Part shown: piece after piece, positions 1-64,000 of the stretch
Numbering within the stretch: position 1 is the first letter of the stretch
Layout: every line of letters begins with the position of its first letter
NCBI GenBank assembly: GCA_965218585.1
Contig: CBDCLE010000024.1
Location: forward strand, 321,037 to 385,036
Source: Terriglobia bacterium
GTDB lineage: Bacteria; Acidobacteriota; Terriglobia; 20CM-2-55-15
Direction of reading: 5' to 3'
DNA length: 64,000 nucleotides
Program-made: the position numbers and the translations under genes
The notes under the pieces: model-generated
What the model saw: the letters and a program-made list of their open reading frames with translations, nothing else
Databases searched by the model: none
Told to the model about the DNA's origin: nothing

Positions 1-2051
1 GGAAGTTCAGTCGCGAGGTCCGGATATTGAACACGGTGGGTATTGCCGGGCACGTTTTTTCGAGCTGCGAAGGTGCTGTTATCAACGATGCCTATGCGGA
101 TGAGAGATTCAATCCCGAGATCGACAGCAAGACCGGTTTTACGACGAAAAGCATCCTCTGTGCTCCGCTGCTGACGCTTCGCGGCGAGAAGATTGGAGTC
201 TCCCAGCTTCTCAACAAGAAAGACGGGAAGTTTACAGAGCAAGATCTGGCTCTGCTCGAAGCCATGATCGAGCAGGCTGCGATTGCCCTCGAGAATCTGC
301 GTACGGTCGAGGAGGTTGAAAGCTCTCGGTAGCAAGAACTGGAATTCCTCAACGTCGTTTCGGAAGTGTCGTCCGAGCTCAAGCTCGGCCCCCTGCTTCA
401 GAAGCTGATCGGGACCGTCACGCGAATGTTGGACTCGGAGCGATCGACTCTGTTCATCAACGACGAAAAAACGAACGAGCTGTTCACGTTGATTGGCGAG
501 GGCCTCGGCACTACCCAGATCAGGCTTCCCAACACGGCCGGCATTGCCGGCACTGTTTTCACTTCGTGCGAGAGCATGAATATCCCGCATGCCTATGCGG
601 ACCTCAGGTTCAATCCCAGCTTCGACCGACAGACCGGTTTCTTCACCCGCTCCATCCTCTGCGTGCCGGTGATCAACAAGGAAGGCAAGGCAATTGGCGT
701 CACTCAGGTCCTGAATAAGAGGGGTGGGCCGTTCACAGAGGAGGACGAAGCCCGGCTCAAGGCTTTTACGTCGCAGATCTCCATCGGCATAGAAAACGCC
801 AAGCTCTTCGATGACGTTCAGAACATGAAGAACTACAACGAGAGCATGCTCGAGAGTATGTCCAGCGGTGTCGTTACGATGAACGAGGACGGAGTAATTC
901 TGACGTGCAATAAGGCCGGGCTCGAGATCATGAGAGTCGACGAAATCGAAATTCTGCTCAAGCCTGCGGAGGAGTTTTTCGTTGAACAGAACGCCTGGAT
1001 AATTGAAAAGATTACCCGGGTCGTCGAAGAGGAAACCCAGGAAGTCGTCATGGATACCGAGATGGAATTCGGTGAGGAGACGGTTTCCGCCAACGTGACT
1101 CTCATGCCTTTGATCAGCGCGAATGAGAAGAAGCTGGGTTCCATGATCATGATCGAAGACATCAGCGGCGAGAAACGGATGAAGTCTACGATGTCCCGAT
1201 ACATGGACGCATCTCTGGCCGACAGGCTTCTCGAGGAGGATGAAGACATCCTGGGCGGGCATAGCAGTGTGGCGACGGTATTGTTTTCCAACATCCGTAG
1301 TTTTACTTCTTTTACAGAGGAGCTTGGCGCTCAAGCGACAGTCGCATTGCTGAACGAGTACTTCACGCTGATGGTGGAGTGCATCCAGGATCAGGGCGGG
1401 ATGCTGGACAAGTTCATCGGCGATGCAATCATGGCAGTGTTCGGTACGCCGCTGGCCCACGAAGACGATCCGGATCGGGCTGTTCGGGCCGCGATCGACA
1501 TGATGCGCGCTCTCGAGGGATTCAACAGGGAAAGGGAGGCGGAAGCTCTCAAGCCTGTGGATATCGGCGTGGGCATCAACACGGACTCGATCGTATCGGG
1601 AAACATCGGCTCGCCCAAACGTATGGACTACACGGTGATCGGGGACGGGGTCAATTTGGCCTCACGCCTTGAAAGCGCCTGTAAGCAGTACGGAGCGCGC
1701 GTCCTGGTCAGCGAATATACGTACAAACAGTTGAAAGGCACGTATCGTGCCCGTGAAGTCGACCGCGTGATCGTTAAAGGCAAGACGCAACCTGTAGACG
1801 TTTTCGAGATCCTCGACTATCACACCGAAGAGTCGTTCCCGAACATCATCGAAACGCTCGGTCATTTCCGGGATGGGGTCCAGTATTACCGCCGTCAGCA
1901 GTGGGACAAAGCCGAGAAGGCGTTCAACGAAGCCATCGCCCTGGGGCCTTCTGACCTTCTGTCGAAGCTCTATCTGGAGCGCTGCGAGCAATTGCGATCG
2001 GACCCGCCAGCCGAGGATTGGGACGGTGTCTGGGTCATGACTTCGAAGTAG
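1..2051 (+). pseudogene. GAF-GAF-PAS class III adenylate/guanylate cyclase, 5'-truncated by the window edge, with an in-frame TAG at 330-332
   Basis: ORFs 27-332 and 366-2051 are in the same frame and joined by ESSR*QELEFLNVVSEVSS. GAF motifs are present (RFNPxxDxxTGFxTxSILC twice), as are cyclase motifs KFIGDAIMA and GDGVNLASRLE. The first metal-binding Asp reads N (LFSNIRSFT, AAC at 1290-1292). Confidence 0.8.
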
Positions 2052-2171
2052 CCAATCCCGCCGGTACGCCTAAGTTCCGATCCTGAACCCTGGTTCCAAT
2101 GATGGAGCCCATCGTCCCGGCTCCGACAATTCCAATACCTAACATGTCTTAACGAAAAGTGTGGGGGGTTG

Positions 2172-3500
2172 CTAGCGCGTCAGCCTGTATATGAGGATCG
2201 CGGCTCTCTGAATAGCCGGGACGATAGAGGTAAGGTCGAGCGTTTCTTCCACCGTATGTCCGTCCTCGCCTTGCGGGCCGAGTCCATCGATCGCAGCTCC
2301 CACGTTGGGGGCGACAAACGACACGTCTGCAGCGCCCCTCTCGGAAGGATCTTCGGGCCGTACGGGCCGGTAGCCGAGAGCTTCACTTATTGCGCTGTAG
2401 TCTCCGAGCAACGCATAGTTGTCCTCGGTCGGTGTCATCGCGGGGTAACCGGGACTAAACGTGAGGGCTGCGCTCGTCTCGGGCAGATTGTCTTCGACGA
2501 TTGCACTCATTCGCTCCTGGGCGCTTTCCAACTGGTCTGTGGAGATGGTTCGTAAGTCACCCTCCAGGATCAGGCGCTGGGCGACGACGTTGGTCTTGCC
2601 GCCGGCGGTGCCCGTGCTGGTGGACGGATCGTAGTCGACATCGGTCCCACCAAGAATAACGCCGACGTTGAACGTGAGGTATTCCTCGCCACGAATCTGA
2701 CTGTAGAAGGCGTTCAGGATACGCGAGGCTTCGTAGACCGCGCCGGCGCCGACGGTGTCACGGAAGATCTGGGAAGAGTGGGAGGGCGTGCCCGTTACTT
2801 CAAGAGACCAGTTGGCAGCTCCCCGCCGGGCAACGACACCGATGTTACTCTGATCGTCCGCAGAGCCTCCTTCAAAGCCCAGCGCGATGTCGCTCTCCCT
2901 CCCGAAGTCGATCAGCGCCTCTTTGGCGACCGACAGAGGAAGTCCCGGTCGTTCTTCTTCGCCGGTAAAGATGACGCGTATGGTGGTGTCTTCGAGCGCA
3001 CCCACTTCGGCGAGTGCCTTGAGGGCGAAGAGCAGGACAACGTTACCCCCTTTCATGTCCGACACCCCGGGGCCCCTCGCCACGTCCCCTTCGCGCGTGA
3101 ATCGTTGAAAAGGGCTGTCGGGTTCGAAGACGGTGTCCAGATGGCCGATCAGCAGGACGGACCGGCCCCGATTGCCCTCACGTTCAGCGACAAGGTGTCC
3201 TGCCCGGTTTATCGTCTCGGGGAGCGGAAGCCAGCGGGCGTCGAATCCCAGCATGTCCAGTTCAGGTTCGAGGACGTCGGAAACTGCCTTGACGCCCTCA
3301 GGATTCAGCGTCCCACTGTTGATGTTTACAGTGGTTTCGAGAAGTTCGAGCGCTTCCGGGAGATGCTCTTCGGCGTATTCGGCGATCTGCCGCTCGATGT
3401 CAGACAGTTGAGCCGTAACCCCTGCTAAAGGAACGAGCAGAGAGAACAGGAACGAAACGAAGCAGCCTCTGGAAATCGATCGCATGGTTTTGATTATCAA
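2172..3500 (-). CDS. Exported M20 family metallopeptidase (glutamate carboxypeptidase-like)
   Basis: Signal peptide; LIGHLDTVF, GPGVSDMKGG, GEEE and GHTVEE motifs. The start may be the ATG at 3485. Confidence 0.9.
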   Translation of the reverse strand: MIIKTMRSISRGCFVSFLFSLLVPLAGVTAQLSDIERQIAEYAEEHLPEALELLETTVNINSGTLNPEGVKAVSDVLEPELDMLGFDARWLPLPETINRAGHLVAEREGNRGRSVLLIGHLDTVFEPDSPFQRFTREGDVARGPGVSDMKGGNVVLLFALKALAEVGALEDTTIRVIFTGEEERPGLPLSVAKEALIDFGRESDIALGFEGGSADDQSNIGVVARRGAANWSLEVTGTPSHSSQIFRDTVGAGAVYEASRILNAFYSQIRGEEYLTFNVGVILGGTDVDYDPSTSTGTAGGKTNVVAQRLILEGDLRTISTDQLESAQERMSAIVEDNLPETSAALTFSPGYPAMTPTEDNYALLGDYSAISEALGYRPVRPEDPSERGAADVSFVAPNVGAAIDGLGPQGEDGHTVEETLDLTSIVPAIQRAAILIYRLTR

Positions 3501-3518
3501 TGGCGGCGGTTCGTCCGT

Positions 3519-4163
3519 CTAGAGCTTTTCCATCTCCCAGAGAACCACGTCGCTGTCCTTCGGAACGAAGATGCCACCACCACAGTTGATGAAGTGTCGG
3601 CCGATCGCCTTTCTGTACCACTCCGTTTCATACCGATGCATCGTGTTGTCCGTTCGTTCGGGATCGCAGTTGTCCTTGTCCCAATCCTGGGCCGTCAACA
3701 TCTGCAAATACGCTGCACCCCGGCAGTGCCGGGCGATATTGGCCAGCGCGTCCCGAATTCCCCGCCGCGTCAGATAGGGAAGGACATCCTGGCAGATCAC
3801 CAGGTCGTATTTATGCCGGGAGCTGAAATCGGTGACCGATGATTCTATCCATCCAAACTGCTTACACAAATAAGGGGAAACATCGGCGCCTGTGTAGCGG
3901 GCCCGCGGATCGTAGGTGGCCAGTGCACCCTTCCAGCGGCCCAGACCACAACCGAGATCGAGGACTTCCCGGAGTGGAATCTCCAGGTACTCGAGGTAGC
4001 CGAGGACGAATTTCGAAAGACGGGAGAATTCTTCCGGGCTCGAGGCACGGGTGTCCGCACTCTGGTAGAAGCGTTCGAAGAACTCGCGGTCGAATTTGCC
4101 GGGGTCGGGTTTGTTGCTCACAGGAACCTTGCTGTAGGCGCGGTCTTTGACCGCACGGCTCAA
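3519..4163 (-). CDS. Class I SAM-dependent methyltransferase
   Basis: VLDLGCGLG motif I; YDLVICQDVLPY. Confidence 0.85.
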   Translation of the reverse strand: MSRAVKDRAYSKVPVSNKPDPGKFDREFFERFYQSADTRASSPEEFSRLSKFVLGYLEYLEIPLREVLDLGCGLGRWKGALATYDPRARYTGADVSPYLCKQFGWIESSVTDFSSRHKYDLVICQDVLPYLTRRGIRDALANIARHCRGAAYLQMLTAQDWDKDNCDPERTDNTMHRYETEWYRKAIGRHFINCGGGIFVPKDSDVVLWEMEKL

Positions 4164-4261
4164 AGTACACAGCCCTCAAGGCATGGGGTATCGGCCGAAG
4201 GACGATGGACCGCCCCATGCTAGTGAGGTGGCGTACCTAACAGACCCAGATTCCATGGGTC

Positions 4262-4714
4262 CTACTCATTCTGGGTGCGGCTGGGTTGAGACGCGGAATC
4301 CTGGGTTGAGACGTCCTCGGAATCTTCCGGGCTGCTGCGGCTTTGTCCGTCGAACCGGCCTCCCGCTTCGACGACCAGTTGCGGCGTTCGGATGTCGCCC
4401 CGTACCCGGCCCGTTGAAAATATCTGGACACCCCGACTGCAATCGATGTTGCCGGAAACAGCCCCATGAACCTCGACCTCGCCTGCTTTGATATCGGCGT
4501 GAATCGAGGCACGCTCACCGATGACCAGAGTGTCGGAAGTTTTGATCGATCCCTGAACGTGGCCATCAACGCGGACCGTTCCCGAAAAAACGAGTTCTCC
4601 GCTCAGAGAGGTTCCTTCATCGAGGAAGCCTTTAAAATCATCCGATCCTGAATTCGGTTTGAACTTCAAGCTTTTCTCCCGACCATGATCCGTCAGGTAT
4701 TGTGAAACGATCAT
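4262..4714 (-). CDS. Bactofilin (polymer-forming cytoskeletal protein)
   Basis: GxLxFSGTVRVDGHVQGSI...IGERASIHADI...VRGDIRTPQLVVEAGGRFDG beta-helix repeats. Confidence 0.9.
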   Translation of the reverse strand: MIVSQYLTDHGREKSLKFKPNSGSDDFKGFLDEGTSLSGELVFSGTVRVDGHVQGSIKTSDTLVIGERASIHADIKAGEVEVHGAVSGNIDCSRGVQIFSTGRVRGDIRTPQLVVEAGGRFDGQSRSSPEDSEDVSTQDSASQPSRTQNE

Positions 4715-4834
4715 CCTCCGGAGTCAAACCGGGCCCGGGTTTTGCGGCTCCCCCGATGACGTGTGCGGGTTGAGGTGAGAAGACCCGGCCCTTTTGTCAT
4801 AGAGGCTCTTTTGGGGTGGTGATAGACTTTGAAT

Positions 4835-4993
4835 ATGATTCTCAAGCTGAAGGGTTTCTTTGACGCGATTGGCAACTTCCTGGCCGAATACTACAATCGC
4901 CCTCCTGCCTGCTGTGCCTCCGGAGGGCTCAGCCGCGACCAGCTTGAAGGCCGGCGTCCTTCTTCCGAGAAATCTCCCAACTCCCTTATCTGA
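4835..4993 (+). CDS. Putative 52-aa small protein (MILKLKGFFDAIGNFLAEYYNRPPACCASGG...)
   Basis: Manually translated ATG..TGA ORF in an otherwise empty intergenic region, below the ORF-track cutoff; no family recognised. Confidence 0.35.
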   Translation: MILKLKGFFDAIGNFLAEYYNRPPACCASGGLSRDQLEGRRPSSEKSPNSLI

Positions 4994-5085
4994 ACTGAAG
5001 TGTTTCTCCAGGTGCGGTCTGTGAGCGTATGACGGTATTCGATTGTGGTGCGCTTATAGAAGCTGTGAATAAATGACTATCAGCG

Positions 5086-5152
5086 ACTGTAGGGGCGGTC
5101 TATGACCGCCCAGATCGATTTCTTGTGGGCGCCGATAGAGCGCCCCTACAGT
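5086..5152. repeat. REP/REPIN-like palindromic element, copy 1 (GTAG type)
   Basis: ACTGTAGGGGCG...CGCCCCTACAGT inverted ends with an internal hairpin GGGCGGTCTATGACCGCCC; related copies at 17396 and 54707. Confidence 0.75.
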
Positions 5153-5211
5153 AGGAAGGCCCTTTGTCAGGTGACCGCCTCTGCCACATGACGGAGGCGG
5201 TTACCCGGAGC

Positions 5212-6099
5212 TTAGCGGAGATGTTCGTTGAAGTGGGCGATCGTGCGCTCCCACGCCAGGTTGGCTTGTGACTCGACGAATCGGGGTGTTGAGTCGTTGT
5301 GGAATCCGTGCATCGTGTTCGGGTACGTGTGCATTTCGTAGTCCACGTTGTTCGCCTGGAGTGCCTCTTCATAAGCCGGCCACGCAGAGTTGATCCTGTC
5401 GTCGTCGGAAGCGTACTGGATCATCATTGCCGCATTGATCCGTGAAACGTCAGCCGGAGCCGGAGCGGCACCGTAGAAGGGAACACCCGCGCCCAGTTCG
5501 GGAACCCGAACCGCCAGAGTGTTGACCATCCCACCGCCGAAGCAGAAGCCGACTGCGCCAACCCGGCCTGTCGATTCGTCATGGTTGATGAGGAAATTCG
5601 CCCCAGCAACAAAGTCTTCGGTCATTTCCTGGCGGTCACGTGAAGACTGCATCCGACGACCGTCGTCGTCGTTGCCCGGGTAGCCGCCGAGTGGATAAAG
5701 GGCGTCCGGCCCAAAAGTGATGAACCCCGCGATTGCGCCTCGGCGGACGACATCCCTGACATAGGGATTCAGCCCCCGGTTTTCGTGAACGACAAGAATT
5801 CCCGGCCACGGACCGTTTCCGTTCGTTGGTCTGGCCATGTACCCTCGCATGGTCCCGGCACCCTGAGGTGAGGGATATTCGACGTACTCGGCGCGCATCC
5901 GTTCGTCGGTAAAAGACACCTGTTGCGCCATGGCGTAGTTGGGGCTGAGGCTGTCCAATATCATCGCAGCGGTCACTCCGCCGACGGCATACTTGGCTGC
6001 TCCGTCGAGGAATCCTCTGCGATCGATCATTCCGTGAACATAACGATCGAAAAGTGCCAGAACCTCCGGGTTAAAATCCTTAGCTTTTTGTCGTTCCAT
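5212..6099 (-). CDS. Dienelactone hydrolase family protein (YghX-like)
   Basis: N-terminal FDRYVHGMIDRRGFL; VVHENRGLNP, GFCFGG nucleophile and HGFHNDSTPR. Confidence 0.92.
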   Translation of the reverse strand: MERQKAKDFNPEVLALFDRYVHGMIDRRGFLDGAAKYAVGGVTAAMILDSLSPNYAMAQQVSFTDERMRAEYVEYPSPQGAGTMRGYMARPTNGNGPWPGILVVHENRGLNPYVRDVVRRGAIAGFITFGPDALYPLGGYPGNDDDGRRMQSSRDRQEMTEDFVAGANFLINHDESTGRVGAVGFCFGGGMVNTLAVRVPELGAGVPFYGAAPAPADVSRINAAMMIQYASDDDRINSAWPAYEEALQANNVDYEMHTYPNTMHGFHNDSTPRFVESQANLAWERTIAHFNEHLR

Positions 6100-6415
6100 G
6101 TGTGTGGCTCCTTAAGATTTGCGGGCGCATCGGTCCGCGTCCCGCTGTTTTAGAATTTAGCGTTTAGGTATTGCGGGTTCCCGCCTCAGCCGTCCGACGA
6201 TAGGCGGCGTAGTTGTTACTCGCTTGCAACCCATAAACGAACGGATTCGCCGCTTGTCGAAAAAAGCTGGGCAAAATCATACCGATTTTTCCTATCGGAC
6301 ACACCGTAAATCGAACAATTGTCGAGACGCTCACCCCAACCGACCCTCGCCCTGAAGTCGTCGTTCGAAGTCAGGCTGATCTCGGAGAAAGGGAGGAAGG
6401 ACCTCGTCGGTCTTA

Positions 6416-6940
6416 TCAGAAAATTCCCAGGGGGCGATAAAAAGTGATCAATCGTCCGCAGGTGATGATCGCCAGCCACAGGACCAGCGAAACTCCACCG
6501 ATTATCCTGGCGATCTTCGGGGTCTGCCCACCGACTTCGACACCTGCGACGTCGCGATAGGTGGTGGTGTAGAAGATGAGCACGTTGATGCCTGTCAGGA
6601 ACATGAAAATCATCTTGAGTTGAAACGCGGCGTTGTACATGTACTGATCCGGCTCACCTGTGAAAAAGAGGCTTCCCGTGATCATGTTCATTCCGTAGCC
6701 GAGAATACCAACGGGCACGAGTCTGTGCAACGTCTCTGGTTTGATGTTCTTAAAGAGTCCCAGCAGTCGCAGATCGAACAATCCAACGGTACCGATCAGA
6801 AGCGAGAGCCCCATAAAGTGGAGTGATTCGAGGATAGGCCACAAGTACGGGCTGCCTGTGACCCACATCGACAACGCACTGTTGTCGAGCCAGAGTCGGA
6901 AGGATGTGACGATTTCAACAGACAGTAGAAAGTCGGTCAT
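6416..6940 (-). CDS. DUF6644-like 4-TM membrane protein
   Basis: Four hydrophobic helices; ESLHFMG, DLRLLG, FQLKM and GRLITF motifs. Confidence 0.75.
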   Translation of the reverse strand: MTDFLLSVEIVTSFRLWLDNSALSMWVTGSPYLWPILESLHFMGLSLLIGTVGLFDLRLLGLFKNIKPETLHRLVPVGILGYGMNMITGSLFFTGEPDQYMYNAAFQLKMIFMFLTGINVLIFYTTTYRDVAGVEVGGQTPKIARIIGGVSLVLWLAIITCGRLITFYRPLGIF

Positions 6941-6950
6941 TGACAGTTCA

Positions 6951-7454
6951 TTAGAAAAAGAAAATGTCTTCGCTTGTCAGGCGGCTATAGGTGTAGGCCA
7001 GCAGACGCCCAGCTGTTGTCGCAGAAGCCCAGAGAAAGAGCGATGTGCCAGCCATAATCTTCACCTTCTTCGGAACAAGGCCATCAGAATCAGGGTTGCG
7101 AATATGCCTTCTCAACTGTCTCAGAAGGAGGAGGGCTGCCGCAATGAGAACGAGTTTCAGGTAGAACACCGGGTTCGTGAAGGCTTTTACCGGATATGCA
7201 ATGAGCAAGGCGATCCCGGACAGGACGTTGACGAAGAGTCCGAACCACATGACGGGGAACACACGATCCAGGGAACGTAGAGGGATCGATTGGGCCAAGC
7301 CGAGGATTCTGACGTTGATGGCGGCATTGGTACCGACCAGAAAGGCCATGCCAAAGGCATGGAGTGTCAGCGGCAGGGGAAACGCCAACATCGAGGATGA
7401 CTCGCGGAGCCAGCTGCCGAAGGCACTCTGTTCGAACCAGATCAGGATATCCAT
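6951..7454 (-). CDS. DUF6644-like 4-TM membrane protein (paralog)
   Basis: LTLHAFG, NVRILG, FYLKL and GRLLAY motifs, collinear with the neighbouring gene. Confidence 0.75.
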   Translation of the reverse strand: MDILIWFEQSAFGSWLRESSSMLAFPLPLTLHAFGMAFLVGTNAAINVRILGLAQSIPLRSLDRVFPVMWFGLFVNVLSGIALLIAYPVKAFTNPVFYLKLVLIAAALLLLRQLRRHIRNPDSDGLVPKKVKIMAGTSLFLWASATTAGRLLAYTYSRLTSEDIFFF

Positions 7455-7538
7455 TTAGTTGCCACTCGTGAGGCCGCGGCAATGGTATCGGAAGCCGGGG
7501 GGGGAGATCAACGCTGTCGGGCGAATATTGCTAGGCCG

Positions 7539-7922
7539 TCAGGGTCGGCTTCGAATCCAAGTCCACCCGTCCGAAGGACGTTCGATGCCTTTCAAATGGA
7601 TCTTGTGCTCCGCGGGGTTTCGACCCGGACTGCCGGTGAGGATTATCCAGTCGCCCGCCTTTAGAGTGTTTTCGTTCACTCCGGCTCTGCCGAGCCGGTT
7701 GACGTTGGCCCATTCTGCCGCAAACATCTGCATCTCACCGTCTTCGTCGGGTGCCATTACGTAAATCCATGCGTGGGGACTTCTCAGGGTGAACTCGAAG
7801 AGCTCACCTTCTACCGAAACTAACCGATCTTCAAAATAGAAACGGGCGAACGAATGGTGTGCGTATGCGGGGATGCCCACAGCGAGAGTGAGAAGAACCA
7901 GGCCCGTCAACAGACGTTTCAT
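7539..7922 (-). CDS. DUF6152-like exported protein (copy A)
   Basis: Signal peptide ending AYA followed by HHSFA; SPHAWIYV; GDWIILTGSP. Confidence 0.8.
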   Translation of the reverse strand: MKRLLTGLVLLTLAVGIPAYAHHSFARFYFEDRLVSVEGELFEFTLRSPHAWIYVMAPDEDGEMQMFAAEWANVNRLGRAGVNENTLKAGDWIILTGSPGRNPAEHKIHLKGIERPSDGWTWIRSRP

Positions 7923-8046
7923 GCGCTTGCTCTCTTCAGCCAGCATGCTCTTAGCTTAATACCGACCGAGGAAAACGGAAAAGCCAAAAACAGATAAATC
8001 CCTGCAGACGACCACTTAGGGAAGCGTCCGTTGCGGGGGAGTCTGC

Positions 8047-8865
8047 CTAATACCACTCGCGGATTCGCACCTCGATGTCGCTCTCGCTGCCGAGAGCGTT
8101 CCGAAACACCTCGGGGTCCTGACCACGGAAGTGATAGGGATAGACGATTGAAGGTCTGAAGGCCTTCGCGCAGTCCGCCGCTTCCTCCGGCGTCATGGTG
8201 AAGGGCAGGTTCATCGGCAGAAAAGCGACGTCGATGTTCTCCAGCGCCTGTATTTCCGGGACACACTCGGTGTCTCCGGATACGAAAATCCGTCGTTCGC
8301 CCATCGTTACAACGTATCCCTGGCCCCGACCCATTGGGTGGTAGAGCCCTCCTTCTTCCGGCCCCCGAGTGAGGTTGTAAGCAGGCACGGCTTCGATTCC
8401 GATGATCGTGTCCGGAAGACGGATCGCGCTGTACTCTCCGTTTAAATACACGGTGGCGGTAGTGATCGTGTTCCAGACCTCACGGGGCGCTATGGTGACC
8501 GCCCCCGGCTTTCTCACCGATTGAGCCGCGTCGGGATTCATGTGGTCGCCATGGATGTCGGTGATCAGGACAATATCCGCTCTGCGGTCCTGCATTTCGG
8601 AAAAATCACCCACAGGATCCACGTAAACTCTTCTCCCGTTCAATTCCAGCATCAGGCTTGCGTGCCCGATCGGGGTGATCGTCACGTCGCCTTCCGTGCT
8701 TTCGATGACGTCGGATACTGTGGGATTGTGCGGTGGCGCGGCTTGGCCACCACGACCGCGCTGGGCGGCGGATAGTTCGCTGCAGGGAATCCAGATGAGC
8801 AGAGCGCCATCCAGCAGGACGAGGCCCAGGCTGAACAATCGATTCTTTCCCAGGACGTCTTTCAT
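8047..8865 (-). CDS. Exported MBL-fold metallo-hydrolase
   Basis: GHASL, TDIHGDH, SGDTE and YPYH motifs; signal peptide. Confidence 0.88.
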   Translation of the reverse strand: MKDVLGKNRLFSLGLVLLDGALLIWIPCSELSAAQRGRGGQAAPPHNPTVSDVIESTEGDVTITPIGHASLMLELNGRRVYVDPVGDFSEMQDRRADIVLITDIHGDHMNPDAAQSVRKPGAVTIAPREVWNTITTATVYLNGEYSAIRLPDTIIGIEAVPAYNLTRGPEEGGLYHPMGRGQGYVVTMGERRIFVSGDTECVPEIQALENIDVAFLPMNLPFTMTPEEAADCAKAFRPSIVYPYHFRGQDPEVFRNALGSESDIEVRIREWY

Positions 8866-9143
8866 GGTGTATCCCCTCTATTGGTCCAAATGAGCGGTTC
8901 GATAACTAGGTAACTTCCTGTAGCTATTCCATATATTTGGGAAAAGCATTGCAACGGGCCCCCGATGGAGGGCTAGAGTTCACCGTTTACCGCACCGTGG
9001 CGGAGCAGTCAATGAAAAACCCTTTGAGCCCCCCCATAGAGTTGAACTTCGGAGTTTTTCCGACCTTTCGAGCCCTTTCGGTTTCTCGGCCGAGTTCAGA
9101 GGCGATGTTGATCCGGGGTTGGATCCCGTCGCGCCTGCGCGGG

Positions 9144-9512
9144 TCATTCACCAGGAAGGAGCGTCAGCTCTGATCCAGAACACTGATTCCCCAAATACAT
9201 CCCGTGCGCTTCGGGATTCCTCGCTGGACAACCGACAGCGGTTATGGCCCGTCCTTCTTCCCACCCGGCCGCATTCGACATCTCGACACGGTTGCCCCCA
9301 TAAATAGTCCAGACAACCGTTTCTCCATCCGGCTCGGTGACTTCAACCAGCATGTAGGAGTGGGGATTCACCAACCTCAGGTCCACCACTACCCCGGTGA
9401 CTTCCTCGGTGCGATCCAGAAAATAGAACGTCGCCTGCGAGTGGTGCGCCTCGAGGGGAAGGGTGAGGATCAAGAAGATGCCCATCATAAGGACTGAAAT
9501 TCCAACTTTCAT
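9144..9512 (-). CDS. DUF6152-like exported protein (copy B)
   Basis: Signal peptide ending LEA followed by HHSQA; NPHSYMLV; GGAG RBS upstream. Confidence 0.8.
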   Translation of the reverse strand: MKVGISVLMMGIFLILTLPLEAHHSQATFYFLDRTEEVTGVVVDLRLVNPHSYMLVEVTEPDGETVVWTIYGGNRVEMSNAAGWEEGRAITAVGCPARNPEAHGMYLGNQCSGSELTLLPGE

Positions 9513-9553
9513 TTCTCTATTCTCCTTAAGCATGATTCCAAAATTGTCTTCGC

Positions 9554-10360
9554 CTATTCATCGCTGTGTTTCGGCGGAAGCATCGTCAGCGGTGCTGCCG
9601 CAGAGGTGGGATCGCAATCCACAATCCAATTGATCTCCCGGTCGGTCCGCTCGTATTCGAGGGTTTCTGTATAAGGCCGTGTGAGGAAAACAGGATCCTC
9701 AACGGTCAGGACCAATCTTAGACGGTCGGGTCCGACGAGCGAATAACGTTCTGTGACGTGCTTGGCCCAGGAAGAGGGGACCTGCGACTGATAGTCCATT
9801 CCGTTGGGATCAAAGGTAAAGTTACGCGTCTCGATGACGAATTCGTCCTCCTCGTAGCGCCCGATCGAATGGCCGTAGAAGCCGACGTCGCCCGGCGGTG
9901 GGAACCCCCGGCCATCTGTCCAGATCGTCCGGGCGACCGTATAGGCCATGCTTCCTTCGTTTTCCCAGATGACGCGGTCACCTCGCTGAACGAGCCGTAT
10001 GGGGTTCATCCACCCGAAAGTGCTTGGAATGGATTCGGGTATGCAATAGAACTTGCCCTCGACAGGTTCGTCCTGGAATGCCAGCCACGCGCGCGTCCGT
10101 GCGTTGATATGATCGGACCAGTCGAACCTGCAACCGCGACGGGGCAACTGACGTACGTCTTCCTCGATGATGAAGAAGGGCCCGCACGCCGGCGGATTGG
10201 ACCGGCTCACCCGATCCCAGGTCCCGCTGATGTCTGGTATTTCGCCGTTCTGGGCCTCGGACCGGGCCGAAAGGTTCGTCGCGCCCACCAGGACGGCAAG
10301 CGCCATGAAGAAACTCGTGATCACAGTTTTCCGTCGCCTGTCTTTAGATCTGCTTGTCAT
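9554..10360 (-). CDS. Exported DUF6152-partner family protein (copy 1)
   Basis: Signal peptide; PDISGTW, CIPES, RTIWTDGR, YGHSIGRYE, TERY, TVEDP and DCDP motifs. Confidence 0.8.
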   Translation of the reverse strand: MTSRSKDRRRKTVITSFFMALAVLVGATNLSARSEAQNGEIPDISGTWDRVSRSNPPACGPFFIIEEDVRQLPRRGCRFDWSDHINARTRAWLAFQDEPVEGKFYCIPESIPSTFGWMNPIRLVQRGDRVIWENEGSMAYTVARTIWTDGRGFPPPGDVGFYGHSIGRYEEDEFVIETRNFTFDPNGMDYQSQVPSSWAKHVTERYSLVGPDRLRLVLTVEDPVFLTRPYTETLEYERTDREINWIVDCDPTSAAAPLTMLPPKHSDE

Positions 10361-10397
10361 CTTTTAACTACCTCGACACTCCATCGCGAAGTTGCGA

Positions 10398-11201
10398 TTA
10401 TTCGTCTGAATATTTCGGCAGCAGCATCAATAGCGGTGCTCCTGCGGACACTGGATCGCAGTCGGTAATCCACTGGATCTCCCGATCCGTGCGGTCATAT
10501 TCGAACGTTTCTGTATAGGGACGGGTCAGAAACACGGGGTCTTCGACGGTCAAGACCATGCGCAGGCGGTTGGGGCCTATGAGCGAATAACGTTCGGTGA
10601 TGCGTTTGGCCCAGGAGGAGGGCACCTGCGACTGATAATCCATTCCGTTGGGATCAAAGGTGAAATTCTGCGTTTCGACGACCAATTCATCGCCTTCATA
10701 CCGCCCGATCGAATGCCCATAGTAGGCCACGTCGCCGGGGGGAGGGAGGGGGCGTCCATCTGTCCAGAAAGTACGGACGACGGTCGCCGCCATGCTCGCC
10801 GAAGATTCGGTGACGACGCGGTCACCTCGTTGCGATATCCGTACGACTCCTCGCGCCAGCGTACTCGGGATGGATTCCGGAATACAGTAGAACTTACCTT
10901 CGACGGGTTCGTCCTGAAACGCCAGCCACGCGCGAGTCCGCGCGTTGATATGATCGGACCAGTCGAATCTGCAGCCACGGCGGGGCAAACCTCGCTCGTC
11001 TTCTTCGATGATGAAGAAGGGGCCGCACGCGGGCGGTCGGGTGCGCTCTACGCCCTGCCAGTTGCCGCTGATATCCGGCAGGTCCCCTGCTTCGGCCGGT
11101 GACTGGGCCCTGAGCCCTACCGCACCCACAATCATCGAGACGCCGACCAGAGCAGCCGTAGCGATTGTGTTCCAAGCGCCGAGATGAGATGAACGCGTCA
11201 T
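10398..11201 (-). CDS. Exported DUF6152-partner family protein (copy 2, tandem paralog of copy 1)
   Basis: Long identical blocks with 9554-10360; GGAGG RBS before the ATG at 11201. Confidence 0.8.
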   Translation of the reverse strand: MTRSSHLGAWNTIATAALVGVSMIVGAVGLRAQSPAEAGDLPDISGNWQGVERTRPPACGPFFIIEEDERGLPRRGCRFDWSDHINARTRAWLAFQDEPVEGKFYCIPESIPSTLARGVVRISQRGDRVVTESSASMAATVVRTFWTDGRPLPPPGDVAYYGHSIGRYEGDELVVETQNFTFDPNGMDYQSQVPSSWAKRITERYSLIGPNRLRMVLTVEDPVFLTRPYTETFEYDRTDREIQWITDCDPVSAGAPLLMLLPKYSDE

Positions 11202-11465
11202 TTCTGTCCTTCCTCCTGTCACAAGCGCACTCCGCGCTGCACACGTCTCGCTCTTCCCAGAGCCGACCCGATCTCGTCGTGGTCGAACTGTTTACCGGAT
11301 TGCTTCGTTACCAATACATCCCAAAAAGAATTCGTACGATTGGAGCAAATCTAACTACAGATTGGAGTTGTACGCAAGAAAAGTCTCCGATTCCCCTCAA
11401 CCCGGGCCGGAGCTTTATCGACGATCCGGGGTAACGCGTTGTTCAATTACGCGCTCCCGGAATAA

Positions 11466-13814
11466 TCAGAAGCGCAGTTTCGTCTGAACGGTGAACTGGC
11501 GGCCCGGACCCAGTGCCGTTCCCGAAAAAACGCCGCTGAAGTTGATCACGTTGAGGTGATCGGTCGCGTTGCGCAGGTCGAACTGAACCGATACCGACCG
11601 GTCCTGCTGCTCCCACAAGAGCAGCCCCAGAGAAACATCGACGCTGAACACCGAGCGGAGCCGCCCCCAATCGAAATCAACCCGGTCGAGGATCGCCTGC
11701 GAGATCTGTTGTGTGTCGGCGTCGGGTTTGCTCCCGTCATCTTCACCCCCATCATCGTCCTCGAGTTCCACGGGCAACCCGCTGCCGTAACGGACTCCAC
11801 TGGAAAACCAGAACCGTCCCTCCGGCTGGACACGGAATAACGCCGACACAGTGTTACGCTGATCCTGACTGATTGAGAAACGTTCCCCGGGGAGTCGTAA
11901 TTCGTCGGCTTCGCCGCCTTCGATAAATAGTCCTCCCGTAACCGGTGAGGTCGCGTGCCCGATCATGTTCGAGTAGCTAGCCGATGAAGACAGCCAACGC
12001 CAGGAGGGCAGATCGAGGCGCACCTCGGTGCCTGTAACACGGGCCGTGTTGAAACTGATAGGGAACGATAAACCCGTGTTCAGAAAGACGTCGTCGTCCA
12101 CATAATTCCGGAATGTCCGCCAGTACTGACTGATGTCCAGGCGCACCGCATCGAAGAATGGTTTGCCGAGGCCGACTTCAAAGAAATGACCGCGTGAGGC
12201 AGGAACGGCGACCGATTCGGAGACTTCGTCCAGTCCCAGCTCTCCTGCCGCACTGCTGAACAGGAGATTCTCAGTCGGCGGAGGTTGAAAGATGCGGTCA
12301 TATGCCGCCCGTAATTGTATGTCCACCGCCGGAATCCAATAGCTGACGGCAACCCGCGGACTGACGGCGTCATCATTGATCAGGAAATCATAGTGGTCAT
12401 AACGGAGTCCGATGTTTGCCGCAAAGTTTCCTAAGCGCACCTGGTCCCGGACGAAAAGGGAAAATTCCTGACTCTGCTTCTCGCCCTGAAAGTCTACATC
12501 GAAGCCCGGATGAGCTTCGGTTTCGCCGAAGCGGAATGCCTCTCGTATATCGCTGATTCGAACATCTCCACCAAATTTCAGCGTATGACGCTCGTCCTCG
12601 AAGGTGAGGTCTGCTATCAGCGTCGACTCCCGGAAACCTCGATCCTGTTCGACGCGTACGGGTGTCGCCTGCGGATTGCTCCAGAGCCGGGCCGAGAGAT
12701 CGCGATGCATGAATCGAACGGTTCCCAGGACATTGGTTGAAACAACTCGCTGGTAGTTCACCCCCAAGGCGGTCTCGCCGGAAAACCTGTCTTGTCGTTG
12801 GCCCGCTTCTTGCTGGGTGAGGTCGTTCGGGACCAGGAACCGGCTTTCACCAGTCCGCACATAGAACGAAATCCGATCCTGGGGAGTCAAATCGTGGTCA
12901 ATCCGAAGATCAAAACCGCCCGTCGTCGCCTTGTTCGTGAAGTTTTCCCTCGACGGAGGGTCCAAGTAACGGTCGGTCGAACCACCCCGACTACCAAGAG
13001 AAATCGACGTGTTGTCGGTCCCAACCTGGTATCGAATGGATCCGGCGCGGTTGTCGAAGCTGCCGAGCTGGGTGTCGATCTCGATTCCGTGGCCGGGCGT
13101 GCCGACTCTACGGGTGTCGAGAGCTATGACACCACCGAGACGTCGACCATATTCGGCCGGGAGACCACTGGTCATGACGTTAACGGCCTCAAATTCGGCC
13201 GTCTCGAAACCAGGAGCGAAGCCGATCGACCGGTTGTCATAGACGGGCATCCCGTCCACGACGTACTGGGTGTCGTATTCCGATCCTCGAGGATGAAGGA
13301 CCGCGTTAGCTTCTACCAGCCAGCCCGGTAGAGTCGTGACGACATCCACCGCGCTGCGGCCGAGGGTTGTCCCTGCAATCCTCTCGAGCTCGGTGCGGCC
13401 GATCTGCATCACTGCCGCGGGCTGAGCGATGTCCAGGAGAGGGGCCGTATCGGTCACCGTAATGGCAGTCGAGGTCCCTGCTACTTCCAGTGAGACAGTA
13501 ATGTTGCGGGGAATGGCCGTCCGGATTTCAATCGTAGTGCCGAACTCTCGAAATCCGATTCGGCCGACCGTGAGGCGATACGTTCCCGGCCGCAGCCGTA
13601 GCATGCGCGCCAGCCCCTCCGGGCCTGTCTCGGCTCTGGCTTCGAATCGGGGATTCCGGCCTGCCAATTCGACATCCGCGAGAGGGAGGGCCAGCCCCTC
13701 GGAGTCGGTGACCAGAACGCGGATTTCTCCTTCCATAACCTGGGCCTGTGCGAGACCTGTTCCGAACAGAACGATAGAGAGCAATCGGATCCAAGTGCCG
13801 AGTTCTTTCATCAC
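11466..13814 (-). CDS. TonB-dependent receptor with N-terminal carboxypeptidase-regulatory-like domain
   Basis: Signal peptide; LRPGTYRLTV; plug HPRGSEYDTQYVVDG and PAEYGRRLGGVI; GLRYD; C-terminal LRF. Confidence 0.88.
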   Translation of the reverse strand: MMKELGTWIRLLSIVLFGTGLAQAQVMEGEIRVLVTDSEGLALPLADVELAGRNPRFEARAETGPEGLARMLRLRPGTYRLTVGRIGFREFGTTIEIRTAIPRNITVSLEVAGTSTAITVTDTAPLLDIAQPAAVMQIGRTELERIAGTTLGRSAVDVVTTLPGWLVEANAVLHPRGSEYDTQYVVDGMPVYDNRSIGFAPGFETAEFEAVNVMTSGLPAEYGRRLGGVIALDTRRVGTPGHGIEIDTQLGSFDNRAGSIRYQVGTDNTSISLGSRGGSTDRYLDPPSRENFTNKATTGGFDLRIDHDLTPQDRISFYVRTGESRFLVPNDLTQQEAGQRQDRFSGETALGVNYQRVVSTNVLGTVRFMHRDLSARLWSNPQATPVRVEQDRGFRESTLIADLTFEDERHTLKFGGDVRISDIREAFRFGETEAHPGFDVDFQGEKQSQEFSLFVRDQVRLGNFAANIGLRYDHYDFLINDDAVSPRVAVSYWIPAVDIQLRAAYDRIFQPPPTENLLFSSAAGELGLDEVSESVAVPASRGHFFEVGLGKPFFDAVRLDISQYWRTFRNYVDDDVFLNTGLSFPISFNTARVTGTEVRLDLPSWRWLSSSASYSNMIGHATSPVTGGLFIEGGEADELRLPGERFSISQDQRNTVSALFRVQPEGRFWFSSGVRYGSGLPVELEDDDGGEDDGSKPDADTQQISQAILDRVDFDWGRLRSVFSVDVSLGLLLWEQQDRSVSVQFDLRNATDHLNVINFSGVFSGTALGPGRQFTVQTKLRF

Positions 13815-13953
13815 GGTTGCCGTTTTTTTTCGATTCGTCTCAATTGCTTGCTGTCGAGGTGTTCCATCTGAGTTTGGGGATGACGTGTCCTCGAACGTCG
13901 AATTTCTTCTCTTCCCAATATCCTATCAGTTGGGAAGAGCTGCGTATTCTCGT

Positions 13954-14286
13954 TTAGGAGCCGGCTGAAAGAAAGAAAATTAGCTTTCGTGTTGAATCGG
14001 CTGAGTGAGAACTTCGGACACTCGATTCAAACAGTTCGGACGGGGTGAACGGTTTTTGAAGGAGTTCTGATGGGGGTATCTGGTGGATGGAATCGTCTGC
14101 ATAGCCCGACATGAAAGCGACTCTCGTGGTTGGATTTTTCCGGACCCACTCGCTCGTGAACTCGGGCCCGTTCATGCCGGGCATTATGATGTCGCTTAGA
14201 ATCAGGTCCACGGATCTTTCCGAGTACAGGGCCAACGCCTGCGCCGGTAAAGTGGACACGCCTTGAGTCAATCGAAGGATGGACAA
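13954..14286 (-). pseudogene. Response-regulator receiver domain remnant
   Basis: VDLILSDIIMPGMNG, FMSGY and LQKPFT are present, but the N-terminal acidic-pocket strand (xLxVDD) is missing. Confidence 0.6.
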
Positions 14287-14292
14287 GAAGGG

Positions 14293-15249
14293 CTATCCCT
14301 TCTTGATCGTATCTCCAGTCTGTACACCCCTGTAGAGCAAGGATTCTTCCATGCCGGCTTCCAGGCACCGCTCAGCGAAGTTTTTCGGTGTCTGAGAAAA
14401 TTCCTCCCCGACCCAGTCGTCATCCACGATATCGGAGTCGAAGTCGTACTCGGCGCCTCCGCCCGACGGATTGAGGAAATACCAGAAGTAGCAGGAGGAA
14501 ATCGGATGGCGTCCAGGCCCCAGCATCGTTTTCCAACCCCTGCGGGTCATGTTCAGACCCCCGCCGAACAGCTCGTGAATGTTGGCGACCTCGAAGGCGA
14601 GGTGATGGAATCCCAGCTTTTCGCCCCTGCCTTCAGGGTTGAGCAGGAACAGATTGTGGTGGCTCTTAGATGCGCCGCCCCGGAGGAAGTAGGCGACTCC
14701 CGGATAGCTGTCGCTGACCTTGAATCCCAGGCGATTCACGTAGAAATCGAGTTCGACTTCCGTGTCGGTCACCATGAAGACAACGTGCGTCATCTCCATA
14801 GGTTGAGCGGATTTGTAGAATTTCGCGCGACGGTTCAGTCGCCCCACACGGCCCGGCATGTTGAATTCCGGATCCGGCGCCCTCACCTGGCGGCAACGCG
14901 ACACGCGGAAACCGAGTCCAAACCCCAGGGGATCGATTGTGTGGATCGTGCCGTCGTTGTCTCGTGTAACGGTCCGATCCCGTGATAACTCTTCTTCCAG
15001 AGCCTCTAGATCATCCGCGGAGCGGACTCCAAACACAGATTCCCGGACTGTCGGACCCGGTTCGATCGCGACCGGTAATTCGGTGTCGCCTTCGAGGCGT
15101 ACTTCTACAGTAGATTCATCCTGGGCAGCGAACAGCAATCGCGAAGTGTCTTCGTCTCGGAGCGAAAGACCAAAATCCTCCCAGAACTTTCCAGCCCTCG
15201 ACAGGTCGTCGACACCATAGGTCACTCGATCGAGAGTCGTCACATTCAT
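14293..15249 (-). CDS. VOC/glyoxalase superfamily, extradiol dioxygenase-like
   Basis: THVVF, HHNLFL, FHHLAFEV, GPGRHPISSCYFWYF and AEYDFD metal-ligand pattern. Confidence 0.85.
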   Translation of the reverse strand: MNVTTLDRVTYGVDDLSRAGKFWEDFGLSLRDEDTSRLLFAAQDESTVEVRLEGDTELPVAIEPGPTVRESVFGVRSADDLEALEEELSRDRTVTRDNDGTIHTIDPLGFGLGFRVSRCRQVRAPDPEFNMPGRVGRLNRRAKFYKSAQPMEMTHVVFMVTDTEVELDFYVNRLGFKVSDSYPGVAYFLRGGASKSHHNLFLLNPEGRGEKLGFHHLAFEVANIHELFGGGLNMTRRGWKTMLGPGRHPISSCYFWYFLNPSGGGAEYDFDSDIVDDDWVGEEFSQTPKNFAERCLEAGMEESLLYRGVQTGDTIKKG

Positions 15250-15309
15250 GTTCTTTTGTTCCGTTGTAATGTTGGAATCTGGCAGGTTTCGACCGAGACG
15301 TTCAACGGT

Positions 15310-15357
15310 GCGGATCATGCAGGTTCCTTTAAAGCGGATCATGCAGGTTCCTTTAAA
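15310..15357. repeat. Perfect 24-bp tandem duplication GCGGATCATGCAGGTTCCTTTAAA x2
   Basis: Read directly at 15310-15333 and 15334-15357, in the divergent intergenic region. Confidence 0.9.
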
Positions 15358-15457
15358 TATGTAATAAGGTACCTATGTTAGACCAGTTTGGCGTTCGGGG
15401 TCGGTGATTCAGGGTTGAGGGTGTCAGAATCGAAATATTCGGGAAAAAGAGAGCATT

Positions 15458-16447
15458 GTGCGCCGAGCGGCGAAAGTAATCGGGAAAGTAGTCGGAGTGA
15501 TCCTGGTCGGGTTCGTCGTGTTCGCTTACCTGAACAACTCCTCGCGGAGAGCGGAACTGAGAACAGGTCTCCCGACCGTGCTGTCCCATCGCGGCGTATC
15601 CCAACAGTTCGAAGGAGCCGGATTTTCACCCGGGAGTTGTGAAGCAGAGCGCATCGCTCGTCCGTCGCACGATTACATCGAAAACACGATCCGGTCCATG
15701 GAAGCTGCTTTTGGGCGGGGCGCCGATGTCGTTGAGTTCGACGCTCAGTTGACCCGCGATGGTCAGTGGGCGGTCTTTCATGACCGACGGCTGGAGTGCC
15801 GGACGAACGGAACCGGTCTGGTGGCCGAACACACGCTGGAAGAACTCCAGGCTCTTGATGTCGCCTACGGATACACAGCAGATGGCGGGAAGACCTATCC
15901 GTTTCGTGGTATCGGTGTTGGCCAGATGCCATCAATGGATGAGGTCTTCGAGTCATTTCCAGCAAAGTCGTTTCTGATAGACATCAAGGCAAACGATACC
16001 GGAGACGGTGTCCGTCTCGCCCGCCGTCTCGCCCAGTTGCCTTCCGAGAGGCGCAACACCTTGACCATCTTCGGCAGGGAAGAGGTTCTGGTTCGGTTCA
16101 GGGCAGATCTGCCGGAAATTCCAGCGTTTTCACTTCAGTCTATCCAGGCATGCCTGGTCCCGTATATCGCCTACGGTTGGACGGGCATCGTTCCCAGGGC
16201 GTGCCACGACGCGCCGGTTTACGTTCCAATTAACGTCGCACCCTTCTTGTGGGGATGGCCCAACCTCTTCATGGACCGATTGGAAGCCGGGGGGAGCACG
16301 ATTGTGACCGTCGGACCCTTCCCCGGCGGAATTTCACCGGGCGTGGATACACTCGAAGACCTGTCTCGGCTTCCGGACGACTATAACGGAGGTATCTGGA
16401 CGAACGATGTTCGGTTGGTCCGGGATTCCATAGAGAGCGTTCAGTAA
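15458..16447 (+). CDS. Glycerophosphodiester phosphodiesterase family protein
   Basis: SHRG, ENTIRSM, VEFDAQLTRDG, FHD and LIDIK motifs; N-terminal anchor. Confidence 0.9.
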   Translation: MRRAAKVIGKVVGVILVGFVVFAYLNNSSRRAELRTGLPTVLSHRGVSQQFEGAGFSPGSCEAERIARPSHDYIENTIRSMEAAFGRGADVVEFDAQLTRDGQWAVFHDRRLECRTNGTGLVAEHTLEELQALDVAYGYTADGGKTYPFRGIGVGQMPSMDEVFESFPAKSFLIDIKANDTGDGVRLARRLAQLPSERRNTLTIFGREEVLVRFRADLPEIPAFSLQSIQACLVPYIAYGWTGIVPRACHDAPVYVPINVAPFLWGWPNLFMDRLEAGGSTIVTVGPFPGGISPGVDTLEDLSRLPDDYNGGIWTNDVRLVRDSIESVQ

Positions 16448-16469
16448 ACAGTAAAGACTCACGAAGCGT

Positions 16470-17390
16470 ATGAGCATCACCACTACGGCAAACATCGACG
16501 GCGTGATCACGCCGTTGGCCGAGGCCCGGATTCCGGTGACTGACAGGGGGTTCCTTTTCGGTGACTCCGTCTATGAAGTTTTCCGGACATATTCCGGTGT
16601 CGGCTTTCTCTACGACGAGCACTGGGCCCGGCTTGGGAATTCGGCCCGGTTGATCCATATGGAGGTTGGGTACTCCGGCGAGGCTTTTCTCGAAGAGGTG
16701 CGGCGAACCATTGTTGCCAGCCGAGCACCAGAATCCAGGGAAGACGTGTACGTCCGATACATCGTCACCCGCGGCGACGGCCCGGTCGACCTGGTTCCAC
16801 CCCCAGAGGTTCGGAGCCGCTTCGCTGTCATCGTGAAGGAAGCGCCCAGTTGGGACCCGAAGTTCTATTCCGAGGGCGTTACACTGGCCGTTCCCAGGGT
16901 GCGCCGGAACCCGTCGAACGCGCTGGATCCGAACATCAAGAGTGGAAATTATCTCAACAACGTATTAGGGATTATCGAAGCCCGCGCCATGGACGCGGAC
17001 GATTGTGTTCTTCTCAACGATCAGGGGCTGGCGACGGAATCCTCGACCAGCAATGTATTTTTCGTTGTCGGGGATCGCCTGGTGACGCCGTTCCAGAGGG
17101 CGGGAAACCTGATCGGCCTGACCAAGAAAACCCTGCTCGGACTCTGCCGCAACGAAGGAATTGATGCAGCGGAAACGGCGATCGGGGTTGGAGATATGCG
17201 CGAGGCGTCCGAGTGCTTTCTCACAAGCTCGACCCGCGAAATCATGCCTGTTCGAAGCCTGCGCCTCCAGAGTAGCGAAGTGTTTGACTACCCGGCCGGG
17301 GGCGGACCTCTAACCCGAAAGACGATGGAGTTGTATAAAGCGTTCGTGGCCAGGTACGTTGCAGGACACGAATCGGAGCGGTTTTTTTGA
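16470..17390 (+). CDS. Aminotransferase class IV (BCAT/D-amino-acid transaminase/ADC lyase fold)
   Basis: DRGFLFGDSVYE, IKSGNYL, ESSTSNVF and FLTSSTREI motifs. Confidence 0.9.
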   Translation: MSITTTANIDGVITPLAEARIPVTDRGFLFGDSVYEVFRTYSGVGFLYDEHWARLGNSARLIHMEVGYSGEAFLEEVRRTIVASRAPESREDVYVRYIVTRGDGPVDLVPPPEVRSRFAVIVKEAPSWDPKFYSEGVTLAVPRVRRNPSNALDPNIKSGNYLNNVLGIIEARAMDADDCVLLNDQGLATESSTSNVFFVVGDRLVTPFQRAGNLIGLTKKTLLGLCRNEGIDAAETAIGVGDMREASECFLTSSTREIMPVRSLRLQSSEVFDYPAGGGPLTRKTMELYKAFVARYVAGHESERFF

Positions 17391-17395
17391 TTCTT

Positions 17396-17504
17396 CTGTA
17401 GGTGCGGGAGTTCATTAGCATGGGCCCCCCGTCCTTGGGCCGGTCCCCCCATGCTTGAGCGCCGGTTAATTTCGGGGCCGTGCCGTCATAGACCGCACCG
17501 ACAG
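17396..17504. repeat. Degenerate REP/REPIN-like element, copy 2
   Basis: CTGTAGGTGCGG...CCGCACCGACAG inverted ends (1 mismatch) between convergent genes; the right arm GTCATAGACCGCACCGACAG resembles copy 3. Confidence 0.55.
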
Positions 17505-17511
17505 GGAAGAG

Positions 17512-17778
17512 TTAAGAAATAGAATCTTCTGCCTTTGGCTCCGCTTCCTCCCGTCGCCGGTGCCGCCAGCCGATTCTTCGGCGTCTGCCCAAACCTCCAA
17601 AAAGAATCCTTGAAAGACCCAATAATCCCAGGGCTTGCCAATAGGTGATCTGGGGCAGGTCAAAGATGGCCGGCATCAACCAGTTCCACAGCGCCATGAG
17701 AGCGACGCTGTAGATCGCGATGGCGACGACCACGAAAAGGACAAACTTCGGGATGCGCCTGGGTGAATCCTCTTTCAT
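17512..17778 (-). CDS. Small membrane protein
   Basis: MALWNWLMPAIFDLPQITYWQALGLLGLSRILFGG, a conserved-looking 2-TM pattern. Confidence 0.7.
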   Translation of the reverse strand: MKEDSPRRIPKFVLFVVVAIAIYSVALMALWNWLMPAIFDLPQITYWQALGLLGLSRILFGGLGRRRRIGWRHRRREEAEPKAEDSIS

Positions 17779-17820
17779 TCCCGCATCGGGCCGAGGTGCC
17801 AAGGGAAAGGGGGTCGGTCT

Positions 17821-18060
17821 CTAGTGATAGTGGCCGTGTTCGGGTGACCAGACGGCGGCCGGCGTGTCCTCGGCCTCGCTCGTGGCCACGGCTCTGACGA
17901 ATCCGATGGTACCAATGAGCAGAAGGCTGCCTAAGAGGAGAACAAGAGCCCTGGACGTCGAGTTGTTGGCTGTCGCGGCTGTACTGCCACAGCAGTTTTT
18001 GTATTTCTTGCCGCTGCCGCAGGGGCATGGCTGGTTTCGACCGACTTTTTCTTTTTTCAT
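17821..18060 (-). CDS. SEC-C motif small membrane protein with C-terminal WSPEHGHYH
   Basis: [18 protein letters not shown], one TM helix and a His-rich tail. Confidence 0.8.
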
Positions 18061-18151
18061 AAGTAACCTTTGCTCCGATTCAGAAAGCCCACTGGAAGCT
18101 TATAAGAGCAACAGGGCGCGGTCAATCAGAACGCGCCCTGTTCTATTTGGA

Positions 18152-20260
18152 CTACCGGGCCAGCGGATCGGGCCGTACCTGGAAATGTACGACAAGCGGC
18201 CTGTTTCCCTGACCGCCTTCCATGAGCCAGGGTGTCCGATCACCTTCCGAGACCCACAACCCGCGGCCCTTCCAGCCGGCATCCGGGTCGTCTATGCGCC
18301 CGTCAAACCCCTTGCTGTAGAAGCCCATCGGGTATGGAATACGGAGGGTCACGAACTCGCCGTCCACAAGAGCGTGAACGCCGTCAGCGAGGTTCCCCGT
18401 GGCGATCGGGACGTTCTCACCGAGTCCGGAAGAATTACGCTGGTCGACCCAGGTGTAGTAGCTGGACTCGACGCTGAACTCCGGCAAGTCGTCGAAGCCG
18501 GGCCCGGGCAGATCATGCAGGGTCCAGCCTTCCTGACAGTGGTCTCCGGTGGCATCCGGACCATTCAATGGCCCTGTGCATTTACTGCGATCAAACTCAC
18601 CCATGTGTCCGCTTCCAAGTGACGCCCAGACCACGCCGTTACGGTCGATGTCCGCGCCTCGGACCCCGAACCCCGGGGCCGGAGGACGATAGATCTCTCC
18701 GAGCCCGGTTTCCGGATCGTATCGGACGACGGCGCCCCTAGCCTGGAAGGCGTTCGATCCCCAGATAGAACCGTCAGCGGGGTTCGGCATTACGGCGTAG
18801 AAGCCCGCGTTGATTCGTGTGTCCATCTGTGGGTTTGCGGGTTCATCCGGTTCGGTCCAGTCGTCCCGTTGGCCATTACCATTGGTATCCAGAATGAGGG
18901 GCGACCAGCCCTGTGAAGCTTCGCTGTCGCCGGTCTCGTCATACATCCTGGTGTCGAACCAGCCGACCACGGGGCCACCGCCACTGGTCCAGAGCGTGTT
19001 GTTCTCGTCCTCGGCGAACTGAAGATGGTGCGTCCCGTAACAGGTGTCTATGGGCGTATATTCTCCGGTATCCGGTTCGTACACGGCCAGCTGCCGTCCC
19101 GAGCGGGCGTTGGGAAACAGTTGGGCGGATGGATGATCGGAACCTTCCTGGCAGAAATCCGGATTGTTCGGTCCCCGGACTCTTGCGGTGTACCAGACAC
19201 GGCCGTCTTGGTCGAACATCGGGTTGTGGGCGTTTGCCTGGCTGTCCCATATGATCTCCTCACCCCAATAGGGTGAAGCCGCATACGGAGGTGTGCTCGC
19301 CGTTGTCGGTGTATCCGGGTCCAGTACCCGAGCCCTCAAGCTGGTGTCCGTGTTGGCGACCGGGTCAAGGATCGGGAAATCGTCCGTGCTGAGCTCCGGG
19401 GCCCCATAGATCCGGCCATACGGGTTGAGGGTGGGGTCGCGGCGGTCGGTGGATGCTAGATCGTGCATATAGACCGAAGGGCTGCCCCAGTCCCGGACCG
19501 TCGCGACAACGTTCCGCTCGATCCCGGACGGTCTGTCCGGCACGGTCTCGGGTATCTCGCCGGCAGCAATACGATCGGTCCAGTCCGCCAGGTACTTGAT
19601 GGGAATGCCCTGCAGGCGGCCGGTCACCTGTCCCAGCATCTGTCCGCCGGCCTGCCCGGATTGAATCCGGCGCGTCCAGGCATCTTCGGAGGATTCGAAC
19701 TCTCCCAGGCTTTCCGGTATCGTGCGGGTCGATGCCTGACCTAGCTGGTGGCAACCGATGCAACCCATGTTCTTCATGAAAGCGAGATACGAGTTCATGC
19801 CCCCCGGAATGTTTTCCACTTCACTTTCTTCGGGCAGGTCCATCATGGAGTACCAGTGACTGGCAGGGTAGACCTGGGCGGCCGTAGCGGCGTCAGCAGC
19901 AACAACGGCGGTAAGGTCGAGCATGTCTCCGGGTGAGGCGGCCACCTTCGCTGAGTCGCTCAGACCATAGCCGCGAACCCAGATGTCGTAGTCTGCGCTC
20001 GGGAGATCGGGAACCACGTAGCGTCCCTCGTCATCGGTCACCACGATCCGGGCGAATCGTGTTTCAAATTCTTCTGTTTCCGCGATGACCCAGACGCCGG
20101 CTTCCGGGCCGTTGGCGCTGGTGACGACACCCCCGATATCGTCGTTATCGATCTGGAGTGTGGAACTTTCCGCCCCCTGACATCCCGTCATGACGACGAC
20201 CATCAGAATACCCAGAGCAAAAACGGTGCTTTTACAGTACAAGCCGTTGCCTATCCTCAT
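18152..20260 (-). CDS. Exported (lipo)protein: carboxypeptidase-regulatory-like domain, c-type heme motif and predicted beta-propeller
   Basis: Lipobox VMTGC; VVTDDEGRYVVPDLP; CIGCH; propeller-like repeats (DQDGRVWYT, DRNGVVWAS). Confidence 0.75.
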   Translation of the reverse strand: MRIGNGLYCKSTVFALGILMVVVMTGCQGAESSTLQIDNDDIGGVVTSANGPEAGVWVIAETEEFETRFARIVVTDDEGRYVVPDLPSADYDIWVRGYGLSDSAKVAASPGDMLDLTAVVAADAATAAQVYPASHWYSMMDLPEESEVENIPGGMNSYLAFMKNMGCIGCHQLGQASTRTIPESLGEFESSEDAWTRRIQSGQAGGQMLGQVTGRLQGIPIKYLADWTDRIAAGEIPETVPDRPSGIERNVVATVRDWGSPSVYMHDLASTDRRDPTLNPYGRIYGAPELSTDDFPILDPVANTDTSLRARVLDPDTPTTASTPPYAASPYWGEEIIWDSQANAHNPMFDQDGRVWYTARVRGPNNPDFCQEGSDHPSAQLFPNARSGRQLAVYEPDTGEYTPIDTCYGTHHLQFAEDENNTLWTSGGGPVVGWFDTRMYDETGDSEASQGWSPLILDTNGNGQRDDWTEPDEPANPQMDTRINAGFYAVMPNPADGSIWGSNAFQARGAVVRYDPETGLGEIYRPPAPGFGVRGADIDRNGVVWASLGSGHMGEFDRSKCTGPLNGPDATGDHCQEGWTLHDLPGPGFDDLPEFSVESSYYTWVDQRNSSGLGENVPIATGNLADGVHALVDGEFVTLRIPYPMGFYSKGFDGRIDDPDAGWKGRGLWVSEGDRTPWLMEGGQGNRPLVVHFQVRPDPLAR

Positions 20261-20438
20261 CTCGTTCTCTCCCTCAGGTGGATTTGGTTCCGCCGATTCT
20301 ATCATTCCGGTGGGTTCGGGCGTGTGTGTTAGTGAACGGTTGTTTTTCCCTCTCCGCGATGATATCCACTGTACTTGAGTGTGCCAAGTTTGGCAGAAAG
20401 CAGGTTACTGGCCCCATCTCGAAAAAGGACTGTGAATC

Positions 20439-20812
20439 GTGACGCTGGGAGATCTGAACAAACATAAATACGTGGCGCTGGAGACGTATAAGAAGAGCGG
20501 TCAAGGCGTGAGCACGGCGATGTGGGTCACGGCCAAAGCCGACGCTTTGTACATGCTGACGGACGCGAACAGCTGGAAGGCGAAACGAATCCGGAACAAC
20601 GACCGGGTTCGCCTGGCCCAGAGTGACTCGAAGGGAAAACTGTGAAGGGTGAGTGGGTGGACGCCAAGGCCCGGCTTCTTGATGATCCTGAGATACTGGC
20701 GGCACAGAAGCGGCGAGCCGTGGCAAAATACGGCGTGATGGTCCGATTGATGTCTCTTATTGTGCGACTGACCGAACCCGGGCGAGTCGATGTCGTGATT
20801 GAGATTCAGTGA
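20439..20812 (+). pseudogene. PPOX-class F420-dependent oxidoreductase-like gene, frameshifted near 20638
   Basis: LETYKKSGQGVSTAMW and SWKAKRIRNNDRVRLA; continues in another frame as VKGEWVDAKARLL...KYG...VVIEIQ* after the GGGAAAAC run. Confidence 0.7.
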
Positions 20813-20868
20813 ATAGGTGGAAACAGATGAATGTGATGACAAGGCTGAAAGATGTTTACGGAGCGAAG

Positions 20869-22721
20869 ATGTGGAAAGTCTCCTTTGAATCCGCCACGAG
20901 CTTGGTCCTCGTGTCGATTCTCAGTGTAAGCATATCTCCGGTGGCTCTTGCCCAGGGCTTGAACGCTGGACCAGGGTCGAGCGAGGAGCAGCGGGCACGC
21001 ATGGAGTTGCCGGAGGTTGAATCTCGGGCCCGGGATTTCGCGACTGCCGAAGAACACTACGACTACCTGCTGGAGGAAGCTGACGGCGGCACCCGGCACA
21101 CGATGGCCACCATACCGGTCTGGGACGGACTCTGGGGTTCGGGGAACAACACGATGCCCGGCCTGTTCTTAGAAGATGGATCGCTGGCGATTGCCATGAG
21201 CCCAGGCGGAACTGTGAAAGAAGACGTCTTGACTCCTGCCTATGAGCAGCAGTTTCGGGAACGTCGAGCGGAACTGGAACAGTACGGCGAACAGCTCTAC
21301 GACCACCTGACCAACTGTGAGTACCCCGGTGCAGCGCGCTGGCTCTGGGAGCCGTATATCAAGGAGTTCGTCAACACGCCGAAACAGACTTGGATGCTAA
21401 ACGACATGATGAACGAGACCCGCCGCGTCTATATCGGTGCCGAACACGTCAACATCGAAGGAGCACACTCGGCGACCGGCGACAGTATCGGTTTCTGGGA
21501 TGATGACAAGCTGGTCCTGTGGACCAAATGGATTCAACCGGTCGACTACCTGCGCGGCCTACCGTTGACCAGCAATCAACTCGAGATGGTAGAAAGCTGG
21601 CAACAGATCACGGGAGAGGACGGGGCCAGAATGTTGGTCACCCAGGTGACGTTTTACGATCCCATCGGACTGGTCAGGCCACAGTCGGCCGTTTACAGTC
21701 ACAATTCCCGCCCGGACCTTGAGGAATTCGGTGTCCGGATCCGAAACTGGGAATGCCCGACCAGCACCAACTCTTACCTAAGGCGTGTTAACACTAATGA
21801 GCATGAATGTTTTATAATCAGGCATGGAGATCACACAGGAGCAGTATTGTCGCATCGAGCCGGAACTGCCGCGTCAGCGGGGCAACGTCAGTCTTTCGAA
21901 CCTGACGGTCTTGAACGCCATTTTGTATGTGGCTGAGCAGGGCTGCAAGTGGCGCGGTCTGCCCAAGCGCTTTGGCAACTGGCACACCATCTACACCCGG
22001 ATGAACCGCTGGTCCAAGAACGGGGTGCTCGACGCCGTCTTCGAAAAAACTCCAGCGCGAGCAACTGGTGCGCATCCGGGTGGAAGCCGTTTCGATGGAC
22101 TCGACCATTGTGAAGGTGCATCCCGACGGCACGGGAGCGTTAAAAAAAACGGTCCGCAAGCGATCGGCAAATCCCGCGGTGGATGGACCACCAAGATTCA
22201 TCTGGTTGCCGCGAATGCTCGAACGGCGATAACGTTTGCGCTCTCGCCCGGCCAAGCGCACGACGCCCCGCAGGGCCGCGATCTGCTCGCCGGCCTGGGG
22301 CCGTTGCCCGCGCCGCTGCCGCTGCTGATGGACCGTGCCTACCAGGACGACCAGACCCGCCAATTGGCTCTGGATTTTGGGTGGATTCCCGTCGTGCCGC
22401 CCAAGCGCAACCGCCTGGAGCCGTGGGAATACGACCGCGTGCTCTACCGCCGCAGGAACGAAGTCGAGAGGCTCTTCCGCCGACTCAAGGGTTTTCGGCG
22501 TATCTTCTCCCGTTTCGATAAACTCGACGTCATGTTTCCTCGCCTTCCTTCACTTCGCACTCATCGTCGAGGCACTACGTTAGTGTTAACACGTCCTAGC
22601 TGAGGACGGGACAACGCAGTTTTACCTGCCGGGAGATCTCGAATACAAGGATCCGCGCGGGTTTACGGATTTTCCGGATATCCCGGGTCAGTCGCTCAAT
22701 CCTATTTTCGATGCGCAATGA
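20869..22721 (+). pseudogene. Exported DUF6152-partner family protein (copy 3, divergent) interrupted by IS5
   Basis: NCEYPG, TRRVYI, GDSIGFWDDDKLV, FYDP and WECP motifs. Removing 21781-22598 restores ...NSYLAEDGTTQFYLPG...PIFDAQ*. Confidence 0.8.
21781..22596 (+). mobile_element. IS5 family (IS427-like) insertion sequence
   Basis: TIRs AGGCGTGTTAACACTA / TAGTGTTAACACGTCC; TA target duplication; transposase 21824-22583 with GCKWRGLP, SRGGWTTKIH, DRAY and RNEVERLFRRLK; slippery A-run at ~22142 plus extra indels. Confidence 0.92.
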
Positions 22722-22761
22722 GTCACTGAGGGCAAAGAGCCAAATGGAGAGGAAGACGACG

Positions 22762-23226
22762 ATGAAAAACCTAATGCTTGCCGCATTCGTGATCGCCACC
22801 TTGTGCGTGGCTGGTACGGCCACGGGCCACCATTCGTTCGCGATGTTTGATACAGCCCAGGAAATGTTGATTGAGGGACGTGTTGTGGACTGGCACTACA
22901 ACAACCCGCATAGTTGGCTGTATGTCGAAGCTCCCGATGAAAACGGTGAAATGCAGACCTGGAGTATTGAGGGGGCGGCACGGGTGCATGCTGCCCGTCA
23001 GGGCGTGACCGGTAACACGTTTCGAAAAGGTGAATTTGTCAGGGTGGTGATGAACCCTCTTCGGGACGGGCGACGCGCCGGTGCGGTGTGCATCGTCGTC
23101 AAAGAGGACGGAACCATTGCACAGCCGAATGACGGGACATGTATCGCAAACGACGTTATCGACCGGTGGGAGTCAAACGGGTGGTTTGAGACGACCGGTC
23201 ATCTCGACGTTCATCCTGCCGACTGA
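22762..23226 (+). CDS. DUF6152-like exported protein (copy C)
   Basis: Signal peptide ending ATG followed by HHSFAMFD; NPHSWLYV; PLRDG. Confidence 0.85.
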   Translation: MKNLMLAAFVIATLCVAGTATGHHSFAMFDTAQEMLIEGRVVDWHYNNPHSWLYVEAPDENGEMQTWSIEGAARVHAARQGVTGNTFRKGEFVRVVMNPLRDGRRAGAVCIVVKEDGTIAQPNDGTCIANDVIDRWESNGWFETTGHLDVHPAD

Positions 23227-23494
23227 TTTCCCTCGGGGACGGACCCCCTTGAGCCGATAACTGCCGTTTCCCAAACGAGGGCAGATCCGGCCAGCTCGTC
23301 GGGCCAAGTCAGGCAGGACGCCGGACATATCGCGGTCAATACCCTCAAATGAATGTGCCGTTCTGAACAGGTACTGGGCCTACCCAATTTGTTGACTGCT
23401 TGTTGCCGGCACCAATATACTTCCGCCAAATCTACCTGACAGAGTACGTTTACTGAACGACAGGGGAATCTGAGCCCAGGTAAGGGGGTGTCTT

Positions 23495-23797
23495 ATGTCA
23501 GCGAATCGACGTGAGTTTTTCAAGGCAGCGGGACTGGCAGCGACAGGCGCGGTGGCGGCAACGAGCCCGCTATCTGCCGGGGTTGAATCTGAACCACAGG
23601 CGCAACTGGCTCCTGAGACTGTCGGAGCCAAACTTCGTGAGCTGCTCGAGACAGATACAACGTCGATTACGGAATCAGACAGCTCTGATTACTGTCCTTG
23701 TCCCCCCGTCCACACGGCACACTTGTCCCCGAGCAGGGCGGGTCATTGGGACTCGCCCCGCACCTCGAGCATCGGTGAAAAACCGAACCACGGGTGA
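23495..23797 (+). pseudogene. Tat-signal gene remnant
   Basis: MSANRREFFKAAG twin-arginine leader with RBS, then ...VGAKLRELLE, followed by an implausible low-information tail. Confidence 0.5.
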
Positions 23798-23839
23798 ACA
23801 TACCGGACGCCTCAACACCATGTATAAGGGAGTGAAAAG

Positions 23840-24679
23840 ATGGATCATGCCAGTAGTTTCAGAACAGTAGCCAAGAGGGCTCGGGGCGCGATGATCTCTT
23901 TTTTCGTGGCAGCCGCCGTGCTGGTAGGCCCCATGGACATTGCAGCTCAGAATCCCACGATCTCTCCGGTCGGGTCGGATTTTCTTGGGACCTGGCGCAA
24001 GACGAGCCCGGGCGGAAACTGCGGTTCCCTCCTAGACCCTTTCGGCGGCCCTCGTGAGTTTTGTCAGTTTCCGGTCGATCAACTCGAACCGCTTTTGAAC
24101 GGAAGGGCCCGGGCATGGATCGAGTTTTCCGACGAAACCTTGTCGCCGAGATGGGCCTGCGTCGCGGCGGGAATCCAAACCGTGTTGACCGATGCCGGGG
24201 GCTACCTTTGGACCATATCCACGAGGCCTGATGCGGTCGTGCAGTCCTTCGAGCAGTCCAACTGGGTGCGTTACATCTGGATGGACGGCCGGGGCCATCC
24301 GCCTGCTACCGACATCTTTTATCACGGACATTCGATCGGCCGCATGGACGGCAACGTGTTGGTCGTCGAAACTACGAATTTTACGTTTGATCCGGATGGC
24401 TGGGACGACCAGTCCCACATCGCCACTTCGCATCTGAAGAAGTTGACCGAGCGCTACATACCCACCGGCACGGACACTGTGGAGATTGAATTCACCGTCG
24501 AGGATCCTGTTTTTCTGAAGGCGCCTTTTACGTGGAGCCATACGTATGGAAAGACCGATCAACAGTTCATCGGTTCCTGGGACTGCGATCCCGAGGTTGG
24601 CTTGCGGGAACTGTATCAGTCGATTCCGAGCAGGTACGAGGACGACACGACGCCAGCGAGGTATATAAACAGCTTCTAG
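23840..24679 (+). CDS. Exported DUF6152-partner family protein (copy 4)
   Basis: DFLGTW, WACV, RYIWMDGRGHP, YHGHSIGRMDG, ETTNFTFDP, TERY, TVEDP and DCDP motifs. Confidence 0.82.
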   Translation: MDHASSFRTVAKRARGAMISFFVAAAVLVGPMDIAAQNPTISPVGSDFLGTWRKTSPGGNCGSLLDPFGGPREFCQFPVDQLEPLLNGRARAWIEFSDETLSPRWACVAAGIQTVLTDAGGYLWTISTRPDAVVQSFEQSNWVRYIWMDGRGHPPATDIFYHGHSIGRMDGNVLVVETTNFTFDPDGWDDQSHIATSHLKKLTERYIPTGTDTVEIEFTVEDPVFLKAPFTWSHTYGKTDQQFIGSWDCDPEVGLRELYQSIPSRYEDDTTPARYINSF

Positions 24680-24691
24680 CGGGAGGGTAGA

Positions 24692-24862
24692 GTGGCGAAA
24701 CTTTTGGTTCCCACAATTTTGGCCGTTACCTTTCTTGTTCTGGCCGTCCCGATCCAGGCACACCATTCGATCACTGCACTCTGGTTTACGGACCGAAGCA
24801 TTCCGATCACCGGGCTTGTGCGTTCGTACGGACAAGAAGAACTCGAAAGAAACCTGGACTAG
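24692..24862 (+). pseudogene. Truncated DUF6152-like gene (copy D)
   Basis: GGAGG RBS and GTG start: MAKLLVPTILAVTFLVLAVPIQA-HHSITALWFTDRSIPITGLVRSY, then breaks before NPH at the IS1595 junction; not in the ORF track. Confidence 0.75.
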
Positions 24863-25151
24863 GCCACCAGATCCTTGTAGGGGAGCATGTCCGCGTTGAC
24901 GATCAAACGCAAGGCATCCCGGAAGATGTAAGGGTTGTCGCGGTTGTTGAAGCGCCATTCCAGTTCCTCAAGATAACGGTCCAGATGTTTCGCACTGATC
25001 TTATGGAACGATCCGACGATAGACCGCTTGAACAGGCTCCACACGCCCTCAATGCTGTTGGTGTGGACATCGCCGACAACCCATTCCTCAGCGGAGTGGT
25101 TGACGGTCTCATGGCGCGTGTCGTGATCCTCGATCCCGAGGTAAGACTTCA
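24859..25151 (-). mobile_element. IS1595 family (ISXO2-like) transposase 3' fragment
   Basis: HETVNHS...VHTNSIEGVWSLFKR...HLDRYLEELEWRFN; cut at the IS256 end. Confidence 0.85.
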
Positions 25152-26539
25152 GGAGTTATTGTCAAAAGTGGTGTTTTGCCGATTGACTCAAGCGGCGGCC
25201 TGATCGACGTGGGTCACTTCGATTCCATCGTTGAATTTCACTCCAGTAATCACCTTGGGCAGATCATCGAATCCTCGTAATCGTCGCCAGTTCTTTTGAG
25301 CGCACTGTCCCAGTTTGAACATCATGTGCAGCATGCCAACCCGCGTCAGGCAACCCCTGGATCGCTTGGTTCGGTGGCGAATGGTAGCAAAGGTCGACTC
25401 AATGGGATTGGTCGTTCGGATGCTCTGCCAGTGCTTGGCCGGGAAGTTGAAGAAGGCCAGCAGTTCTTCTTTGTCTTTCTGGAGGCAGCGAGTGGCTTTC
25501 GGATACTTCGGCTCATAGGTTTCAATGAACAGATCGAATGCCTTCTCGGCGTCTGCCTGTGTCTGAGCCCGCCAGATCGCGTGCAAAGCCTGTTTCGCCT
25601 TCGCCTGGGCCGACTTCGGGAGCCCGTTCAGTACGTTCATGGTCTTGTGCATCCAGCAACGTTGGTGACGTGTCTCGGGATAGATTTCCTCCAGTGCGGC
25701 CCAGAATCCCATCGCACCGTCTCCGATGGCCAACTTCGGGATATTCATCCCACGCGACTTCAGCTTTAACAAGACCTCGCGCCAACTCTGTGTCGATTCC
25801 CGGACACCGTCTTCGATTGCCAGAAAACGTTTCTCTCCGCGTTGATTCGCGCCGATCACCACCAGTGCGCACAACTTGGTTTCTTCGGCCCGCAGTCCGC
25901 TGTAGATACCGTCGGCCCAGACATAGACCCAGCGATCGGCATCCAATCGCTCCTCGCATCCCCGGCGGTACTGCTCGGCCCAGACCTGTTTCAACCGCGA
26001 TACCGTGCTCGCCGACAGGCCCTGCGCCTGGGGTCCGACAAGAACTTTTAGAGCGTCACCCATCTCGCCGCTGGAGACGCCTTTCAAATACAACCACGGC
26101 ACCGCTGCTTCCAGCGATTTCGTTTTCCGAATGTAGGGAGGTACCAGGGCCGACCGGAACGTTACCGGGTCGCCAGTCTTCGCTCGGACTTTCGGGATCT
26201 GGACCGTTACCGGCCCCAAACCGGTCTGCAGTTCACGTTCAGGCAGATAACCGTTGCGCACCACCCCGGCGTTGCCCGTCTCGGTTCTCCGATCGCCGTG
26301 GTGGGATAGCAGTTCCGCCAATTCGGTTTCCACCGCGCGTTGGATCAGTTGCTGAGCTCCAACTCGTAGTAGCTCTGTTATCGGATCCTCAATCGTCTCT
26401 CGACCCTCCGGTCCATTCACGTTACTCTTGCTCATAGTGGCGTATCTCCCTTGGTTGCTTTGAAGTCTGGTAAACAACAAATCAACCAGATACGCCGCTC
26501 TTCCTCAATCCCTTAAACACCAGATTCGGTTATAACTCC
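25152..26539 (-). mobile_element. IS256 family element, transposase 25188-26435
   Basis: RNGYLPER, YVWADGIY, QRCWMHK and RTTNPIES motifs; imperfect TIRs GGAGTTAT..TGGTGTTT at both ends; no matching target duplication. Confidence 0.92.
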
Positions 26540-26619
26540 CGGACTTTGAGCAACGACGCAAGAAGGCGATCGTTACTACAGAAGGGGCCGCCGAAGTTCG
26601 TTTCCAGCAAGCTCTCTAT

Positions 26620-28087
26620 TACTACTATGTTACAAACGAAGCGGTCCACAGAACGGACAACGAGGAAGCTGCTGAATCAGGAAGCGGGCGATGCGAATGC
26701 GAAGCGTGGCAATCGAGCAGGGGTTATGTCGTTCGGGCCGGATCCGGGGTTCCGCGGGGTTTGAAGTGTTTGGGGAGTTTGGGGACGGATAGTCCAACAT
26801 GCTCGACAAATGCAGAGGGGGAAAAACGGCTCCGCTCGGCGACCAGGAACCCATAAGAGGCAATACATAAGGTGCCATGATGGTGAAATCCACGCCAGCC
26901 GCGACCTTCGTAGTGTCCCAGACCGAGTTCCTGCTTGAGTTCCTGATAGTCGCGTTCGATGATCCAGCGCTGTTTGGCCTGACCGGCCAGATCGGAAAGC
27001 GAGGTATGGGCCCCAAGAGTGGAGAGCCAGTACCGGATCGGTTCGGATGCGGTCTTGGGCCACTCGACCAACAACCACTCTTTCGGATGCGGCGAGTGGC
27101 GCTCGTGATCCAGATGAGCGGGACGAATGCGAACTGCGGCGAAACGGGAACGCAGGGTCTCGGAGGTGCCTTCGCGCCAGGAGACGTTCTTCCAACGCTG
27201 GGGAGACAACGAGAGGGCCAGTTGCTTGACCGAAACCGGTTGATGTTTCTTGTTGCGCTGCATGCGGGTCGGTGTCCGTCCGCGGCCGGTCAAGGATTTC
27301 GGCGGCAAGGGACCCTGGCCCGGTTTCCACACGGTCGTGGTGCCTTGCACCCCTAGGACGTAGCTAAGTCCGAGTTCGGTGATGCCGTGCCGGAACTTGT
27401 AGTTGTTGCCGTAGGCCGTATCGCCCAGAACCGGTGCCGGAGCAATGCCGTCATCGACGGCCTGCCGGATTTGTTCCAAAGCAATTTGAGGTTTAGTTTG
27501 AAATCGAACGTCTTCGGGAATAGCGGCTTTGCTTCGACGTTCCGGATCCTTCGCCCAGGTCTCGGGGAGGTAGAGTCGCCATGCCACCGGCAAGCTGGAT
27601 TTCGCTGTCGCCACCGACAGGCTCACCGCCACCCGGCAGTTCTCAGGTTTGCCGACCTGTCCACAGTATTGCCGGGCCACACCCACCGAGTGGGTCCCCT
27701 TTTTCACGAATCCGGTGTCGTCGACAATCCAGGCTTCAATCGGACCGTTGGCTTCCATCGCCCCCAGCGCGTACTGTCGAACTTCTGCCAACAGAGCCGC
27801 ATCGTCCCAGGGCGCATCCGCGACCAGATGATGTAGCGACTGGTGCATTCGGCGTACATTATCCGGAGCCAATCGTGCAGCCATCGGCTCCACACTCTTA
27901 CGTTTGATCGGCAGCAACAACCCGGTGCAGTACGACTTCAACGGTTCATGACGATCGGCGTGTCCTGCGGCCGACGCCAGGCGTTCCAAATAGGCCGCAA
28001 AACGTTTTTCCTGAGTGCCTGGCGCCTTCGATTTGGCGCTCATGACCGGATGCTAACATAAAATAGACCGTTTGTAACACAGTAGTA
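26620..28087 (-). mobile_element. IS701 family element, transposase 26724-28043
   Basis: RKSVEPMAA, IVDDTGFVKKGTHSVGVARQYCG and RWIIERDYQELKQELGL motifs; 19-bp TIR TACTACTATGTTACAAACG / CGTTTGTAACACAGTAGTA; flanks CTAT and CTAG. Confidence 0.93.
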
Positions 28088-28385
28088 CTAGACGGAATCC
28101 TCGACAAGACGGGGAAGATACCAGACGGTGAAGAAGATCTCTGCTTTCAGGGGTCAGCTTGTCCTTGAGCCTCCTTACACGCAAGCACCGTCCTTGAAAA
28201 TCTGGCTCCCTTTGACGATAATCGCCTCAATGGCCGCGACACATTCAAAGCGCTCGAACCGCACCTGACGCGGGGGGCACTGGGCGGCCGGAAGAGCTTT
28301 TTGGGTGGGTCTTTCCGTAGATCTGCAGGGTTTCTTCTAATACTCCGTTACCTGCATGGGTGTGTGCTGACAAGGAGCAAATGGC

Positions 28386-29351
28386 ATGGCGTTCGGAACA
28401 GCAAAACTCGGCGGACTGGCGGCGTTGTCCGCTTTGATGGCCCTGGGGCTGACCAGCCCGCTCGACGCCCAGAGGGGTATTGCCGGGATAACCGATTTTT
28501 CTGGCGAGTGGGTCGACAACTCGTTTGAAGGAGACGATCGCGGCGGGCCCCGCACGGCGGGTCCGAGTCGAGCGAACGGACTCCAGCCCGATGCGTGGCT
28601 CGGCAACTACCTTGGCATACCCTACAACGACGCCGGACGGCAGAAAGCCGCAGCCTTCGATCTTTCCATCTATTCCCACCCCGCCTGGATGTTCAGACCC
28701 CACCCTGTCCAGTATTCGATGCGTGGGGTCATCGCCCAGTGGAGGATGTCGAAGGAAATCAATCCACTGAACGGCAGGTTAGTGGCCTATCGAATCACGA
28801 CTGGTTACAACCTCGACCGGATCATCTGGATGGACGGACGTGGGCACCCACCCGCTTATGCCGAACACTCCTACCAGGGCTTCTCGACCGGACGGTTCGA
28901 GCGTGGAATGCTGGTGGTGACGACCACGCACATGAAGCACGGATACCACAGGCGCAACGGCGCCCCGGCGAGCGACCAGGCGACGATGACCGAGCACTTC
29001 ATACGTCATGACGACCGGTTGACGATCGTGCAGTTCACTGAGGATCCGATATATCTCGAGGAGCCCTACGTTCGTACCGGGGACCATGTCCTGGCACGCG
29101 ATCGGCATGCGGCAATTGCTTTCATAGGTCCCACAGCCGCGGGCTGGGGTGCAATCGAAGAGGTCATGTGGGACGAGGGTTACCTTCCGCATTACACGTT
29201 GGGTACCCGTCACCCACAGCTTGCGGACTGGCTCGGAGTCCCCTATGAAGCGACTCAAGGGGGAAGTGAAACGATCTATCCCGAATACCGCGAGACGTTG
29301 AGGCAGTTGATGAGTGAAACCGGGACAAGCACATCCCGTGGTGGGAGGTAG
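28386..29351 (+). CDS. Exported DUF6152-partner family protein (copy 5, divergent subfamily)
   Basis: DFSGEW, RIIWMDGRGHP, QGFSTGRFE, TEHF and TEDPIYLEEP motifs; lacks Cys. Confidence 0.75.
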   Translation: MAFGTAKLGGLAALSALMALGLTSPLDAQRGIAGITDFSGEWVDNSFEGDDRGGPRTAGPSRANGLQPDAWLGNYLGIPYNDAGRQKAAAFDLSIYSHPAWMFRPHPVQYSMRGVIAQWRMSKEINPLNGRLVAYRITTGYNLDRIIWMDGRGHPPAYAEHSYQGFSTGRFERGMLVVTTTHMKHGYHRRNGAPASDQATMTEHFIRHDDRLTIVQFTEDPIYLEEPYVRTGDHVLARDRHAAIAFIGPTAAGWGAIEEVMWDEGYLPHYTLGTRHPQLADWLGVPYEATQGGSETIYPEYRETLRQLMSETGTSTSRGGR

Positions 29352-29728
29352 GAGAGTCAACGGAACGCGTCAAGGGGGTGTGAAGAGTTCCATATTTATA
29401 CCTCTGAATTAACCCCTAGCGCCCCCCTATTCCCTCGCCTATTCGACTCGTACCTACCCCGTTGGGTATTGCTGCCACCCAAGCCGGAATCATCAATCAT
29501 CCTCGGCACGGCGGAGTATATGTCACTGGGGCAGGCCAAGCGGGACGCCCTGGATGAAATCCTAGTCTCGGCGTTGAGAATTGGGTTGTTTCCGATACAT
29601 CCGGTCTATAGACTCAGTCTGACTTTTTTCACGTGTCCAAACTGATTAAATAGCGGCGGAACCCGGCATTTAGCTCGGCCATCAGCCTGCCGCCACCGCA
29701 GGCCATCCACTTCGAAGAGGCGAGAACG

Positions 29729-31162
29729 ATGAAGACGATCTTCTATGCAGCAGTTGGCGTAGTGGTAATAGTTTTATGGGGTTGTGCCCCTGAAACAGCG
29801 GTTGATCGCTACGATCTCGTTGTACAGGGTGGACGGGTAATGGACCCGGAATCCGGTCTGGATGCAGTCCGTAACGTAGGTATCCGAGACGGACAGATTG
29901 CGGAGATCAGTTCAAATCCTCTTTCGGCAGTACAGATTATCGATGCCACGGGTCTCGTCGTTGCTCCTGGTTTCATTGACTTGCATATCCACTCGCCGTC
30001 CGAGGAATCATTCCGCCTAATGGTTCAGGATGGTGTCACGACTGCGTTTGAGCTTGAGGTAGGTACAGCGGACATCTCCACCTGGTATGGCGAGCGCGAG
30101 GGAGGACAATTCCTGAACTATGGCGTCAGCATCGGACATATTCCCGTCCGCATGAGGGTCATGGGTGATGAAGGGGACTTCCTGCCAAGCGGACCGGGCG
30201 GGAGTCGGCGAGCGACCCAGGACGAGATAGCAGAGATGGAAGGGTTGATCGAGGAAGGCCTCGAGCAGGGAGCGGTTGCGGTTGGTTTCGGTCTGGCCTA
30301 CACACCCGCGGCGACAACGGCCGAATTTGAATCAATGTTGCAGGTCGCAGCCGATCATGGTGCGTCGGCTCACATCCATCTGAGAGGCGGCATGGACGGT
30401 TTGAACGAAGCGATAGATACGGCATCGGCCACAGGCGCTTCGTTGCACATCGTCCACATTAATTCCAGCGGAGGTGGGTCCACTGCCGAATTTCTCGGGA
30501 GAATTGATGAGGCCCGTAGCACCGGTCAAGACGTGACCACCGAGGCCTATCCCTACGAAGCAGGTTCGTCGAGGATTGAATCTGCAATCTACGACGACTG
30601 GGAGTCCTGGGAAGACGATCGTTTCATAATGTATCAGTGGGTCGAAACCGGGGAACGACTCACTCGAGACAGTTTCGCCCGATATAGGGCGCAAGGCGGC
30701 AGGGTGATCAGCCATACCCGCACAGAGGAAATGACTCGGACAGCTATTGAGAGCCCGCTCACTGTGATCGCCAGCGATGGGGGAATACGAGATGGGCAAG
30801 GCCATCCCCGTAGTTCGGGGACATATTCAAAGGTGCTCGGAAAGTACGTGCGCGAGGACGGAGTCCTTACTCTGATGGATGCGCTGCGAAAAATGACGAT
30901 CGAGCCTGCGCGGCGTCTGGGAGAGTACATACCCTCAATGGACAGGAAAGGGCGACTTAGCCTGGGCAGTGATGCCGACATTACGATATTTGACTCTCGG
31001 ACGGTGATCGACCAGGCAACGTACACTGATCCAACCCTCCCGTCACTGGGAATCCAACATGTACTGATTAATGGCGTGCCCGTGGTGGAGGATGGTGAAC
31101 TTGTGCCCGACGTCCGGCCCGGACGTCCGGCCCGGACGTGCGATCAGAGCACCGTGACTTGA
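29729..31162 (+). CDS. N-acyl-D-amino-acid deacylase-like amidohydrolase (lipoprotein)
   Basis: Lipobox LWGC; APGFIDLHIH, IASDG, HPRSSGTY and KGRLSLGSDADITIFD motifs. Confidence 0.88.
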   Translation: MKTIFYAAVGVVVIVLWGCAPETAVDRYDLVVQGGRVMDPESGLDAVRNVGIRDGQIAEISSNPLSAVQIIDATGLVVAPGFIDLHIHSPSEESFRLMVQDGVTTAFELEVGTADISTWYGEREGGQFLNYGVSIGHIPVRMRVMGDEGDFLPSGPGGSRRATQDEIAEMEGLIEEGLEQGAVAVGFGLAYTPAATTAEFESMLQVAADHGASAHIHLRGGMDGLNEAIDTASATGASLHIVHINSSGGGSTAEFLGRIDEARSTGQDVTTEAYPYEAGSSRIESAIYDDWESWEDDRFIMYQWVETGERLTRDSFARYRAQGGRVISHTRTEEMTRTAIESPLTVIASDGGIRDGQGHPRSSGTYSKVLGKYVREDGVLTLMDALRKMTIEPARRLGEYIPSMDRKGRLSLGSDADITIFDSRTVIDQATYTDPTLPSLGIQHVLINGVPVVEDGELVPDVRPGRPARTCDQSTVT

Positions 31163-31328
31163 ACGCGATCAAACACTCGGCTTCCGATACGCCAATTCTA
31201 TGCGCGATAGATGTAGTCGAAGACCATGCAAAAGCAGAAACCAACAACCTCGCCTCGTACCTGCGTAGAAGGGAACTGGTGGGTGCAGACCCGACCAGCA
31301 CGGTGTTGAAGGGGCTAGAGGAGGACTA

Positions 31329-32714
31329 ATGAAGAAGAGGTGTCTTTTCGTTCTCATATTGGTGCTCATCGCACAGCAATCCTGGGCGCAAGGCGACATC
31401 GCCTCCCTGCAAGACGAGGCCGTCGAGTGGCTGCAGGACTACGTTCGCGTCAACACCATTAACCCTCCCGGAAACGAGATAGCCGGCGCCGAGTTTCTGG
31501 CACAGATTTTTGACATAGAAGGTATTGATTACGAGATTGCTGAGTCAGCTCCGGGTCGTGGCAATATCTGGGCCCGACTGGAAGGCGGTGACGAACCGGC
31601 CCTCATACTCCTGCACCACATGGACGTTGTTCCTGCGGATCGGGAATACTGGCTGACGGATCCTCTCCCTGGCGAAATCCTCGACGGCCATGTATACGGA
31701 CGGGGAACCCTTGACACCAAGACGAGCGGAATTATTCATCTCGCAGCCTTTATTGAAATGCATCGGCAGGGGACTCCGCTCTCCAGAGACTTGATCTTCA
31801 TGGCGACTGCCGATGAGGAGGCGGGTGGTAATTTCGGTGTCGGATGGCTGGTGGAAAACCGTCCGGAGCTGTTTGAAAATGTAGGTTTTGTGCTCAACGA
31901 GGGCGGTGGTGGAGGGGAGGACGAAGGTCGTGCCCAGTTTGGTATAGAGGTCACCCAGAAGGTTCCGTATTGGTTCCGGCTCAGTGCACAAGGTGAACCG
32001 AGTCACGGTTCCCGCCCCCTGCAGTCATCTGCCGTAACCGATCTGATTGCGGCACTGGAACGGCTCCGGGAGTACGAGTTCGAACCCCGGATCGTACCGG
32101 CCGTGGATGCATTTTTCCGAGGCCTCGCAGCTACGACCGCGACTAACTGGCAGGATCACTTCTCAGATATCGCAGCTGCCATTCGTGTTCCCGGTGTTGC
32201 GTCTCAGCTGCAGCGGGAAAATCCAGGAATGCACGCGCTAATCCGGAATACCTGCTCCCTCACCCGGCTCGGTGGAAGTGACAAGATCAACGTTGTCCCG
32301 CCCGAGGCATGGGCAGAACTGGATTGCCGGCTGCTGCCTGACCAGGACCCGGAAGCATTCCTGAGTGAGCTGGGTGACGTGTTGGGCGATGATATTGCGG
32401 TCGAAACGATCCTTGGATTCACCCCAGCAGTTTCATCAATAGACACCGACCTGTATCGCGTTCTGGAGAGTGTCAGCACGGAGTACTTCCCAGGGGCGCC
32501 CGTGGTGCCTGCAGTCTCTACAGGATTTACGGACAGTCACTTTCTCCGCGACCTTGCCATCACGGCTTATGGCTACGAGCCAACCGTCGTTCCGCTTGCG
32601 GACGAAGCCGGTGTGCATGGGAACAATGAGCGCATTTCCGTAGAAAACGTCCAGAGGGGTGTGGCGATGATGCTGGATATTCTTGAGAGCTTTGTAAGCA
32701 ACATTCGTAACTGA
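31329..32714 (+). CDS. Exported M20 family peptidase/aminoacylase
   Basis: HHMDVVP, GRGTLDTK, ADEEAGG and HGNNE motifs. Confidence 0.9.
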   Translation: MKKRCLFVLILVLIAQQSWAQGDIASLQDEAVEWLQDYVRVNTINPPGNEIAGAEFLAQIFDIEGIDYEIAESAPGRGNIWARLEGGDEPALILLHHMDVVPADREYWLTDPLPGEILDGHVYGRGTLDTKTSGIIHLAAFIEMHRQGTPLSRDLIFMATADEEAGGNFGVGWLVENRPELFENVGFVLNEGGGGGEDEGRAQFGIEVTQKVPYWFRLSAQGEPSHGSRPLQSSAVTDLIAALERLREYEFEPRIVPAVDAFFRGLAATTATNWQDHFSDIAAAIRVPGVASQLQRENPGMHALIRNTCSLTRLGGSDKINVVPPEAWAELDCRLLPDQDPEAFLSELGDVLGDDIAVETILGFTPAVSSIDTDLYRVLESVSTEYFPGAPVVPAVSTGFTDSHFLRDLAITAYGYEPTVVPLADEAGVHGNNERISVENVQRGVAMMLDILESFVSNIRN

Positions 32715-32910
32715 GTTGCTCGCTTGCCAAAAAAAGAGATTGATCGTGTGTGCAACCGACGATGAGAGGCAAGCTGGAGATCGAATCTTGAGCATGGAAC
32801 CCGCACAGCACTCGGCCCATACGAGATCCTTGTGCTCCTAGGCAGGGTGGAATGGGCGAGGCGTATCGCGCTAACGGCAAGCACGGAGAGCCGCAGCGCG
32901 ACAGTCAGCC

Positions 32911-33930
32911 TCACCTCCGCGTTCCGTTTTCCTTGGCGTATCGCGCCACCTCCTCATGAGTGGCGAACCAGACGTCCGGAAGGGACCGCATGTACTGGAT
33001 GAGCTCCTCCAGCATCGTGATTCGCGAACGGTGGCCGATGATCTGCGGATGCATGGTCAACAGGAAAAGTCCGCCCTCTTCGTAGGCCATGTCGAACTCA
33101 GTGCTCCAGATCTCGTAGACGCCGCTAGGTGGTGTATAGGGGCGAATGTCGCTGTAGCGGTCCATGCCGAAGTAGGGATAGTCGTCCAGAATCCATTCCA
33201 CGGGGAGCTCTATCACTCCGGTGGCCTCACCACTCGCCAGAATCTCGTAAGGCACGTCGTCGGCCATGAGGCTGCTGTCGTAGAAGAGTCCGAACTCGCG
33301 GATAAGGTCCAGGGTACTCTCGCTGTATTCCCACGACGGGGCACGAATGCCCACTGGCCGGCGGCCTGAGATTTCTTCGAGCGTATCGAGAGATCGTTGC
33401 ATGAGCATTCGCTCCTCGCCTCTCTCGAGCGTCGAGGTAAACTCATGAATCCAACCGTGGAGGCCCACTTCGTGTCCGGCATCAGCGATCCGCTTCACCT
33501 CTTCCGAGTAGAGTTCGGCGCTCACCGCGGGGATAAAAAATGTCGCCTTGATGTCGTACCGCTCAAGCAGGTCGAGTACTCGGGGAAGCCCAGCCCGGGC
33601 GCCGTATTGGCCGGTTGAGAACCGGGACGACGATGTGGTGCCGCTGCGCAGCAGCAGCGTCTCGGTATCCAAATCGAAGGAGAGCGTAACCGCAACTTTG
33701 CCTCCGTCGGGCCAGGACTCCGGAAGGAGCCGTGGTCCGGCGCGGACTCCCTCTACCGCCCCACGCCAGCGCGACTCCGGCCACGTCCACGAAGGTTCGT
33801 CTTGGGCAGCAACCTGCGCAAAGGTAGTCAGAGCGGGCGTGAGCCCGAACATCATGATCAGGAAAAACGACCAAGCAAAATGGCCTGGCGCGATGGACCC
33901 TATGAGCGGAGCGTAGTTTTTCAATGCCAT
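32911..33930 (-). CDS. Exported polysaccharide deacetylase (CE4, PuuE/PgdA-like)
   Basis: LSFDLD, HEVGLHGWIHE, GIRAPSW and LTMHP motifs. Confidence 0.88.
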   Translation of the reverse strand: MALKNYAPLIGSIAPGHFAWSFFLIMMFGLTPALTTFAQVAAQDEPSWTWPESRWRGAVEGVRAGPRLLPESWPDGGKVAVTLSFDLDTETLLLRSGTTSSSRFSTGQYGARAGLPRVLDLLERYDIKATFFIPAVSAELYSEEVKRIADAGHEVGLHGWIHEFTSTLERGEERMLMQRSLDTLEEISGRRPVGIRAPSWEYSESTLDLIREFGLFYDSSLMADDVPYEILASGEATGVIELPVEWILDDYPYFGMDRYSDIRPYTPPSGVYEIWSTEFDMAYEEGGLFLLTMHPQIIGHRSRITMLEELIQYMRSLPDVWFATHEEVARYAKENGTRR

Positions 33931-34251
33931 GGTTTTCCTCAGCTGTTCTTCTTGTGGGACGGATTTCTGCTACCGACCGGTCACGATTTGGTAAGCCTCC
34001 GTGATCAAGTTAGTTCGTTTTGCAGCAGATCCAAGAAGAGAATCAAATCGGCTCTTTTCCCAACAATACTTGGGGGTGGCCCGGAATGAGAATGTCAAAG
34101 TCCAGCTGAGGATAGTCAATATAAGAGCGCTCTCGCAATGAAAATGGGGCCACGTCCGCGATTTCATGGCTCGACAGATCGGATCGGAGGCAATCCACTT
34201 CCCTGTAGTGGTGGTGCCAAACCAGAGAAGTGATGACGCTCGCGACTTTCA

Positions 34252-34280
34252 TTGACGGTAACCATCTGGTTTTATAGACT
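34252..34280 (+). promoter_or_regulatory. Putative sigma70 promoter of the 34375 amidohydrolase
   Basis: TTGACG-N17-TAGACT about 95 nt upstream of the ATG. Confidence 0.5.
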
Positions 34281-34374
34281 TGCTCAAATTTTCCTCTAAA
34301 GAATCGACAGCCTCGGAAGGAGACTTGAAGCCCTCCTGTGAAGCCGAGGCATTCCGAGTCGCGGGAGGTTTCGA

Positions 34375-36075
34375 ATGGCTGGATATTCACGTCGAGATTT
34401 CATCGGGTCAGGAGCCGCGATGACTGCAGCGTTCGGTTTCGGATTGCCAGTGGGAAGGATATTGGCTTCCCCACCCCAGGGACAGAGCGACACGGCCGAC
34501 CCCGATCTTGTGCTCGTCAACGGTCGCATCTTTACTATCGACGGCGAGCAACCGCGAGCTGAAGCCTTGGCTGTGAAAAACGGCCGTTTCATCGCTGTGG
34601 GTTCGAATGATGACATCCGTCCGCTCGCCACGCGAAATACAGAAGTTATCGACGCCGAAGGAATGACGGTAACGCCTGGCTTCATTGACGCGCATTCACA
34701 CCCTTCCGGAGCCGGCGTGGACGAGCTAGTCCAGGTCAACGTCGATCTCCGATCGATCTCCGAAATCAAAGAAGCGCTTCGCGATCGTGCTTCTATCACA
34801 CCGGAAGATGAATGGGTCATCGGATTCAAGTACGACGACACAAAACTTCGGGAAGGCCGGCCCTTGAACAGAACAGACCTCGACGAAGCGGTGCCCAGAA
34901 ACCCGGTGATGGTGCGACATCGCGGAGGACACACGGCTGTCCACAACAGCAAGGCCTTCGCGCTTGCCGGTGTCACGGCCGAGACCCCGGATCCTGAGGG
35001 TGGGGCGTTCTACAGAGAGAACGGAGAATTGACCGGCAGAGTTGCTGAGGAAGCGCGGAATGTCTTCGACGGACTGATTCCTTCGGGATTAACCCGGGAA
35101 CAACGTCAGGCTGGAGTCCGGCTCATTTCTGAGCTGATGACGAAATCGGGCCTCACGTCAGTCCACCAGACCGGTGGCGGCACGGACGATATGATCGCCT
35201 ACCAGGACGCACGGGTTGCCGGCGAGATGCGTTTTCGAATGTATCTGTTCCCGCGAGGCGACTTGATTCGAAATCTCAAAGCAGCAGGCGTCCGGACCGG
35301 TTTCGGCGATGAATGGCTTCGGATCGGAGCGGTCAAGTACGCCGCAGACGGTTCCGCGTCCGAACGCACGATGCGGATGAGCACGCCCTACGTCGGACGT
35401 CCCGACGACTACGGCATCCTTACGATGTCGCAAGAAGAGATCCACGAGGTTGCTGAGGACGCCCATCGGAACGGCTTCCAAATCGCCATTCACGCCAACG
35501 GTGATGTGACAATCGACATGGTGCTGAATGCGTACGAGCGTGTCCAGCGACTGTGGCCAAGACCGGACGCGCGGCACCGTATCGAACACTGCTCTCTGGT
35601 GAACCCGGGCTTACTCGAAAGGATCAAAGCCGTTGGTGTCATTCCCGCGCCCTTCTATACGTACATCCACTACCACGGCAACAAGTGGGTGGAGTATGGG
35701 CCGGAGAAGATGCGGTGGATGTTCGCGCACCGATCGTTCCTGGACTACAATATTCCGGTGGCACCCGCGTCCGACTACACACCTGGACCGTACGAACCGT
35801 TGATGGCGATCCAGAGCATGGTTACCCGAAAGGATTTCGACGGACGCGTCTGGGGCCCGAACCAGCGCGTGAGTGTTGATGAGGCAATGCGTATCTGTAC
35901 GATGAACGGAGCCTATGCATCGTTTGAAGAAGGGATCAAAGGATCGATAACCGCGGGTAAGCTGGCGGATTTCGTCATCCTTGCGGACGACCCGCATGAA
36001 ATCGATCCGGACCGTATAAAGGAGATCCAGATCGTTAGGACCGTAGTCGGTGGGGAGACAATGTACGCGGCGTAG
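34375..36075 (+). CDS. Tat-exported amidohydrolase 3 (YtcJ-like)
   Basis: SRRDFI Tat leader; PGFIDAHSH, HANGD, RIEHCS, ASD and KGSITAGKLADFV motifs. Confidence 0.92.
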   Translation: MAGYSRRDFIGSGAAMTAAFGFGLPVGRILASPPQGQSDTADPDLVLVNGRIFTIDGEQPRAEALAVKNGRFIAVGSNDDIRPLATRNTEVIDAEGMTVTPGFIDAHSHPSGAGVDELVQVNVDLRSISEIKEALRDRASITPEDEWVIGFKYDDTKLREGRPLNRTDLDEAVPRNPVMVRHRGGHTAVHNSKAFALAGVTAETPDPEGGAFYRENGELTGRVAEEARNVFDGLIPSGLTREQRQAGVRLISELMTKSGLTSVHQTGGGTDDMIAYQDARVAGEMRFRMYLFPRGDLIRNLKAAGVRTGFGDEWLRIGAVKYAADGSASERTMRMSTPYVGRPDDYGILTMSQEEIHEVAEDAHRNGFQIAIHANGDVTIDMVLNAYERVQRLWPRPDARHRIEHCSLVNPGLLERIKAVGVIPAPFYTYIHYHGNKWVEYGPEKMRWMFAHRSFLDYNIPVAPASDYTPGPYEPLMAIQSMVTRKDFDGRVWGPNQRVSVDEAMRICTMNGAYASFEEGIKGSITAGKLADFVILADDPHEIDPDRIKEIQIVRTVVGGETMYAA

Positions 36076-36145
36076 TTTGTGTTTGGCAAGACGATGAGCC
36101 AAAAGCTCGGTCAGCTTCGTCTGACCAGGGTGTAACTCGCCGAAC

Positions 36146-36820
36146 CTAGTTCACCGCGAAACAGTACAAGAGGCCGGCGCCGCCCGTGCTGACCAGGTTC
36201 TCCTGGCTGCAACCAGCACTGGAATGGGAAGAATTCCACGAATTGTCCTGGAAGCCTATCCGGTCGTGATGTCCAAGCTGCGCGCTGCCCTGACCATCGG
36301 CTGAGCTTGACCAGTTCGAACAAGTGTGGTCTTCACCGTCTGTAAGCGCCCGCCCGTCGGCCGTGGAGCCGGTCAGAATGTCATGCTGGTTTGGCCGGTC
36401 AAACTGACCATTAATGACTTCGCCATTCTGGTCCAGGGCATGAAACGCATGCATCCCGTTGCCGCGGCGTGCGAGCTCCAATGTGTCACCGTGAAGATGC
36501 GCGAGATCCCGCGCAATCAAGAACCCGTTCGCGTTATGCCAGGGACCGTCGCCGATCCGGTCGCGTGCATTGACCGCGCCCGGGCCTTGAGTGCTGAGAT
36601 ACGCGCGCCATGTAACCTCACCACGTCCGGCAGCACCAGCCAACGCTTGGCAATGAGCATCTGCTCCCGCAAGGCCGCCGAGATCAGCTCCGTTGCCCAA
36701 GCCGACGCTCGTCACAAAGAAGCTCATCGGCTCTGGCTGATCTTGCTGCGCGAGGGTTGAGGGCACGGCGATGATGGCCGACGCCAGGACAACTGCCAGT
36801 AGTGTTGGAATTTCTTTCAT
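36146..36820 (-). CDS. Exported lectin-like protein (endostatin/NC10-like fold)
   Basis: FFVTS..GADLGGLAGADAHCQALA..WRAYLS..ARDRIG..HDILTGS..LYCFA. Confidence 0.75.
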   Translation of the reverse strand: MKEIPTLLAVVLASAIIAVPSTLAQQDQPEPMSFFVTSVGLGNGADLGGLAGADAHCQALAGAAGRGEVTWRAYLSTQGPGAVNARDRIGDGPWHNANGFLIARDLAHLHGDTLELARRGNGMHAFHALDQNGEVINGQFDRPNQHDILTGSTADGRALTDGEDHTCSNWSSSADGQGSAQLGHHDRIGFQDNSWNSSHSSAGCSQENLVSTGGAGLLYCFAVN

Positions 36821-37155
36821 TTTTCATCCTTTTGTGCCGACGAGCCGCGCTCGTGGCTTGGTTTCTGTTCGGCGAACATTCAGGGGAAGGCTCGGCCCTC
36901 AGACGCCGTAAGCAGGTCCTATATTACTCACCTCCGCATTAGGCACATCAAACAAATTCTGATCCGAGGCGACAGAAATCAGCGATCATTCATTGAAGCT
37001 GGCTCAGGCTTTTCCGCAGGTGTCATCCTGGAGAAATGGTGCCGCTGTCGAACGTATCGAGTTCAGGCCCTGTTAATCCGTCTCTTAGGAGGCGTTGAAG
37101 AAGGTGGTAGAGACGAACTGATCCGGGGACCCCAGTTGTGGATAATATAGTCATC

Positions 37156-38079
37156 ATGAGTAATACGACGACAAGACACGAAGTGCGGATTGTAGGGGTA
37201 CCGATGGATTTAGGCGCAGGACGGCGGGGTGTGGATATGGGCCCATCCGCTATTCGTTTCGCCGGCCTTTCCGCTGGCCTTCGCAGATTAGGAAACAACG
37301 TGAAATACGAAGGCAACATTTCCGTTCCGATTCCGGAAGCAAAAACACCTGGGCGGGGTTTGAAGTATCGTCGTGAAATTCTAAAGGTCTGTAACTCTTT
37401 AGCCCAACATGTAGAAAAAATCATCGAAGCTGGCGCGTTCCCGATTGTGTTGGGCGGTGACCATTCGATCGCGATGGGAACGGTCAGTGGAATATCCAAT
37501 CATTACCGGAAGAAAAATCGAAATATCGGACTTATTTATGTTGATGCCCACGGTGACATGAATACTCCAGACACCTCACCGAGCGGCAATATCCATGGCA
37601 TGCCCCTGGCGGCATTGCTTGGGATCGGTCCCGAAGAACTCACCAACATCCATGGTTTCTCTCCCAAAGTAAAACGAGAAAACACAGCATTAATTGGTAT
37701 CCGCGCGATTGACTCCACGGAACGCGAAGTTATCAAACAATCGGGAATTCATGCATTTACCATGCGTGAAATTGACGAACGCGGTATCGGCGAGGTCATA
37801 CGGGAGGTCTTAGACATCGTCAACGATGGGACAGCTGGCTTTCATCTTTCTTTTGATCTTGACGGACTAGACCCAGAAATCGCCCCTGGCGTGGGAACAC
37901 CTGTCAGAGGTGGAATCAACTTTCGCGAAGCACACACCCTAATGGAAATGATTGCGGATAATGGCCGCATGTTGGGCTTGGAAATGGTCGAACTCAATCC
38001 CATCCTGGACAACCACAATACGACGGGGGAACTTGCGGTCGATCTGATTTTATCTTCCCTCGGACAAAGTATCTTGTAG
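37156..38079 (+). CDS. rocF: Arginase
   Basis: GVDMGP, LGGDHSIA, DAHGDMN, SGNIHGMP, SFDLDGLDP and VELNP motifs. Confidence 0.92.
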   Translation: MSNTTTRHEVRIVGVPMDLGAGRRGVDMGPSAIRFAGLSAGLRRLGNNVKYEGNISVPIPEAKTPGRGLKYRREILKVCNSLAQHVEKIIEAGAFPIVLGGDHSIAMGTVSGISNHYRKKNRNIGLIYVDAHGDMNTPDTSPSGNIHGMPLAALLGIGPEELTNIHGFSPKVKRENTALIGIRAIDSTEREVIKQSGIHAFTMREIDERGIGEVIREVLDIVNDGTAGFHLSFDLDGLDPEIAPGVGTPVRGGINFREAHTLMEMIADNGRMLGLEMVELNPILDNHNTTGELAVDLILSSLGQSIL

Positions 38080-38232
38080 GGAGAAATCATTCGAGAGTTC
38101 CGTCGAGACGGGGACCGTTAGTTTTAAATGATTTAAGCTTTGTTCTCTAATCGCGACAAACATGCTTTGAAACCTTGAACCCAGATTAGATTGGGGGCGT
38201 TGCGGCACCGGCTGCAGAAATGGGGGGATGAT

Positions 38233-38433
38233 ATGGCCGATTTGGCTTTGATCTACGGGTTGCGGCTTTTACCTGTCGAAGAACTGGAGGCCGTCGAGGA
38301 TGCGGTTGTTAAATTGAAGAACGGGAAGAGGGCTCGCGTTACCATGCACCTGCTTCACGGAGATCAAAGCAGTGTCCAAAATCAGCTCGCTCAAAGTATT
38401 GAAGCGTTCTTCGACTTTTATCCGGAGCTATAA
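38233..38433 (+). CDS. Small hypothetical protein (66 aa)
   Basis: G-rich RBS before the ATG; protein-like composition. Confidence 0.6.
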   Translation: MADLALIYGLRLLPVEELEAVEDAVVKLKNGKRARVTMHLLHGDQSSVQNQLAQSIEAFFDFYPEL

Positions 38434-38475
38434 GACGTTTTCGGGTTCTAGCTAGGGTCGTTTTTGCGCGTTGCG

Positions 38476-40149
38476 TCAGCGTGCGTCCGCGTACGCCGTG
38501 TTCAGCGTATAAGCTTGTATCGCTTCCTCCACAGTCAGTTTTTCCTGTGGGAACCATCCGCCTTCCGGCCCTCCGGAGAGTGTCTTGCGCGTCACAGCCG
38601 CATACATGCCGAGCATCGTGTTCAGGTAGTAGCGTGACGCGTTGGTACCGGGTGAATCCGAGCCGAAGCTCACGATACCGCCGGAATCCCACTGGCGACG
38701 GAACGCATAGGCGCCGCGCGATCGGTCACGGCCGATTCGCTCCTCCATCCAGCGCATATCATCGGATGTGTGGTAGGGCTGCACCTCGAATACGACCTGC
38801 ATCGCCCCACCTCTTTCGATATCACGATCGGTCATAACCTGCGCATGAACGAGCCGAAAGCGTCGGTCCTTCACACCGTTCTTGGCGATGATGCGCTCGA
38901 GCATGTCCATGAGGTATCCGTTCGCCTCGTCGCCGATCGCGTGCACGGTCAACTGGATGCCCGCTCGATCAGCCTCGAGCGCCAGTCGCTCGAGCCGGCT
39001 CTGCATATCTTCCGGATTGTCGGGACTGCGCTCGAACGGGAACATGATGTCGCGCCAGATACCGCGACTCGACGGATTGTGGGTATACGGCTCGTAGAAC
39101 CGCGCCGAGCTGTTACCCATGATCCCGTCGATCCAGGCCTTGAGGGCACCGAAGCGGATCCATTCGTCGCCGAATCCCACACGCATGCCCAGGTCGGACA
39201 TGGACTCCCATCTGTCCAGGGGAGGGCGATACCGGACGCGGGCGGTCATCAGGCCTTGCTCGCGCATTTCCCGGTAGATATCGACGTAGATCGGATCGGA
39301 AGTTACATCCGAATAACTTGTAACGCCCACGCTCGCCATCTGCCTCCAACCCTCCCGCGTCTCGGCAACACGTTGCTCGCGTGAAGGCGCCGGGATAATG
39401 TCGTCAAACAGGGCGCGCACGTTGTCGCGTACGAGGACCGTCGATTCGAGGGCCCCGGACACCGGATTGAACAATGCACCGGTCGGTTCGCCGTCCGGTG
39501 ACCGCTCGACTGAGATGCTTTCGGGGTCCGGCGTGCCTCGCCCGATGCCCGCAAGTTCCAGCGCTCGACCGTTGGCCATGTAGATCTTGCGATCGAAGCG
39601 CCTCACCAGCACCGGTCGGTCCCCGGTGAAGCTGTCTATCATTCCGCGGTTCGGCAGAAACAGGTTGCCGTACAGGTCATCCGGGTTTACCTGCCTGCCC
39701 GCTTCACCGACGCCACCCTCCTCCCAGGTTTCGTAAGCGGACCAGTCTCCACCGGTGATCCAGGTGCCCGGCGCGTACCGTAGGTCCACCTCGCGGACGC
39801 GCGAGACGAATGCGGCCTCGTCAGACACATCGAGAAGGTTCAGGCCGTACAACAGCCGTCCCGTGCTCTCGAAATGCACGTGGTTATCGTTGTATCCGGG
39901 CGTGAGGAGTCGTCCTGCGAGATCGATGACGCGAGTGTCGCTGCCGATGTAGTCACCGACGCCGTCGTCTGAACCGACATAGATGATCTGACCACCCACA
40001 GAGGCGACCGCCTCTGCGCGGGGGTTGTCCTCATCCACTGTCCAGATGACGCCGTTACGCAGAACGAGATCGGCCTCCTGAGCCTCGACGCTGAGGGTCC
40101 CGACCGCCGACAGCATGATCAGAGCAATTGCGTTTCTTGTCGATATCAT
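38476..40149 (-). pseudogene. Exported amidohydrolase 3 (YtcJ-like), 3'-truncated
   Basis: PGYNDNHVH, HAIGD, RLVHAQ and FGSD are present, but the protein ends at YTLNTAYADAR without the GSIxxGKLAD tail seen in the 34375 paralog. Confidence 0.72.
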
Positions 40150-40307
40150 GAGATTACCGCCAGTTTAGTCATTGTGGTTGTCCAGAACCCTGCTGCCAAT
40201 TCTATAATTTTACTCGGCTATTGAATTTTAGAAGCAGACGGTGTCAGTGCCGCTCATGAACAAATGATTACCAATCGCGATTCTAACGCGCAAGGAGGAA
40301 GAGAACC

Positions 40308-41633
40308 ATGTTTCAGAACGACCGACTCCCGATTCCACTGTTGGCCGCGATCGTCTTCGCAGCCATATCCATCCCCGCCGAGGCGCAGGACCCGGGTCCG
40401 GACGGCATCATCCCTCAACCGTACTGGGCGCTCACCAACACACACGTGATCGACGTGCGGACGGGCGACATCGTCAACGATGCCCTCGTCGTGGTTCGCG
40501 ATGGGCTCATTGAGTCCGTGGATGCCGGGTCACCTCCAGCCGGGGCCGAAGTCGTCGACATGGAAGGCAAGTTTCTCCTTCCGGGATTCATGGACGGGCA
40601 CTGGCACGGTGAAACGCTGGACAACATGCAGCGGGCACTGGAGTCCGGGGTGACGACCATGAAGAGCGGGGCCGTGGACGGCCACACCGACCTGTGGATG
40701 CGCGACGCCGTCGAGGCCGGTTACCTTGCCGGCCCGGAGATCCTGGCGGCCGGTGTATACGTGAACCGTTTTCCGGGCGCCACGGCACTCTCGGATCCCA
40801 GGCTCTACAAGTACATGAACGTCATCGTGAAGGGCGAAGACGCCATCCGGGAACTCGTACGTGTCAACGCCGACCTCGGTGTCGACTGGATCAAGACGCG
40901 CACCGGAGGGACCGCCTCGTCGCCGGGGGGCTGGGATCCCGAGACGGAGGTATACACGCTGGATGAGACAACCGCTCTGGTGGAGGAGGCGTCGTCCTAT
41001 GGGATTCCCGTGGCCTGCCACGCGCACGGCGAGCAGGTCATCGACACCGCGATTCGCGGGGGATGTCGCACGATCGAGCATGGCTTCTATATTACCGAGG
41101 CGAACCTCGGGCTCATGCGGGAACGTGGTACCGTCTGGAGCCCCACCTACACATCGGTTGAGGGCTACATGTTTCCCCACGACGACTACAATAGCTCGGC
41201 TTCGCGGATGCGCGCTCCCTGGGTGCTCCACAACATGCGGGAGATGCTTCGCGTCGCGCACGAGCTCGGAGTCACTCTGATTCCGTCCACAGACACGCAG
41301 TACGGCCCTGGGAGCAACGTAAGGGTGTCGGGAGAAATCATCAACTTCGTCGAGTATGCCGGCATGTCGCCGCTGGAGGCGATCCAGTCGGCGACCCTCG
41401 TTTCGGCCTCCGTCTACGGCCCCAGCGAAGAGACGGGCGTCATCGAGGCCGGGCTGGAGGCGGATTTGGTCGCCTACGACCGGAATCCGTTGGAGGAGGT
41501 CCATGTCTTGTCGGATCCCATGTTCGTCATGAGCAATGGCCGGCTCGTGTACCACCGGACCGTCAACCCAGAAGGGTACGTCGCGCCGCGGTCGGAGTGG
41601 ATCGGCTATGGGACGGGGGGTCCGAATCCTTGA
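40308..41633 (+). CDS. Exported amidohydrolase (Xaa-Pro dipeptidase-like)
   Basis: PGFMDGHWH, DWIK, ACHAHG, TIEHG, STD and GLEADLV motifs. Confidence 0.88.
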   Translation: MFQNDRLPIPLLAAIVFAAISIPAEAQDPGPDGIIPQPYWALTNTHVIDVRTGDIVNDALVVVRDGLIESVDAGSPPAGAEVVDMEGKFLLPGFMDGHWHGETLDNMQRALESGVTTMKSGAVDGHTDLWMRDAVEAGYLAGPEILAAGVYVNRFPGATALSDPRLYKYMNVIVKGEDAIRELVRVNADLGVDWIKTRTGGTASSPGGWDPETEVYTLDETTALVEEASSYGIPVACHAHGEQVIDTAIRGGCRTIEHGFYITEANLGLMRERGTVWSPTYTSVEGYMFPHDDYNSSASRMRAPWVLHNMREMLRVAHELGVTLIPSTDTQYGPGSNVRVSGEIINFVEYAGMSPLEAIQSATLVSASVYGPSEETGVIEAGLEADLVAYDRNPLEEVHVLSDPMFVMSNGRLVYHRTVNPEGYVAPRSEWIGYGTGGPNP

Positions 41634-41683
41634 AGGGGTATGGCCGCACTAGTGGCTCGTCCCAATATGGATGGTACAGGCCA

Positions 41684-42322
41684 CTAGACTCTCTTGTCTG
41701 CGGATTCACACAACTCCATGACAGTGCAGTTCGCGCAATCGGGCTTTTTGGCGTTGCAGATCTGCCGGCCATGATGGATCAGGAGGTGGCTGAACAGGAT
41801 CCACTTTGTCCGAGGCACGATCTCCATCAGTTTCTGTTCGATCTTTTCTGGACGGGATTCGTTCGTGAATCCCAATCGTCTTGAGATCCGTTGCACATGC
41901 GTGTCGACAACGACCCCTTCCGCCTTGCCAAATGCGACTCCCAGGACGACGTTGGCTGTCTTGCGAGCCACGCCGGGCAGTTCCAGCAGTTGATCCATAT
42001 CGTCAGGCACTCGTCCGCGGTACTTGCTGTCGATGAGCTTTGAGGCTTCCCGGATGTGTTTCGCCTTGTTTCGAAAGAATCCGGTCGAGTGAATCATCTC
42101 TTCCAGTTCTGCGGGTTCCGAGCGGGCGAGGGCGCGCGCGGATTTGTATTTCTTGAACAAGGCGGGCGTGACCATGTTGACGCGCTTGTCCGTGCTCTGG
42201 GCAGAAAGGATCGTTGCAATCAGGAGTTGGAGCGGGGTCGAAAAATCCAGCTCGCAATCAGCGTCGGGATACGTGGATTCGAGCGTTTCCGTAATTTTTT
42301 CGAGACGTCTGTAACGTGGCAC
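41684..42322 (-). CDS. nth: Endonuclease III
   Basis: LSAQSTD, LPGVARKTANVV, VVDTHV and CxxxxxxCxxCxxxxxC motifs. Confidence 0.95.
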   Translation of the reverse strand: MPRYRRLEKITETLESTYPDADCELDFSTPLQLLIATILSAQSTDKRVNMVTPALFKKYKSARALARSEPAELEEMIHSTGFFRNKAKHIREASKLIDSKYRGRVPDDMDQLLELPGVARKTANVVLGVAFGKAEGVVVDTHVQRISRRLGFTNESRPEKIEQKLMEIVPRTKWILFSHLLIHHGRQICNAKKPDCANCTVMELCESADKRV

Positions 42323-42685
42323 CTACTTCTTATCTCCGCTTTTCGAATCGCTCTTCGTTTTCTTCTCGGCAGCCTTGTGCTTTCCGGATGAGGAGTCCGA
42401 ATCGGAGGTGTCGCTTCCGGATTTCTTCTTGTCTCCGTCCTTCTTCGAATCTGGAGTCGATGCTTCTTTCTTGCTGTCTCCACTTTCGTCCTCGCCGGTC
42501 GAGCCCTTTCTCGCGTAGTCAGTGACGTACCATCCGTCGCCTTTCAGGTGGAATGAGGACTGGGAGATCAGCTTCGTAAGCTTCCCGCCGCATCCCTCAT
42601 GTTTTTTGAGAGGGGGATCGGAGAATTTCTGTATTTTTTCGATCACGTCACCACACTTACTGCAACTGTACTCGTAGATCGGCAT
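42323..42685 (-). CDS. FmdB-family zinc-ribbon protein
   Basis: [12 protein letters not shown]...CGG...[13 protein letters not shown] with a low-complexity tail. Confidence 0.9.
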
Positions 42686-42822
42686 GTCGATTTAATAGCA
42701 CAATGCGTTCTCTGTTGAAAAGAGCAGTTGCCGGGCTTGGGTTGATTCAGATCCAGCTATCTCATAGAATTTATTCGGTACACACGCTTAACGAAGCGCA
42801 CTTATAGATGAGGAGGATACGA

Positions 42823-43194
42823 ATGAGGGAGCAGTTGTTCTGGGTCCTGGCGACGGTTTGCCTGATAACGGTAGCTGCCGTTGGAACTCCGAGTGTCGTT
42901 GGGGCTGAACCGCAGTCCAATTTTGCAAACATCCAGGTCCTGACAGACATGTCCGACGGAGACATTCAGCGGTTGATGCAGTCCTGGTCCCAGCAGTTAG
43001 GTGGAGTCAGTTGCACGGAATGTCACGTCCAGGGGGATTTTGCTTCGGACGATAACCCCCGGAAGAATGTCGCTCGAACGATGGCCCGCATGGTCATGTC
43101 CCTTGATGAAGGAGGCTTTCTTGAAGACGTGGGTCGGGAAGCCAATTGTTTTCTGTGCCACAAAGGGGCGTTTGAAATTCCGGGTATGAACTGA
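42823..43194 (+). CDS. Exported diheme c-type cytochrome (PufC-like family domain)
   Basis: NIQVL, LGGVSCTECHV, ARTMARM and CFLCHKG motifs. Confidence 0.85.
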   Translation: MREQLFWVLATVCLITVAAVGTPSVVGAEPQSNFANIQVLTDMSDGDIQRLMQSWSQQLGGVSCTECHVQGDFASDDNPRKNVARTMARMVMSLDEGGFLEDVGREANCFLCHKGAFEIPGMN

Positions 43195-43290
43195 CGGAGT
43201 AGCAGACCCAACCGGTAAGGTATAGAATGGCGACCCTCGAACGGGTCGCCGTTTTTGTTGGTGAAAACGTTCGACGTGGAGGTCGACGAC

Positions 43291-43836
43291 GTGATCGACG
43301 AGGTCAGGAAAATACTGCTGGAGCTCGGAGAGGATCCCTCCCGCGATGGCCTGCTAAAAACTCCGGAGCGCGTCGAGAGCTCACTACACTATCTGACGAG
43401 CGGATACGGGCAGGATGCAGATGCAATTCTGAACGACACCCTTTTCGACGTCCCCTACGACGAGATGGTTATCGTTAAGGACATCGAGCTCTTCAGTCTC
43501 TGCGAACACCACCTTCTTCCGTTTTTCGGAAAGTGCCATGTCGCCTACCTGCCTGATAAGAAGGTAGTGGGGTTGAGCAAGATCCCTCGTCTGGTGGACA
43601 TGTACGCTCGCCGGCTGCAAGTCCAGGAACGGTTGACGAAGCAGATTGCCGAGACCATAAACGAGAAGGTGCATCCGCGAGGTGTCGGCGTCGTAATCGA
43701 AGCGCAGCATCTGTGCATGATCATGCGCGGTGTGGAGAAGCAACACTCGGTTACCGTGACAAGCTCCATGACGGGCGCTTTCAAGGATGACCAGAACACC
43801 CGGAGCGAGTTTCTGAACCTGATTGGCCGGTCCTGA
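43291..43836 (+). CDS. folE: GTP cyclohydrolase I
   Basis: [27 protein letters not shown] and HLCMIMRG motifs; GGAGG before GTG 43291. Confidence 0.95.
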
Positions 43837-43840
43837 TCCT

Positions 43841-44446
43841 ATGGTCGACAATGTCATATTCGATCTGGATGGGACGCTGACCCGGGTACCGAGCCCCTGG
43901 CGTCATGTACATGAACGTCTCGGCGTATGGGACGATGTTGCGTCGGGATTTCTCGACCAGTGGTTGTCTGGAGAGATTCCCTACGAAGAGTTCTGCCGCC
44001 GGGATTTCCAGCTCTGGAAAGACCACGATCGCTCACAGATTGAGGAGTTGCTGGAAGAGATTGAAATCAACCCTCATGTTCCGGCGATTGTGGCTCGGCT
44101 CAGGGAAGAATCGATCCAGTCCATCATTATTTCATCGGGTTTTTCATGCGTTGCCCGGCGAATCCAATCAAGCTTCGGATGGGAACCTTTGCGTATCTAT
44201 GCAAACGAACTTGTCGAAGGCCCCGAGGTTCGAATTCACGTTTCAGCTGATCCCGATTCACCGGTTTCAAAGAAGCGTCTTGCCCAGGCGGCGCTCGATG
44301 AGATCGGCGGCGATCCGGAACGGAGCCTTGCGGTTTCGGACTCAGAACGGGATCTCGAGATGATGGCCCAATGCCGTTACAGCCTCCTGGTAGAGAACGA
44401 AGACGATCTGGCCGAGGTGCATCGGTTCCTCGATCTCGGGAGGTGA
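43841..44446 (+). CDS. HAD-IB phosphatase (phosphoserine phosphatase-like)
   Basis: IFDLDGTL, ISSG, YANEL and SDSERD motifs. Confidence 0.75.
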   Translation: MVDNVIFDLDGTLTRVPSPWRHVHERLGVWDDVASGFLDQWLSGEIPYEEFCRRDFQLWKDHDRSQIEELLEEIEINPHVPAIVARLREESIQSIIISSGFSCVARRIQSSFGWEPLRIYANELVEGPEVRIHVSADPDSPVSKKRLAQAALDEIGGDPERSLAVSDSERDLEMMAQCRYSLLVENEDDLAEVHRFLDLGR

Positions 44447-44450
44447 CCCG

Positions 44451-45134
44451 ATGAACGATTCACTCAAATACAAAGCCGGCATAGCGGCCCTGGATGAAGT
44501 CAAGACCGGCATGACCGTAGGGCTGGGAACCGGTTCAACGGTGACTCATTTCATCAGGGAGCTCGGCAGTCGCGTTCGCGACGGCCTGGAGGTGACGGCC
44601 ATCGCAACCTCCCTCCAGTCGGAGAAACTGGCGGTTGAGGTCGGTGTTCCGATCGTCACTTTCAAGGAACAGAGGCAATTGGATATTACCGTCGATGGAG
44701 CCGACGAGGTGTCGCCTGAGCTCCATCTGGTCAAAGGATTGGGCGGAGCGTTGGTCAGAGAAAAGATCGTTGCCACGGCCTCACATCGGCTCGTGATCGT
44801 TGTTGATGACAGTAAGCTGGTTGACCAACTGGGGACCCGGGCGCCCGTTCCGGTTGAAGTGGTTCCTTTCGCAACCGACATCGTGATACATCAGCTCGGC
44901 GAGATTGGTGGCGAACCCAGGCTGAGGGTTTCCTCCGGGAATGAGCCCTTTGTTTCCGACAATGGAAATCATGTGGTGGACTGGCATTTCGGCCCGATAC
45001 TCGATCCGCCTTTGGTGGAACGGCAATTGAAATCCGTCTCCGGTGTCGTCGACTCGGGAATTTTTTCCGATTTGGCGGATCGCGTGATTGTTGCCGGGGG
45101 AAAGGGCCTGGAAATACTCGATCGGGAGCAGTAG
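44451..45134 (+). CDS. rpiA: Ribose-5-phosphate isomerase A
   Basis: GLGTGST, DGADEV, KGLGGAL.REKIV and SDNGN motifs. Confidence 0.95.
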   Translation: MNDSLKYKAGIAALDEVKTGMTVGLGTGSTVTHFIRELGSRVRDGLEVTAIATSLQSEKLAVEVGVPIVTFKEQRQLDITVDGADEVSPELHLVKGLGGALVREKIVATASHRLVIVVDDSKLVDQLGTRAPVPVEVVPFATDIVIHQLGEIGGEPRLRVSSGNEPFVSDNGNHVVDWHFGPILDPPLVERQLKSVSGVVDSGIFSDLADRVIVAGGKGLEILDREQ

Positions 45135-45168
45135 GTGGGACGGAACGTTGACAGGGGTTTTCGGGTCT

Positions 45169-45495
45169 TCAAGGCAGGACGGGAATTTCCACGTACAAGT
45201 CCCCACCCCGGATTTCACACGGAAAAGTTGGCGCACTCAGTGTTTTACCCTGACAGCTTCCGTCGTCTAGCCGGATTCTCCATCCGTGCCAGCCACAGAT
45301 GACCGTACCGTCCTGGGCGATTCCTTCGGTTAGCGGAAACCCGAGGTGGGGACAAAGATTTTCAACCGCGTAAAAGGTTTGATCCCACTGGAAAAGAGCG
45401 ATGTCGAGGCCTTCAAGCTTGAAGCCTCGTCCCATCCCGTCTTCGGGAACTTCATCAACGGTCCCCACACGGATCCATTTTGTCGTTACTTTCAT
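45169..45495 (-). CDS. Rieske [2Fe-2S] ferredoxin
   Basis: CPH...CGWHGW. Confidence 0.9.
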   Translation of the reverse strand: MKVTTKWIRVGTVDEVPEDGMGRGFKLEGLDIALFQWDQTFYAVENLCPHLGFPLTEGIAQDGTVICGWHGWRIRLDDGSCQGKTLSAPTFPCEIRGGDLYVEIPVLP

Positions 45496-45629
45496 TCCGA
45501 TACTCCGAGGTACAGGCCACTAGTCTAACAAGGGGACGGAGGTTCTCATCGATCGTCGAAAACTGGGTTCAGAGCGTTAAGAATCCGGGTCCCGCCGACT
45601 CTAGGCTCAGAAAGCCAACCCTCCGCGCA

Positions 45630-45638
45630 TGTTATACT
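45630..45638 (+). promoter_or_regulatory. Putative extended -10 promoter element of serA
   Basis: TG-T-TATACT about 63 nt upstream of the serA ATG. Confidence 0.4.
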
Positions 45639-45700
45639 TAACTGTTTTTGCCCCGTACTGAGAGTTTCCGGGAATCATCCGACAAATTCGTCGAAGCACA

Positions 45701-47290
45701 ATGTCTAATTTCAGAGTCTTGCTGATGGATGGAATTGATCGGGCAGGCGTCGATCTGCTTGGGAAAACCGAGGTCATCGAGCCGGTTGTCGAAGCAAAGC
45801 TTCCCAGGGACAAGCTGCTCGGAGTCGTTTCAGAGATAGATGGCATCGTCGTTCGCAGTGCCACCCAGGTGGATCGCGAATTGATCGAGGCGGCACCGGG
45901 ACTGAAAGTCATTGGTCGAGCCGGCGTCGGCGTAGACAACGTCGACATCGATGCGGCGACCGAGCGAGGCGTTATCGTGATGAACTCTCCGGGCGGTTCC
46001 TCTACCACGACGGCGGAACACACCGTGGCGATGATGTTCGCGCTGTCCCGCAATATTCCGCAGGCGTACGACCTTCTCAAGGAAGGCACGTGGGAGAAGA
46101 GTCGCTTCAAAGGCGTCGAACTCAGCGGGAAGACGCTGGGAGTCGTGGGGCTGGGTCGCATCGGCAGCGAGGTGGCGCGCATGGCCCAGGGAATCGGAAT
46201 GAACGTGATCGCGTACGATCCGTTCATTCGGCCCGATGCGGGTCAGACCGGCGGGCTTCACCTGGTTGCTCTGGAGGAAATCTTCGCCGAAGCCGAGTTC
46301 ATAAGCGTCCACACACCACTGACCGAGGAAACTCGAAACCTGATCAACACCAGTGTGATTGCCGGGATGAAGGACGGTGTGCGTCTCATCAACTGCGCGC
46401 GTGGAGGGATCGTCAACGAAGCGGATCTTGCCGACGCTCTGCGATCAGGTAAGGTTGCCGGAGCGGCATTCGATGTCTTCGAAACCGAGCCCAACACAGA
46501 TTCGCCACTGTTCGGTCTGGATAATTTTATTGCGACGCCGCACCTGGGTGCCTCGACGTTTGAAGCACAACGCAAGGTGAGCGAAGACATCTGCCGACAG
46601 ATTGCAGACTATCTGATCAAGAACACGATTCGGGGAGCATTGAATTTTCCGCAGCTCGACGCGGGACAGCTTGACCGCTACAAGCATTTCGTGGACCTCG
46701 TCACGCGACTTGCGACGTTCATCAGCCAGATAGCCGAAGGACCCATGGAAAACGTTGCGGTTCGGTATTCGGGAGAGGTATGCGACATGAACCTCGAGTA
46801 TCTGACCTCGACCGTCATGCGGAAGCTGCTCGCTCCGATCCTGGGTGAAGAGATCAACCTGATCAACGCCACGCGAATCGCCGAGCAGCGAGGTGTCAAA
46901 CTGGAAGAGACGCGTGTCCCAGTCCCGGAAAACTTCACTAGCCTGGTTGAAATCGAGGTCCGCACCGAAGACGAATCGCGCCGCGTGTCCGGTACGGTTT
47001 TCACAGACAAGCTGCCACGGATCGTGTCGGTAGACGGGTACGAACTGGAAGTGGTTCCCAGGGGCCACATGATTTTCTTGACGAACGACGACAAGCCCGG
47101 TGTCATTGGTGATATCGGGACGGTACTCGGAAAATGCAAGGTCAACATTGCGGGTATGCATCTGGGCAGGGAAATCGAGGGTGGAACAGCTCTGGCTCTC
47201 TTGTTGATCGACAATGCAGTGGACGAAGGAATTGTCGATCAGGTTCGCAAGATCAAGAACGTTCTGACCGCGAAAGCGATTCGAATCTGA
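45701..47290 (+). CDS. serA: D-3-phosphoglycerate dehydrogenase (with ASB/ACT domains)
   Basis: GRAGVGVDNVD, GLGRIG, INCARGG, TPHLGAST and DKPGVIG motifs. Confidence 0.95.
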   Translation: MSNFRVLLMDGIDRAGVDLLGKTEVIEPVVEAKLPRDKLLGVVSEIDGIVVRSATQVDRELIEAAPGLKVIGRAGVGVDNVDIDAATERGVIVMNSPGGSSTTTAEHTVAMMFALSRNIPQAYDLLKEGTWEKSRFKGVELSGKTLGVVGLGRIGSEVARMAQGIGMNVIAYDPFIRPDAGQTGGLHLVALEEIFAEAEFISVHTPLTEETRNLINTSVIAGMKDGVRLINCARGGIVNEADLADALRSGKVAGAAFDVFETEPNTDSPLFGLDNFIATPHLGASTFEAQRKVSEDICRQIADYLIKNTIRGALNFPQLDAGQLDRYKHFVDLVTRLATFISQIAEGPMENVAVRYSGEVCDMNLEYLTSTVMRKLLAPILGEEINLINATRIAEQRGVKLEETRVPVPENFTSLVEIEVRTEDESRRVSGTVFTDKLPRIVSVDGYELEVVPRGHMIFLTNDDKPGVIGDIGTVLGKCKVNIAGMHLGREIEGGTALALLLIDNAVDEGIVDQVRKIKNVLTAKAIRI

Positions 47291-47310
47291 CCTGTTCAAG
47301 CGATTTCGCC

Positions 47311-50238
47311 ATGCCCGGCACTCTAGCATCGCTGGCGCGGCACACAGCGATCTTTGTTCTCTCCTTTCTCACTACATCCATCAGCCTGGCTGCGCAGGAT
47401 CCGGTGGCTCGGTTTACGGGAACTGTTACCGACGAATTCGGAACACCTGTTGAGGCGGCCGAGGTCCGCGTCCTGCTTGATGGGGGCCGTTTACTGGATG
47501 CCGTTACGGGGACTGACGGGAATTTTGCTTTCGAGATCGACGAGCCGTTTCAGCTCGAGGTGACCCGGTCCGGTTTTCGTTCGGTGCGGACGACAGTCCT
47601 CTCGCTAACCGGCGGCGAGACCTATCAGATCGGTTTCGTTCTGCTATCTGGAGATCCGTCTGATGTTGAGGTTGTCGAACTTCAGTTGAGCGAACCGATT
47701 CAATTCAGCGATGCGTCAACTCCGCTCGCACGCGACGACCTTCCGCGTTCGGACCGGCTTTTTGGTCTTCGTGGAGGACTGAACGTATCCGGTATCGCCG
47801 AAGGGTCCAGTCAGCAGTGGATCGCTGCTTCAGGCAGTGTGTTTGCGAGTTCTCCAAGCGCCATGGTCCTGATCGAGCCATTTGACCTGTCGGCGGAATT
47901 TACCTCCAACATGGGTGTGGATGATTCGCTTCCGGCAGGTGGTCCGCGTTTGAACGGCAATGCATATTATTTCCACCTGAATGATGCGCTGAACGCCCGA
48001 AATTTCTTTGATCTTCCCGACGAGCCGATTCCGCCTTTCAAATACCACTTCTTCGGGTCTGAGCTGGGAGGTCCCATTGGGGAGCGAACGTACGTTTTCG
48101 GCAGGTACTGGGGTTTGCGTATCCGGCAGTCTGTAACACGTGCGGCTACGGTTCCACCACCCGCATGGGTCGGAGGCGATTTTTCTTCTCTGTCCGATCC
48201 CATTCTGGATCCCGAAACCGGCTTTCCTTTCCCGGGGAACAGGATTCCTGTCGAGCGATTGCACGCCGACGGCGTTCAGTTGGCCGGCCTGTTTCCCGGG
48301 CCGAATGTTGGGGGAACAGACATACAGAATTTCAGGACTGTCGGAACGCTCAAGACCGTTGCAGATGCGTTCGGGATTCGCGTGGACCATCGGATGACCG
48401 TGTCCGACGAAACCTCATTCGAGTACCAATACAGCCGTGACACGACCCAAGACCCGTTCAACTTCGTGACGGGGATCACAAATCTTCCCGGATTCGGTGT
48501 TCGGGACTCCCTGGAGACGCAAACGCTGAGAATCGGAAACGCCCATGTGTTTTCACCGACCCTCTTCCACCAGTTTGGGTTCTCACTCGGATACCTGGAG
48601 CAACCGCGGCAGATTCTGACGTCTTCGGAATATCCGGCAGTCATTATTACGGGGTTTTCAAACGTGGGGCACGCGACCAACCTGCCCCAGGAGCGGCGCA
48701 ACAGGACGATAGAGTTCACGAACGATTTCTCCTGGATTCACGGAGGCGCGACCACTCAGATCGGAGGTAGTGTTCGGCATTTCAGCTTCGATGCCTTCAT
48801 GGATCTGTTCAGCAGGGGTCAGTTTCAATTCAATGCGGATTCGTATTCGCAGAACTCTTTCGCCAACCTTCTGCTGGGTCTCCCAGCGAACGCCATACGC
48901 ATCGAGGGAGATACAGCGCGCGAGTTCGATAGCCGGACCACCGGAGCCTACGTGCAGCATCAGTGGAGTCTCGGCTCCGGTCTCGACGTCAATGTCGGGC
49001 TCCGTTACGACTATCAGTCGCCTTTCGCCGAGGCCGGGGACCGGGTGGCGAACTTCACGACTCGGGGGACGCTTGACGTTTCACCCGACCGGCTTTACGG
49101 AGTCGACACCAACAACTGGGGCCCGCGTGTTGGTGTGGCCTGGAGTCCGCTGGCCGACACCGTCGTTCGTGCAGGCTACGGGATCTTCTACGACAACCTG
49201 GCCGTCGGTGACAGCTTGTTTTTGTTGGGATTGAACCCCCCGTTCGTCAGCTTCAAAGTTGAGAACAACGATCCGGTTTTGCCTCGCTTCGACCTCGGAA
49301 CGGTGTTTGAAGACCCATCCAACTCCATTCCACCGAGCGTGTTTTCAGCTTCAACCTCTCTAAGAAACCCTTACGTCCAACACTGGAATTTGATCATTGG
49401 GCGGACTCTGTTTTCCGATTACGACCTCACCTTGTCGTACATAGGACAAAAGGGGACGCACCTTCGACGCCAGCTGAACCTGAACCAGCCAGCGCCTGGA
49501 CCCGCAGTCGCTTTGGAAGAACGACGGCCTTTCCCCGGCTTTGCGAACGTGTTCCAGTTTGAAACAAGCGCGTCATCGATTGCCCACGCGGGAGATGTGA
49601 ATGTCGTGCGACGCTTTGCCAGGGGGATGGGCTTTGGCGCGAGCTACCGGTTTGCGCGGATGATCGATGACGCGACATTGATCAGTATTCTTCCGCAGAA
49701 CAGTCGCGACCTGAAATCAGAAAGAGGTCTTGCTGATTTTCACGTCAAGCACAGCTTTTCGCTGACTGGAGCCCTCGACCTGCCGTATCTGGATGGGTGG
49801 CAACTCCAGGGGGTTGGTCTGTTCCAGTCCGGAACACCTCTGTCAGCAATACTCAGTTCCGATGTGGCCGGCACAGGGAGCCCGATCGTGAATCGTCCCA
49901 ATCTGGTAGGGGACCCCCGTGTAGACAATCCGACGCCGGCACGGTTCTTCAATACCGATGCCTTCGAAGTCCCCGAGCCGGGACAGTTCGGGGACAGTGG
50001 CCGGAACGTTATCATTGGCCCCGGCCTGGCCAATGTGGATTTTGCGCTGAGGCGGACATTTCGTCTGTCCGATGAGTTTCAGGCAGAGTTCCGTGCGGAT
50101 TTCTACAACGCTTTCAACCACCCGAACTTTATCGCGCCACCTACGACGCAGAACTTTACCGATTCTCCAGAGTTCGGAGCGTTGTTCGTCGCCCGCTCTC
50201 CCAGGACGATACAACTGGGGATGACGCTATTCTGGTAG
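47311..50238 (+). CDS. TonB-dependent receptor (Oar-like, Acidobacteria type)
   Basis: Signal peptide after ATG 47311; LNARNFF, GLRYDY, NNWGPRVGVAW, RAGYGIFY, GRNVIIGPG, NAFNHPNF and RTIQLG motifs. Confidence 0.88.
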   Translation: MPGTLASLARHTAIFVLSFLTTSISLAAQDPVARFTGTVTDEFGTPVEAAEVRVLLDGGRLLDAVTGTDGNFAFEIDEPFQLEVTRSGFRSVRTTVLSLTGGETYQIGFVLLSGDPSDVEVVELQLSEPIQFSDASTPLARDDLPRSDRLFGLRGGLNVSGIAEGSSQQWIAASGSVFASSPSAMVLIEPFDLSAEFTSNMGVDDSLPAGGPRLNGNAYYFHLNDALNARNFFDLPDEPIPPFKYHFFGSELGGPIGERTYVFGRYWGLRIRQSVTRAATVPPPAWVGGDFSSLSDPILDPETGFPFPGNRIPVERLHADGVQLAGLFPGPNVGGTDIQNFRTVGTLKTVADAFGIRVDHRMTVSDETSFEYQYSRDTTQDPFNFVTGITNLPGFGVRDSLETQTLRIGNAHVFSPTLFHQFGFSLGYLEQPRQILTSSEYPAVIITGFSNVGHATNLPQERRNRTIEFTNDFSWIHGGATTQIGGSVRHFSFDAFMDLFSRGQFQFNADSYSQNSFANLLLGLPANAIRIEGDTAREFDSRTTGAYVQHQWSLGSGLDVNVGLRYDYQSPFAEAGDRVANFTTRGTLDVSPDRLYGVDTNNWGPRVGVAWSPLADTVVRAGYGIFYDNLAVGDSLFLLGLNPPFVSFKVENNDPVLPRFDLGTVFEDPSNSIPPSVFSASTSLRNPYVQHWNLIIGRTLFSDYDLTLSYIGQKGTHLRRQLNLNQPAPGPAVALEERRPFPGFANVFQFETSASSIAHAGDVNVVRRFARGMGFGASYRFARMIDDATLISILPQNSRDLKSERGLADFHVKHSFSLTGALDLPYLDGWQLQGVGLFQSGTPLSAILSSDVAGTGSPIVNRPNLVGDPRVDNPTPARFFNTDAFEVPEPGQFGDSGRNVIIGPGLANVDFALRRTFRLSDEFQAEFRADFYNAFNHPNFIAPPTTQNFTDSPEFGALFVARSPRTIQLGMTLFW

Positions 50239-50253
50239 TCGTGGGCACACGTT

Positions 50254-51315
50254 ATGGCTAAAATGGCGTCTAACTTCTTTATCATGCGTCGAAGAAACAA
50301 ACCGATAGTCCGGATCTCGTGTTCCCTGCTCCTTCTTACGATTCTTTTCCTCGATTCGACATCCGCTCGAAGCCACACAGGAGGTCGAACGTCCGGAAGT
50401 GCACGCAGAATTCGGTTTCGGAGTTTTCCCCTGGTCCGCCGAGGGCATGGAAAGCCTCTCATCCGAAGAGGTCCGAATGCTCCTTTCGGGATTTCACAGG
50501 GGATGGTCCGTTGACAAGTTCATTGAAGAGACCGAAAGGCCGCGTGTGCGCATTCTTACCCTGATGGACGATCTGGAGAGTGCCCTCCTGGTTCGAGGCC
50601 GGAACGACTTCAACATGAGACCCGGTCTTCCCGTGTTGCGCGAAGAGGACGTTCGAAAGGCCGATCCGTTGCTGGAACGGAACACCCGGGAGTTTGTCCA
50701 GATCATCAACGACCATTGGGACGAGGTCGAGGCGTTTCGGTCGTCGCTGGAAGCCGATCAGGAGTTTCCAGAACCCGAGAACTTGTATCGCATCTTAGTG
50801 GGCGGCGTCCTGCTGGGAGGGATGATCGATGCCCTTTATGACGAGGGTACTCTGATGCCTGGTCCTCCCCGTCGGGCCAGAAGGGGGGAGGGATACTATG
50901 CGTGGATGGTCGAAGGCGCCGAGGGACACAACTATCTCGTACACCAGACGGCTCGAGTCGGACGTCACGAGGTGTTCTCGGTAGGTCCCGTCGCTGAGGA
51001 AAATCTTCGGATTCAGCTGGACGACCTGGCCGCGGAAGGCCCGGTATACGAAACCGAAGACGCCAGGCGCTGGCGGATTTTTACCAGTGTATTTTCCAGA
51101 GATTACCTCATTCCCTACCTGAAGACTCAACGGAACGATATCTTCGACATCCATTCCGACATCGAAGCGTCCGAACTACAGCGCAATTGGGGAGTTCGTG
51201 GCCTGGTACTACCAGTCACTTGTAGAGCGGACCGCAGACTCTCTGGTGGCGTCCGGAAGGATGGCCGCTCCTCGGAACTTTTTTCAAATACGCTCTCCGG
51301 GAATCCCGCCGCTAG
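50254..51315 (+). pseudogene. Exported hypothetical protein, split by apparent frameshifts
   Basis: The signal peptide in ORF 50254 joins the 50399 frame near 50370; the C-terminus resumes as GEFVAWYYQSLVERTADSLV...KYALRESRR*. Confidence 0.5.
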
Positions 51316-51495
51316 CGGTACAGGTCACTCGTTAGACAGATCACACGGACAAAGAGACGGATTGCACGTGGTTCTTCACGCGGATTGTGCGAATTGATCA
51401 CGCAGTGCTCTGGAGTTTCTTGACTAGTGACAGCCGTGGACACTAGCATGGGTCGGTTGACCGAATCCTGCCGTTGAAAGGGAGTATCAGCAGCC

Positions 51496-51902
51496 ATGAG
51501 ACTTCTGTTGTGTTCTCTGGATAGGTTTCATCTCTGCAGCGACGCCCCTCTGGGCCCATCACTCGTTTGTAGCTGTGTTCGATCGAGCCCAGCCCGTCAG
51601 CGTGACCGGAACGATCACGAAGGTGGAGTGGACGAACCCGCATATCTGGTTTTATGTCGATGTTGACGGTGGAAATGGAGAGGTGACGACGTGGGGCTTT
51701 TCGGCCGCACCTCCAGGTGTCCTCATGAGACGAGGCATCACCAGAGGATGTCCTCGAGCTTGGATCCGTGATCAACGTCGAGGGTTTTCGAGCCCGGGAC
51801 GGTTCCAATAACGCCTCTGGCGGGCGTGTGACGTTCCCCGACGGCCGGAACGTGTTCACGGCTTCAAGAGAAGATGCTGCTCCCGAAACCGAACGCAGGT
51901 AA
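51496..51902 (+). pseudogene. DUF6152-like exported protein (copy E), two apparent frameshifts
   Basis: Reconstructed as ...TPLWA-HHSFVAVFDRAQPV...EWTNPHIWFYV...RRGITR/DVLELGSVINVEGFRARDG...ERR*. Confidence 0.75.
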
Positions 51903-51941
51903 ACCTTGACAGCCTTCATAGCGAGGATAGCGAGGTCCCCC

Positions 51942-52736
51942 ATGAGAAATCGTTTACTGTACTCCGTCATTGCCTTGTCGACTTTAGCTCTCGTAGTGTC
52001 CGGGATGACGTTACTTCGTCCAAGCCCAGTCCGGGAGCGAATCGGGCGATCAGGGTTTCCCCGAACCTCGCTCGGGAAGCCCCGACTTTTCGGGGTTCTG
52101 GTCTCAGCCCCGACATCCGGATGCTCGCGGAGGCGGAGCTACCGTCTTTACAGAGGAAGAAATGCCTCCGTTTCAACCGGGCGGAGAAGCGCTTTTTTTC
52201 GAGCCCCGAACAGGCGATCCCTACCATGACGAACCACGCGCGTTCTGCCTGCCGTCCGGTTTTCCATCTGCATTCTTTGGTCCCTATCCGGTCCAGATAG
52301 TCCAGGCGGAAAAATGGATGGTCATGGTGACCGAGTTCCAGCGCACGGCCAGGCTCATCCCATTGGACGGCCGCCCTCATCTTGAAGGGATAGAGCCGAC
52401 GTATTACGGCGATTCGGTGGCCCATTGGGAGGGGGACGTTCTCGTTATCGACACCACGAACTTCAAGAGATGGTCTCTCGACGACTACTACTACGTGAAC
52501 CCAGAAGAGTATCGGATGCACAGCGACGCGTTTCACACCATCGAGCGACTGCGATTCCTCGATTCAGGCACTCTCTCCTACGAGTTCACCGTCGATGATC
52601 CCTAAGATTTTTACTGCACCGTGGACTGAACAGCTTGAGATGGAACTTCACCCGGAGTGGGAGCAAGTCGGCCTCTACGAATTCGTTTGCGAGGAAAACA
52701 ATCGCTGTCCGGGGTGGAGACTGCAGCGCTCAGTAG
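51942..52736 (+). pseudogene. Exported DUF6152-partner family protein (copy 6), several apparent frameshifts
   Basis: PDFSGFW, FCLPSG, RLIPLDGRPH, YYGDSVAHWEGDVLVIDT, IERL, TVDDP/KIFTAPWT and YEFVCEENN, spread over different frames. Confidence 0.75.
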
Positions 52737-52814
52737 CGATACTCGGCTCCATCTACGTAGAGAACCCCCAGGCATCCACTTTTTCTTCATGTCCCCTGCG
52801 GTTAGAATTCCTTC

Positions 52815-53189
52815 ATGGAAAACGACAGGATGGCCGAGTCTTTAGACGATGTTGCCCGAGCACTCGGAATCGGAAGCATCCAACGACACATCTTTCTTTG
52901 TGCTGACCAGACCAAACCCAAGTGTGCTCCCAGGGACGAAACCAATCAGGCTTGGGACTATTTGAAGAAACGCCTGGCTGAATTGGGCCTTCAACAGGAC
53001 GAGACCCGGGTTTATCGTACGAAGGCGAACTGTTTGAGGGTGTGCCAGCAGGGGCCGATTGCTGTCGTGTATCCCGAGGGCGTGTGGTATCACTCGGCAA
53101 CGTCCGAGGTTCTGGAGCGCATCATCAACGAGCACCTTATTGAAGGGAATCCGGTTGATGAGTTCGTCTTTGCCCGCAATCCACGCTAG
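52815..53189 (+). CDS. Thioredoxin-like [2Fe-2S] ferredoxin
   Basis: [30 protein letters not shown]. Confidence 0.9.
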
Positions 53190-53248
53190 TGGCCCGTACA
53201 TACAGACCACTTAGTCTTTTTCCTTCACCCATCCAGACCTGATCATCG

Positions 53249-54620
53249 ATGACGGAGCGAAGCCAGAGTGCGAGTGTTTCCTGGGGAGTCGCGGATCTAC
53301 GTGCCGAGGCCGGCGAACTCCTGAAGCTCGGACTCCCGGTTATCGGTACGCAACTGGCCCAGATTGCGATGAACGTCGTGGATACCGTGATGGCCGGCGA
53401 CCTCGGCCCCGAGGCTCTGGCCGCAGTTGCACTGGGAAGTAGCCTGTGGAGTACGTCAGCACTTTTCGTCATCGGTCTTCTGATGGCCGTCACGGCTTCT
53501 GTCTCTCATTTGTTTGGTGCTGGCCGATACGAAGAAGTGGGGCGCTTTGTCCGGCAGTCTCTGTGGCTAAGTCAGGGGCTGGGTGTGGTGTGCTTCATCG
53601 CTATTCGTAACCTGGATCCGTTGTTTTCATGGTTGGAAGTCGCGCCCGAGATCGTTCCGACGACCGAAGGGTATCTGGATGCCGTCACGTGGGGGTTGCC
53701 CGCGATGTGCGGCTTTATCGTCCTTCGGCATTTCAGTGAAGGCGTTTCGTTGACGTGCCCGGTCCTCTTCATCAGTCTGATCGGACTCGTGACGAACATC
53801 GGAGGGAACTATGTCTTTATGTACGGCCGTCTGGGTGTTCCAGCGATGGGTGCTGTGGGTTGTGGTTGGGCTACAGCGCTCGTCATGTGGATGTTGCTGA
53901 TCTCGATGACACTGTATGTCATCGTCCAGCCATACTATAGACGGTTTCGCCTCTTCAGTCGGTTCGACTGGCCACGCCGTGATTATCTTGCCGAGACGCT
54001 GGTGTTGGGTCTGCCCATTGGCGTCAGCGTGTTTATGGAGGCCAGCCTGTTCACAACGATTGCGTTGCTGATGGGATCGCTGGGGATCACGACCGTCGCT
54101 GGACATCAGATTGCGATCAACTTTGCGTCGATCACGTTCATGATTCCCTTGGGGCTTGCGATGGCCATTACGGTTCGGGTCGGTCAGGCAGTAGGGCGTG
54201 GTTCGCACCGGGAAGGCCGCCGCTCGGCTTTTGTCGGACTGATCCTGGCTCTGATGTTCATGACCGCATCGGCGACGATCATGCTGACCTTTCCCGAGTG
54301 GATCGTCGGAGTCTATACGGACGATCCCGCGGTTCGAACAATCGCGATAGATCTTCTTTTAATGGCTGCGATATTCCAGATCTCCGACGGGGCACAGGTG
54401 GCCGGAGCAGGCGCGCCTGCGTGGTCTGAAAGACACGGCCGTGCCGATGATGATTACATTCGTCGCGTACTGGGGATTCGGCCTGCCACTGGGGTATACA
54501 TTGGGGATCGTGCGCTCGATGGGGCCTCAGGCGATGTGGATGGGACTTATAGCGGGATTGACCGTGGCTGTCCTGTGTCTGAATAGCCGGTTCTATTGGG
54601 TGACGCGCCATCATGTCTGA
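53249..54620 (+). CDS. MATE efflux transporter (NorM-like), apparent frameshift near 54413
   Basis: VDTVMAG, MEASLF, GHQIAIN, RVGQAVG and FQISDG motifs; the tail resumes as LRGLKDT...YWGFGLP...MWMGL in another frame. Confidence 0.85.
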
Positions 54621-54706
54621 CGCTCCCAACGTTCTGCCCTGCGGCAAGATTGAGAAACCGGTGGAATGTTCCGAAGAAAGAAGCAACACTAGAAAATTCT
54701 GTCGAC

Positions 54707-54763
54707 CTGTAGGTGCGCTCTACGAGCGCACAATTAATGGGCGGTCACAGACCGCCCCTACAG
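54707..54763. repeat. REP/REPIN-like palindromic element, copy 3
   Basis: CTGTAGGTGCGCTCTACGAGCGCAC...GGGCGGTCACAGACCGCCCCTACAG; its reverse complement matches copy 1. Confidence 0.8.
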
Positions 54764-54844
54764 TCGGTTTCGGCTTTCACTGCAGTTCGGCCCCTCGCTG
54801 AAAAGAGCAATCGGAAGCAGGTGAGCGGAGGGGAAAACATAGAT

Positions 54845-56125
54845 ATGAATGAATCTCGCGGGCAGGCAGGTCCAGGTCCTTCAGCTCCCGCATCCGGGCC
54901 GCTGGGGCATCAACTGGCTCGCCTCAACGAACTCTTCGAAGAGATCCTGCCGGCGAATCCTTTTCAACGCGCCCGACTGGGAGAGCGTCGCGTATGCAAT
55001 AACGTGGCCGAGTATCGAGACCTTCCGCTTCTGAGCAAGGACGAGCTAGTGGCCGATTCCGCAGCTCACGCTCCGTTCGGATCGAACCTGACCTATCCGA
55101 TCGAAGAATACACGCGATACCACCAGACCTCCGGAACCACCGGGCCGCCGCTCCGGGTTCTGGATACCGACCAGACCTGGAATTGGTGGGGCCGTTGCTG
55201 GCTCGATGTGTTCAGCGCCGCTGGTGTGACCTCTGACGACCGGGCGTTCTTCGCCTTCTCCTTTGCGCCTTTCATCGGGTTTTGGGCAGCTTACCAGGGT
55301 GCATCGATGCTCGGAGCGATGACTATCCCAGGCGGAGGAGCAGATTCGGTCCGCAGACTCAAACTGATCTTCGAGACCGGTGCGACAGTGTTGTTGTGCA
55401 CGCCAACCTACGCGCTGCATCTTGCCGAAGTGGCCGAGAGGGAAGGGATTTCCTCCTCCGATTCACCCATTCGGGTGACGATCCACGCCGGAGAGCCGGG
55501 AGCCAGTCTTCCCAACACGCGCGAGCGTATTGCCGAAGCGTGGGGAGCGCGGGTACTCGATCACGCTGGAGCGTCCGAGATCGGCGCGTGGGGTATTGGC
55601 GACTCTGAAGGTCAGGGCATCTACGTCAACGAAGCCGAGTTCATCGGCGAGGTGGTTGGTCCCGAGACCCTCGAACCGGTACCCGAGGGCGAAGTGGGAG
55701 AGTTGATCCTCACGAATCTGGGGCGCGGTGCCTGCCCGGTGGTCCGCTATCGGACCGGCGACCTGGTTCGGCCCCGGCGCGTATCGACGAAAGGAGGACC
55801 GGCCAGGTTATTGCTGGAGGGTGGGGTCATCGGCCGCCTCGACGATATGATTCCCGTTCGCGGCGTGAATATATATCCGTCCGCTCTCGAAAACATCATT
55901 CGCTCTGTCACGGCGTCCGCCGAATTTCGAATCGTCGCGACGAAATCGGGTGAGATGGATGAGGTTGCGATAGAGATCGAAGGTAGCCTCCCAGTCAGCG
56001 ACAGGATCAAACGAGAGATTTTCGATCAGATCGGAATCCGCGTTGACGTAACCACTGTGGAGGAAGGTTCGCTGCCGCGATGGGAACTCAAGGCGAAGCG
56101 ACTCCACGATCTGCGGAAGGGATGA
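54845..56125 (+). CDS. Phenylacetate-CoA ligase family (PaaK-like) adenylate-forming enzyme
   Basis: QTSGTTG, TPTYALHL, AGEPG, RYRTGD and GRLDDMIPVRGVNIYP motifs. Confidence 0.88.
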   Translation: MNESRGQAGPGPSAPASGPLGHQLARLNELFEEILPANPFQRARLGERRVCNNVAEYRDLPLLSKDELVADSAAHAPFGSNLTYPIEEYTRYHQTSGTTGPPLRVLDTDQTWNWWGRCWLDVFSAAGVTSDDRAFFAFSFAPFIGFWAAYQGASMLGAMTIPGGGADSVRRLKLIFETGATVLLCTPTYALHLAEVAEREGISSSDSPIRVTIHAGEPGASLPNTRERIAEAWGARVLDHAGASEIGAWGIGDSEGQGIYVNEAEFIGEVVGPETLEPVPEGEVGELILTNLGRGACPVVRYRTGDLVRPRRVSTKGGPARLLLEGGVIGRLDDMIPVRGVNIYPSALENIIRSVTASAEFRIVATKSGEMDEVAIEIEGSLPVSDRIKREIFDQIGIRVDVTTVEEGSLPRWELKAKRLHDLRKG

Positions 56126-56165
56126 CCTTGAACGACGCTGGCCCTAATACGGGTGGTAGAGGCCG

Positions 56166-57380
56166 CTAGTACTGCATGCCGTCGGCGTCGGGCGGTCCCA
56201 GCTTGGGGCCGTATGGCGCATTGTCGAGCCACTTTCCCGCCCTTCCCCATGCAGGTGATGCCGTGGCTGCCATGCGACGCATCATCCGACGTCCGAATGT
56301 AGGTGCTGTGAGATGGTGGAGTGCCGTATTTGACGCTTCGCGATTACGCAGGGCGGCCGCCCTGCGGGAGGCGGCGAAGTGATCCACGGCGGCACTCGCC
56401 TCGTTCGCTGAACCCGCGTTGAGTGCCTTGTCGACGGCGGTGACGGCGACATAGGCATCGGGGATCCCTGAGTTCAACCCGCGTGCGCCAAACGGCGCGA
56501 AGACGTGTGCGGCTTCTCCGGTCAGCAGGATTCGCCGTCGGGAGTCGGTGAAGCTGTTCGCCACAGCCTGCCGGAATATGTAGGTCGAGACCCAGGTGGT
56601 CCGGTCCACATAGTGTGCAGGCATGACTTTGGGCAGCCACCGCCGGACCCCATCTTCGCCGCTGAACGAATCGGGGTCATCGGTGGCATGACATTGCAAG
56701 TCCACGCGCCAGTGCCCTGCGAACGGTACCTTCAATACATTACGCCCTTCGACGGCAGGGTCTTCGTAGTGAAAGACACGCTCCACCGGGAGGGGGTTGT
56801 CTGTATCTTCGGCGACGTCGACGATCACAAACGCGTTGGTGGTCTGTGGGCCTTCGAGGCGCAATCCCGAGCTCTCACGTACCGCTGAGCGCGAGCCGTC
56901 GGCAGCGATCAGGTATCGCGATCGCATGGTTCCACCGTTAGCCGTCTCGACCCTCACTCCCTCTTGGTCCGCCTGCGCTGTCCTCACCGGTGTGTCCCAG
57001 ATAAACTCCACACCGGCTTCTTTGCACGCCTTCAAGAGAACCTGCTCGGTGACGATCTGAGGCAGACTGGTTGCAGGTGGCAGCTCGTCGGCCGGAGGCA
57101 GGGGGTATGTTTGCCTGTAGACTTCGCGACCACGGTAGAGTGTGCGTCTGGTTTGCCAGAGCAGACCGTGCGAGTTCCACTCCTGCCCGAGTCCCTGTTT
57201 GATGCGTTCCAGCACCAGCAGGGATGTCCTGTGAATGAAGATGGCGCGGCTGCCGGGTCGGACCCGGTCGATGGCGCCTTCCTCTACGACAGTCACGGGA
57301 CGATCGACGGATCGCAGTGCGAGCGCCGCCGTGAGTCCTACCGGACCGGCACCGGCTATGATCACATCGCGTTCGATCAT
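56166..57380 (-). CDS. FAD-dependent aromatic monooxygenase (MhpA/PHBH family)
   Basis: GAGPVG, IAADGSRSAVR and GEAAHVFAPFGARGLNSG motifs. Confidence 0.9.
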   Translation of the reverse strand: MIERDVIIAGAGPVGLTAALALRSVDRPVTVVEEGAIDRVRPGSRAIFIHRTSLLVLERIKQGLGQEWNSHGLLWQTRRTLYRGREVYRQTYPLPPADELPPATSLPQIVTEQVLLKACKEAGVEFIWDTPVRTAQADQEGVRVETANGGTMRSRYLIAADGSRSAVRESSGLRLEGPQTTNAFVIVDVAEDTDNPLPVERVFHYEDPAVEGRNVLKVPFAGHWRVDLQCHATDDPDSFSGEDGVRRWLPKVMPAHYVDRTTWVSTYIFRQAVANSFTDSRRRILLTGEAAHVFAPFGARGLNSGIPDAYVAVTAVDKALNAGSANEASAAVDHFAASRRAAALRNREASNTALHHLTAPTFGRRMMRRMAATASPAWGRAGKWLDNAPYGPKLGPPDADGMQY

Positions 57381-57408
57381 TTTTCGCCGTTTGGCGTACG
57401 CATCGGGG

Positions 57409-59097
57409 TCATGGTGATGTCGCCGCTCCCCCGGTCAACCGGCTCATCAATGTGCCGACCACCACTACGGCGACCGCGCCCACGACGTTGTACCAGAGGA
57501 AGGATATGTCGGTGGTGACACTCACGGCGAATACCGAGAGCATCCCTGCGATGAGTCCCACGAACGCGCCGGCCCCGTTGGCAACTTTCACACCGAAGGC
57601 CAGAAGGAAAACACCCAGGAGGGATCCGTAGAAGAGCGAACCGAGCTGATTTACAGCTTCGATGAGAGAACCCAATCGTCCGGCGTAGAGAGCAACAACG
57701 CAGGCCATGCCTCCCCAGATGAACGTACTGAGGCGCGACACCATCAGGTAATGGGAGTCGGACGCATCCTTCCGGAAGTAGCGTTTGTAAAAGTCGATGA
57801 CCGTGGCGCTCGAAAGCGCGGTGAGTTCAGAGTCGAGTGACGACATGGCGGCCGCGAAGATCACGGCGATCATCAGTCCCAGAATTCCCGTTGGTATGTA
57901 CTGAATCAGGTAAGACGGGAAGACATAGTTCACATCGTTCGACGACGCACCGCGCACCTCTGTGATCAGGTCCCGGGCATCCTGGCGGAGTCCGGCCAAC
58001 TGTGCATCGTAGTCGCCGATCCGACTGTTTGCGTCAGAAACGTCGGCTCCAGTCTCACGCGCTTCCAGGAGTTCTAATGTCGCTTCCCGTCTCAGGTCAT
58101 GGACGCGTCCCTGCTCGGTTTCAAGAGCCTGGAACTCTCCGGCCCTGTCGCTGGCTTCAACCACAGCCACTTCAGCAGCGTTGAACACCAGGGGTGGGCG
58201 CTCAAAGTGGTAGAAGACGAACAGAAGGACGCCAATCGCGAGAATGCAAAACTGCATCGGCAGTTTGAAGAATGCGTTGAAGATGAGAGAAAGCCGACTC
58301 TGCTTCAGGGACTTGGCCGTCAGATAACGTTGCACCTGGCTCTGGTCCGTTCCGAAGTACGCGAGGGCGAGGAAGAGGCCTCCGATCATTCCGGACCAGA
58401 TTGTGTAGGTGTTGGAAAGATCCCAGGAAAGGTCGATGCTGGACCACATACCCTGGATGCCCCCTATATAAACCACATCGGTGAATCCGACGTCTGAGGG
58501 GAGCGTTGCGAACAGTGCCACCAGAGCGGCGCCGATGCCGACGAACATCATCAACATCTGGATGACGTCGGTCCAGATTACGGCCGTAATGCCGCCGACC
58601 ATCGTGTAGGCGATCGTCACGACGCCCATGATCAGGATCGTGATGGTTTCATCCCAACCCATGATCACCGAGAGGACGATTGCCGGGGCATAAAGAACGA
58701 TTCCGGCAGCGATCCCACGTTGTATGAGGAACAGGAAGCTGGTCAACGACCGGGTCTTCGCGTCGAAGCGATTCTCGAGGTATTCATACGCGGTGAAGAC
58801 CTTGAGCCGGTAAAAGAAGGGAACGAAGACGACGCAGAGGATGACCATTGCCAGAGGTTGAGACAGGTAGAACTGTATGAACTGCATCCCGTCGTCAAAG
58901 GCCTGGCCGGTCGTTCCTATGAAAGTGATGGCGCTGGCCTGAGTTGCCATTACTGAAAGACCGATCGCTGCCCAGGGCAGTCGCCTGTTGGCGAGCAAAT
59001 ACCCTTCGACACCCACGTTTTTTCTGCTGTGGTAGAAGGCAAAGGCGAGGACACCCCCGAAATAGAGGGTGAAAACGGCCCAGTCCAGACCGCTCAC
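57409..59097 (-). CDS. Sodium:solute symporter
   Basis: TAYEYLENRF, AVIWTD, GTDQSQVQRYL and AAAMSS motifs. Confidence 0.92.
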   Translation of the reverse strand: MSGLDWAVFTLYFGGVLAFAFYHSRKNVGVEGYLLANRRLPWAAIGLSVMATQASAITFIGTTGQAFDDGMQFIQFYLSQPLAMVILCVVFVPFFYRLKVFTAYEYLENRFDAKTRSLTSFLFLIQRGIAAGIVLYAPAIVLSVIMGWDETITILIMGVVTIAYTMVGGITAVIWTDVIQMLMMFVGIGAALVALFATLPSDVGFTDVVYIGGIQGMWSSIDLSWDLSNTYTIWSGMIGGLFLALAYFGTDQSQVQRYLTAKSLKQSRLSLIFNAFFKLPMQFCILAIGVLLFVFYHFERPPLVFNAAEVAVVEASDRAGEFQALETEQGRVHDLRREATLELLEARETGADVSDANSRIGDYDAQLAGLRQDARDLITEVRGASSNDVNYVFPSYLIQYIPTGILGLMIAVIFAAAMSSLDSELTALSSATVIDFYKRYFRKDASDSHYLMVSRLSTFIWGGMACVVALYAGRLGSLIEAVNQLGSLFYGSLLGVFLLAFGVKVANGAGAFVGLIAGMLSVFAVSVTTDISFLWYNVVGAVAVVVVGTLMSRLTGGAATSP

Positions 59098-59243
59098 TGT
59101 CCGAGGTCCAGGGTCACTGTGAAGATGTAAAGAACGATGGTGATGACCGCAACGTAGATGGCGACGGCTCCGTACAGCCAGTTCCAGCTCGGGAAGATCC
59201 CTATGCGTTCGTTTTCAGTTTCTTTCTCGAGTTCGTCCGGCAT
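59094..59243 (-). CDS. Small single-TM protein (49 aa) coupled to the symporter
   Basis: MPDELEKETENERIGIFPSWNWLYGAVAIYVAVITIVLYIFTVTLDLGQ; its stop overlaps the symporter GTG (GTGA). Confidence 0.75.
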   Translation of the reverse strand: MPDELEKETENERIGIFPSWNWLYGAVAIYVAVITIVLYIFTVTLDLGQ

Positions 59244-59313
59244 TTCGTCTCTGTGAGTGCTCCGAGGCGTCTACGGGGCCAAAGCATAGGCCAAATAAAA
59301 GAGGTGCGCAAAT

Positions 59314-59751
59314 CTAATCCCACCGCAAGATCCTTCTCCCGCCACTGATCAAAAGAAAAACGACAAGGGGTTCCCACGTCAGACCTCCGATGATATGGCC
59401 CCAGAAATGGAGTGGGAGGTCGAAACCCAGAGTGTATGGCGGAACATGAAATATCGTTTCCGACCCTGTTCGCCATGTGTAGCCGAGTGCGAGCGTTTCT
59501 ACGAGCATGTAAGGGGCGATCAATGCATAAGAAACGACGATCTGTTCCCGCCGTTCCATGGCTTTGGTTGCGTAGTAAACGATTGCGGCCAGGATGACCA
59601 TAGTCATGCTGGCGTAGCGCGCCCGGTCGTTGCCAAAACCGTATACGCTCAGGCCGAATCGGATACCACCGACGATCAGTATGCCGACGACGAAGATCGG
59701 AAGTGCCCTACCGTTTTCCCAAGACCGTAAATAGGTTAAAGTACGGCGCAT
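59314..59751 (-). CDS. Hypothetical 4-TM membrane protein
   Basis: Hydrophobic helices; start uncertain. Confidence 0.55.
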   Translation of the reverse strand: MRRTLTYLRSWENGRALPIFVVGILIVGGIRFGLSVYGFGNDRARYASMTMVILAAIVYYATKAMERREQIVVSYALIAPYMLVETLALGYTWRTGSETIFHVPPYTLGFDLPLHFWGHIIGGLTWEPLVVFLLISGGRRILRWD

Positions 59752-60091
59752 GCCCGACTGCCTGTTCTGCAAGATCATCGTAGGGGAGATTCCCTCGACG
59801 AAAGTATACGAAGACGATCGTGTTTACGCCTTCGAAGACATTAATCCTCAGGCGCCGACACATGTTCTCGTAGTGCCGAAATCCCACATCTCCACGCTCA
59901 ACGACCTGACGGCCCAAGACAATGAGATTGTTGGTCATATGGTATACACGGCATCTCGAATCGCAGCAGGCAGAGGTGTTCACGAGTCGGGCTATCGGAC
60001 TATTTTCAATGTGAATGCGGATGCGGGTCAGGTGGTGTTTCACATTCACCTACACGTTCTCGGAGGCCGTCAATTGACCGGATTGGGATAG
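59750..60091 (+). CDS. HIT family (HINT) nucleotide-binding protein
   Basis: DCLFCKI, DINPQAPTH and GQVVFHIHLHVLGGR motifs. Confidence 0.93.
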   Translation: MPDCLFCKIIVGEIPSTKVYEDDRVYAFEDINPQAPTHVLVVPKSHISTLNDLTAQDNEIVGHMVYTASRIAAGRGVHESGYRTIFNVNADAGQVVFHIHLHVLGGRQLTGLG

Positions 60092-60143
60092 CTGAGGGTC
60101 GGTTTTACTAAAGATTCCCCTAAAACCCGTCGATTGAGGGCTT

Positions 60144-60518
60144 ATGGACACGACTGTAATGGCCAATGATGCCGAAAAGCGCCGATCCGAACGGATCGTT
60201 CCGATCGGGTCGAACGAAGACGTTGTCGTTCTCCACGTTGGAGATGAGCAGCACTTAGCAAAGATCCTCGATCTCAGCGATGGCGGAACATGTGTCTATC
60301 TGGTTGAGCCCGGGGCACCGGTGGAACAGGACGACACCATGCGGATGTCCCTGTACCACAACCAGAAGATCGAAGACATCGAAGTTAAGGTTTCGAGGAA
60401 GAACGGACAGGTGATCGGCCTGGAATTTCAGGACCCGTCCGGAAAGGCCGAAGAACACGTCCGCGCCAAGATCATTCGGCTGGAAGTCGAATGGATGCGC
60501 CTGAAACCCAACGTCTGA
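60144..60518 (+). CDS. PilZ domain protein
   Basis: KRRSER (RxxxR), DLSDGG and IGLEF motifs. Confidence 0.8.
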   Translation: MDTTVMANDAEKRRSERIVPIGSNEDVVVLHVGDEQHLAKILDLSDGGTCVYLVEPGAPVEQDDTMRMSLYHNQKIEDIEVKVSRKNGQVIGLEFQDPSGKAEEHVRAKIIRLEVEWMRLKPNV

Positions 60519-60545
60519 CCCTCTCCCCATCCAGCTAAGAAATTT

Positions 60546-60689
60546 CAACGCAGAGACGCAGAGACGCAGAGAACGCAGGGATTCTGAAGGTCAGCGGAGA
60601 GGCGGCCGTCTTTGCCAACCCCCGCACGCTCTGGACTTGAATAGCTGTAGGTAGCCTATCTTCGTCTGCGTCTCTGCGTCTCTGCGTTG
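60546..60689. repeat. Perfect 25-bp inverted repeat built of ACGCAGAG units
   Basis: CAACGCAGAGACGCAGAGACGCAGA at 60546-60570 and its reverse complement at 60665-60689. Confidence 0.85.
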
Positions 60690-61240
60690 TTGCTTTTCTT
60701 GTCACTCAGGTTTTTCAGCTGAGCCCGGTAAATCTGGCGCATGCGGAGGAAGAACTCCTGGTAGTCTTTCGACTTGTAGTCGGGATAAGTCCACGGGAAG
60801 AACTGGTAGGTGTTGTTCTTGAAGTGCATTGTGACCTCGGCGAAGATGCCGCTCCCCAGATATGCCCTGTGGTAAAAATTCTTCGTTGAGGCGAGGACGA
60901 CTTTGGATTGTTCGATGTAACCGGGATCGACGTTGACCGGCCGGCGGAACTCGCCGGAAGCGTCCTGGAATTCCGTCTCGATCCGGTTGGTTTCCAGCTT
61001 CACCTCTGCCAGGGAGTCTGCGTCGAGGAGTGTCTTGAACGAAAAGAAAATGCGGTCGATGACCTCGCCCATCTCCTCTGAATAGTAATCGGTGAAGTCG
61101 AATGGGAGGACCTCGCTCTCGTGGTCGATCGGACCCAGCAACTTCACCAGTCGTTCCCGGACCTGTTCTAGCAGGCGTTCATCGGAGACTAGTACTCCAG
61201 CAAACGGTTTGACCTGCTCGAATGGCCGGACTGTGCCCAT
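60656..61240 (-). CDS. DUF4416 family protein
   Basis: FDFTDYYSEEMG, RRPVNVDPGY, LASTKNFYHRAYL and FFPWTYPDY motifs. Confidence 0.85.
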   Translation of the reverse strand: MGTVRPFEQVKPFAGVLVSDERLLEQVRERLVKLLGPIDHESEVLPFDFTDYYSEEMGEVIDRIFFSFKTLLDADSLAEVKLETNRIETEFQDASGEFRRPVNVDPGYIEQSKVVLASTKNFYHRAYLGSGIFAEVTMHFKNNTYQFFPWTYPDYKSKDYQEFFLRMRQIYRAQLKNLSDKKSNNAETQRRRRR

Positions 61241-61258
61241 ACTTTTCAATGGTACGCC

Positions 61259-62221
61259 ATGGCACCTTCCAACAGCTCACTGTCCCTTAAGGAACTCGAG
61301 ACGAAGTATGCCCGAAGGCAACGACCTGTTTCCCCGCGGACGTTGCGAACGCTTCAGAGGGACCCGAGGACCGGCGCGCAGAAACTTTACCGAAAGCTGA
61401 AGAGGGAGCTGGAACTGGAAAAGACGGAACAGGCCCGTCTCGACGGGATGTTTAGATTCGAACAACCGCTATGGGAGCAGGGAATCAAACGCATCGCGGG
61501 GGTTGATGAAGTGGGGATCGGCCCTATGGCGGGTCCCGTCGTCGCAGCGGCAGCCGTCTTCAGCCCCGGCACACGAATCGAAGGTGTCGACGATTCCAAG
61601 CGCCTCGATCCCGACGTAAGAGAATCTTTGGACGTTCAGATTCGCCGGCGGGCAGTGGGGATCGGCATCGGTGTCATCGAGCCCGACGAAGTAGACCGCC
61701 TGAACGTTTATCATGCGGGTCTCAAAGCAATGCGTCTTGCCGTGGAGTCACTCGATGATCCGCCGCAGCACGTGTTGGTCGATAGCCGGACCATCCCGGG
61801 ACTGCTCCAAACGCAGAACAGCTTTGACCATGGAGATAGCATCAGTTTCTCTATTGCATGCGCCTCCATCGTAGCCAAGGTCTACCGGGACCGCCTGATG
61901 GTCGAGATGAATCGGCGATTTCCCGGTTACGGCTTCGCCGAGCACAAGGGCTACTGCACCGCCACCCACCAGGCTGCTCTCGGCCGGATGGGTCCATGCC
62001 CTATTCACCGACGCTCCTTCGATTTCATTCGGGAAGTTATGGGGGAGTACCAACCCCTCTTTTACGAGTTAAGAGAGGAAATACAGTCTGTGGCGACCTG
62101 GCGCGATCTCAACTCGTGGGATGAGCACTTTGCGCGTAAGCGGGGAGAGCTTTCTCAGGTCGAGAATCGCAAGCTCTCAATCCTGGCTCGGCGCCGCCGG
62201 AAAAGACTTCAGCCCATCTAA
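61259..62221 (+). CDS. rnhB: Ribonuclease HII
   Basis: AGVDEVG.GP.AGPV, DDSKRL, SIVAKVYRD, HKGY and IHRRSF motifs. ATGGCACCTTCC reads on the + strand, so the ORF-track strand label is wrong. Confidence 0.93.
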   Translation: MAPSNSSLSLKELETKYARRQRPVSPRTLRTLQRDPRTGAQKLYRKLKRELELEKTEQARLDGMFRFEQPLWEQGIKRIAGVDEVGIGPMAGPVVAAAAVFSPGTRIEGVDDSKRLDPDVRESLDVQIRRRAVGIGIGVIEPDEVDRLNVYHAGLKAMRLAVESLDDPPQHVLVDSRTIPGLLQTQNSFDHGDSISFSIACASIVAKVYRDRLMVEMNRRFPGYGFAEHKGYCTATHQAALGRMGPCPIHRRSFDFIREVMGEYQPLFYELREEIQSVATWRDLNSWDEHFARKRGELSQVENRKLSILARRRRKRLQPI

Positions 62222-62259
62222 CATTTTCGGAATTTCCTAGTTTAAGGTCCCCTATCTCA

Positions 62260-62994
62260 GGGGATCAGGTAGAGTGTATCGGGGTCTGGCGTCAGCGCAG
62301 CGTATTCGGCTTGCGTGCCGGTCCAGACTTCCAAGAAGCGTTTTCGGCAGCGGGGCGGGGCGGCGATCATCCGCAAAAGATTAGTCTCGAACAGGCGCAT
62401 GGAATCTCAACCCGGCCGTTCGCGAGAACGATAACTCCCTCATGTGTCGCCTTTGGCAAGCTCTTCATATTCGCAGCCCTCTGTCGATGGTGCGGTCGAA
62501 GGTTTCCCACGGGGCCGCGTCGCGCAGGTTGTAGCGGTAGCAGAACTCATCCACATACTTCTGCAGGTGCCGACCGCTGACGCTGTGGAACTGGCCGAAC
62601 ATCCCGCGCTTCAGGAGCGCCCAGAAACCCTCTATCGTGTTCGTGTGGATATCGCCGAACACGTACCACTTGGAGTGGTTGATCACGTTGTGAGGGAGAA
62701 TCCGGCTCATTCCGCTATAGCCCGCGTACTCGTCGGTGACCAATCCAGCCTTGCCGGTGTCGATCCGATCCAGGACAAATGCTCGAAGGTTCCGGGCCTT
62801 CAGCTGGCCCTTCTTCGTCACTTTCGCCGTGACTCGCCCGCCGCGCTCGGCTGCCCCGACAACAGGAGTTTTCTTCGTGCCGCGTCCCGGCTTGGAGGGT
62901 GGCCCGCCCTTCCTCGGCTTTCCGCCGATGTAGGTTTCATCCATCTCGACAATGCCGGTCAGAAGGCTACGCTGGGCGGATTGCCTCATGGCTT
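62260..62994 (-). mobile_element. IS1595 family element, 3' part; transposase fragment 62465-62994 cut by IS256
   Basis: VEMDETYIGG, VTDEYAGY, HTNTIEGFWALLKRG and YVDEFCYRYN motifs; N-terminal Zn-ribbon missing; probable end GGGGATCAGGTA at 62260. Confidence 0.85.
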
Positions 62995-64000
62995 GAGGTC
63001 GTTCCAATCGGTGTGTAAAAAGAGAAGGCGGTGTACGCTTTCGGTGAATTCGAAACCCTAAGCAATCCCGGCAGCAACCGGGAGAAAGGTACACCACCCA
63101 TGAAGAAGAAGAACATACCGGCATCAGTGGCGTCAACGAACGTGTATGAAGGTTTGGAGGACTGGGCGCGGTCCCGGGTCCGAGTCTGGCTACAGGAGCT
63201 GCTTGAGGACGAAGTCACTCAATTTCTGGGTCGGGAAAAGTCGGAGCGGAGTCCGAATCGACGAGGATACCGGAACGGTCACGGGAAACCGCGACGCTTC
63301 GCAATGATGAACGGTACGATGGAGGTTCGACGACCTCGGGTTCGAAACACCGCCGAGCGGTTCGAGAGTCAGATCCTGCCGTATTTTCGACGGAAATCGA
63401 AACAGCTGGGCGAGCTACTTCCCGATCTCTACCTCCACGGTCTGGCCACAGGGGACTTCGAGCAGGCCATGCGCGGACTGCTTGGCGCTGGCGCTCCGTT
63501 GTCGCGAGCATCGATCCAACGACTGAAATCGACCTGGCAGTTGGAGTATGACGAGTGGGTCCAGCAGGACCTGTCCGGCCTCGAGGTCGTGTACCAGTGG
63601 GCAGACGGCTTGTACGTGAAAGCGGGGATCGCGAAAGAGCGAGCGGCATTGCTGGTGATCATCGGAGCCTTGTCAGACGGGCGCAAAGTGGTGTTGGCCT
63701 GTGAGAGCGGGCAGCGGGAAAGCAAGGAGTCCTGGAGCCGCATTCTGCGCAATCTCCAGAGACGGGGCCTGAAGCTGGGACGGCTGACTGTCGCGGACGG
63801 TCACCTGGGCATCTGGTCCGCGCTGGCCGAGCAACAGCCCCAGGGCCAGGAACAACGCTGCTGGAACCACAAGTCGATCAACGTGGTCGATCATCTGCCG
63901 AAGACCGAGCAGCCCGCGGCCAGACAGCTGCTTCATGGGATGGCCTTCGCGAACTCCCGCGCGGCCTGCGAACGAAAGCGGGATCAGTTCGTCCGCCGAT
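62995..64000 (+). mobile_element. IS256 family element, transposase from 63100 running off the window
   Basis: GYRNGHGKPR, LYLHGLATGDF, YQWADGLYVKAG, VADGHLG and QRCWNHK motifs; left end GAGGTCGTTCCAATCGGTGTGTAA. Confidence 0.9.

Follow-up and report, generated by a model that had tools for sequence, protein, structure and literature searches.

A conserved two-gene module of exported DUF6152 proteins and a family of larger exported partners, expanded in a Terriglobia bacterium

The small exported proteins of the DUF6152 family (S) and a family of larger exported partners (L) make up a two-gene module that is conserved, duplicates together and often occurs as a fusion, with roughly a hundred copies in the Terriglobia bacterium studied here and further members across several phyla. 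Given this conservation, co-duplication and frequent fusion, it is very likely that S and L form a physical two-subunit unit. No description of the module was found in print. The best explanation, which is put forward tentatively, is that S is a metal-bearing head on a lipophile-binding barrel, L, with redox chemistry on the bound ligand and the participation of DUF6644 membrane proteins in a subset of modules.

The window is a stretch of 64,000 nt from assembly GCA_965218585.1 (contig CBDCLE010000024.1, positions 321,037-385,036 of the forward strand). Scanning all six frames with profiles of the two families, made from sequences of the same genome, detects five S genes (three intact, one truncated and one frameshifted) and six L genes, with no further S or L domains in the 64 kb, alongside one DUF6644 membrane pair (Table 1). 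Every S and L gene of the original prediction is present, and the family names given there are correct according to Pfam: the three intact S proteins pass the 27-bit cut-off of DUF6152 (PF19649), and one of the two DUF6644 genes passes that of its own family.

Table 1. Genes of the window that belong to, or lie near, the S-L module; gene names combine the family letter with the first coordinate
Feature	Coordinates	Strand	S or L domain in profile scan	Evidence
DUF6644 4-TM protein, second of tandem pair	6416..6940	-		PF20349, 30.0 bits (cut-off 27)
DUF6644-like 4-TM protein, first of tandem pair	6951..7454	-		PF20349, 24.7 bits (below cut-off 27)
S copy (DUF6152), intact, followed by DUF6644 pair, without adjacent L	7539..7946	-	7563-7922	PF19649, 68.2 bits
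Metallo-beta-lactamase-fold protein, exported, with an S gene on each side	8047..8865	-		Lactamase_B_3 2.8e-19, Lactamase_B_2 3.1e-15
Intact S copy (DUF6152) that ends the L-L-S operon	9144..9533	-	9192-9512	PF19649, 47.4 bits
L copy, intact	9554..10360	-	9581-10354	Family profile 2.7e-64; no Pfam/NCBIfam family
L copy, intact	10398..11222	-	10404-11210	72% identity to L9554
Outer-membrane barrel-like protein, upstream of L-L-S operon	11466..13814	-		CarboxypepD_reg 1.1e-8, partial OMP_b-brl_4 3.4e-8
Second barrel-like protein, divergent from L20809	18152..20305	-		CarboxypepD_reg 3.1e-5 only
L copy (originally placed at 20869), long N-terminal insert	20809..21936	+	20821-21795	Profile positions 5-259 of 275
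IS5-family transposase gene, between L20809 and S22762	21824..22603	+		DUF4096 1.1e-21, DDE_Tnp_1 9.6e-13
S copy (DUF6152), intact, C-terminal extension	22762..23226	+	22762-23115	PF19649, 96.0 bits
L copy, intact	23840..24679	+	23861-24652	AlphaFold2 model, pLDDT 85, calycin-like barrel
S copy, cut short at 56 codons	24692..24859	+	24710-24826	Profile positions 6-44 only
IS256/Mutator-type transposase gene, near truncated S24692	25188..26480	-		
L copy, intact, divergent, without S beside it	28386..29351	+	28416-29306	Family profile 3e-78
TonB-dependent-receptor-like outer-membrane barrel, upstream of last pair	47134..50238	+		OMP_b-brl_4 7.1e-178, TonB_dep_Rec_b-barrel 4.1e-11, CarboxypepD_reg 1.1e-10
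S copy, frameshift-broken in this assembly	51496..51848	+	51509-51848	Profile pieces 51509-51751 and 51744-51848, in different frames
L copy, frameshift-broken in this assembly	51942..52736	+	52036-52602	Profile positions 56-220

The four co-oriented S/L pairs, in either order, that had been predicted are all found, one of them split by an IS5-like gene. Gaps of 37 and 20 bp separate the genes of the L10398-L9554-S9144 operon, and 12 bp separate L23840 from S24692. The other two pairs are L20809 and S22762, which lie 825 bp apart with the 3' end of L20809 overlapping the transposase gene, and S51496-L51942. In this last pair, the S51496 start codon lies in a third frame that differs from those of both profile pieces, and the N- and C-terminal parts of L51942 fall in other frames; contigs of a relative that is 90-95% alike differ from L51942 by single-base gaps at 52603 and 52708. 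The unpaired L28386 is flanked by a transposase gene (26724-28043). The 4-TM pair expected after the first S copy is also present, with gaps of 84 and 10 bp from S7539 onwards, and its sub-threshold member is recovered by jackhmmer in its own genome and was aligned with DUF6644 family members.

The predicted expansion and diversification of both families is evident in the genome as a whole, where S occurs in 75 ORFs, L in 117 and both together in 13; the expansion takes in about 190 genes, or 2.9% of the genome. Among other genomes of this bacterial family, eleven have a match: ten of them contain 45-142 copies each, and the remaining one contains three. L covers less than 3% of the genome yet lies within 300 bp of 44 of the 62 unfused S genes (co-oriented in 39 of the 44), and the adjacency is thus far above chance; among separate genes both orders occur (20 vs 19). 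This adjacency extends to other genomes. When S was the only criterion for choosing 80 foreign loci, which represent at least five phyla as read from record titles, L proved to be present in 69 and within 300 bp in 68, and in genomes with only one to three S copies, S adjoins L in five cases out of five. The pairing had been described as obligate, which is true of S but untrue of L: over half of L genes have S neither beside them nor fused (S is adjacent or fused in only 49 of 104 in this genome), and the foreign loci picked by L have an adjacent S in 44 of 80.

When the two are fused, S comes first and L second, as seen in 13 of 13 fusions in this genome, 8 of 8 picked global matches and all but one of 24 'longer' DUF6152 proteins; the exception joins S to a complete lipocalin domain of the YceI type (3.6e-39). 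One of the S-L fusions has the entire mature L following S, and the S tree requires at least two fusion or fission events. A fixed order in fusions, set against either order in separate genes, is as predicted if the N-terminus of S must be free. The S and L trees co-vary, with distance matrices for 31 pairs correlating at r 0.56 (a value reached by 0 of 2000 permutations) and the nearest paralogue agreeing in 13 of the 31. Complex prediction, which included S9144, lends what the tool itself rates as weak support to an S-L complex: the median score is 0.53 (runs 0.65, 0.53 and 0.40), whereas none of three controls scores above 0.00, with at least 71% of contacts in common between runs and a partner pLDDT of at least 80. 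Of 80 solved complexes, 58 reach the mark used for this score, as do 2 of 110 mismatched pairs, and scores of 0.60 or below include only 7 of the 80 solved complexes together with both passing mismatches.

Export of both products, as originally proposed, is borne out by export signals and motif conservation. In S, a predicted signal peptide would be cut at an AxA site to expose a His-His-Ser N-terminus, as in S7539 (...PAYA|HHSF..., with SPH further on). Two histidines stand at the predicted cleavage site in 102 of 103 foreign S proteins; in these 102, alanine is found at -1 in 93 and at -3 in 85, the third mature residue is serine in 101, and every one has the histidine of an [N/S]PH motif at +27 or +28. 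Within this genome, HH[STAG] is present in 67 of 75 S proteins and is combined with [N/S]PH in 59. Besides the start methionine, only H30, H31, P57 and H58 are invariant among 28 divergent S sequences. The AlphaFold2 model of S22762 is an OB-fold (pLDDT 86) with a low-confidence N-terminus (block pLDDT 55-64), and its best 50 structural matches are all OB-folds (top Z 7.6), although Z values of 7-9, for S and L models alike, are rated by the fold tool as common for unassigned models. A Pfam search gave no CopC match for the window S proteins.

TIMPs and serralysin inhibitors use the free N-terminus of an OB-fold to chelate the catalytic metal of a partner enzyme. S, with its free N-terminal histidine on a predicted OB-fold, might act similarly, as an inhibitor or regulator of exported metallo-beta-lactamase-fold paralogues, of which the genome has 39, with no more than two genes between S or L and 25 of these counted as near. 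The Lactamase_B family of this fold neighbours S/L genes more often than any other; the window gene at 8047..8865 shares the fold but is not assigned to that family. This role is most improbable, however, as the lactamase-fold genes adjoin L rather than S (26 of 104 L genes sit beside one instead of S), the fusion partner of S is L and not an enzyme, and no TIMP or protease-inhibitor OB-fold is among the best 50 S matches, although a family may fall outside that list.

No Pfam or NCBIfam model matches L, and none of the 202 homologues of L23840 bears a name. L models as a calycin/FABP-like (lipocalin-like) barrel, the best matches of the L23840 model being a bile-acid-binding protein (Z 9.3), nanoKAZ (9.2), SAHS (8.9), UnaG (8.7) and nitrobindin (7.7). 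Across 355 L domains the near-universal residues are G163, D222, R144, E204, W52 and the C107/C249 pair, with no conserved His, Met or free Cys; without a conserved metal ligand in L, catalysis, if any, would rest on S alone. This dearth of catalytic-looking residues, the calycin fold and the natural DUF6152-YceI fusion would also suit a non-catalytic carrier or scavenger of lipophiles (quinones, polyisoprenoids, oxidised lipids or xenobiotics), in which the His-rich end of S would do no more than dock onto the barrel, gate it or contact the ligand inside. YceI lipocalins bind ubiquinone-8 or polyisoprenoids, and in alphaproteobacteria the YceI-family protein BcnA is genetically linked, and fused, to LcoA, according to PMC9113575. 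Such a carrier is somewhat unlikely, given that an unmasked His-His with a third histidine at fixed spacing is stricter than docking requires.

The membrane proteins bear on this carrier model as well, as DUF6644 pairs would serve it as haem-bearing electron carriers. His41, Arg58, Lys109, Trp155 and Arg163 are invariant across 30 DUF6644 members, and the single invariant histidine of each paired protein falls in a transmembrane stretch, as such a role would lead one to expect, but DUF6644 gives no cytochrome b561 match and belongs to a minority of S/L modules. There are seven DUF6644 ORFs at five places in the genome, all within 1 kb of S or L, about 70 S/L clusters without one, and DUF6644 at 7 of 80 foreign loci picked by L. 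The inner-membrane component that had been proposed is therefore a feature of some modules and not a general one. An L-S-TM-TM operon does recur in relatives, and DUF6644 is found in 12 of 13 relatives with DUF6152 and in none of 8 relatives without it. The original prediction knew of no assigned function for DUF6152 or DUF6644, and none was found in print.

It is also possible to read the module as a metal trafficking system, with S as a periplasmic chaperone of copper (or nickel) in the manner of CopC or YcnI, DUF6644 as a CopD-like importer and L as an accessory or client. The N-terminal histidine site, the S-TM-TM (window 6416-7946) and L-S-TM-TM operons, and full-length but sub-threshold CopD matches in four DUF6644 proteins (1.5e-5 to 9.5e-5) all point in this direction; DUF6644 ORFs contain four of the six weak CopD matches in the genome, which has 0 matches to canonical CopD. 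CopC, PmoF1 and YcnI, as histidine-brace derivatives, are mostly tied to copper transport according to PMC10952591. A profile comparison of DUF6644 with one real CopC-CopD protein gave no match. Trafficking is distinctly unlikely, since 45-142 copies per genome is far above any known metal chaperone, most clusters have no DUF6644, and the constant partner is a lipid-type barrel without metal ligands.

In the original prediction the module was coupled to outer-membrane uptake. On that view S-L would take substrates from a TonB-type receptor, as its periplasmic or surface binding partner. Barrel genes do lie upstream of two clusters, one 243 bp from L10398 and the other separated from S51496 by one ORF of no assigned family, and with the protein at 18152..20305, which jackhmmer relates to that at 11466-13814, three barrel genes adjoin S/L genes in the window. 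Moreover, 8 of 18 barrel-like ORFs of at least 400 aa lie within 5 kb of S or L. As a general arrangement, coupling does not hold up: a TonB-receptor-like gene is within 5 kb of only 6 of 77 S/L clusters, the 25 commonest Pfam families listed for 142 flanking genes of foreign loci include none of receptors, and the single-copy modules of low-copy genomes, as scored for S-L adjacency, are found beside L. A receptor accessory is thus very unlikely. The varied neighbours of the foreign loci point to no substrate.

The preferred reading, of a metal head on a lipophile-binding barrel, draws on linkage, fusions, co-divergence, export signals, motif conservation and predicted folds, from which we infer metal binding, the identity of the metal, the ligand and any catalysis. 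S and L would be halves of one periplasmic unit, which adjacent genes would supply as a heterodimer and fused genes as one chain with S ahead of L. S would be an OB-fold of ~100 residues in which His1/His2 and the [N/S]-P-H histidine 27-28 residues later form a histidine-brace-like site, most likely for copper; to our knowledge, the histidine-brace classes named in review all have folds other than the OB-fold. L would be a disulfide-stabilised calycin barrel (FABP/lipocalin/YceI-like) holding a lipophilic small molecule, and the metal head may act on, or be loaded via, this ligand, with redox chemistry on it as the preferred action. By definition, a histidine brace has its amino group unmasked through signal-peptide cleavage (PMC10952591). 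In ~100 paralogous pairs the putative metal site is kept and the barrel varied, which suggests that the pairs differ in ligand. In the L-S-DUF6644-DUF6644 operons of a subset, the faintly CopD-like 4-TM pair might pass metal or electrons from the inner membrane. Among the observations that count against this reading, a metal chaperone would not be expected in a hundred copies, and DUF6644 resembles CopD only at a level under the Pfam cut-off. The pairing points to an unstudied periplasmic system for handling metal and lipid together.

Lipocalin-like accessory domains of the same fold class as L are found in penicillin-binding-protein-type peptidases (D-aminopeptidase DAP, Pab87, Lip3 and Ulm16; Pfam DUF3471), of which 1ei5 (Z 6.5), 2qmi (6.0), 9sn1 (5.3) and 8fek (5.0) are weak matches to the L model; DUF3471 is also the nearest named Atlas cluster to L (0.78), as a lead only. 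Those barrels are attached to a periplasmic or secreted hydrolase, much as L is often beside a metallo-beta-lactamase-fold hydrolase, but L stands alone as a larger protein, extended by a helical segment at the N-terminus and carrying a conserved pair of cysteines, and its neighbouring enzymes have a different fold.

Known histidine-brace classes have a beta-sandwich fold. Histidine-brace proteins (LPMOs, pMMO/pAMO site B, X325/Bim1, CopC, PmoF1 and YcnI) resemble S in being exported, in the unmasking of an N-terminal histidine by cleavage and in a further conserved histidine as a possible second ligand. S differs in its predicted OB-fold, two consecutive N-terminal histidines, lack of a Pfam CopC match, calycin-barrel partner and about 100 copies, and its copper binding is only putative.

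CopC and YcnI partner a CopD-type membrane protein (PMC10952591, PMC8424229, PMC12362106), and the CopC/CopD and YcnI/YcnJ copper uptake pairs, like S and DUF6644, set a periplasmic N-terminal-His protein beside multi-pass membrane proteins with conserved histidines. However, S and DUF6644 both fall short of the cut-offs of the CopC and CopD models, DUF6644 is encoded as two separate 4-TM genes, and most S genes have no membrane partner.

BcnA, a YceI-family lipocalin, and LcoA, a cytochrome b561, make up a lipid peroxyl radical detoxification system, as described in PMC9113575. By sequence, L does not belong to YceI (it has no Pfam match), nor DUF6644 to cytochrome b561; the constant soluble partner S is absent from BcnA/LcoA, for which no massive expansion is described. 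The two systems share a periplasmic lipocalin-type barrel for lipophilic ligands and its genetic linkage to a small membrane protein with histidine, and in both the link is proved by fusions that occur naturally (PMC9113575); the one DUF6152 protein fused to a true YceI domain adds to the likeness.

The small exported DUF6152 proteins (S) and the larger exported partner family (L), whose genes are numbered here by their start in the window, are linked by adjacency, by fusion and by co-divergence. When ORFs were called throughout the genome carrying the window and both family profiles were iterated, 75 S ORFs and 117 L ORFs were found, with 13 ORFs containing both; a separate genome search returned 73 DUF6152 matches (70 above the cut-off) and 109 L matches. 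The S and L ORFs occupy 131 kb, or 2.9% of the genome, and make up 172 of its 4337 genes by crude gene calls. Among the 62 unfused S genes, 44 have an L gene no more than 300 bp away, co-oriented in 39 of the 44 cases and with a near-even gene order (L downstream in 20, upstream in 19).

The adjacency of the two types, noted in the original prediction within the window, extends to other genomes. Loci outside this genome that were picked by DUF6152 only (by record titles, from Gamma- and Alphaproteobacteria, Acidobacteriota, Verrucomicrobiia and one Baltobacteraceae metagenome-assembled genome, or MAG) have L within 4 kb in 69/80 cases and within 300 bp in 68/80. In the reciprocal set, picked by L only with alignment A4, the divergent-L alignment A6 being too variable, S is present at 45 of 80 loci, within 400 bp in 44, co-oriented in 42 and in the same open frame in 13. 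S also adjoins L genes in all five genomes with one to three S copies, in the arrangements L-L-S, L-L-L-S or S-L, and the window operon L10398-L9554-S9144 has the same L-L-S layout.

Relatives from one gammaproteobacterial family carry 45-142 copies per genome. Elsewhere the module is patchy: a class-level sample of 121 genomes has it in 25. Both families are found in soil, freshwater and marine Gammaproteobacteria, and also in Alphaproteobacteria, Acidobacteriota and others. The L family is large, with 10,157 cluster representatives (50% identity) at E ≤0.001 and 4,093 at 1e-10, whereas DUF6152 is without an assigned function. By record title, L-family genes also occur in an Acidimicrobiia MAG and a Bifidobacterium-labelled MAG (loci L173 and L206); these are single-membrane taxa to which a periplasmic reading would not apply, and the MAG labels may be wrong. 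Some L-family proteins of 450-530 aa (P0277, P0330 and others) contain two or three tandem L domains and have no Pfam match. These proteins, and the L-L-S and L-L-L-S operons of the low-copy genomes, may indicate that several L per S is the norm.

All the genes listed in the original prediction were recovered by ORF listing, translation and a six-frame scan with genome-built family profiles. The naming of the small proteins as DUF6152 was accurate, since the three intact S proteins match PF19649 with 68.2, 47.4 and 96.0 bits (gathering cut-off 27). The five intact L proteins have no match among Pfam or NCBIfam models, and no NCBIfam family was detected in any of the 10 proteins searched. The genome is very rich in insertion sequences, with transposase-represented families of 122, 37, 28 and 25 members by BLAST clustering, and in the S/L region of the window the module genes have been cut or set apart by three transposase genes, each from a different family. 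Hydrolase genes are packed closely into 29729-41633, and amidohydrolases recur beside S/L clusters elsewhere in the genome.

Features of the window, with the condition or family match of each where available
Feature	Position	Observation
DUF6644 membrane protein (4-TM)	6416-6940	30.0 bits to PF20349
DUF6644 membrane protein (4-TM)	6951-7454	24.7 bits to PF20349, below the cut-off of 27
S	7539	
S	9144	
L	9554	
L	10398	
Outer-membrane barrel-type ORF	11466-13814	Match partial or weak
Outer-membrane barrel-type ORF	18152-20305	Match partial or weak
L	20809	Start originally given as 20869
Transposase, IS5-like	21824-22603	Overlaps L20809 at its end and separates it from S22762
S	22762	
L	23840	
S	24692	Stump of 56 codons, adjoining the Mutator-type transposase gene
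Transposase, Mutator/IS256-like	25188-26480	
Transposase, DDE_5	26724-28043	
L	28386	
Amidohydro_1/3 protein	29729	
M20 peptidase	31329	
Polysaccharide deacetylase	32911	
Amidohydro_1/3 protein	34375	
ORF, 224 aa	36146-36820	No Pfam family
Arginase-family gene	37138	
Amidohydro_1/3 protein	38476	
Amidohydro_1/3 protein	40308	
TonB-receptor-like gene	47134-50238	OMP_b-brl_4, 594 bits; TonB_dep_Rec_b-barrel, 43.8 bits; no plug family listed
ORF, 332 aa	50399-51397	No Pfam family; follows the TonB-receptor-like gene and precedes the broken S/L pair
S	51496	Reading frame disrupted (several frameshifts in the S/L pair)
L	51942	Reading frame disrupted (as above)

The broken S51496/L51942 pair was compared with contigs of three runs covering 51400-52800. 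These are pieces only 90-95% alike, at a depth of 2-5, from a relative, and compared with the window they have one base fewer at 51482, 52014, 52071, 52603 and 52708, and two fewer at 52050. Three of the missing bases (51482, 52603 and 52708) coincide exactly with the frame breaks, in runs of two studies, and the breaks may therefore be due to recent decay or to assembly errors: relatives may have an intact pair, or small insertion errors may be present in the window assembly.

Fusions of the two families have a consistent order. S comes first in all 13 fusions in the genome and in 8/8 picked matches of 329-367 aa from an exhaustive L search, and among DUF6152 proteins longer than 302 aa, S is followed by L in 23 of 24. 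In one fusion, residues 1-117 align to S and the remainder to the whole mature L. The invariable N-terminal placement of S in fusions, together with the occurrence of either order in separate genes, is consistent with a requirement that the N-terminus be free. The 11 fused members in a tree of 65 S domains need four changes, at least two of which are forced by well-supported branches, so that fusion or fission has happened more than once. The 24th long protein, P0392 (332 aa), combines DUF6152 at residues 16-102 with a full YceI-like lipocalin at residues 156-318 (3.6e-39), so that S can also partner a different barrel family, unrelated in sequence to the first.

The congruence of the S and L families, put forward as a check in the original prediction, is apparent over 31 adjacent pairs, whose distance matrices for S and for L show a correlation of r 0.56, a value reached in none of 2000 permutations. 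For 13 of the 31, the nearest S paralogue is partnered by the nearest L paralogue, where about one is expected by chance, and together these results indicate that S-L pairs duplicate and diverge as units. In a complex prediction, the mature forms of S9144 and L9554 scored a median of 0.53 (runs of 0.65, 0.53 and 0.40), against 0.00 for the best of three controls; the predictor graded this as 'weak support'. At least 71% of contacts are common to the runs, with a partner pLDDT of at least 80. The mark used for complexes is reached by 58/80 solved complexes and 2/110 mismatched pairs, and scores of 0.60 or below include 7 of the 80 solved complexes plus both passing mismatches. As binding between S and L is already likely from the fusions, the prediction is taken as modest added support.

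S is modelled (pLDDT 86) as an OB-fold whose five strands span 33-47, 50-58, 64-70, 92-100 and 106-114. OB-fold proteins also fill the Foldseek top list and all 50 places among the best VIA matches, with Z up to 7.6. CusF, TIMP and the known histidine-brace folds are absent from the best 50 S matches listed, and S does not match CopC (PF04234) at E up to 0.01. The striking part of S is its N-terminus: an AxA-type signal-peptide site directly precedes a His-His pair in 102 of the 103 S ORFs taken from other genomes. Among the 102, alanine is found at -1 in 93 and at -3 in 85, serine follows His-His in 101, and the histidine of an [N/S]-P-His motif lies +27 or +28 from the first His in every case. 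In the genome carrying the window, HH[STAG] is present in 67 of 75 S and both motifs in 59 of 75 by a simple pattern, and across 28 divergent S the only invariant residues are the two His, the Pro-His and the start Met.

The His-His N-terminus, predicted to be unmasked by cleavage, is thus the invariant feature of S. The copper histidine brace is described in a review as an N-terminal His unmasked by signal-peptide cleavage, which renders the site competent, together with a further His; the classes named there are LPMOs, pMMO/pAMO, X325/Bim1, CopC, PmoF1 and YcnI (PMC10952591). Judged from sequence, S would present the free N-terminal His of such a site, and the invariant His at +27/+28 is a candidate second ligand that would complete a T-shaped N3 site; the model of S has low confidence at the N-terminus.

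L is modelled (pLDDT 85) as a ten-strand calycin-type barrel with an additional helical N-terminal part. Its best fold matches are a bile-acid-binding protein (Z 9.3), the Oplophorus luciferase domain (9.2) and a tardigrade SAHS protein (8.9), followed by UnaG (8.7) and nitrobindins (7.7 and 7.4). The calycin matches span about 110-130 residues at Z 9.3-7.7, with a best Foldseek E of 4.9e-5, and because such Z values are common for unassigned models they indicate the fold class and not the family. No sequence match was found between L and the lipocalin, FABP, YceI or nitrobindin families, nor any credible match of S or L to solved structures with single sequences or profiles, and the 30 nearest ESM Atlas clusters of an L homologue are all unnamed. 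Over 355 L domains, G163 (100%), D222, R144, C107, E204, W52 and C249 are near-universal, and there is no conserved His or Met. An N-terminal hydrophobic stretch is present in 88 of 95 unfused L, compared with 29% of control ORFs.

Such a barrel, and the fusion of S to a YceI lipocalin, would also suit an alternative in which S-L is a non-catalytic lipophile carrier. According to PMC9113575, YceI-family lipocalins carry ubiquinone-8 or polyisoprenoids, and a Burkholderia YceI lipocalin (BcnA) and its linked, sometimes fused, cytochrome b561 (LcoA) act against lipid peroxyl radicals. Such a carrier would resemble BcnA, and both it and the copper-trafficking alternative below are compatible with the data.

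Of the membrane pair named DUF6644 (PF20349) in the original prediction, the protein at 6416-6940 scores above the cut-off of 27 bits and that at 6951-7454 below it. Seven DUF6644 ORFs occur at five places in the genome, all within 1 kb of S or L, and in relatives they are nearly always tandem pairs, with a recurring L-S-TM-TM operon in which TM-TM is the DUF6644 pair. Among 21 related genomes, DUF6644 is present in 12 of 13 with DUF6152 and in none of the eight without it. The two window proteins align with 28 relatives, each protein having one invariant His, with Arg, Lys, Trp and Arg also invariant in common. One DUF6644 protein matches DUF2214. A relationship to CopD is faint: the window proteins do not match CopD (PF05425) at E up to 10, and full-length matches in four relatives' proteins are sub-threshold (1.5e-5 to 9.5e-5; 23-26 bits, cut-off 32.1). 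The genomes of relatives hold six weak CopD matches, four of them within DUF6644 ORFs. An hhalign comparison of the DUF6644 alignment with one CopC-CopD protein gave a probability of 0.3%, at the low power of a single-sequence template. A second alternative, in which S-L is a copper-trafficking system, would draw on these neighbours; a strictly conserved site, set in about 100 paralogues that are 25-35% identical, is more suggestive of a radiation of enzymes or binding proteins than of a chaperone.

The other neighbours are less constant. The original coupling of the module to uptake by TonB receptors does not hold as a general feature, with a barrel within 5 kb of only 6 of 77 S/L clusters; in the other direction, 8 of 18 barrel-like ORFs are near a cluster. 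These two counts bear on a third alternative, namely that S-L is an accessory of a receptor. A fixed third partner was ruled out by the varied flanking families in other genomes, where 142 flanking genes include MFS (7), Lactamase_B (5), Abhydrolase_3 (4), COesterase (3), PepSY_TM (3) and DUF6644 (3).

The commonest S/L neighbour in the genome is an exported metallo-beta-lactamase-fold (MBL) family (best solved relative at 7.7e-7), with 25 of its 39 members within two genes. It associates with L rather than with S. Grouped by neighbour, 104 L genes have S adjacent (36), S fused (13), MBL adjacent (26), another L adjacent (13) or none of these (16), and L may be a partner of MBL enzymes as well as of S. 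Arrays of the type L-MBL-L-L-MBL-S-L occur in the genome, e.g. at G000:C9:15978-39246 and C3:4745-13269. For the remaining alternative, that S-L is an inhibitor of metalloenzymes, the MBL enzymes would be the targets, but their genes lie beside L rather than S, and TIMP does not appear among the 50 best S fold matches listed.

The brace-like motif of S, the faintly CopD-like neighbours of some S genes, the lipophile-type barrel of the partner and the YceI parallel together lead to the proposal of a metal head on a barrel. S would be the head, with copper the most likely metal, seated on a ligand-holding L barrel; the conserved head would carry out chemistry or metal handling, the variable barrels would set the ligand, and in some operons the DUF6644 pairs would feed metal or electrons. 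All of this is inferred, the binding of metal and the nature of the ligand as much as any catalysis. A more specific version, which is rather improbable, is that S-L pairs are periplasmic copper oxygenases or peroxygenases of a new class, in which an OB-fold histidine brace is clamped over a lipophile-presenting barrel. In Steroidobacteraceae/Rariloculaceae-like Gammaproteobacteria, Acidobacteriota and others, the barrel would then have radiated to about 100 pairs per genome, each specific for its substrate. The module would be a small-molecule counterpart of LPMOs, and the DUF6644 pairs would be dedicated to feeding it electrons or copper.

Through their linkage and the invariant His-His N-terminus of S, two anonymous families become one testable system. 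If the metal site is one for copper, S would be the first OB-fold with a histidine brace, and the module might be a large store of enzymes that oxidise lipophilic or recalcitrant organic matter. If S-L is instead a carrier, it would extend the BcnA/LcoA theme of a lipocalin plus a membrane partner. The low-copy genomes offer simple genetic entry points under either reading. No paper on DUF6152, DUF6644 or Rariloculus was found in the full-text literature, and searches combining N-terminal histidine, OB-fold and copper found nothing relevant.

Compared with known systems, S follows the sequence logic of the histidine-brace site, but on a different fold. As reported for CopC with CopD and YcnI with YcnJ, some S adjoin a membrane partner, here the faintly CopD-like DUF6644 pair. 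The likeness to lipocalins lies in L, a barrel of the type that holds lipophilic small molecules, and in the one S that is fused to a true YceI. The parts therefore resemble known kinds, namely histidine-brace proteins and lipocalins with a membrane partner, and the combination matches none of them: an OB-fold ending in His-His, a constant calycin partner, frequent fusion and 45-142 copies per genome.

Follow-up and report, generated by a model that had tools for sequence, protein, structure and literature searches.

What does a family of small secreted bacterial proteins do with two histidines placed at the predicted start of the mature chain and a third one about 28 residues later? The question is raised by the DNA analyzed here, a 64-kb stretch that we refer to as the window, in which five copies of DUF6152 (PF19649) are present. 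A sequence-only reading of this DNA had interpreted the histidines as a histidine-brace site and the proteins as a new copper chaperone or redox enzyme subunit, and that interpretation as a whole was partly supported. DUF6152 is a large uncharacterized family of small secreted bacterial proteins, and it is likely a new metal-binding protein.

DUF6152 copies and their predicted N-terminal histidines

The copies in the window are as follows.

7539..7946, minus strand: copy 1, an ORF of 135 residues (PF19649, E 6.7e-19, 68.2 bits); signal peptide 7860-7946, His1-His2-Ser3 codons 7851-7859, Pro28-His29 codons 7773-7778
9144..9533 (alternative start 9512), minus strand: copy 2, 129 residues (PF19649, E 2.1e-12, 47.4 bits); His1-His2-Ser3 codons 9438-9446, Pro28-His29 codons 9360-9365
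22711..23226, plus strand: copy 3, longest ORF of 171 residues (PF19649, E 1.5e-27, 96.0 bits); His1-His2-Ser3 codons 22828-22836, His28 codon 22909-22911
51496..51902 (about), plus strand: copy 4 (PF19649, E 1.7e-21, 76.6 bits); His1-His2-Ser3 codons 51557-51565, Pro28-His29 codons 51638-51643
24692..24862, plus strand: copy 5, truncated, 56 residues; His1-His2-Ser3 codons 24761-24769

Copies 1 to 4 cleared the Pfam gathering cut-off for PF19649 (27 bits), which confirmed the earlier assignment to DUF6152, and this was the only Pfam family matched by the copies. The 56-residue copy 5 gave no PF19649 match in the Pfam scan and was aligned by tblastn. It has 33 mature residues, stops ahead of the P-H motif, and is followed by a block of insertion sequences.

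24859-25044: IS1595 transposase fragment, directly 3' of copy 5
25188-26480: IS256-type transposase gene, after the IS1595 fragment
26724-28043: DDE_5 transposase gene, after the IS256-type gene

Copy 4 is spread over three frames. It is not intact, since the HHS frame (51500-51811) lacks a start codon of its own. The ATG at 51496 belongs to a second frame, and the C-terminal piece (51768-51902) to a third. The frameshift represents either a pseudogene or an assembly error.

In all five copies, H-H-S directly follows a site that fits the (-3,-1) rule for signal peptidase (AYA, LEA, ATG, IQA and LWA), just as the sequence-only reading had reported. With the predicted cut marked by a slash, the contexts are IPAYA/HHSF in copy 1, LPLEA/HHSQ in copy 2, GTATG/HHSF in copy 3, TPLWA/HHSF in copy 4, and VPIQA/HHSI in copy 5, and the hydrophobic core and the n-region also fit a signal peptide in each of them. 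The P-H histidine is found at mature position 29 in copies 1, 2 and 4 and at position 28 in copy 3; the contexts are SPH in copy 1 and NPH in the other three, and the motif is kept in all four copies that are long enough to show it. The earlier statement that four non-truncated copies keep (N/S)PH about 28 residues downstream holds for the motif, with the correction that copy 4 is frameshifted. The low identity among the copies was also borne out (30-45% over the mature region), and His1, His2, Pro28 and His29 are the sole residues common to all window copies and are almost invariant in the family. The finding had been placed at positions 7539-9512, and this span covers only copies 1 and 2 and one gene between them.

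8047..8865, minus strand: secreted MBL-fold hydrolase gene, between copies 2 and 1 (Pfam Lactamase_B_3, E 2.8e-19; NCBIfam NF001911, 81.7 bits, below the 144-bit cut-off)

The predicted N-terminal histidines are a feature of the whole family, which comprises at least 4079 clusters at 50% identity (E <= 1e-3). Of 112 close homologues, 108 have HH after the signal peptide. Across 149 representatives of clusters at 50% identity, 131 have HH somewhere in their first 90 residues. Among these 131 representatives, 118 read HHS, and PH is found at +28 in 112 and at +27 in 13. The residue before HH is A, G or S nearly throughout (108/109 and 126/129 relatives). From the (-3,-1) rule, the hydrophobic core and this preference at position -1, cleavage is predicted to occur right before His1 and would leave His1-His2 as a free N-terminus, in support of the earlier proposal. 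By comparison, only 2.6% of the proteins with signal peptides used to train SignalP 6.0 begin their mature chain with His (PMC12537917). Against this baseline, the near-constant HH in the homologues is more than chance.

We then aligned 263 DUF6152 sequences and set aside 13 with incomplete N-termini. Both HH and the PH histidine are kept in 242 of the 250 N-complete relatives. Five sequences have PH without HH, and in each of these the N-terminus appears to be miscalled, fused or frameshifted; one further sequence is an internal fragment. In the other two (P0191 and P0231), which have genuine signal peptides, HH and the PH histidine are both lost. Conservation reached 80% in no Met or Cys column of the alignment, so a metal site in DUF6152 would be of the N/O-donor type.

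Predicted fold of DUF6152

The AF2 model of the mature copy 1 protein (pLDDT 93.7, pTM 0.84) is an OB-fold with strands at residues 14-26, 29-37 and 43-49, a helix at 53-58, strands at 71-79 and 86-94, and a short strand at 99-102. The predicted structure is a five-stranded closed beta-barrel with the helix between strands 3 and 4. His29 is the first residue of beta2 in the model, and the first ten residues are less certain (mean pLDDT 81). The best 50 Foldseek matches listed were all OB-folds (SSB and the LysRS anticodon-binding domain), with E values from 3e-4 to 3e-3 and query TM of 0.41-0.57, and the family PF01336 was precomputed for two homologues. The small beta-barrel scaffold suggested earlier thus agrees with the model. 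Searches of the PDB by sequence and by profile returned no solved relative of DUF6152.

The covariation statistic MI-APC (187 of the 263 sequences, Meff 141) recovered the beta2-beta3 register through the pairs 30-48, 31-46/48 and 33-45, which places His29 opposite residue 49. Residue 7, near the N-terminus, was coupled by the same statistic to residues 46 (rank 16), 55, 30 and 31. These spatial hints are weak evidence, uncorrected for phylogeny. Mean-field DCA (230 of the 263 sequences) was swamped by gap artefacts and was set aside. A Glu49-Trp50 pair is typical of the copy 1 subfamily and is absent from copy 2.

Genes around DUF6152 in the window and in other genomes

The DUF6152 copies are accompanied by genes for a second secreted protein, referred to here as the partner.

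9554..10360, minus strand: partner A, secreted, 268 residues; ends 20 nt upstream of copy 2
10398..11222, minus strand: partner B, a paralogue of partner A (72% identity)
23840..24679, plus strand: partner C, 279 residues, 36% identical to partners A and B; stops 12 nt short of copy 5
28386..29351, plus strand: partner-like ORF, 321 residues, just past the insertion-sequence block, with no DUF6152 adjoining
52018..52605, plus strand: partner-like gene downstream of copy 4, found by tblastn and split over two ORFs

Partner A matched no Pfam or NCBIfam family, and searches of the PDB by sequence and profile returned nothing. Its model (pLDDT 80) is a calycin (FABP-like) barrel, in which the antiparallel beta-barrel is predicted to enclose an internal cavity, as in FABP- and lipocalin-like proteins. 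Foldseek returned 85 PDB matches for partner A at E <= 1e-3, led by CRABP2, CRBP and FABP4 (target TM 0.6-0.65). The histidine of the GHSIG motif is nearly invariant among the partners. An Atlas search with partner A gave only unnamed clusters and a lead of 0.79 to a cluster in which 17% of the members are PF19649. The partner-like ORF past the insertion sequences matched partner C by tblastn over 28797-29144 (E 5.6e-12) and has no Pfam family.

A pair of membrane proteins is encoded next to copy 1.

6951..7454, minus strand: DUF6644 membrane protein a, four hydrophobic segments (Pfam E 3e-5, 24.7 bits, slightly below the 27-bit cut-off)
6416..6940, minus strand: DUF6644 membrane protein b (Pfam DUF6644, E 7e-7; sub-threshold DUF2214, E 0.056)

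An alignment of DUF6644 shows an invariant His in the first hydrophobic segment. Sub-threshold matches were found to DUF2214 in 5 of 12 DUF6644 members (best E 4.7e-5, 23.8 bits versus a cut-off of 34.1) and to CopD in one of the 12 (E 0.0062, 17.3 bits versus a cut-off of 32.1). There was a single weak match to UPF0093 (E 0.14), a family (HemJ) that binds haem. The Atlas search with DUF6644, its own family excluded, gave no usable match, and NCBIfam holds no family for DUF6152, the partners or DUF6644.

A TonB-dependent receptor or receptor-like gene is located beside each of the three window clusters.

11466..13814, minus strand: TonB-dependent receptor-type barrel with a CarboxypepD_reg N-domain (Pfam), at the head of its cluster
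18152..20305, minus strand: second TonB-dependent-receptor-like gene, 2.4 kb from copy 3 (CarboxypepD_reg, E 3.1e-5)
47134..50238, plus strand: third TonB-dependent receptor, 1.3 kb upstream of copy 4 (OMP_b-brl_4, E 7e-178; TonB_dep_Rec_b-barrel, E 4e-11)

The assignment of the second gene is tentative, since its CarboxypepD_reg match is below the cut-off. The first receptor has weak matches to the haem-receptor families TIGR01785/6 (E about 1e-6, far below the cut-offs).

The same arrangement was found elsewhere. We analyzed eight external loci, of which three were on Vicinamibacteria MAG contigs from a single-protein locus search and five on sphingomonad plasmids from a plasmid collection. 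A partner-like gene adjoins DUF6152 in all eight (hhalign 98.9-99.8%), the DUF6644 pair is present in five, and a TonB-dependent receptor is annotated in two (L007 and L010). The search for longer relatives led to a single fused protein (P0292/P0304), a natural fusion found on seven contigs in which a signal peptide and HHS are followed by DUF6152 and a partner domain; the partner domain of P0292 matched the partner profile with an hhalign probability of 97.3%. In another relative (P0227), DUF6152 is fused to a SnoaL/DUF4440 domain. DUF6152 is thus part of a module, conserved in Acidobacteriota and Sphingomonadales, that also contains the calycin-like partner, the DUF6644 pair and often a TonB-dependent receptor. 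The partner, conserved and sometimes fused, gives real support to the earlier idea that DUF6152 is a subunit. Of the eight plasmid records with a match, six have two to five matching places and the other two have one.

The scan of 57 window ORFs turned up neither a metal-responsive regulator nor a gene for copper handling (CopA, Cus, multicopper oxidase, Sco, PCuAC, or CopC/CopD above the cut-off). Copper genes and metal regulators were likewise not found in the annotated related loci, where the regulators belong to the MarR and TetR types, typically sensors of organic molecules. NikR, Zur, Fur and Cbi/Nik transporter genes were found neither in the window nor in the annotated loci, and there are no haem-uptake or haem-degradation genes near the window copies. 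A promoter and terminator scan, together with reading by eye of the 541 bases upstream of the first receptor, gave nothing telling. The modules lie among mixed catabolic genes (amidohydrolases, PQQ dehydrogenase, luciferase-like monooxygenase and TauD), and in two of the three MAG loci a gene for a PQQ-type beta-propeller is located within 1.3 kb downstream. Given the five copies in 64 kb, the multiple plasmid copies and the catabolic setting, substrate diversification fits better than metal homeostasis.

Known systems, the putative metal site and alternative roles

NlpE combines a lipocalin-like domain with an OB-fold. Its scores to DUF6152 and the partner (0.7% and 3.2%) indicated no sequence relation. 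CopC (PcoC; E. coli YobA, ...VWA/HAHL) is similar to DUF6152 in being a small periplasmic beta protein with His at its mature N-terminus, encoded beside a multi-helix membrane protein, and the sub-threshold CopD and DUF2214 matches of DUF6644 recall CopD (PcoD; E. coli YebZ). CopC has a cupredoxin-like sandwich fold and, unlike DUF6152, has no His2 and no calycin partner. DUF6152 was rejected as a CopC of the PF04234 type (hhalign versus YobA 0.5%, no Pfam match). For DUF6644 the link to CopD is at the sub-threshold level only, and hhalign versus YebZ gave 0.2% with 4 and with 12 sequences. CusF, a Cu(I)/Ag(I) chaperone, is also a small periplasmic OB-fold protein; in its E. coli precursor, hhalign aligns AQA to the DUF6152 cleavage site, and HHH follows three residues later. 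The similarity is not significant by hhalign (13%, E 0.0022 over 77 columns), DUF6152 has no Met column at 80%, and CusF is not among the best 50 Foldseek matches listed, so a CusF-like assignment was rejected. The Cu(I) site of CusF is formed by Met, His and Trp. CusF serves an efflux system, whereas the DUF6152 module is linked to receptors. In Bacillus subtilis, the extracytoplasmic copper-binding domain of YcnI (DUF1775) swaps Cu(II) with the CopC-CopD protein YcnJ (PMC8424229, PMC12362106). YcnI is of a different family and fold, as compared by a Pfam scan alone in which only DUF6152 matched.

In histidine-brace proteins, cleavage of the signal peptide exposes His1, and a second, distal His is invariant (PMC10952591). 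DUF6152 resembles the LPMOs (AA9-AA17), X325/Bim1 and PmoB in its predicted exposed His1 and its invariant distal His. It differs from this group in having a predicted OB-fold instead of an Ig-like sandwich and an extra invariant His2. In a canonical brace the second His completes a T-shaped N3 coordination with the amine and pi-N of His1; the hints that DUF6152 might do likewise are indirect and consist of the invariance of the histidines, their joint loss in P0191 and P0231, and the covariation of residue 7 with residues 30, 31 and 46. The absence of any LPMO Pfam match and the OB-folds that make up the best 50 Foldseek matches listed led us to reject DUF6152 as an LPMO (AA9, AA10 or others).

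According to PMC12537917, the secreted N-terminal-His families DUF4198, DUF6702 and the anglerases Ang-1/2 bind metals and have no significant enzyme activity. DUF4198 has a facial N3 site (Ni Kd 18 nM) and TonB receptors as neighbors, and DUF6702 has a tri-histidine brace of His1, His28 and His32 (Ni 5.6 pM versus Cu 3.3 nM) (PMC12537917). Like DUF6152, these are secreted bacterial DUF families in which a conserved His is first in the mature protein. DUF6152 shares with DUF6702 a second His about 28 residues on and with DUF4198 the TonB-receptor neighbors, and the families in that report are thought to capture or carry metals, not to catalyze, which is similar to the role that we prefer for DUF6152. 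They have beta-sandwich or Ig-like folds, whereas DUF6152 has a predicted OB-fold. DUF6152 is further set apart by its invariant His1-His2 pair and by its association with the DUF6644 proteins and an obligate partner of the calycin type. The name DUF6152 was absent from the text of PMC12537917 and from five of its six supplement files as searched. The literature searched does not name the family, in line with the earlier claim of novelty.

Taken together with the invariance of the motif, these precedents suggest that DUF6152 probably carries a metal site that uses its N-terminal His. DUF6152 would be a Sec-exported OB-fold protein of about 105 residues, cut by signal peptidase I immediately ahead of His1. 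His1, through its alpha-amine and its imidazole, would come close in space to His2 and to His29 in the beta1-beta2 turn, and together they would form one mononuclear nitrogen-donor site of the histidine-brace type, with Glu49 of the copy 1 subfamily probably on the neighboring strand. From precedent the metal would most likely be Cu(II), and Ni(II), Zn(II) or Co(II) could also be bound. The case for copper is weakened by the preference for Ni over Cu reported for characterized families of this kind, termed signal-strapped (PMC12537917).

We propose, tentatively, that this site serves a relay. DUF6152 would be the metal-bearing periplasmic piece of an envelope module consisting of a calycin-like partner that may bind small molecules, a four-helix DUF6644 pair in the inner membrane and often a TonB-dependent receptor. 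In this carrier role, which would parallel CopC acting with CopD or DUF4198 alongside TonB receptors, it may accept or pass on a metal, or a small metal-bearing ligand bound by the calycin partner, on the way between the receptor in the outer membrane and the DUF6644 pair. The relay of site and module together is a possible reading, held with less than even confidence, and it is weakened by the neighboring MarR/TetR regulators, the missing copper genes and the catabolic surroundings.

On the other hand, the same surroundings may speak for catalysis. DUF6152 could be the subunit that carries copper, or another redox metal, in a periplasmic oxygenase or peroxygenase in which His1, His2 and His29 oxidize a small hydrophobic substrate held by the calycin partner, the receptor imports the substrate, and the DUF6644 pair feeds electrons from the membrane, as MsrQ does for MsrP. 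This would account for the many paralogous modules per replicon in varied catabolic and nutrient-scavenging settings beside MarR/TetR regulators, for the fusion or adjacency of DUF6152 to folds for small organic molecules (the calycin partner, and SnoaL/DUF4440 in P0227), and for the nearby PQQ-type propeller genes; the invariant His of DUF6644 and its UPF0093 match would fit an electron-carrying role. Histidine-brace proteins are known oxygenases and peroxygenases (PMC10952591), but the four non-LPMO N-terminal-His families characterized in PMC12537917 are reported there to have no significant oxidase or peroxidase activity. DUF6152 is also very small, no substrate cleft was evident in what was inspected of the model, and the electron supply by DUF6644 is pure inference. 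A catalytic role appears unlikely. Its most specific form, a widespread and previously unrecognized periplasmic OB-fold histidine-brace copper oxygenase or peroxygenase with a calycin partner and DUF6644, is quite improbable. Its substrates would be small hydrophobic molecules, not polysaccharides; they would be brought in by TonB-dependent receptors and, once lodged in the calycin barrel, oxidized with membrane electrons. In a variant of this form, the system may strip metals from imported metallophores.

Rather unlikely, too, is that the His-His/His29 site binds Ni(II), Zn(II) or Co(II) and that the module takes up a metal or metallophore through the TonB-dependent receptor. The Ni preference of DUF4198 and DUF6702 (PMC12537917), the receptor or tentative receptor beside each window cluster and the conserved N/O-type residues of the site are consistent with such uptake, but no NikR, Zur, Fur or Cbi/Nik gene accompanies the module in the window or the annotated loci, and the multiplicity of paralogues is as awkward here as it is for copper.

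Calycin barrels can hold haem through a histidine, as in nitrophorin and nitrobindin, and CcmE is an OB-fold haem chaperone. Very unlikely, however, is a site without free metal, in which the histidines ligate haem, a tetrapyrrole or another cofactor shared with the partner, or serve a structural, pH-sensing or partner-docking role: the GHSIG histidine of the partner and the haem-receptor matches of the first receptor suit it, but those matches reflect generic barrel similarity, haem genes are absent nearby, and an exposed alpha-amine with adjacent imidazoles is a strong intrinsic chelator of transition metals (PMC12537917).

If the site were non-metallic, the invariance and co-loss of the three histidines would still need explaining. 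If DUF6152 binds metal, its clusters would form a large new class of N-terminal-histidine metalloproteins, and the first such class on an OB-fold. The class comes with a defined envelope module of three or four genes, in which the calycin-like partner and DUF6644 are likewise functionally uncharacterized. The proposal, if true, would widen the range of scaffolds for histidine-brace-type sites and give a function to a set of genes abundant in Acidobacteriota and Sphingomonadales, and the sphingomonad plasmids would offer a tractable system for TonB-dependent import coupled to periplasmic metal chemistry.

The HH/PH motif of DUF6152

The window contains five genes or gene remnants, all of one small family, and c1 to c4 match PF19649 (DUF6152) in Pfam with scores well over the cut-off.

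DUF6152 copies in the window, with signal-peptide end and mature start
7539-7946, (-): c1, ...IPAYA, then HHSF
9144-9533, (-): c2, ...LPLEA, then HHSQ
22711-23226, (+): c3, ...GTATG, then HHSF
about 51496-51902, (+): c4, ...TPLWA, then HHSF
24692-24862, (+): c5, ...VPIQA, then HHSI

The histidine codons of all copies were verified singly, and HHS stands right after the predicted cleavage site in all five, as the sequence-only reading had described. In the Pro-His that it had noticed about 28 residues further on in four copies, the histidine is mature residue 29 for c1, c2 and c4 and residue 28 for c3. While the four non-truncated copies do keep PH, c4 is read in three frames and is therefore a pseudogene or an assembly error. 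Copy c5 is cut off after 33 mature residues, with an IS1595 fragment and two more IS elements beside it. The copies are real, but the interval originally assigned to them takes in no copy other than c1 and c2, together with the MBL-fold hydrolase gene that separates the two. Identity among the copies is 30-45% in local alignments, and the only residues common to all of them are His1, His2, Pro28 and His29 (mature numbering).

We then analyzed the relatives of DUF6152, of which 4079 were found at E<=1e-3 among 1.84 billion cluster representatives. Among the matches listed, 131 of 149 new representatives had HH within the first 90 residues; of these 131, 118 had HHS, 112 had PH at +28 and 13 had PH at +27. 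A signal peptide followed by HHS was found in 108 of 112 close homologues, the other four being N-terminally cut or extended. The residue preceding HH was A, G or S in 108/109 close homologues and 126/129 representatives, position -3 carried a small or an aliphatic residue, and the site was preceded by a hydrophobic core in 108 and 127 sequences. When three window copies were aligned with 260 relatives (n=263) and 13 sequences with incomplete N-termini were set aside, HH and the PH histidine were both kept in 242 of the 250. Five sequences had PH without HH, all with apparently miscalled, chimeric or fused N-termini; one was an internal fragment; and two with ordinary signal peptides (P0191 and P0231) had lost HH along with the PH histidine. 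Rows of alignments A1 and A4 were picked for HH, so that His1 and His2 are invariant there by selection, which does not hold for the invariance of Pro28 and His29. The conserved residues are N/O donors, and the alignment contains no conserved Met or Cys. For comparison, 2.6% of the signal-peptide proteins of the SignalP 6.0 training set are reported to begin, once mature, with histidine (PMC12537917). The HH/PH motif is real and family-wide, and it is almost certainly functional.

Scaffold and comparison with known proteins

Mature c1 was modelled with 112 aligned sequences (pLDDT 93.7, pTM 0.84; pLDDT 81 across the first ten residues), giving strands 14-26, 29-37 and 43-49, a helix at 53-58, and strands 71-79, 86-94 and 99-102. 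Since the 50 best Foldseek matches in the PDB were all OB-folds (SSB and the LysRS anticodon-binding domain; E 3e-4 to 3e-3, query TM 0.41-0.57), and PDB searches by sequence and by profile gave no DUF6152 match, the modelled scaffold is an OB-fold lacking a solved close relative, which bears out the small beta-barrel proposed earlier.

In the c1 model, strand 2 begins with His29, which lies at the hairpin tip between beta1 and beta2. Mutual information with APC correction, calculated from 187 of the 263 sequences (Meff 141) and not adjusted for phylogeny, recovered the beta2-beta3 register (30-48, 31-46/48, 33-45), so that residue 49 would face His29; the mean-field DCA signal was corrupted by gaps. 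Within the c1 subfamily, conservation of Glu49-Trp50 reaches about 95-98%, but c2 and c4 lack the pair. N-terminal residue 7 was weakly coupled to 46 (rank 16), 55, 30 and 31, a weak signal consistent with an N-terminal arm that packs beside His29.

By analogy, DUF6152 would work most like the N-terminal-His "signal-strapped" proteins and CopC with CopD, although on another scaffold and with another partner set. The LPMO families were rejected, since DUF6152 was the sole Pfam match and the fold is wrong. DUF6152 is not a member of CopC (hhalign 0.5%) and is unrelated to NlpE (0.7% and 3.2%). A relation to CusF was not demonstrable (13%), the Met site of CusF being absent from DUF6152. The E. 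coli CusF precursor (5132-5464 of the retrieved cusF region) reads ...AQA NEHHHE..., with a His run that starts three residues past AQA and precedes the OB-fold; hhalign lined up this AQA with the DUF6152 cleavage site, in a weak alignment of CusF with the DUF6152 N-terminus at the same 13% probability.

Across 8.1 million PMC papers and 0.36 million preprints, "DUF6152" and "PF19649" were not mentioned, "histidine brace" together with "OB-fold" returned nothing, and N-terminal histidine with TonB-dependent, unknown function and copper returned no relevant report. DUF6152 is also absent from the text and five of the six supplement files of the signal-strapping paper (PMC12537917).

Gene cluster, partners and surroundings

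Copies c2 and c1 share one minus-strand cluster.

The c2/c1 cluster, in order
11466-13814, (-): TonB-dependent-receptor-type barrel
(-): partners B and A, paralogous secreted ~270-aa proteins of no known family
(-): c2
8047-8865, (-): secreted MBL-fold hydrolase
(-): c1
(-): two DUF6644 membrane proteins
5212-6099, (-): dienelactone hydrolase whose N-terminal segment is YqhI-like and which has a twin-arginine-like signal (RRGFLDG)

With the dienelactone hydrolase at its end and the secreted MBL-fold hydrolase, the module is here accompanied by two exported hydrolases. An inverted repeat, TTCCCAA-N11-TTGGGAA (13909-13937, (-)), is found some 100 nt upstream of where the receptor gene starts (13814); it is a possible operator, without resemblance to a Fur box.

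A third partner, C, sits between c3 and c5, a split partner-like gene lies downstream of c4, and receptor genes also occur near the other copies (18152-20305, a tentative assignment, and 47134-50238). Both c4 and the partner-like gene after it are frame-broken (51400-52605) and the upstream receptor at 47134-50238 is intact; the broken region represents a third module in decay or else errors in the assembly at this place.

The model of the partner shows a FABP/CRABP-like calycin barrel (pLDDT 80, target TM 0.6-0.65), and the partner conserves cysteines, many Asp, Glu and Arg, and one His. A partner-like gene adjoins DUF6152 in 8/8 external loci (three Vicinamibacteria MAG contigs and five sphingomonad plasmid regions), and the DUF6644 pair is inside the retrieved flanks in 5/8. 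Four plasmid genes matched the partner profile at 98.9-99.8% (hhalign), and all three plasmid DUF6152 proteins translated have A-x-A followed directly by HHS...NPH. In a natural fusion (P0292/P0304, 346 aa, 7 contigs), a signal peptide, HHS and DUF6152 are followed by a partner domain (hhalign 97.3% to the partner profile). In P0227 (266 aa), DUF6152 is naturally joined to a SnoaL/DUF4440 (NTF2-like) domain, a second case of fusion to a small-molecule-binding fold. DUF6644 has four hydrophobic segments and invariant His41, Arg58, Lys109 and Arg163; sub-threshold matches were to DUF2214 in 5/12 and CopD in 1/12, and direct hhalign gave no match to E. coli YebZ.

The region is rich in insertion sequences, of which the block at 24859-28043 stands between truncated c5 and a further partner-like ORF (28386-29351).

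Insertion-sequence genes in the window
21824-22603: IS5-like DDE gene
24859-28043: IS1595 fragment, IS256-type (Transposase_mut) gene and DDE_5 gene
63031-63999: second Transposase_mut, at the window end

Genes for metal-dependent hydrolases are densely packed at 29729-41633 (four amidohydrolases, an M20 peptidase, a polysaccharide deacetylase and an arginase-family gene), a grouping suggestive of an island for the catabolism of nitrogen compounds. On a Sphingobium plasmid (AP027331.1, 1-12261 of the retrieved locus), a full module of two partner-DUF6152 pairs, a DUF6644 pair and a TonB receptor is surrounded by a luciferase-like monooxygenase, TauD, an SsuA-like binding protein and a peroxiredoxin, typical organosulfur-scavenging genes. 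Shortly downstream of DUF6152, two Vicinamibacteria contigs encode periplasmic redox enzymes: L001 (3001-7908) has a 710-aa PQQ dehydrogenase together with a GMC oxidoreductase and a creatininase-family gene, and L003 (8439-9776) has a PQQ_2 beta-propeller.

Metal and role

The signal-strapping paper (PMC12537917) describes an N-terminal His, when exposed, as an intrinsic chelator and reports metal binding for all characterised families found on that principle; DUF6702 uses His1, His28 and His32, and DUF4198 and DUF6702 prefer Ni. A metal site using His1 is likely in DUF6152, and the best reading of this putative site, from the motif, the c1 model and analogy, would be of the histidine-brace type. 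Three observations argue against copper specifically: no copper-handling gene or metal regulator was found among the 57 window ORFs scanned, the regulators beside related modules are MarR and TetR, and DUF4198 and DUF6702 prefer Ni.

It was considered that DUF6152 may be part of an enzyme, a periplasmic oxygenase or peroxygenase subunit. Against a carrier and for chemistry stand the many paralogous modules, whose catabolic surroundings vary (the window has amidohydrolases and M20 peptidases, L001 a PQQ dehydrogenase and a GMC oxidoreductase, and the Sphingobium plasmid locus a luciferase-like monooxygenase, TauD and a peroxiredoxin), and fusion to ligand-binding folds speaks for organic molecules being bound or acted on chemically. 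On the other hand, the receptor, the membrane pair with its faint CopD likeness and the small size of the protein all favour a carrier. The catalytic role appears somewhat less likely, and by a small margin we tentatively prefer, as a possibility, that DUF6152 is a carrier or relay, which may pass metal or a metal-bearing ligand between the receptor and DUF6644.
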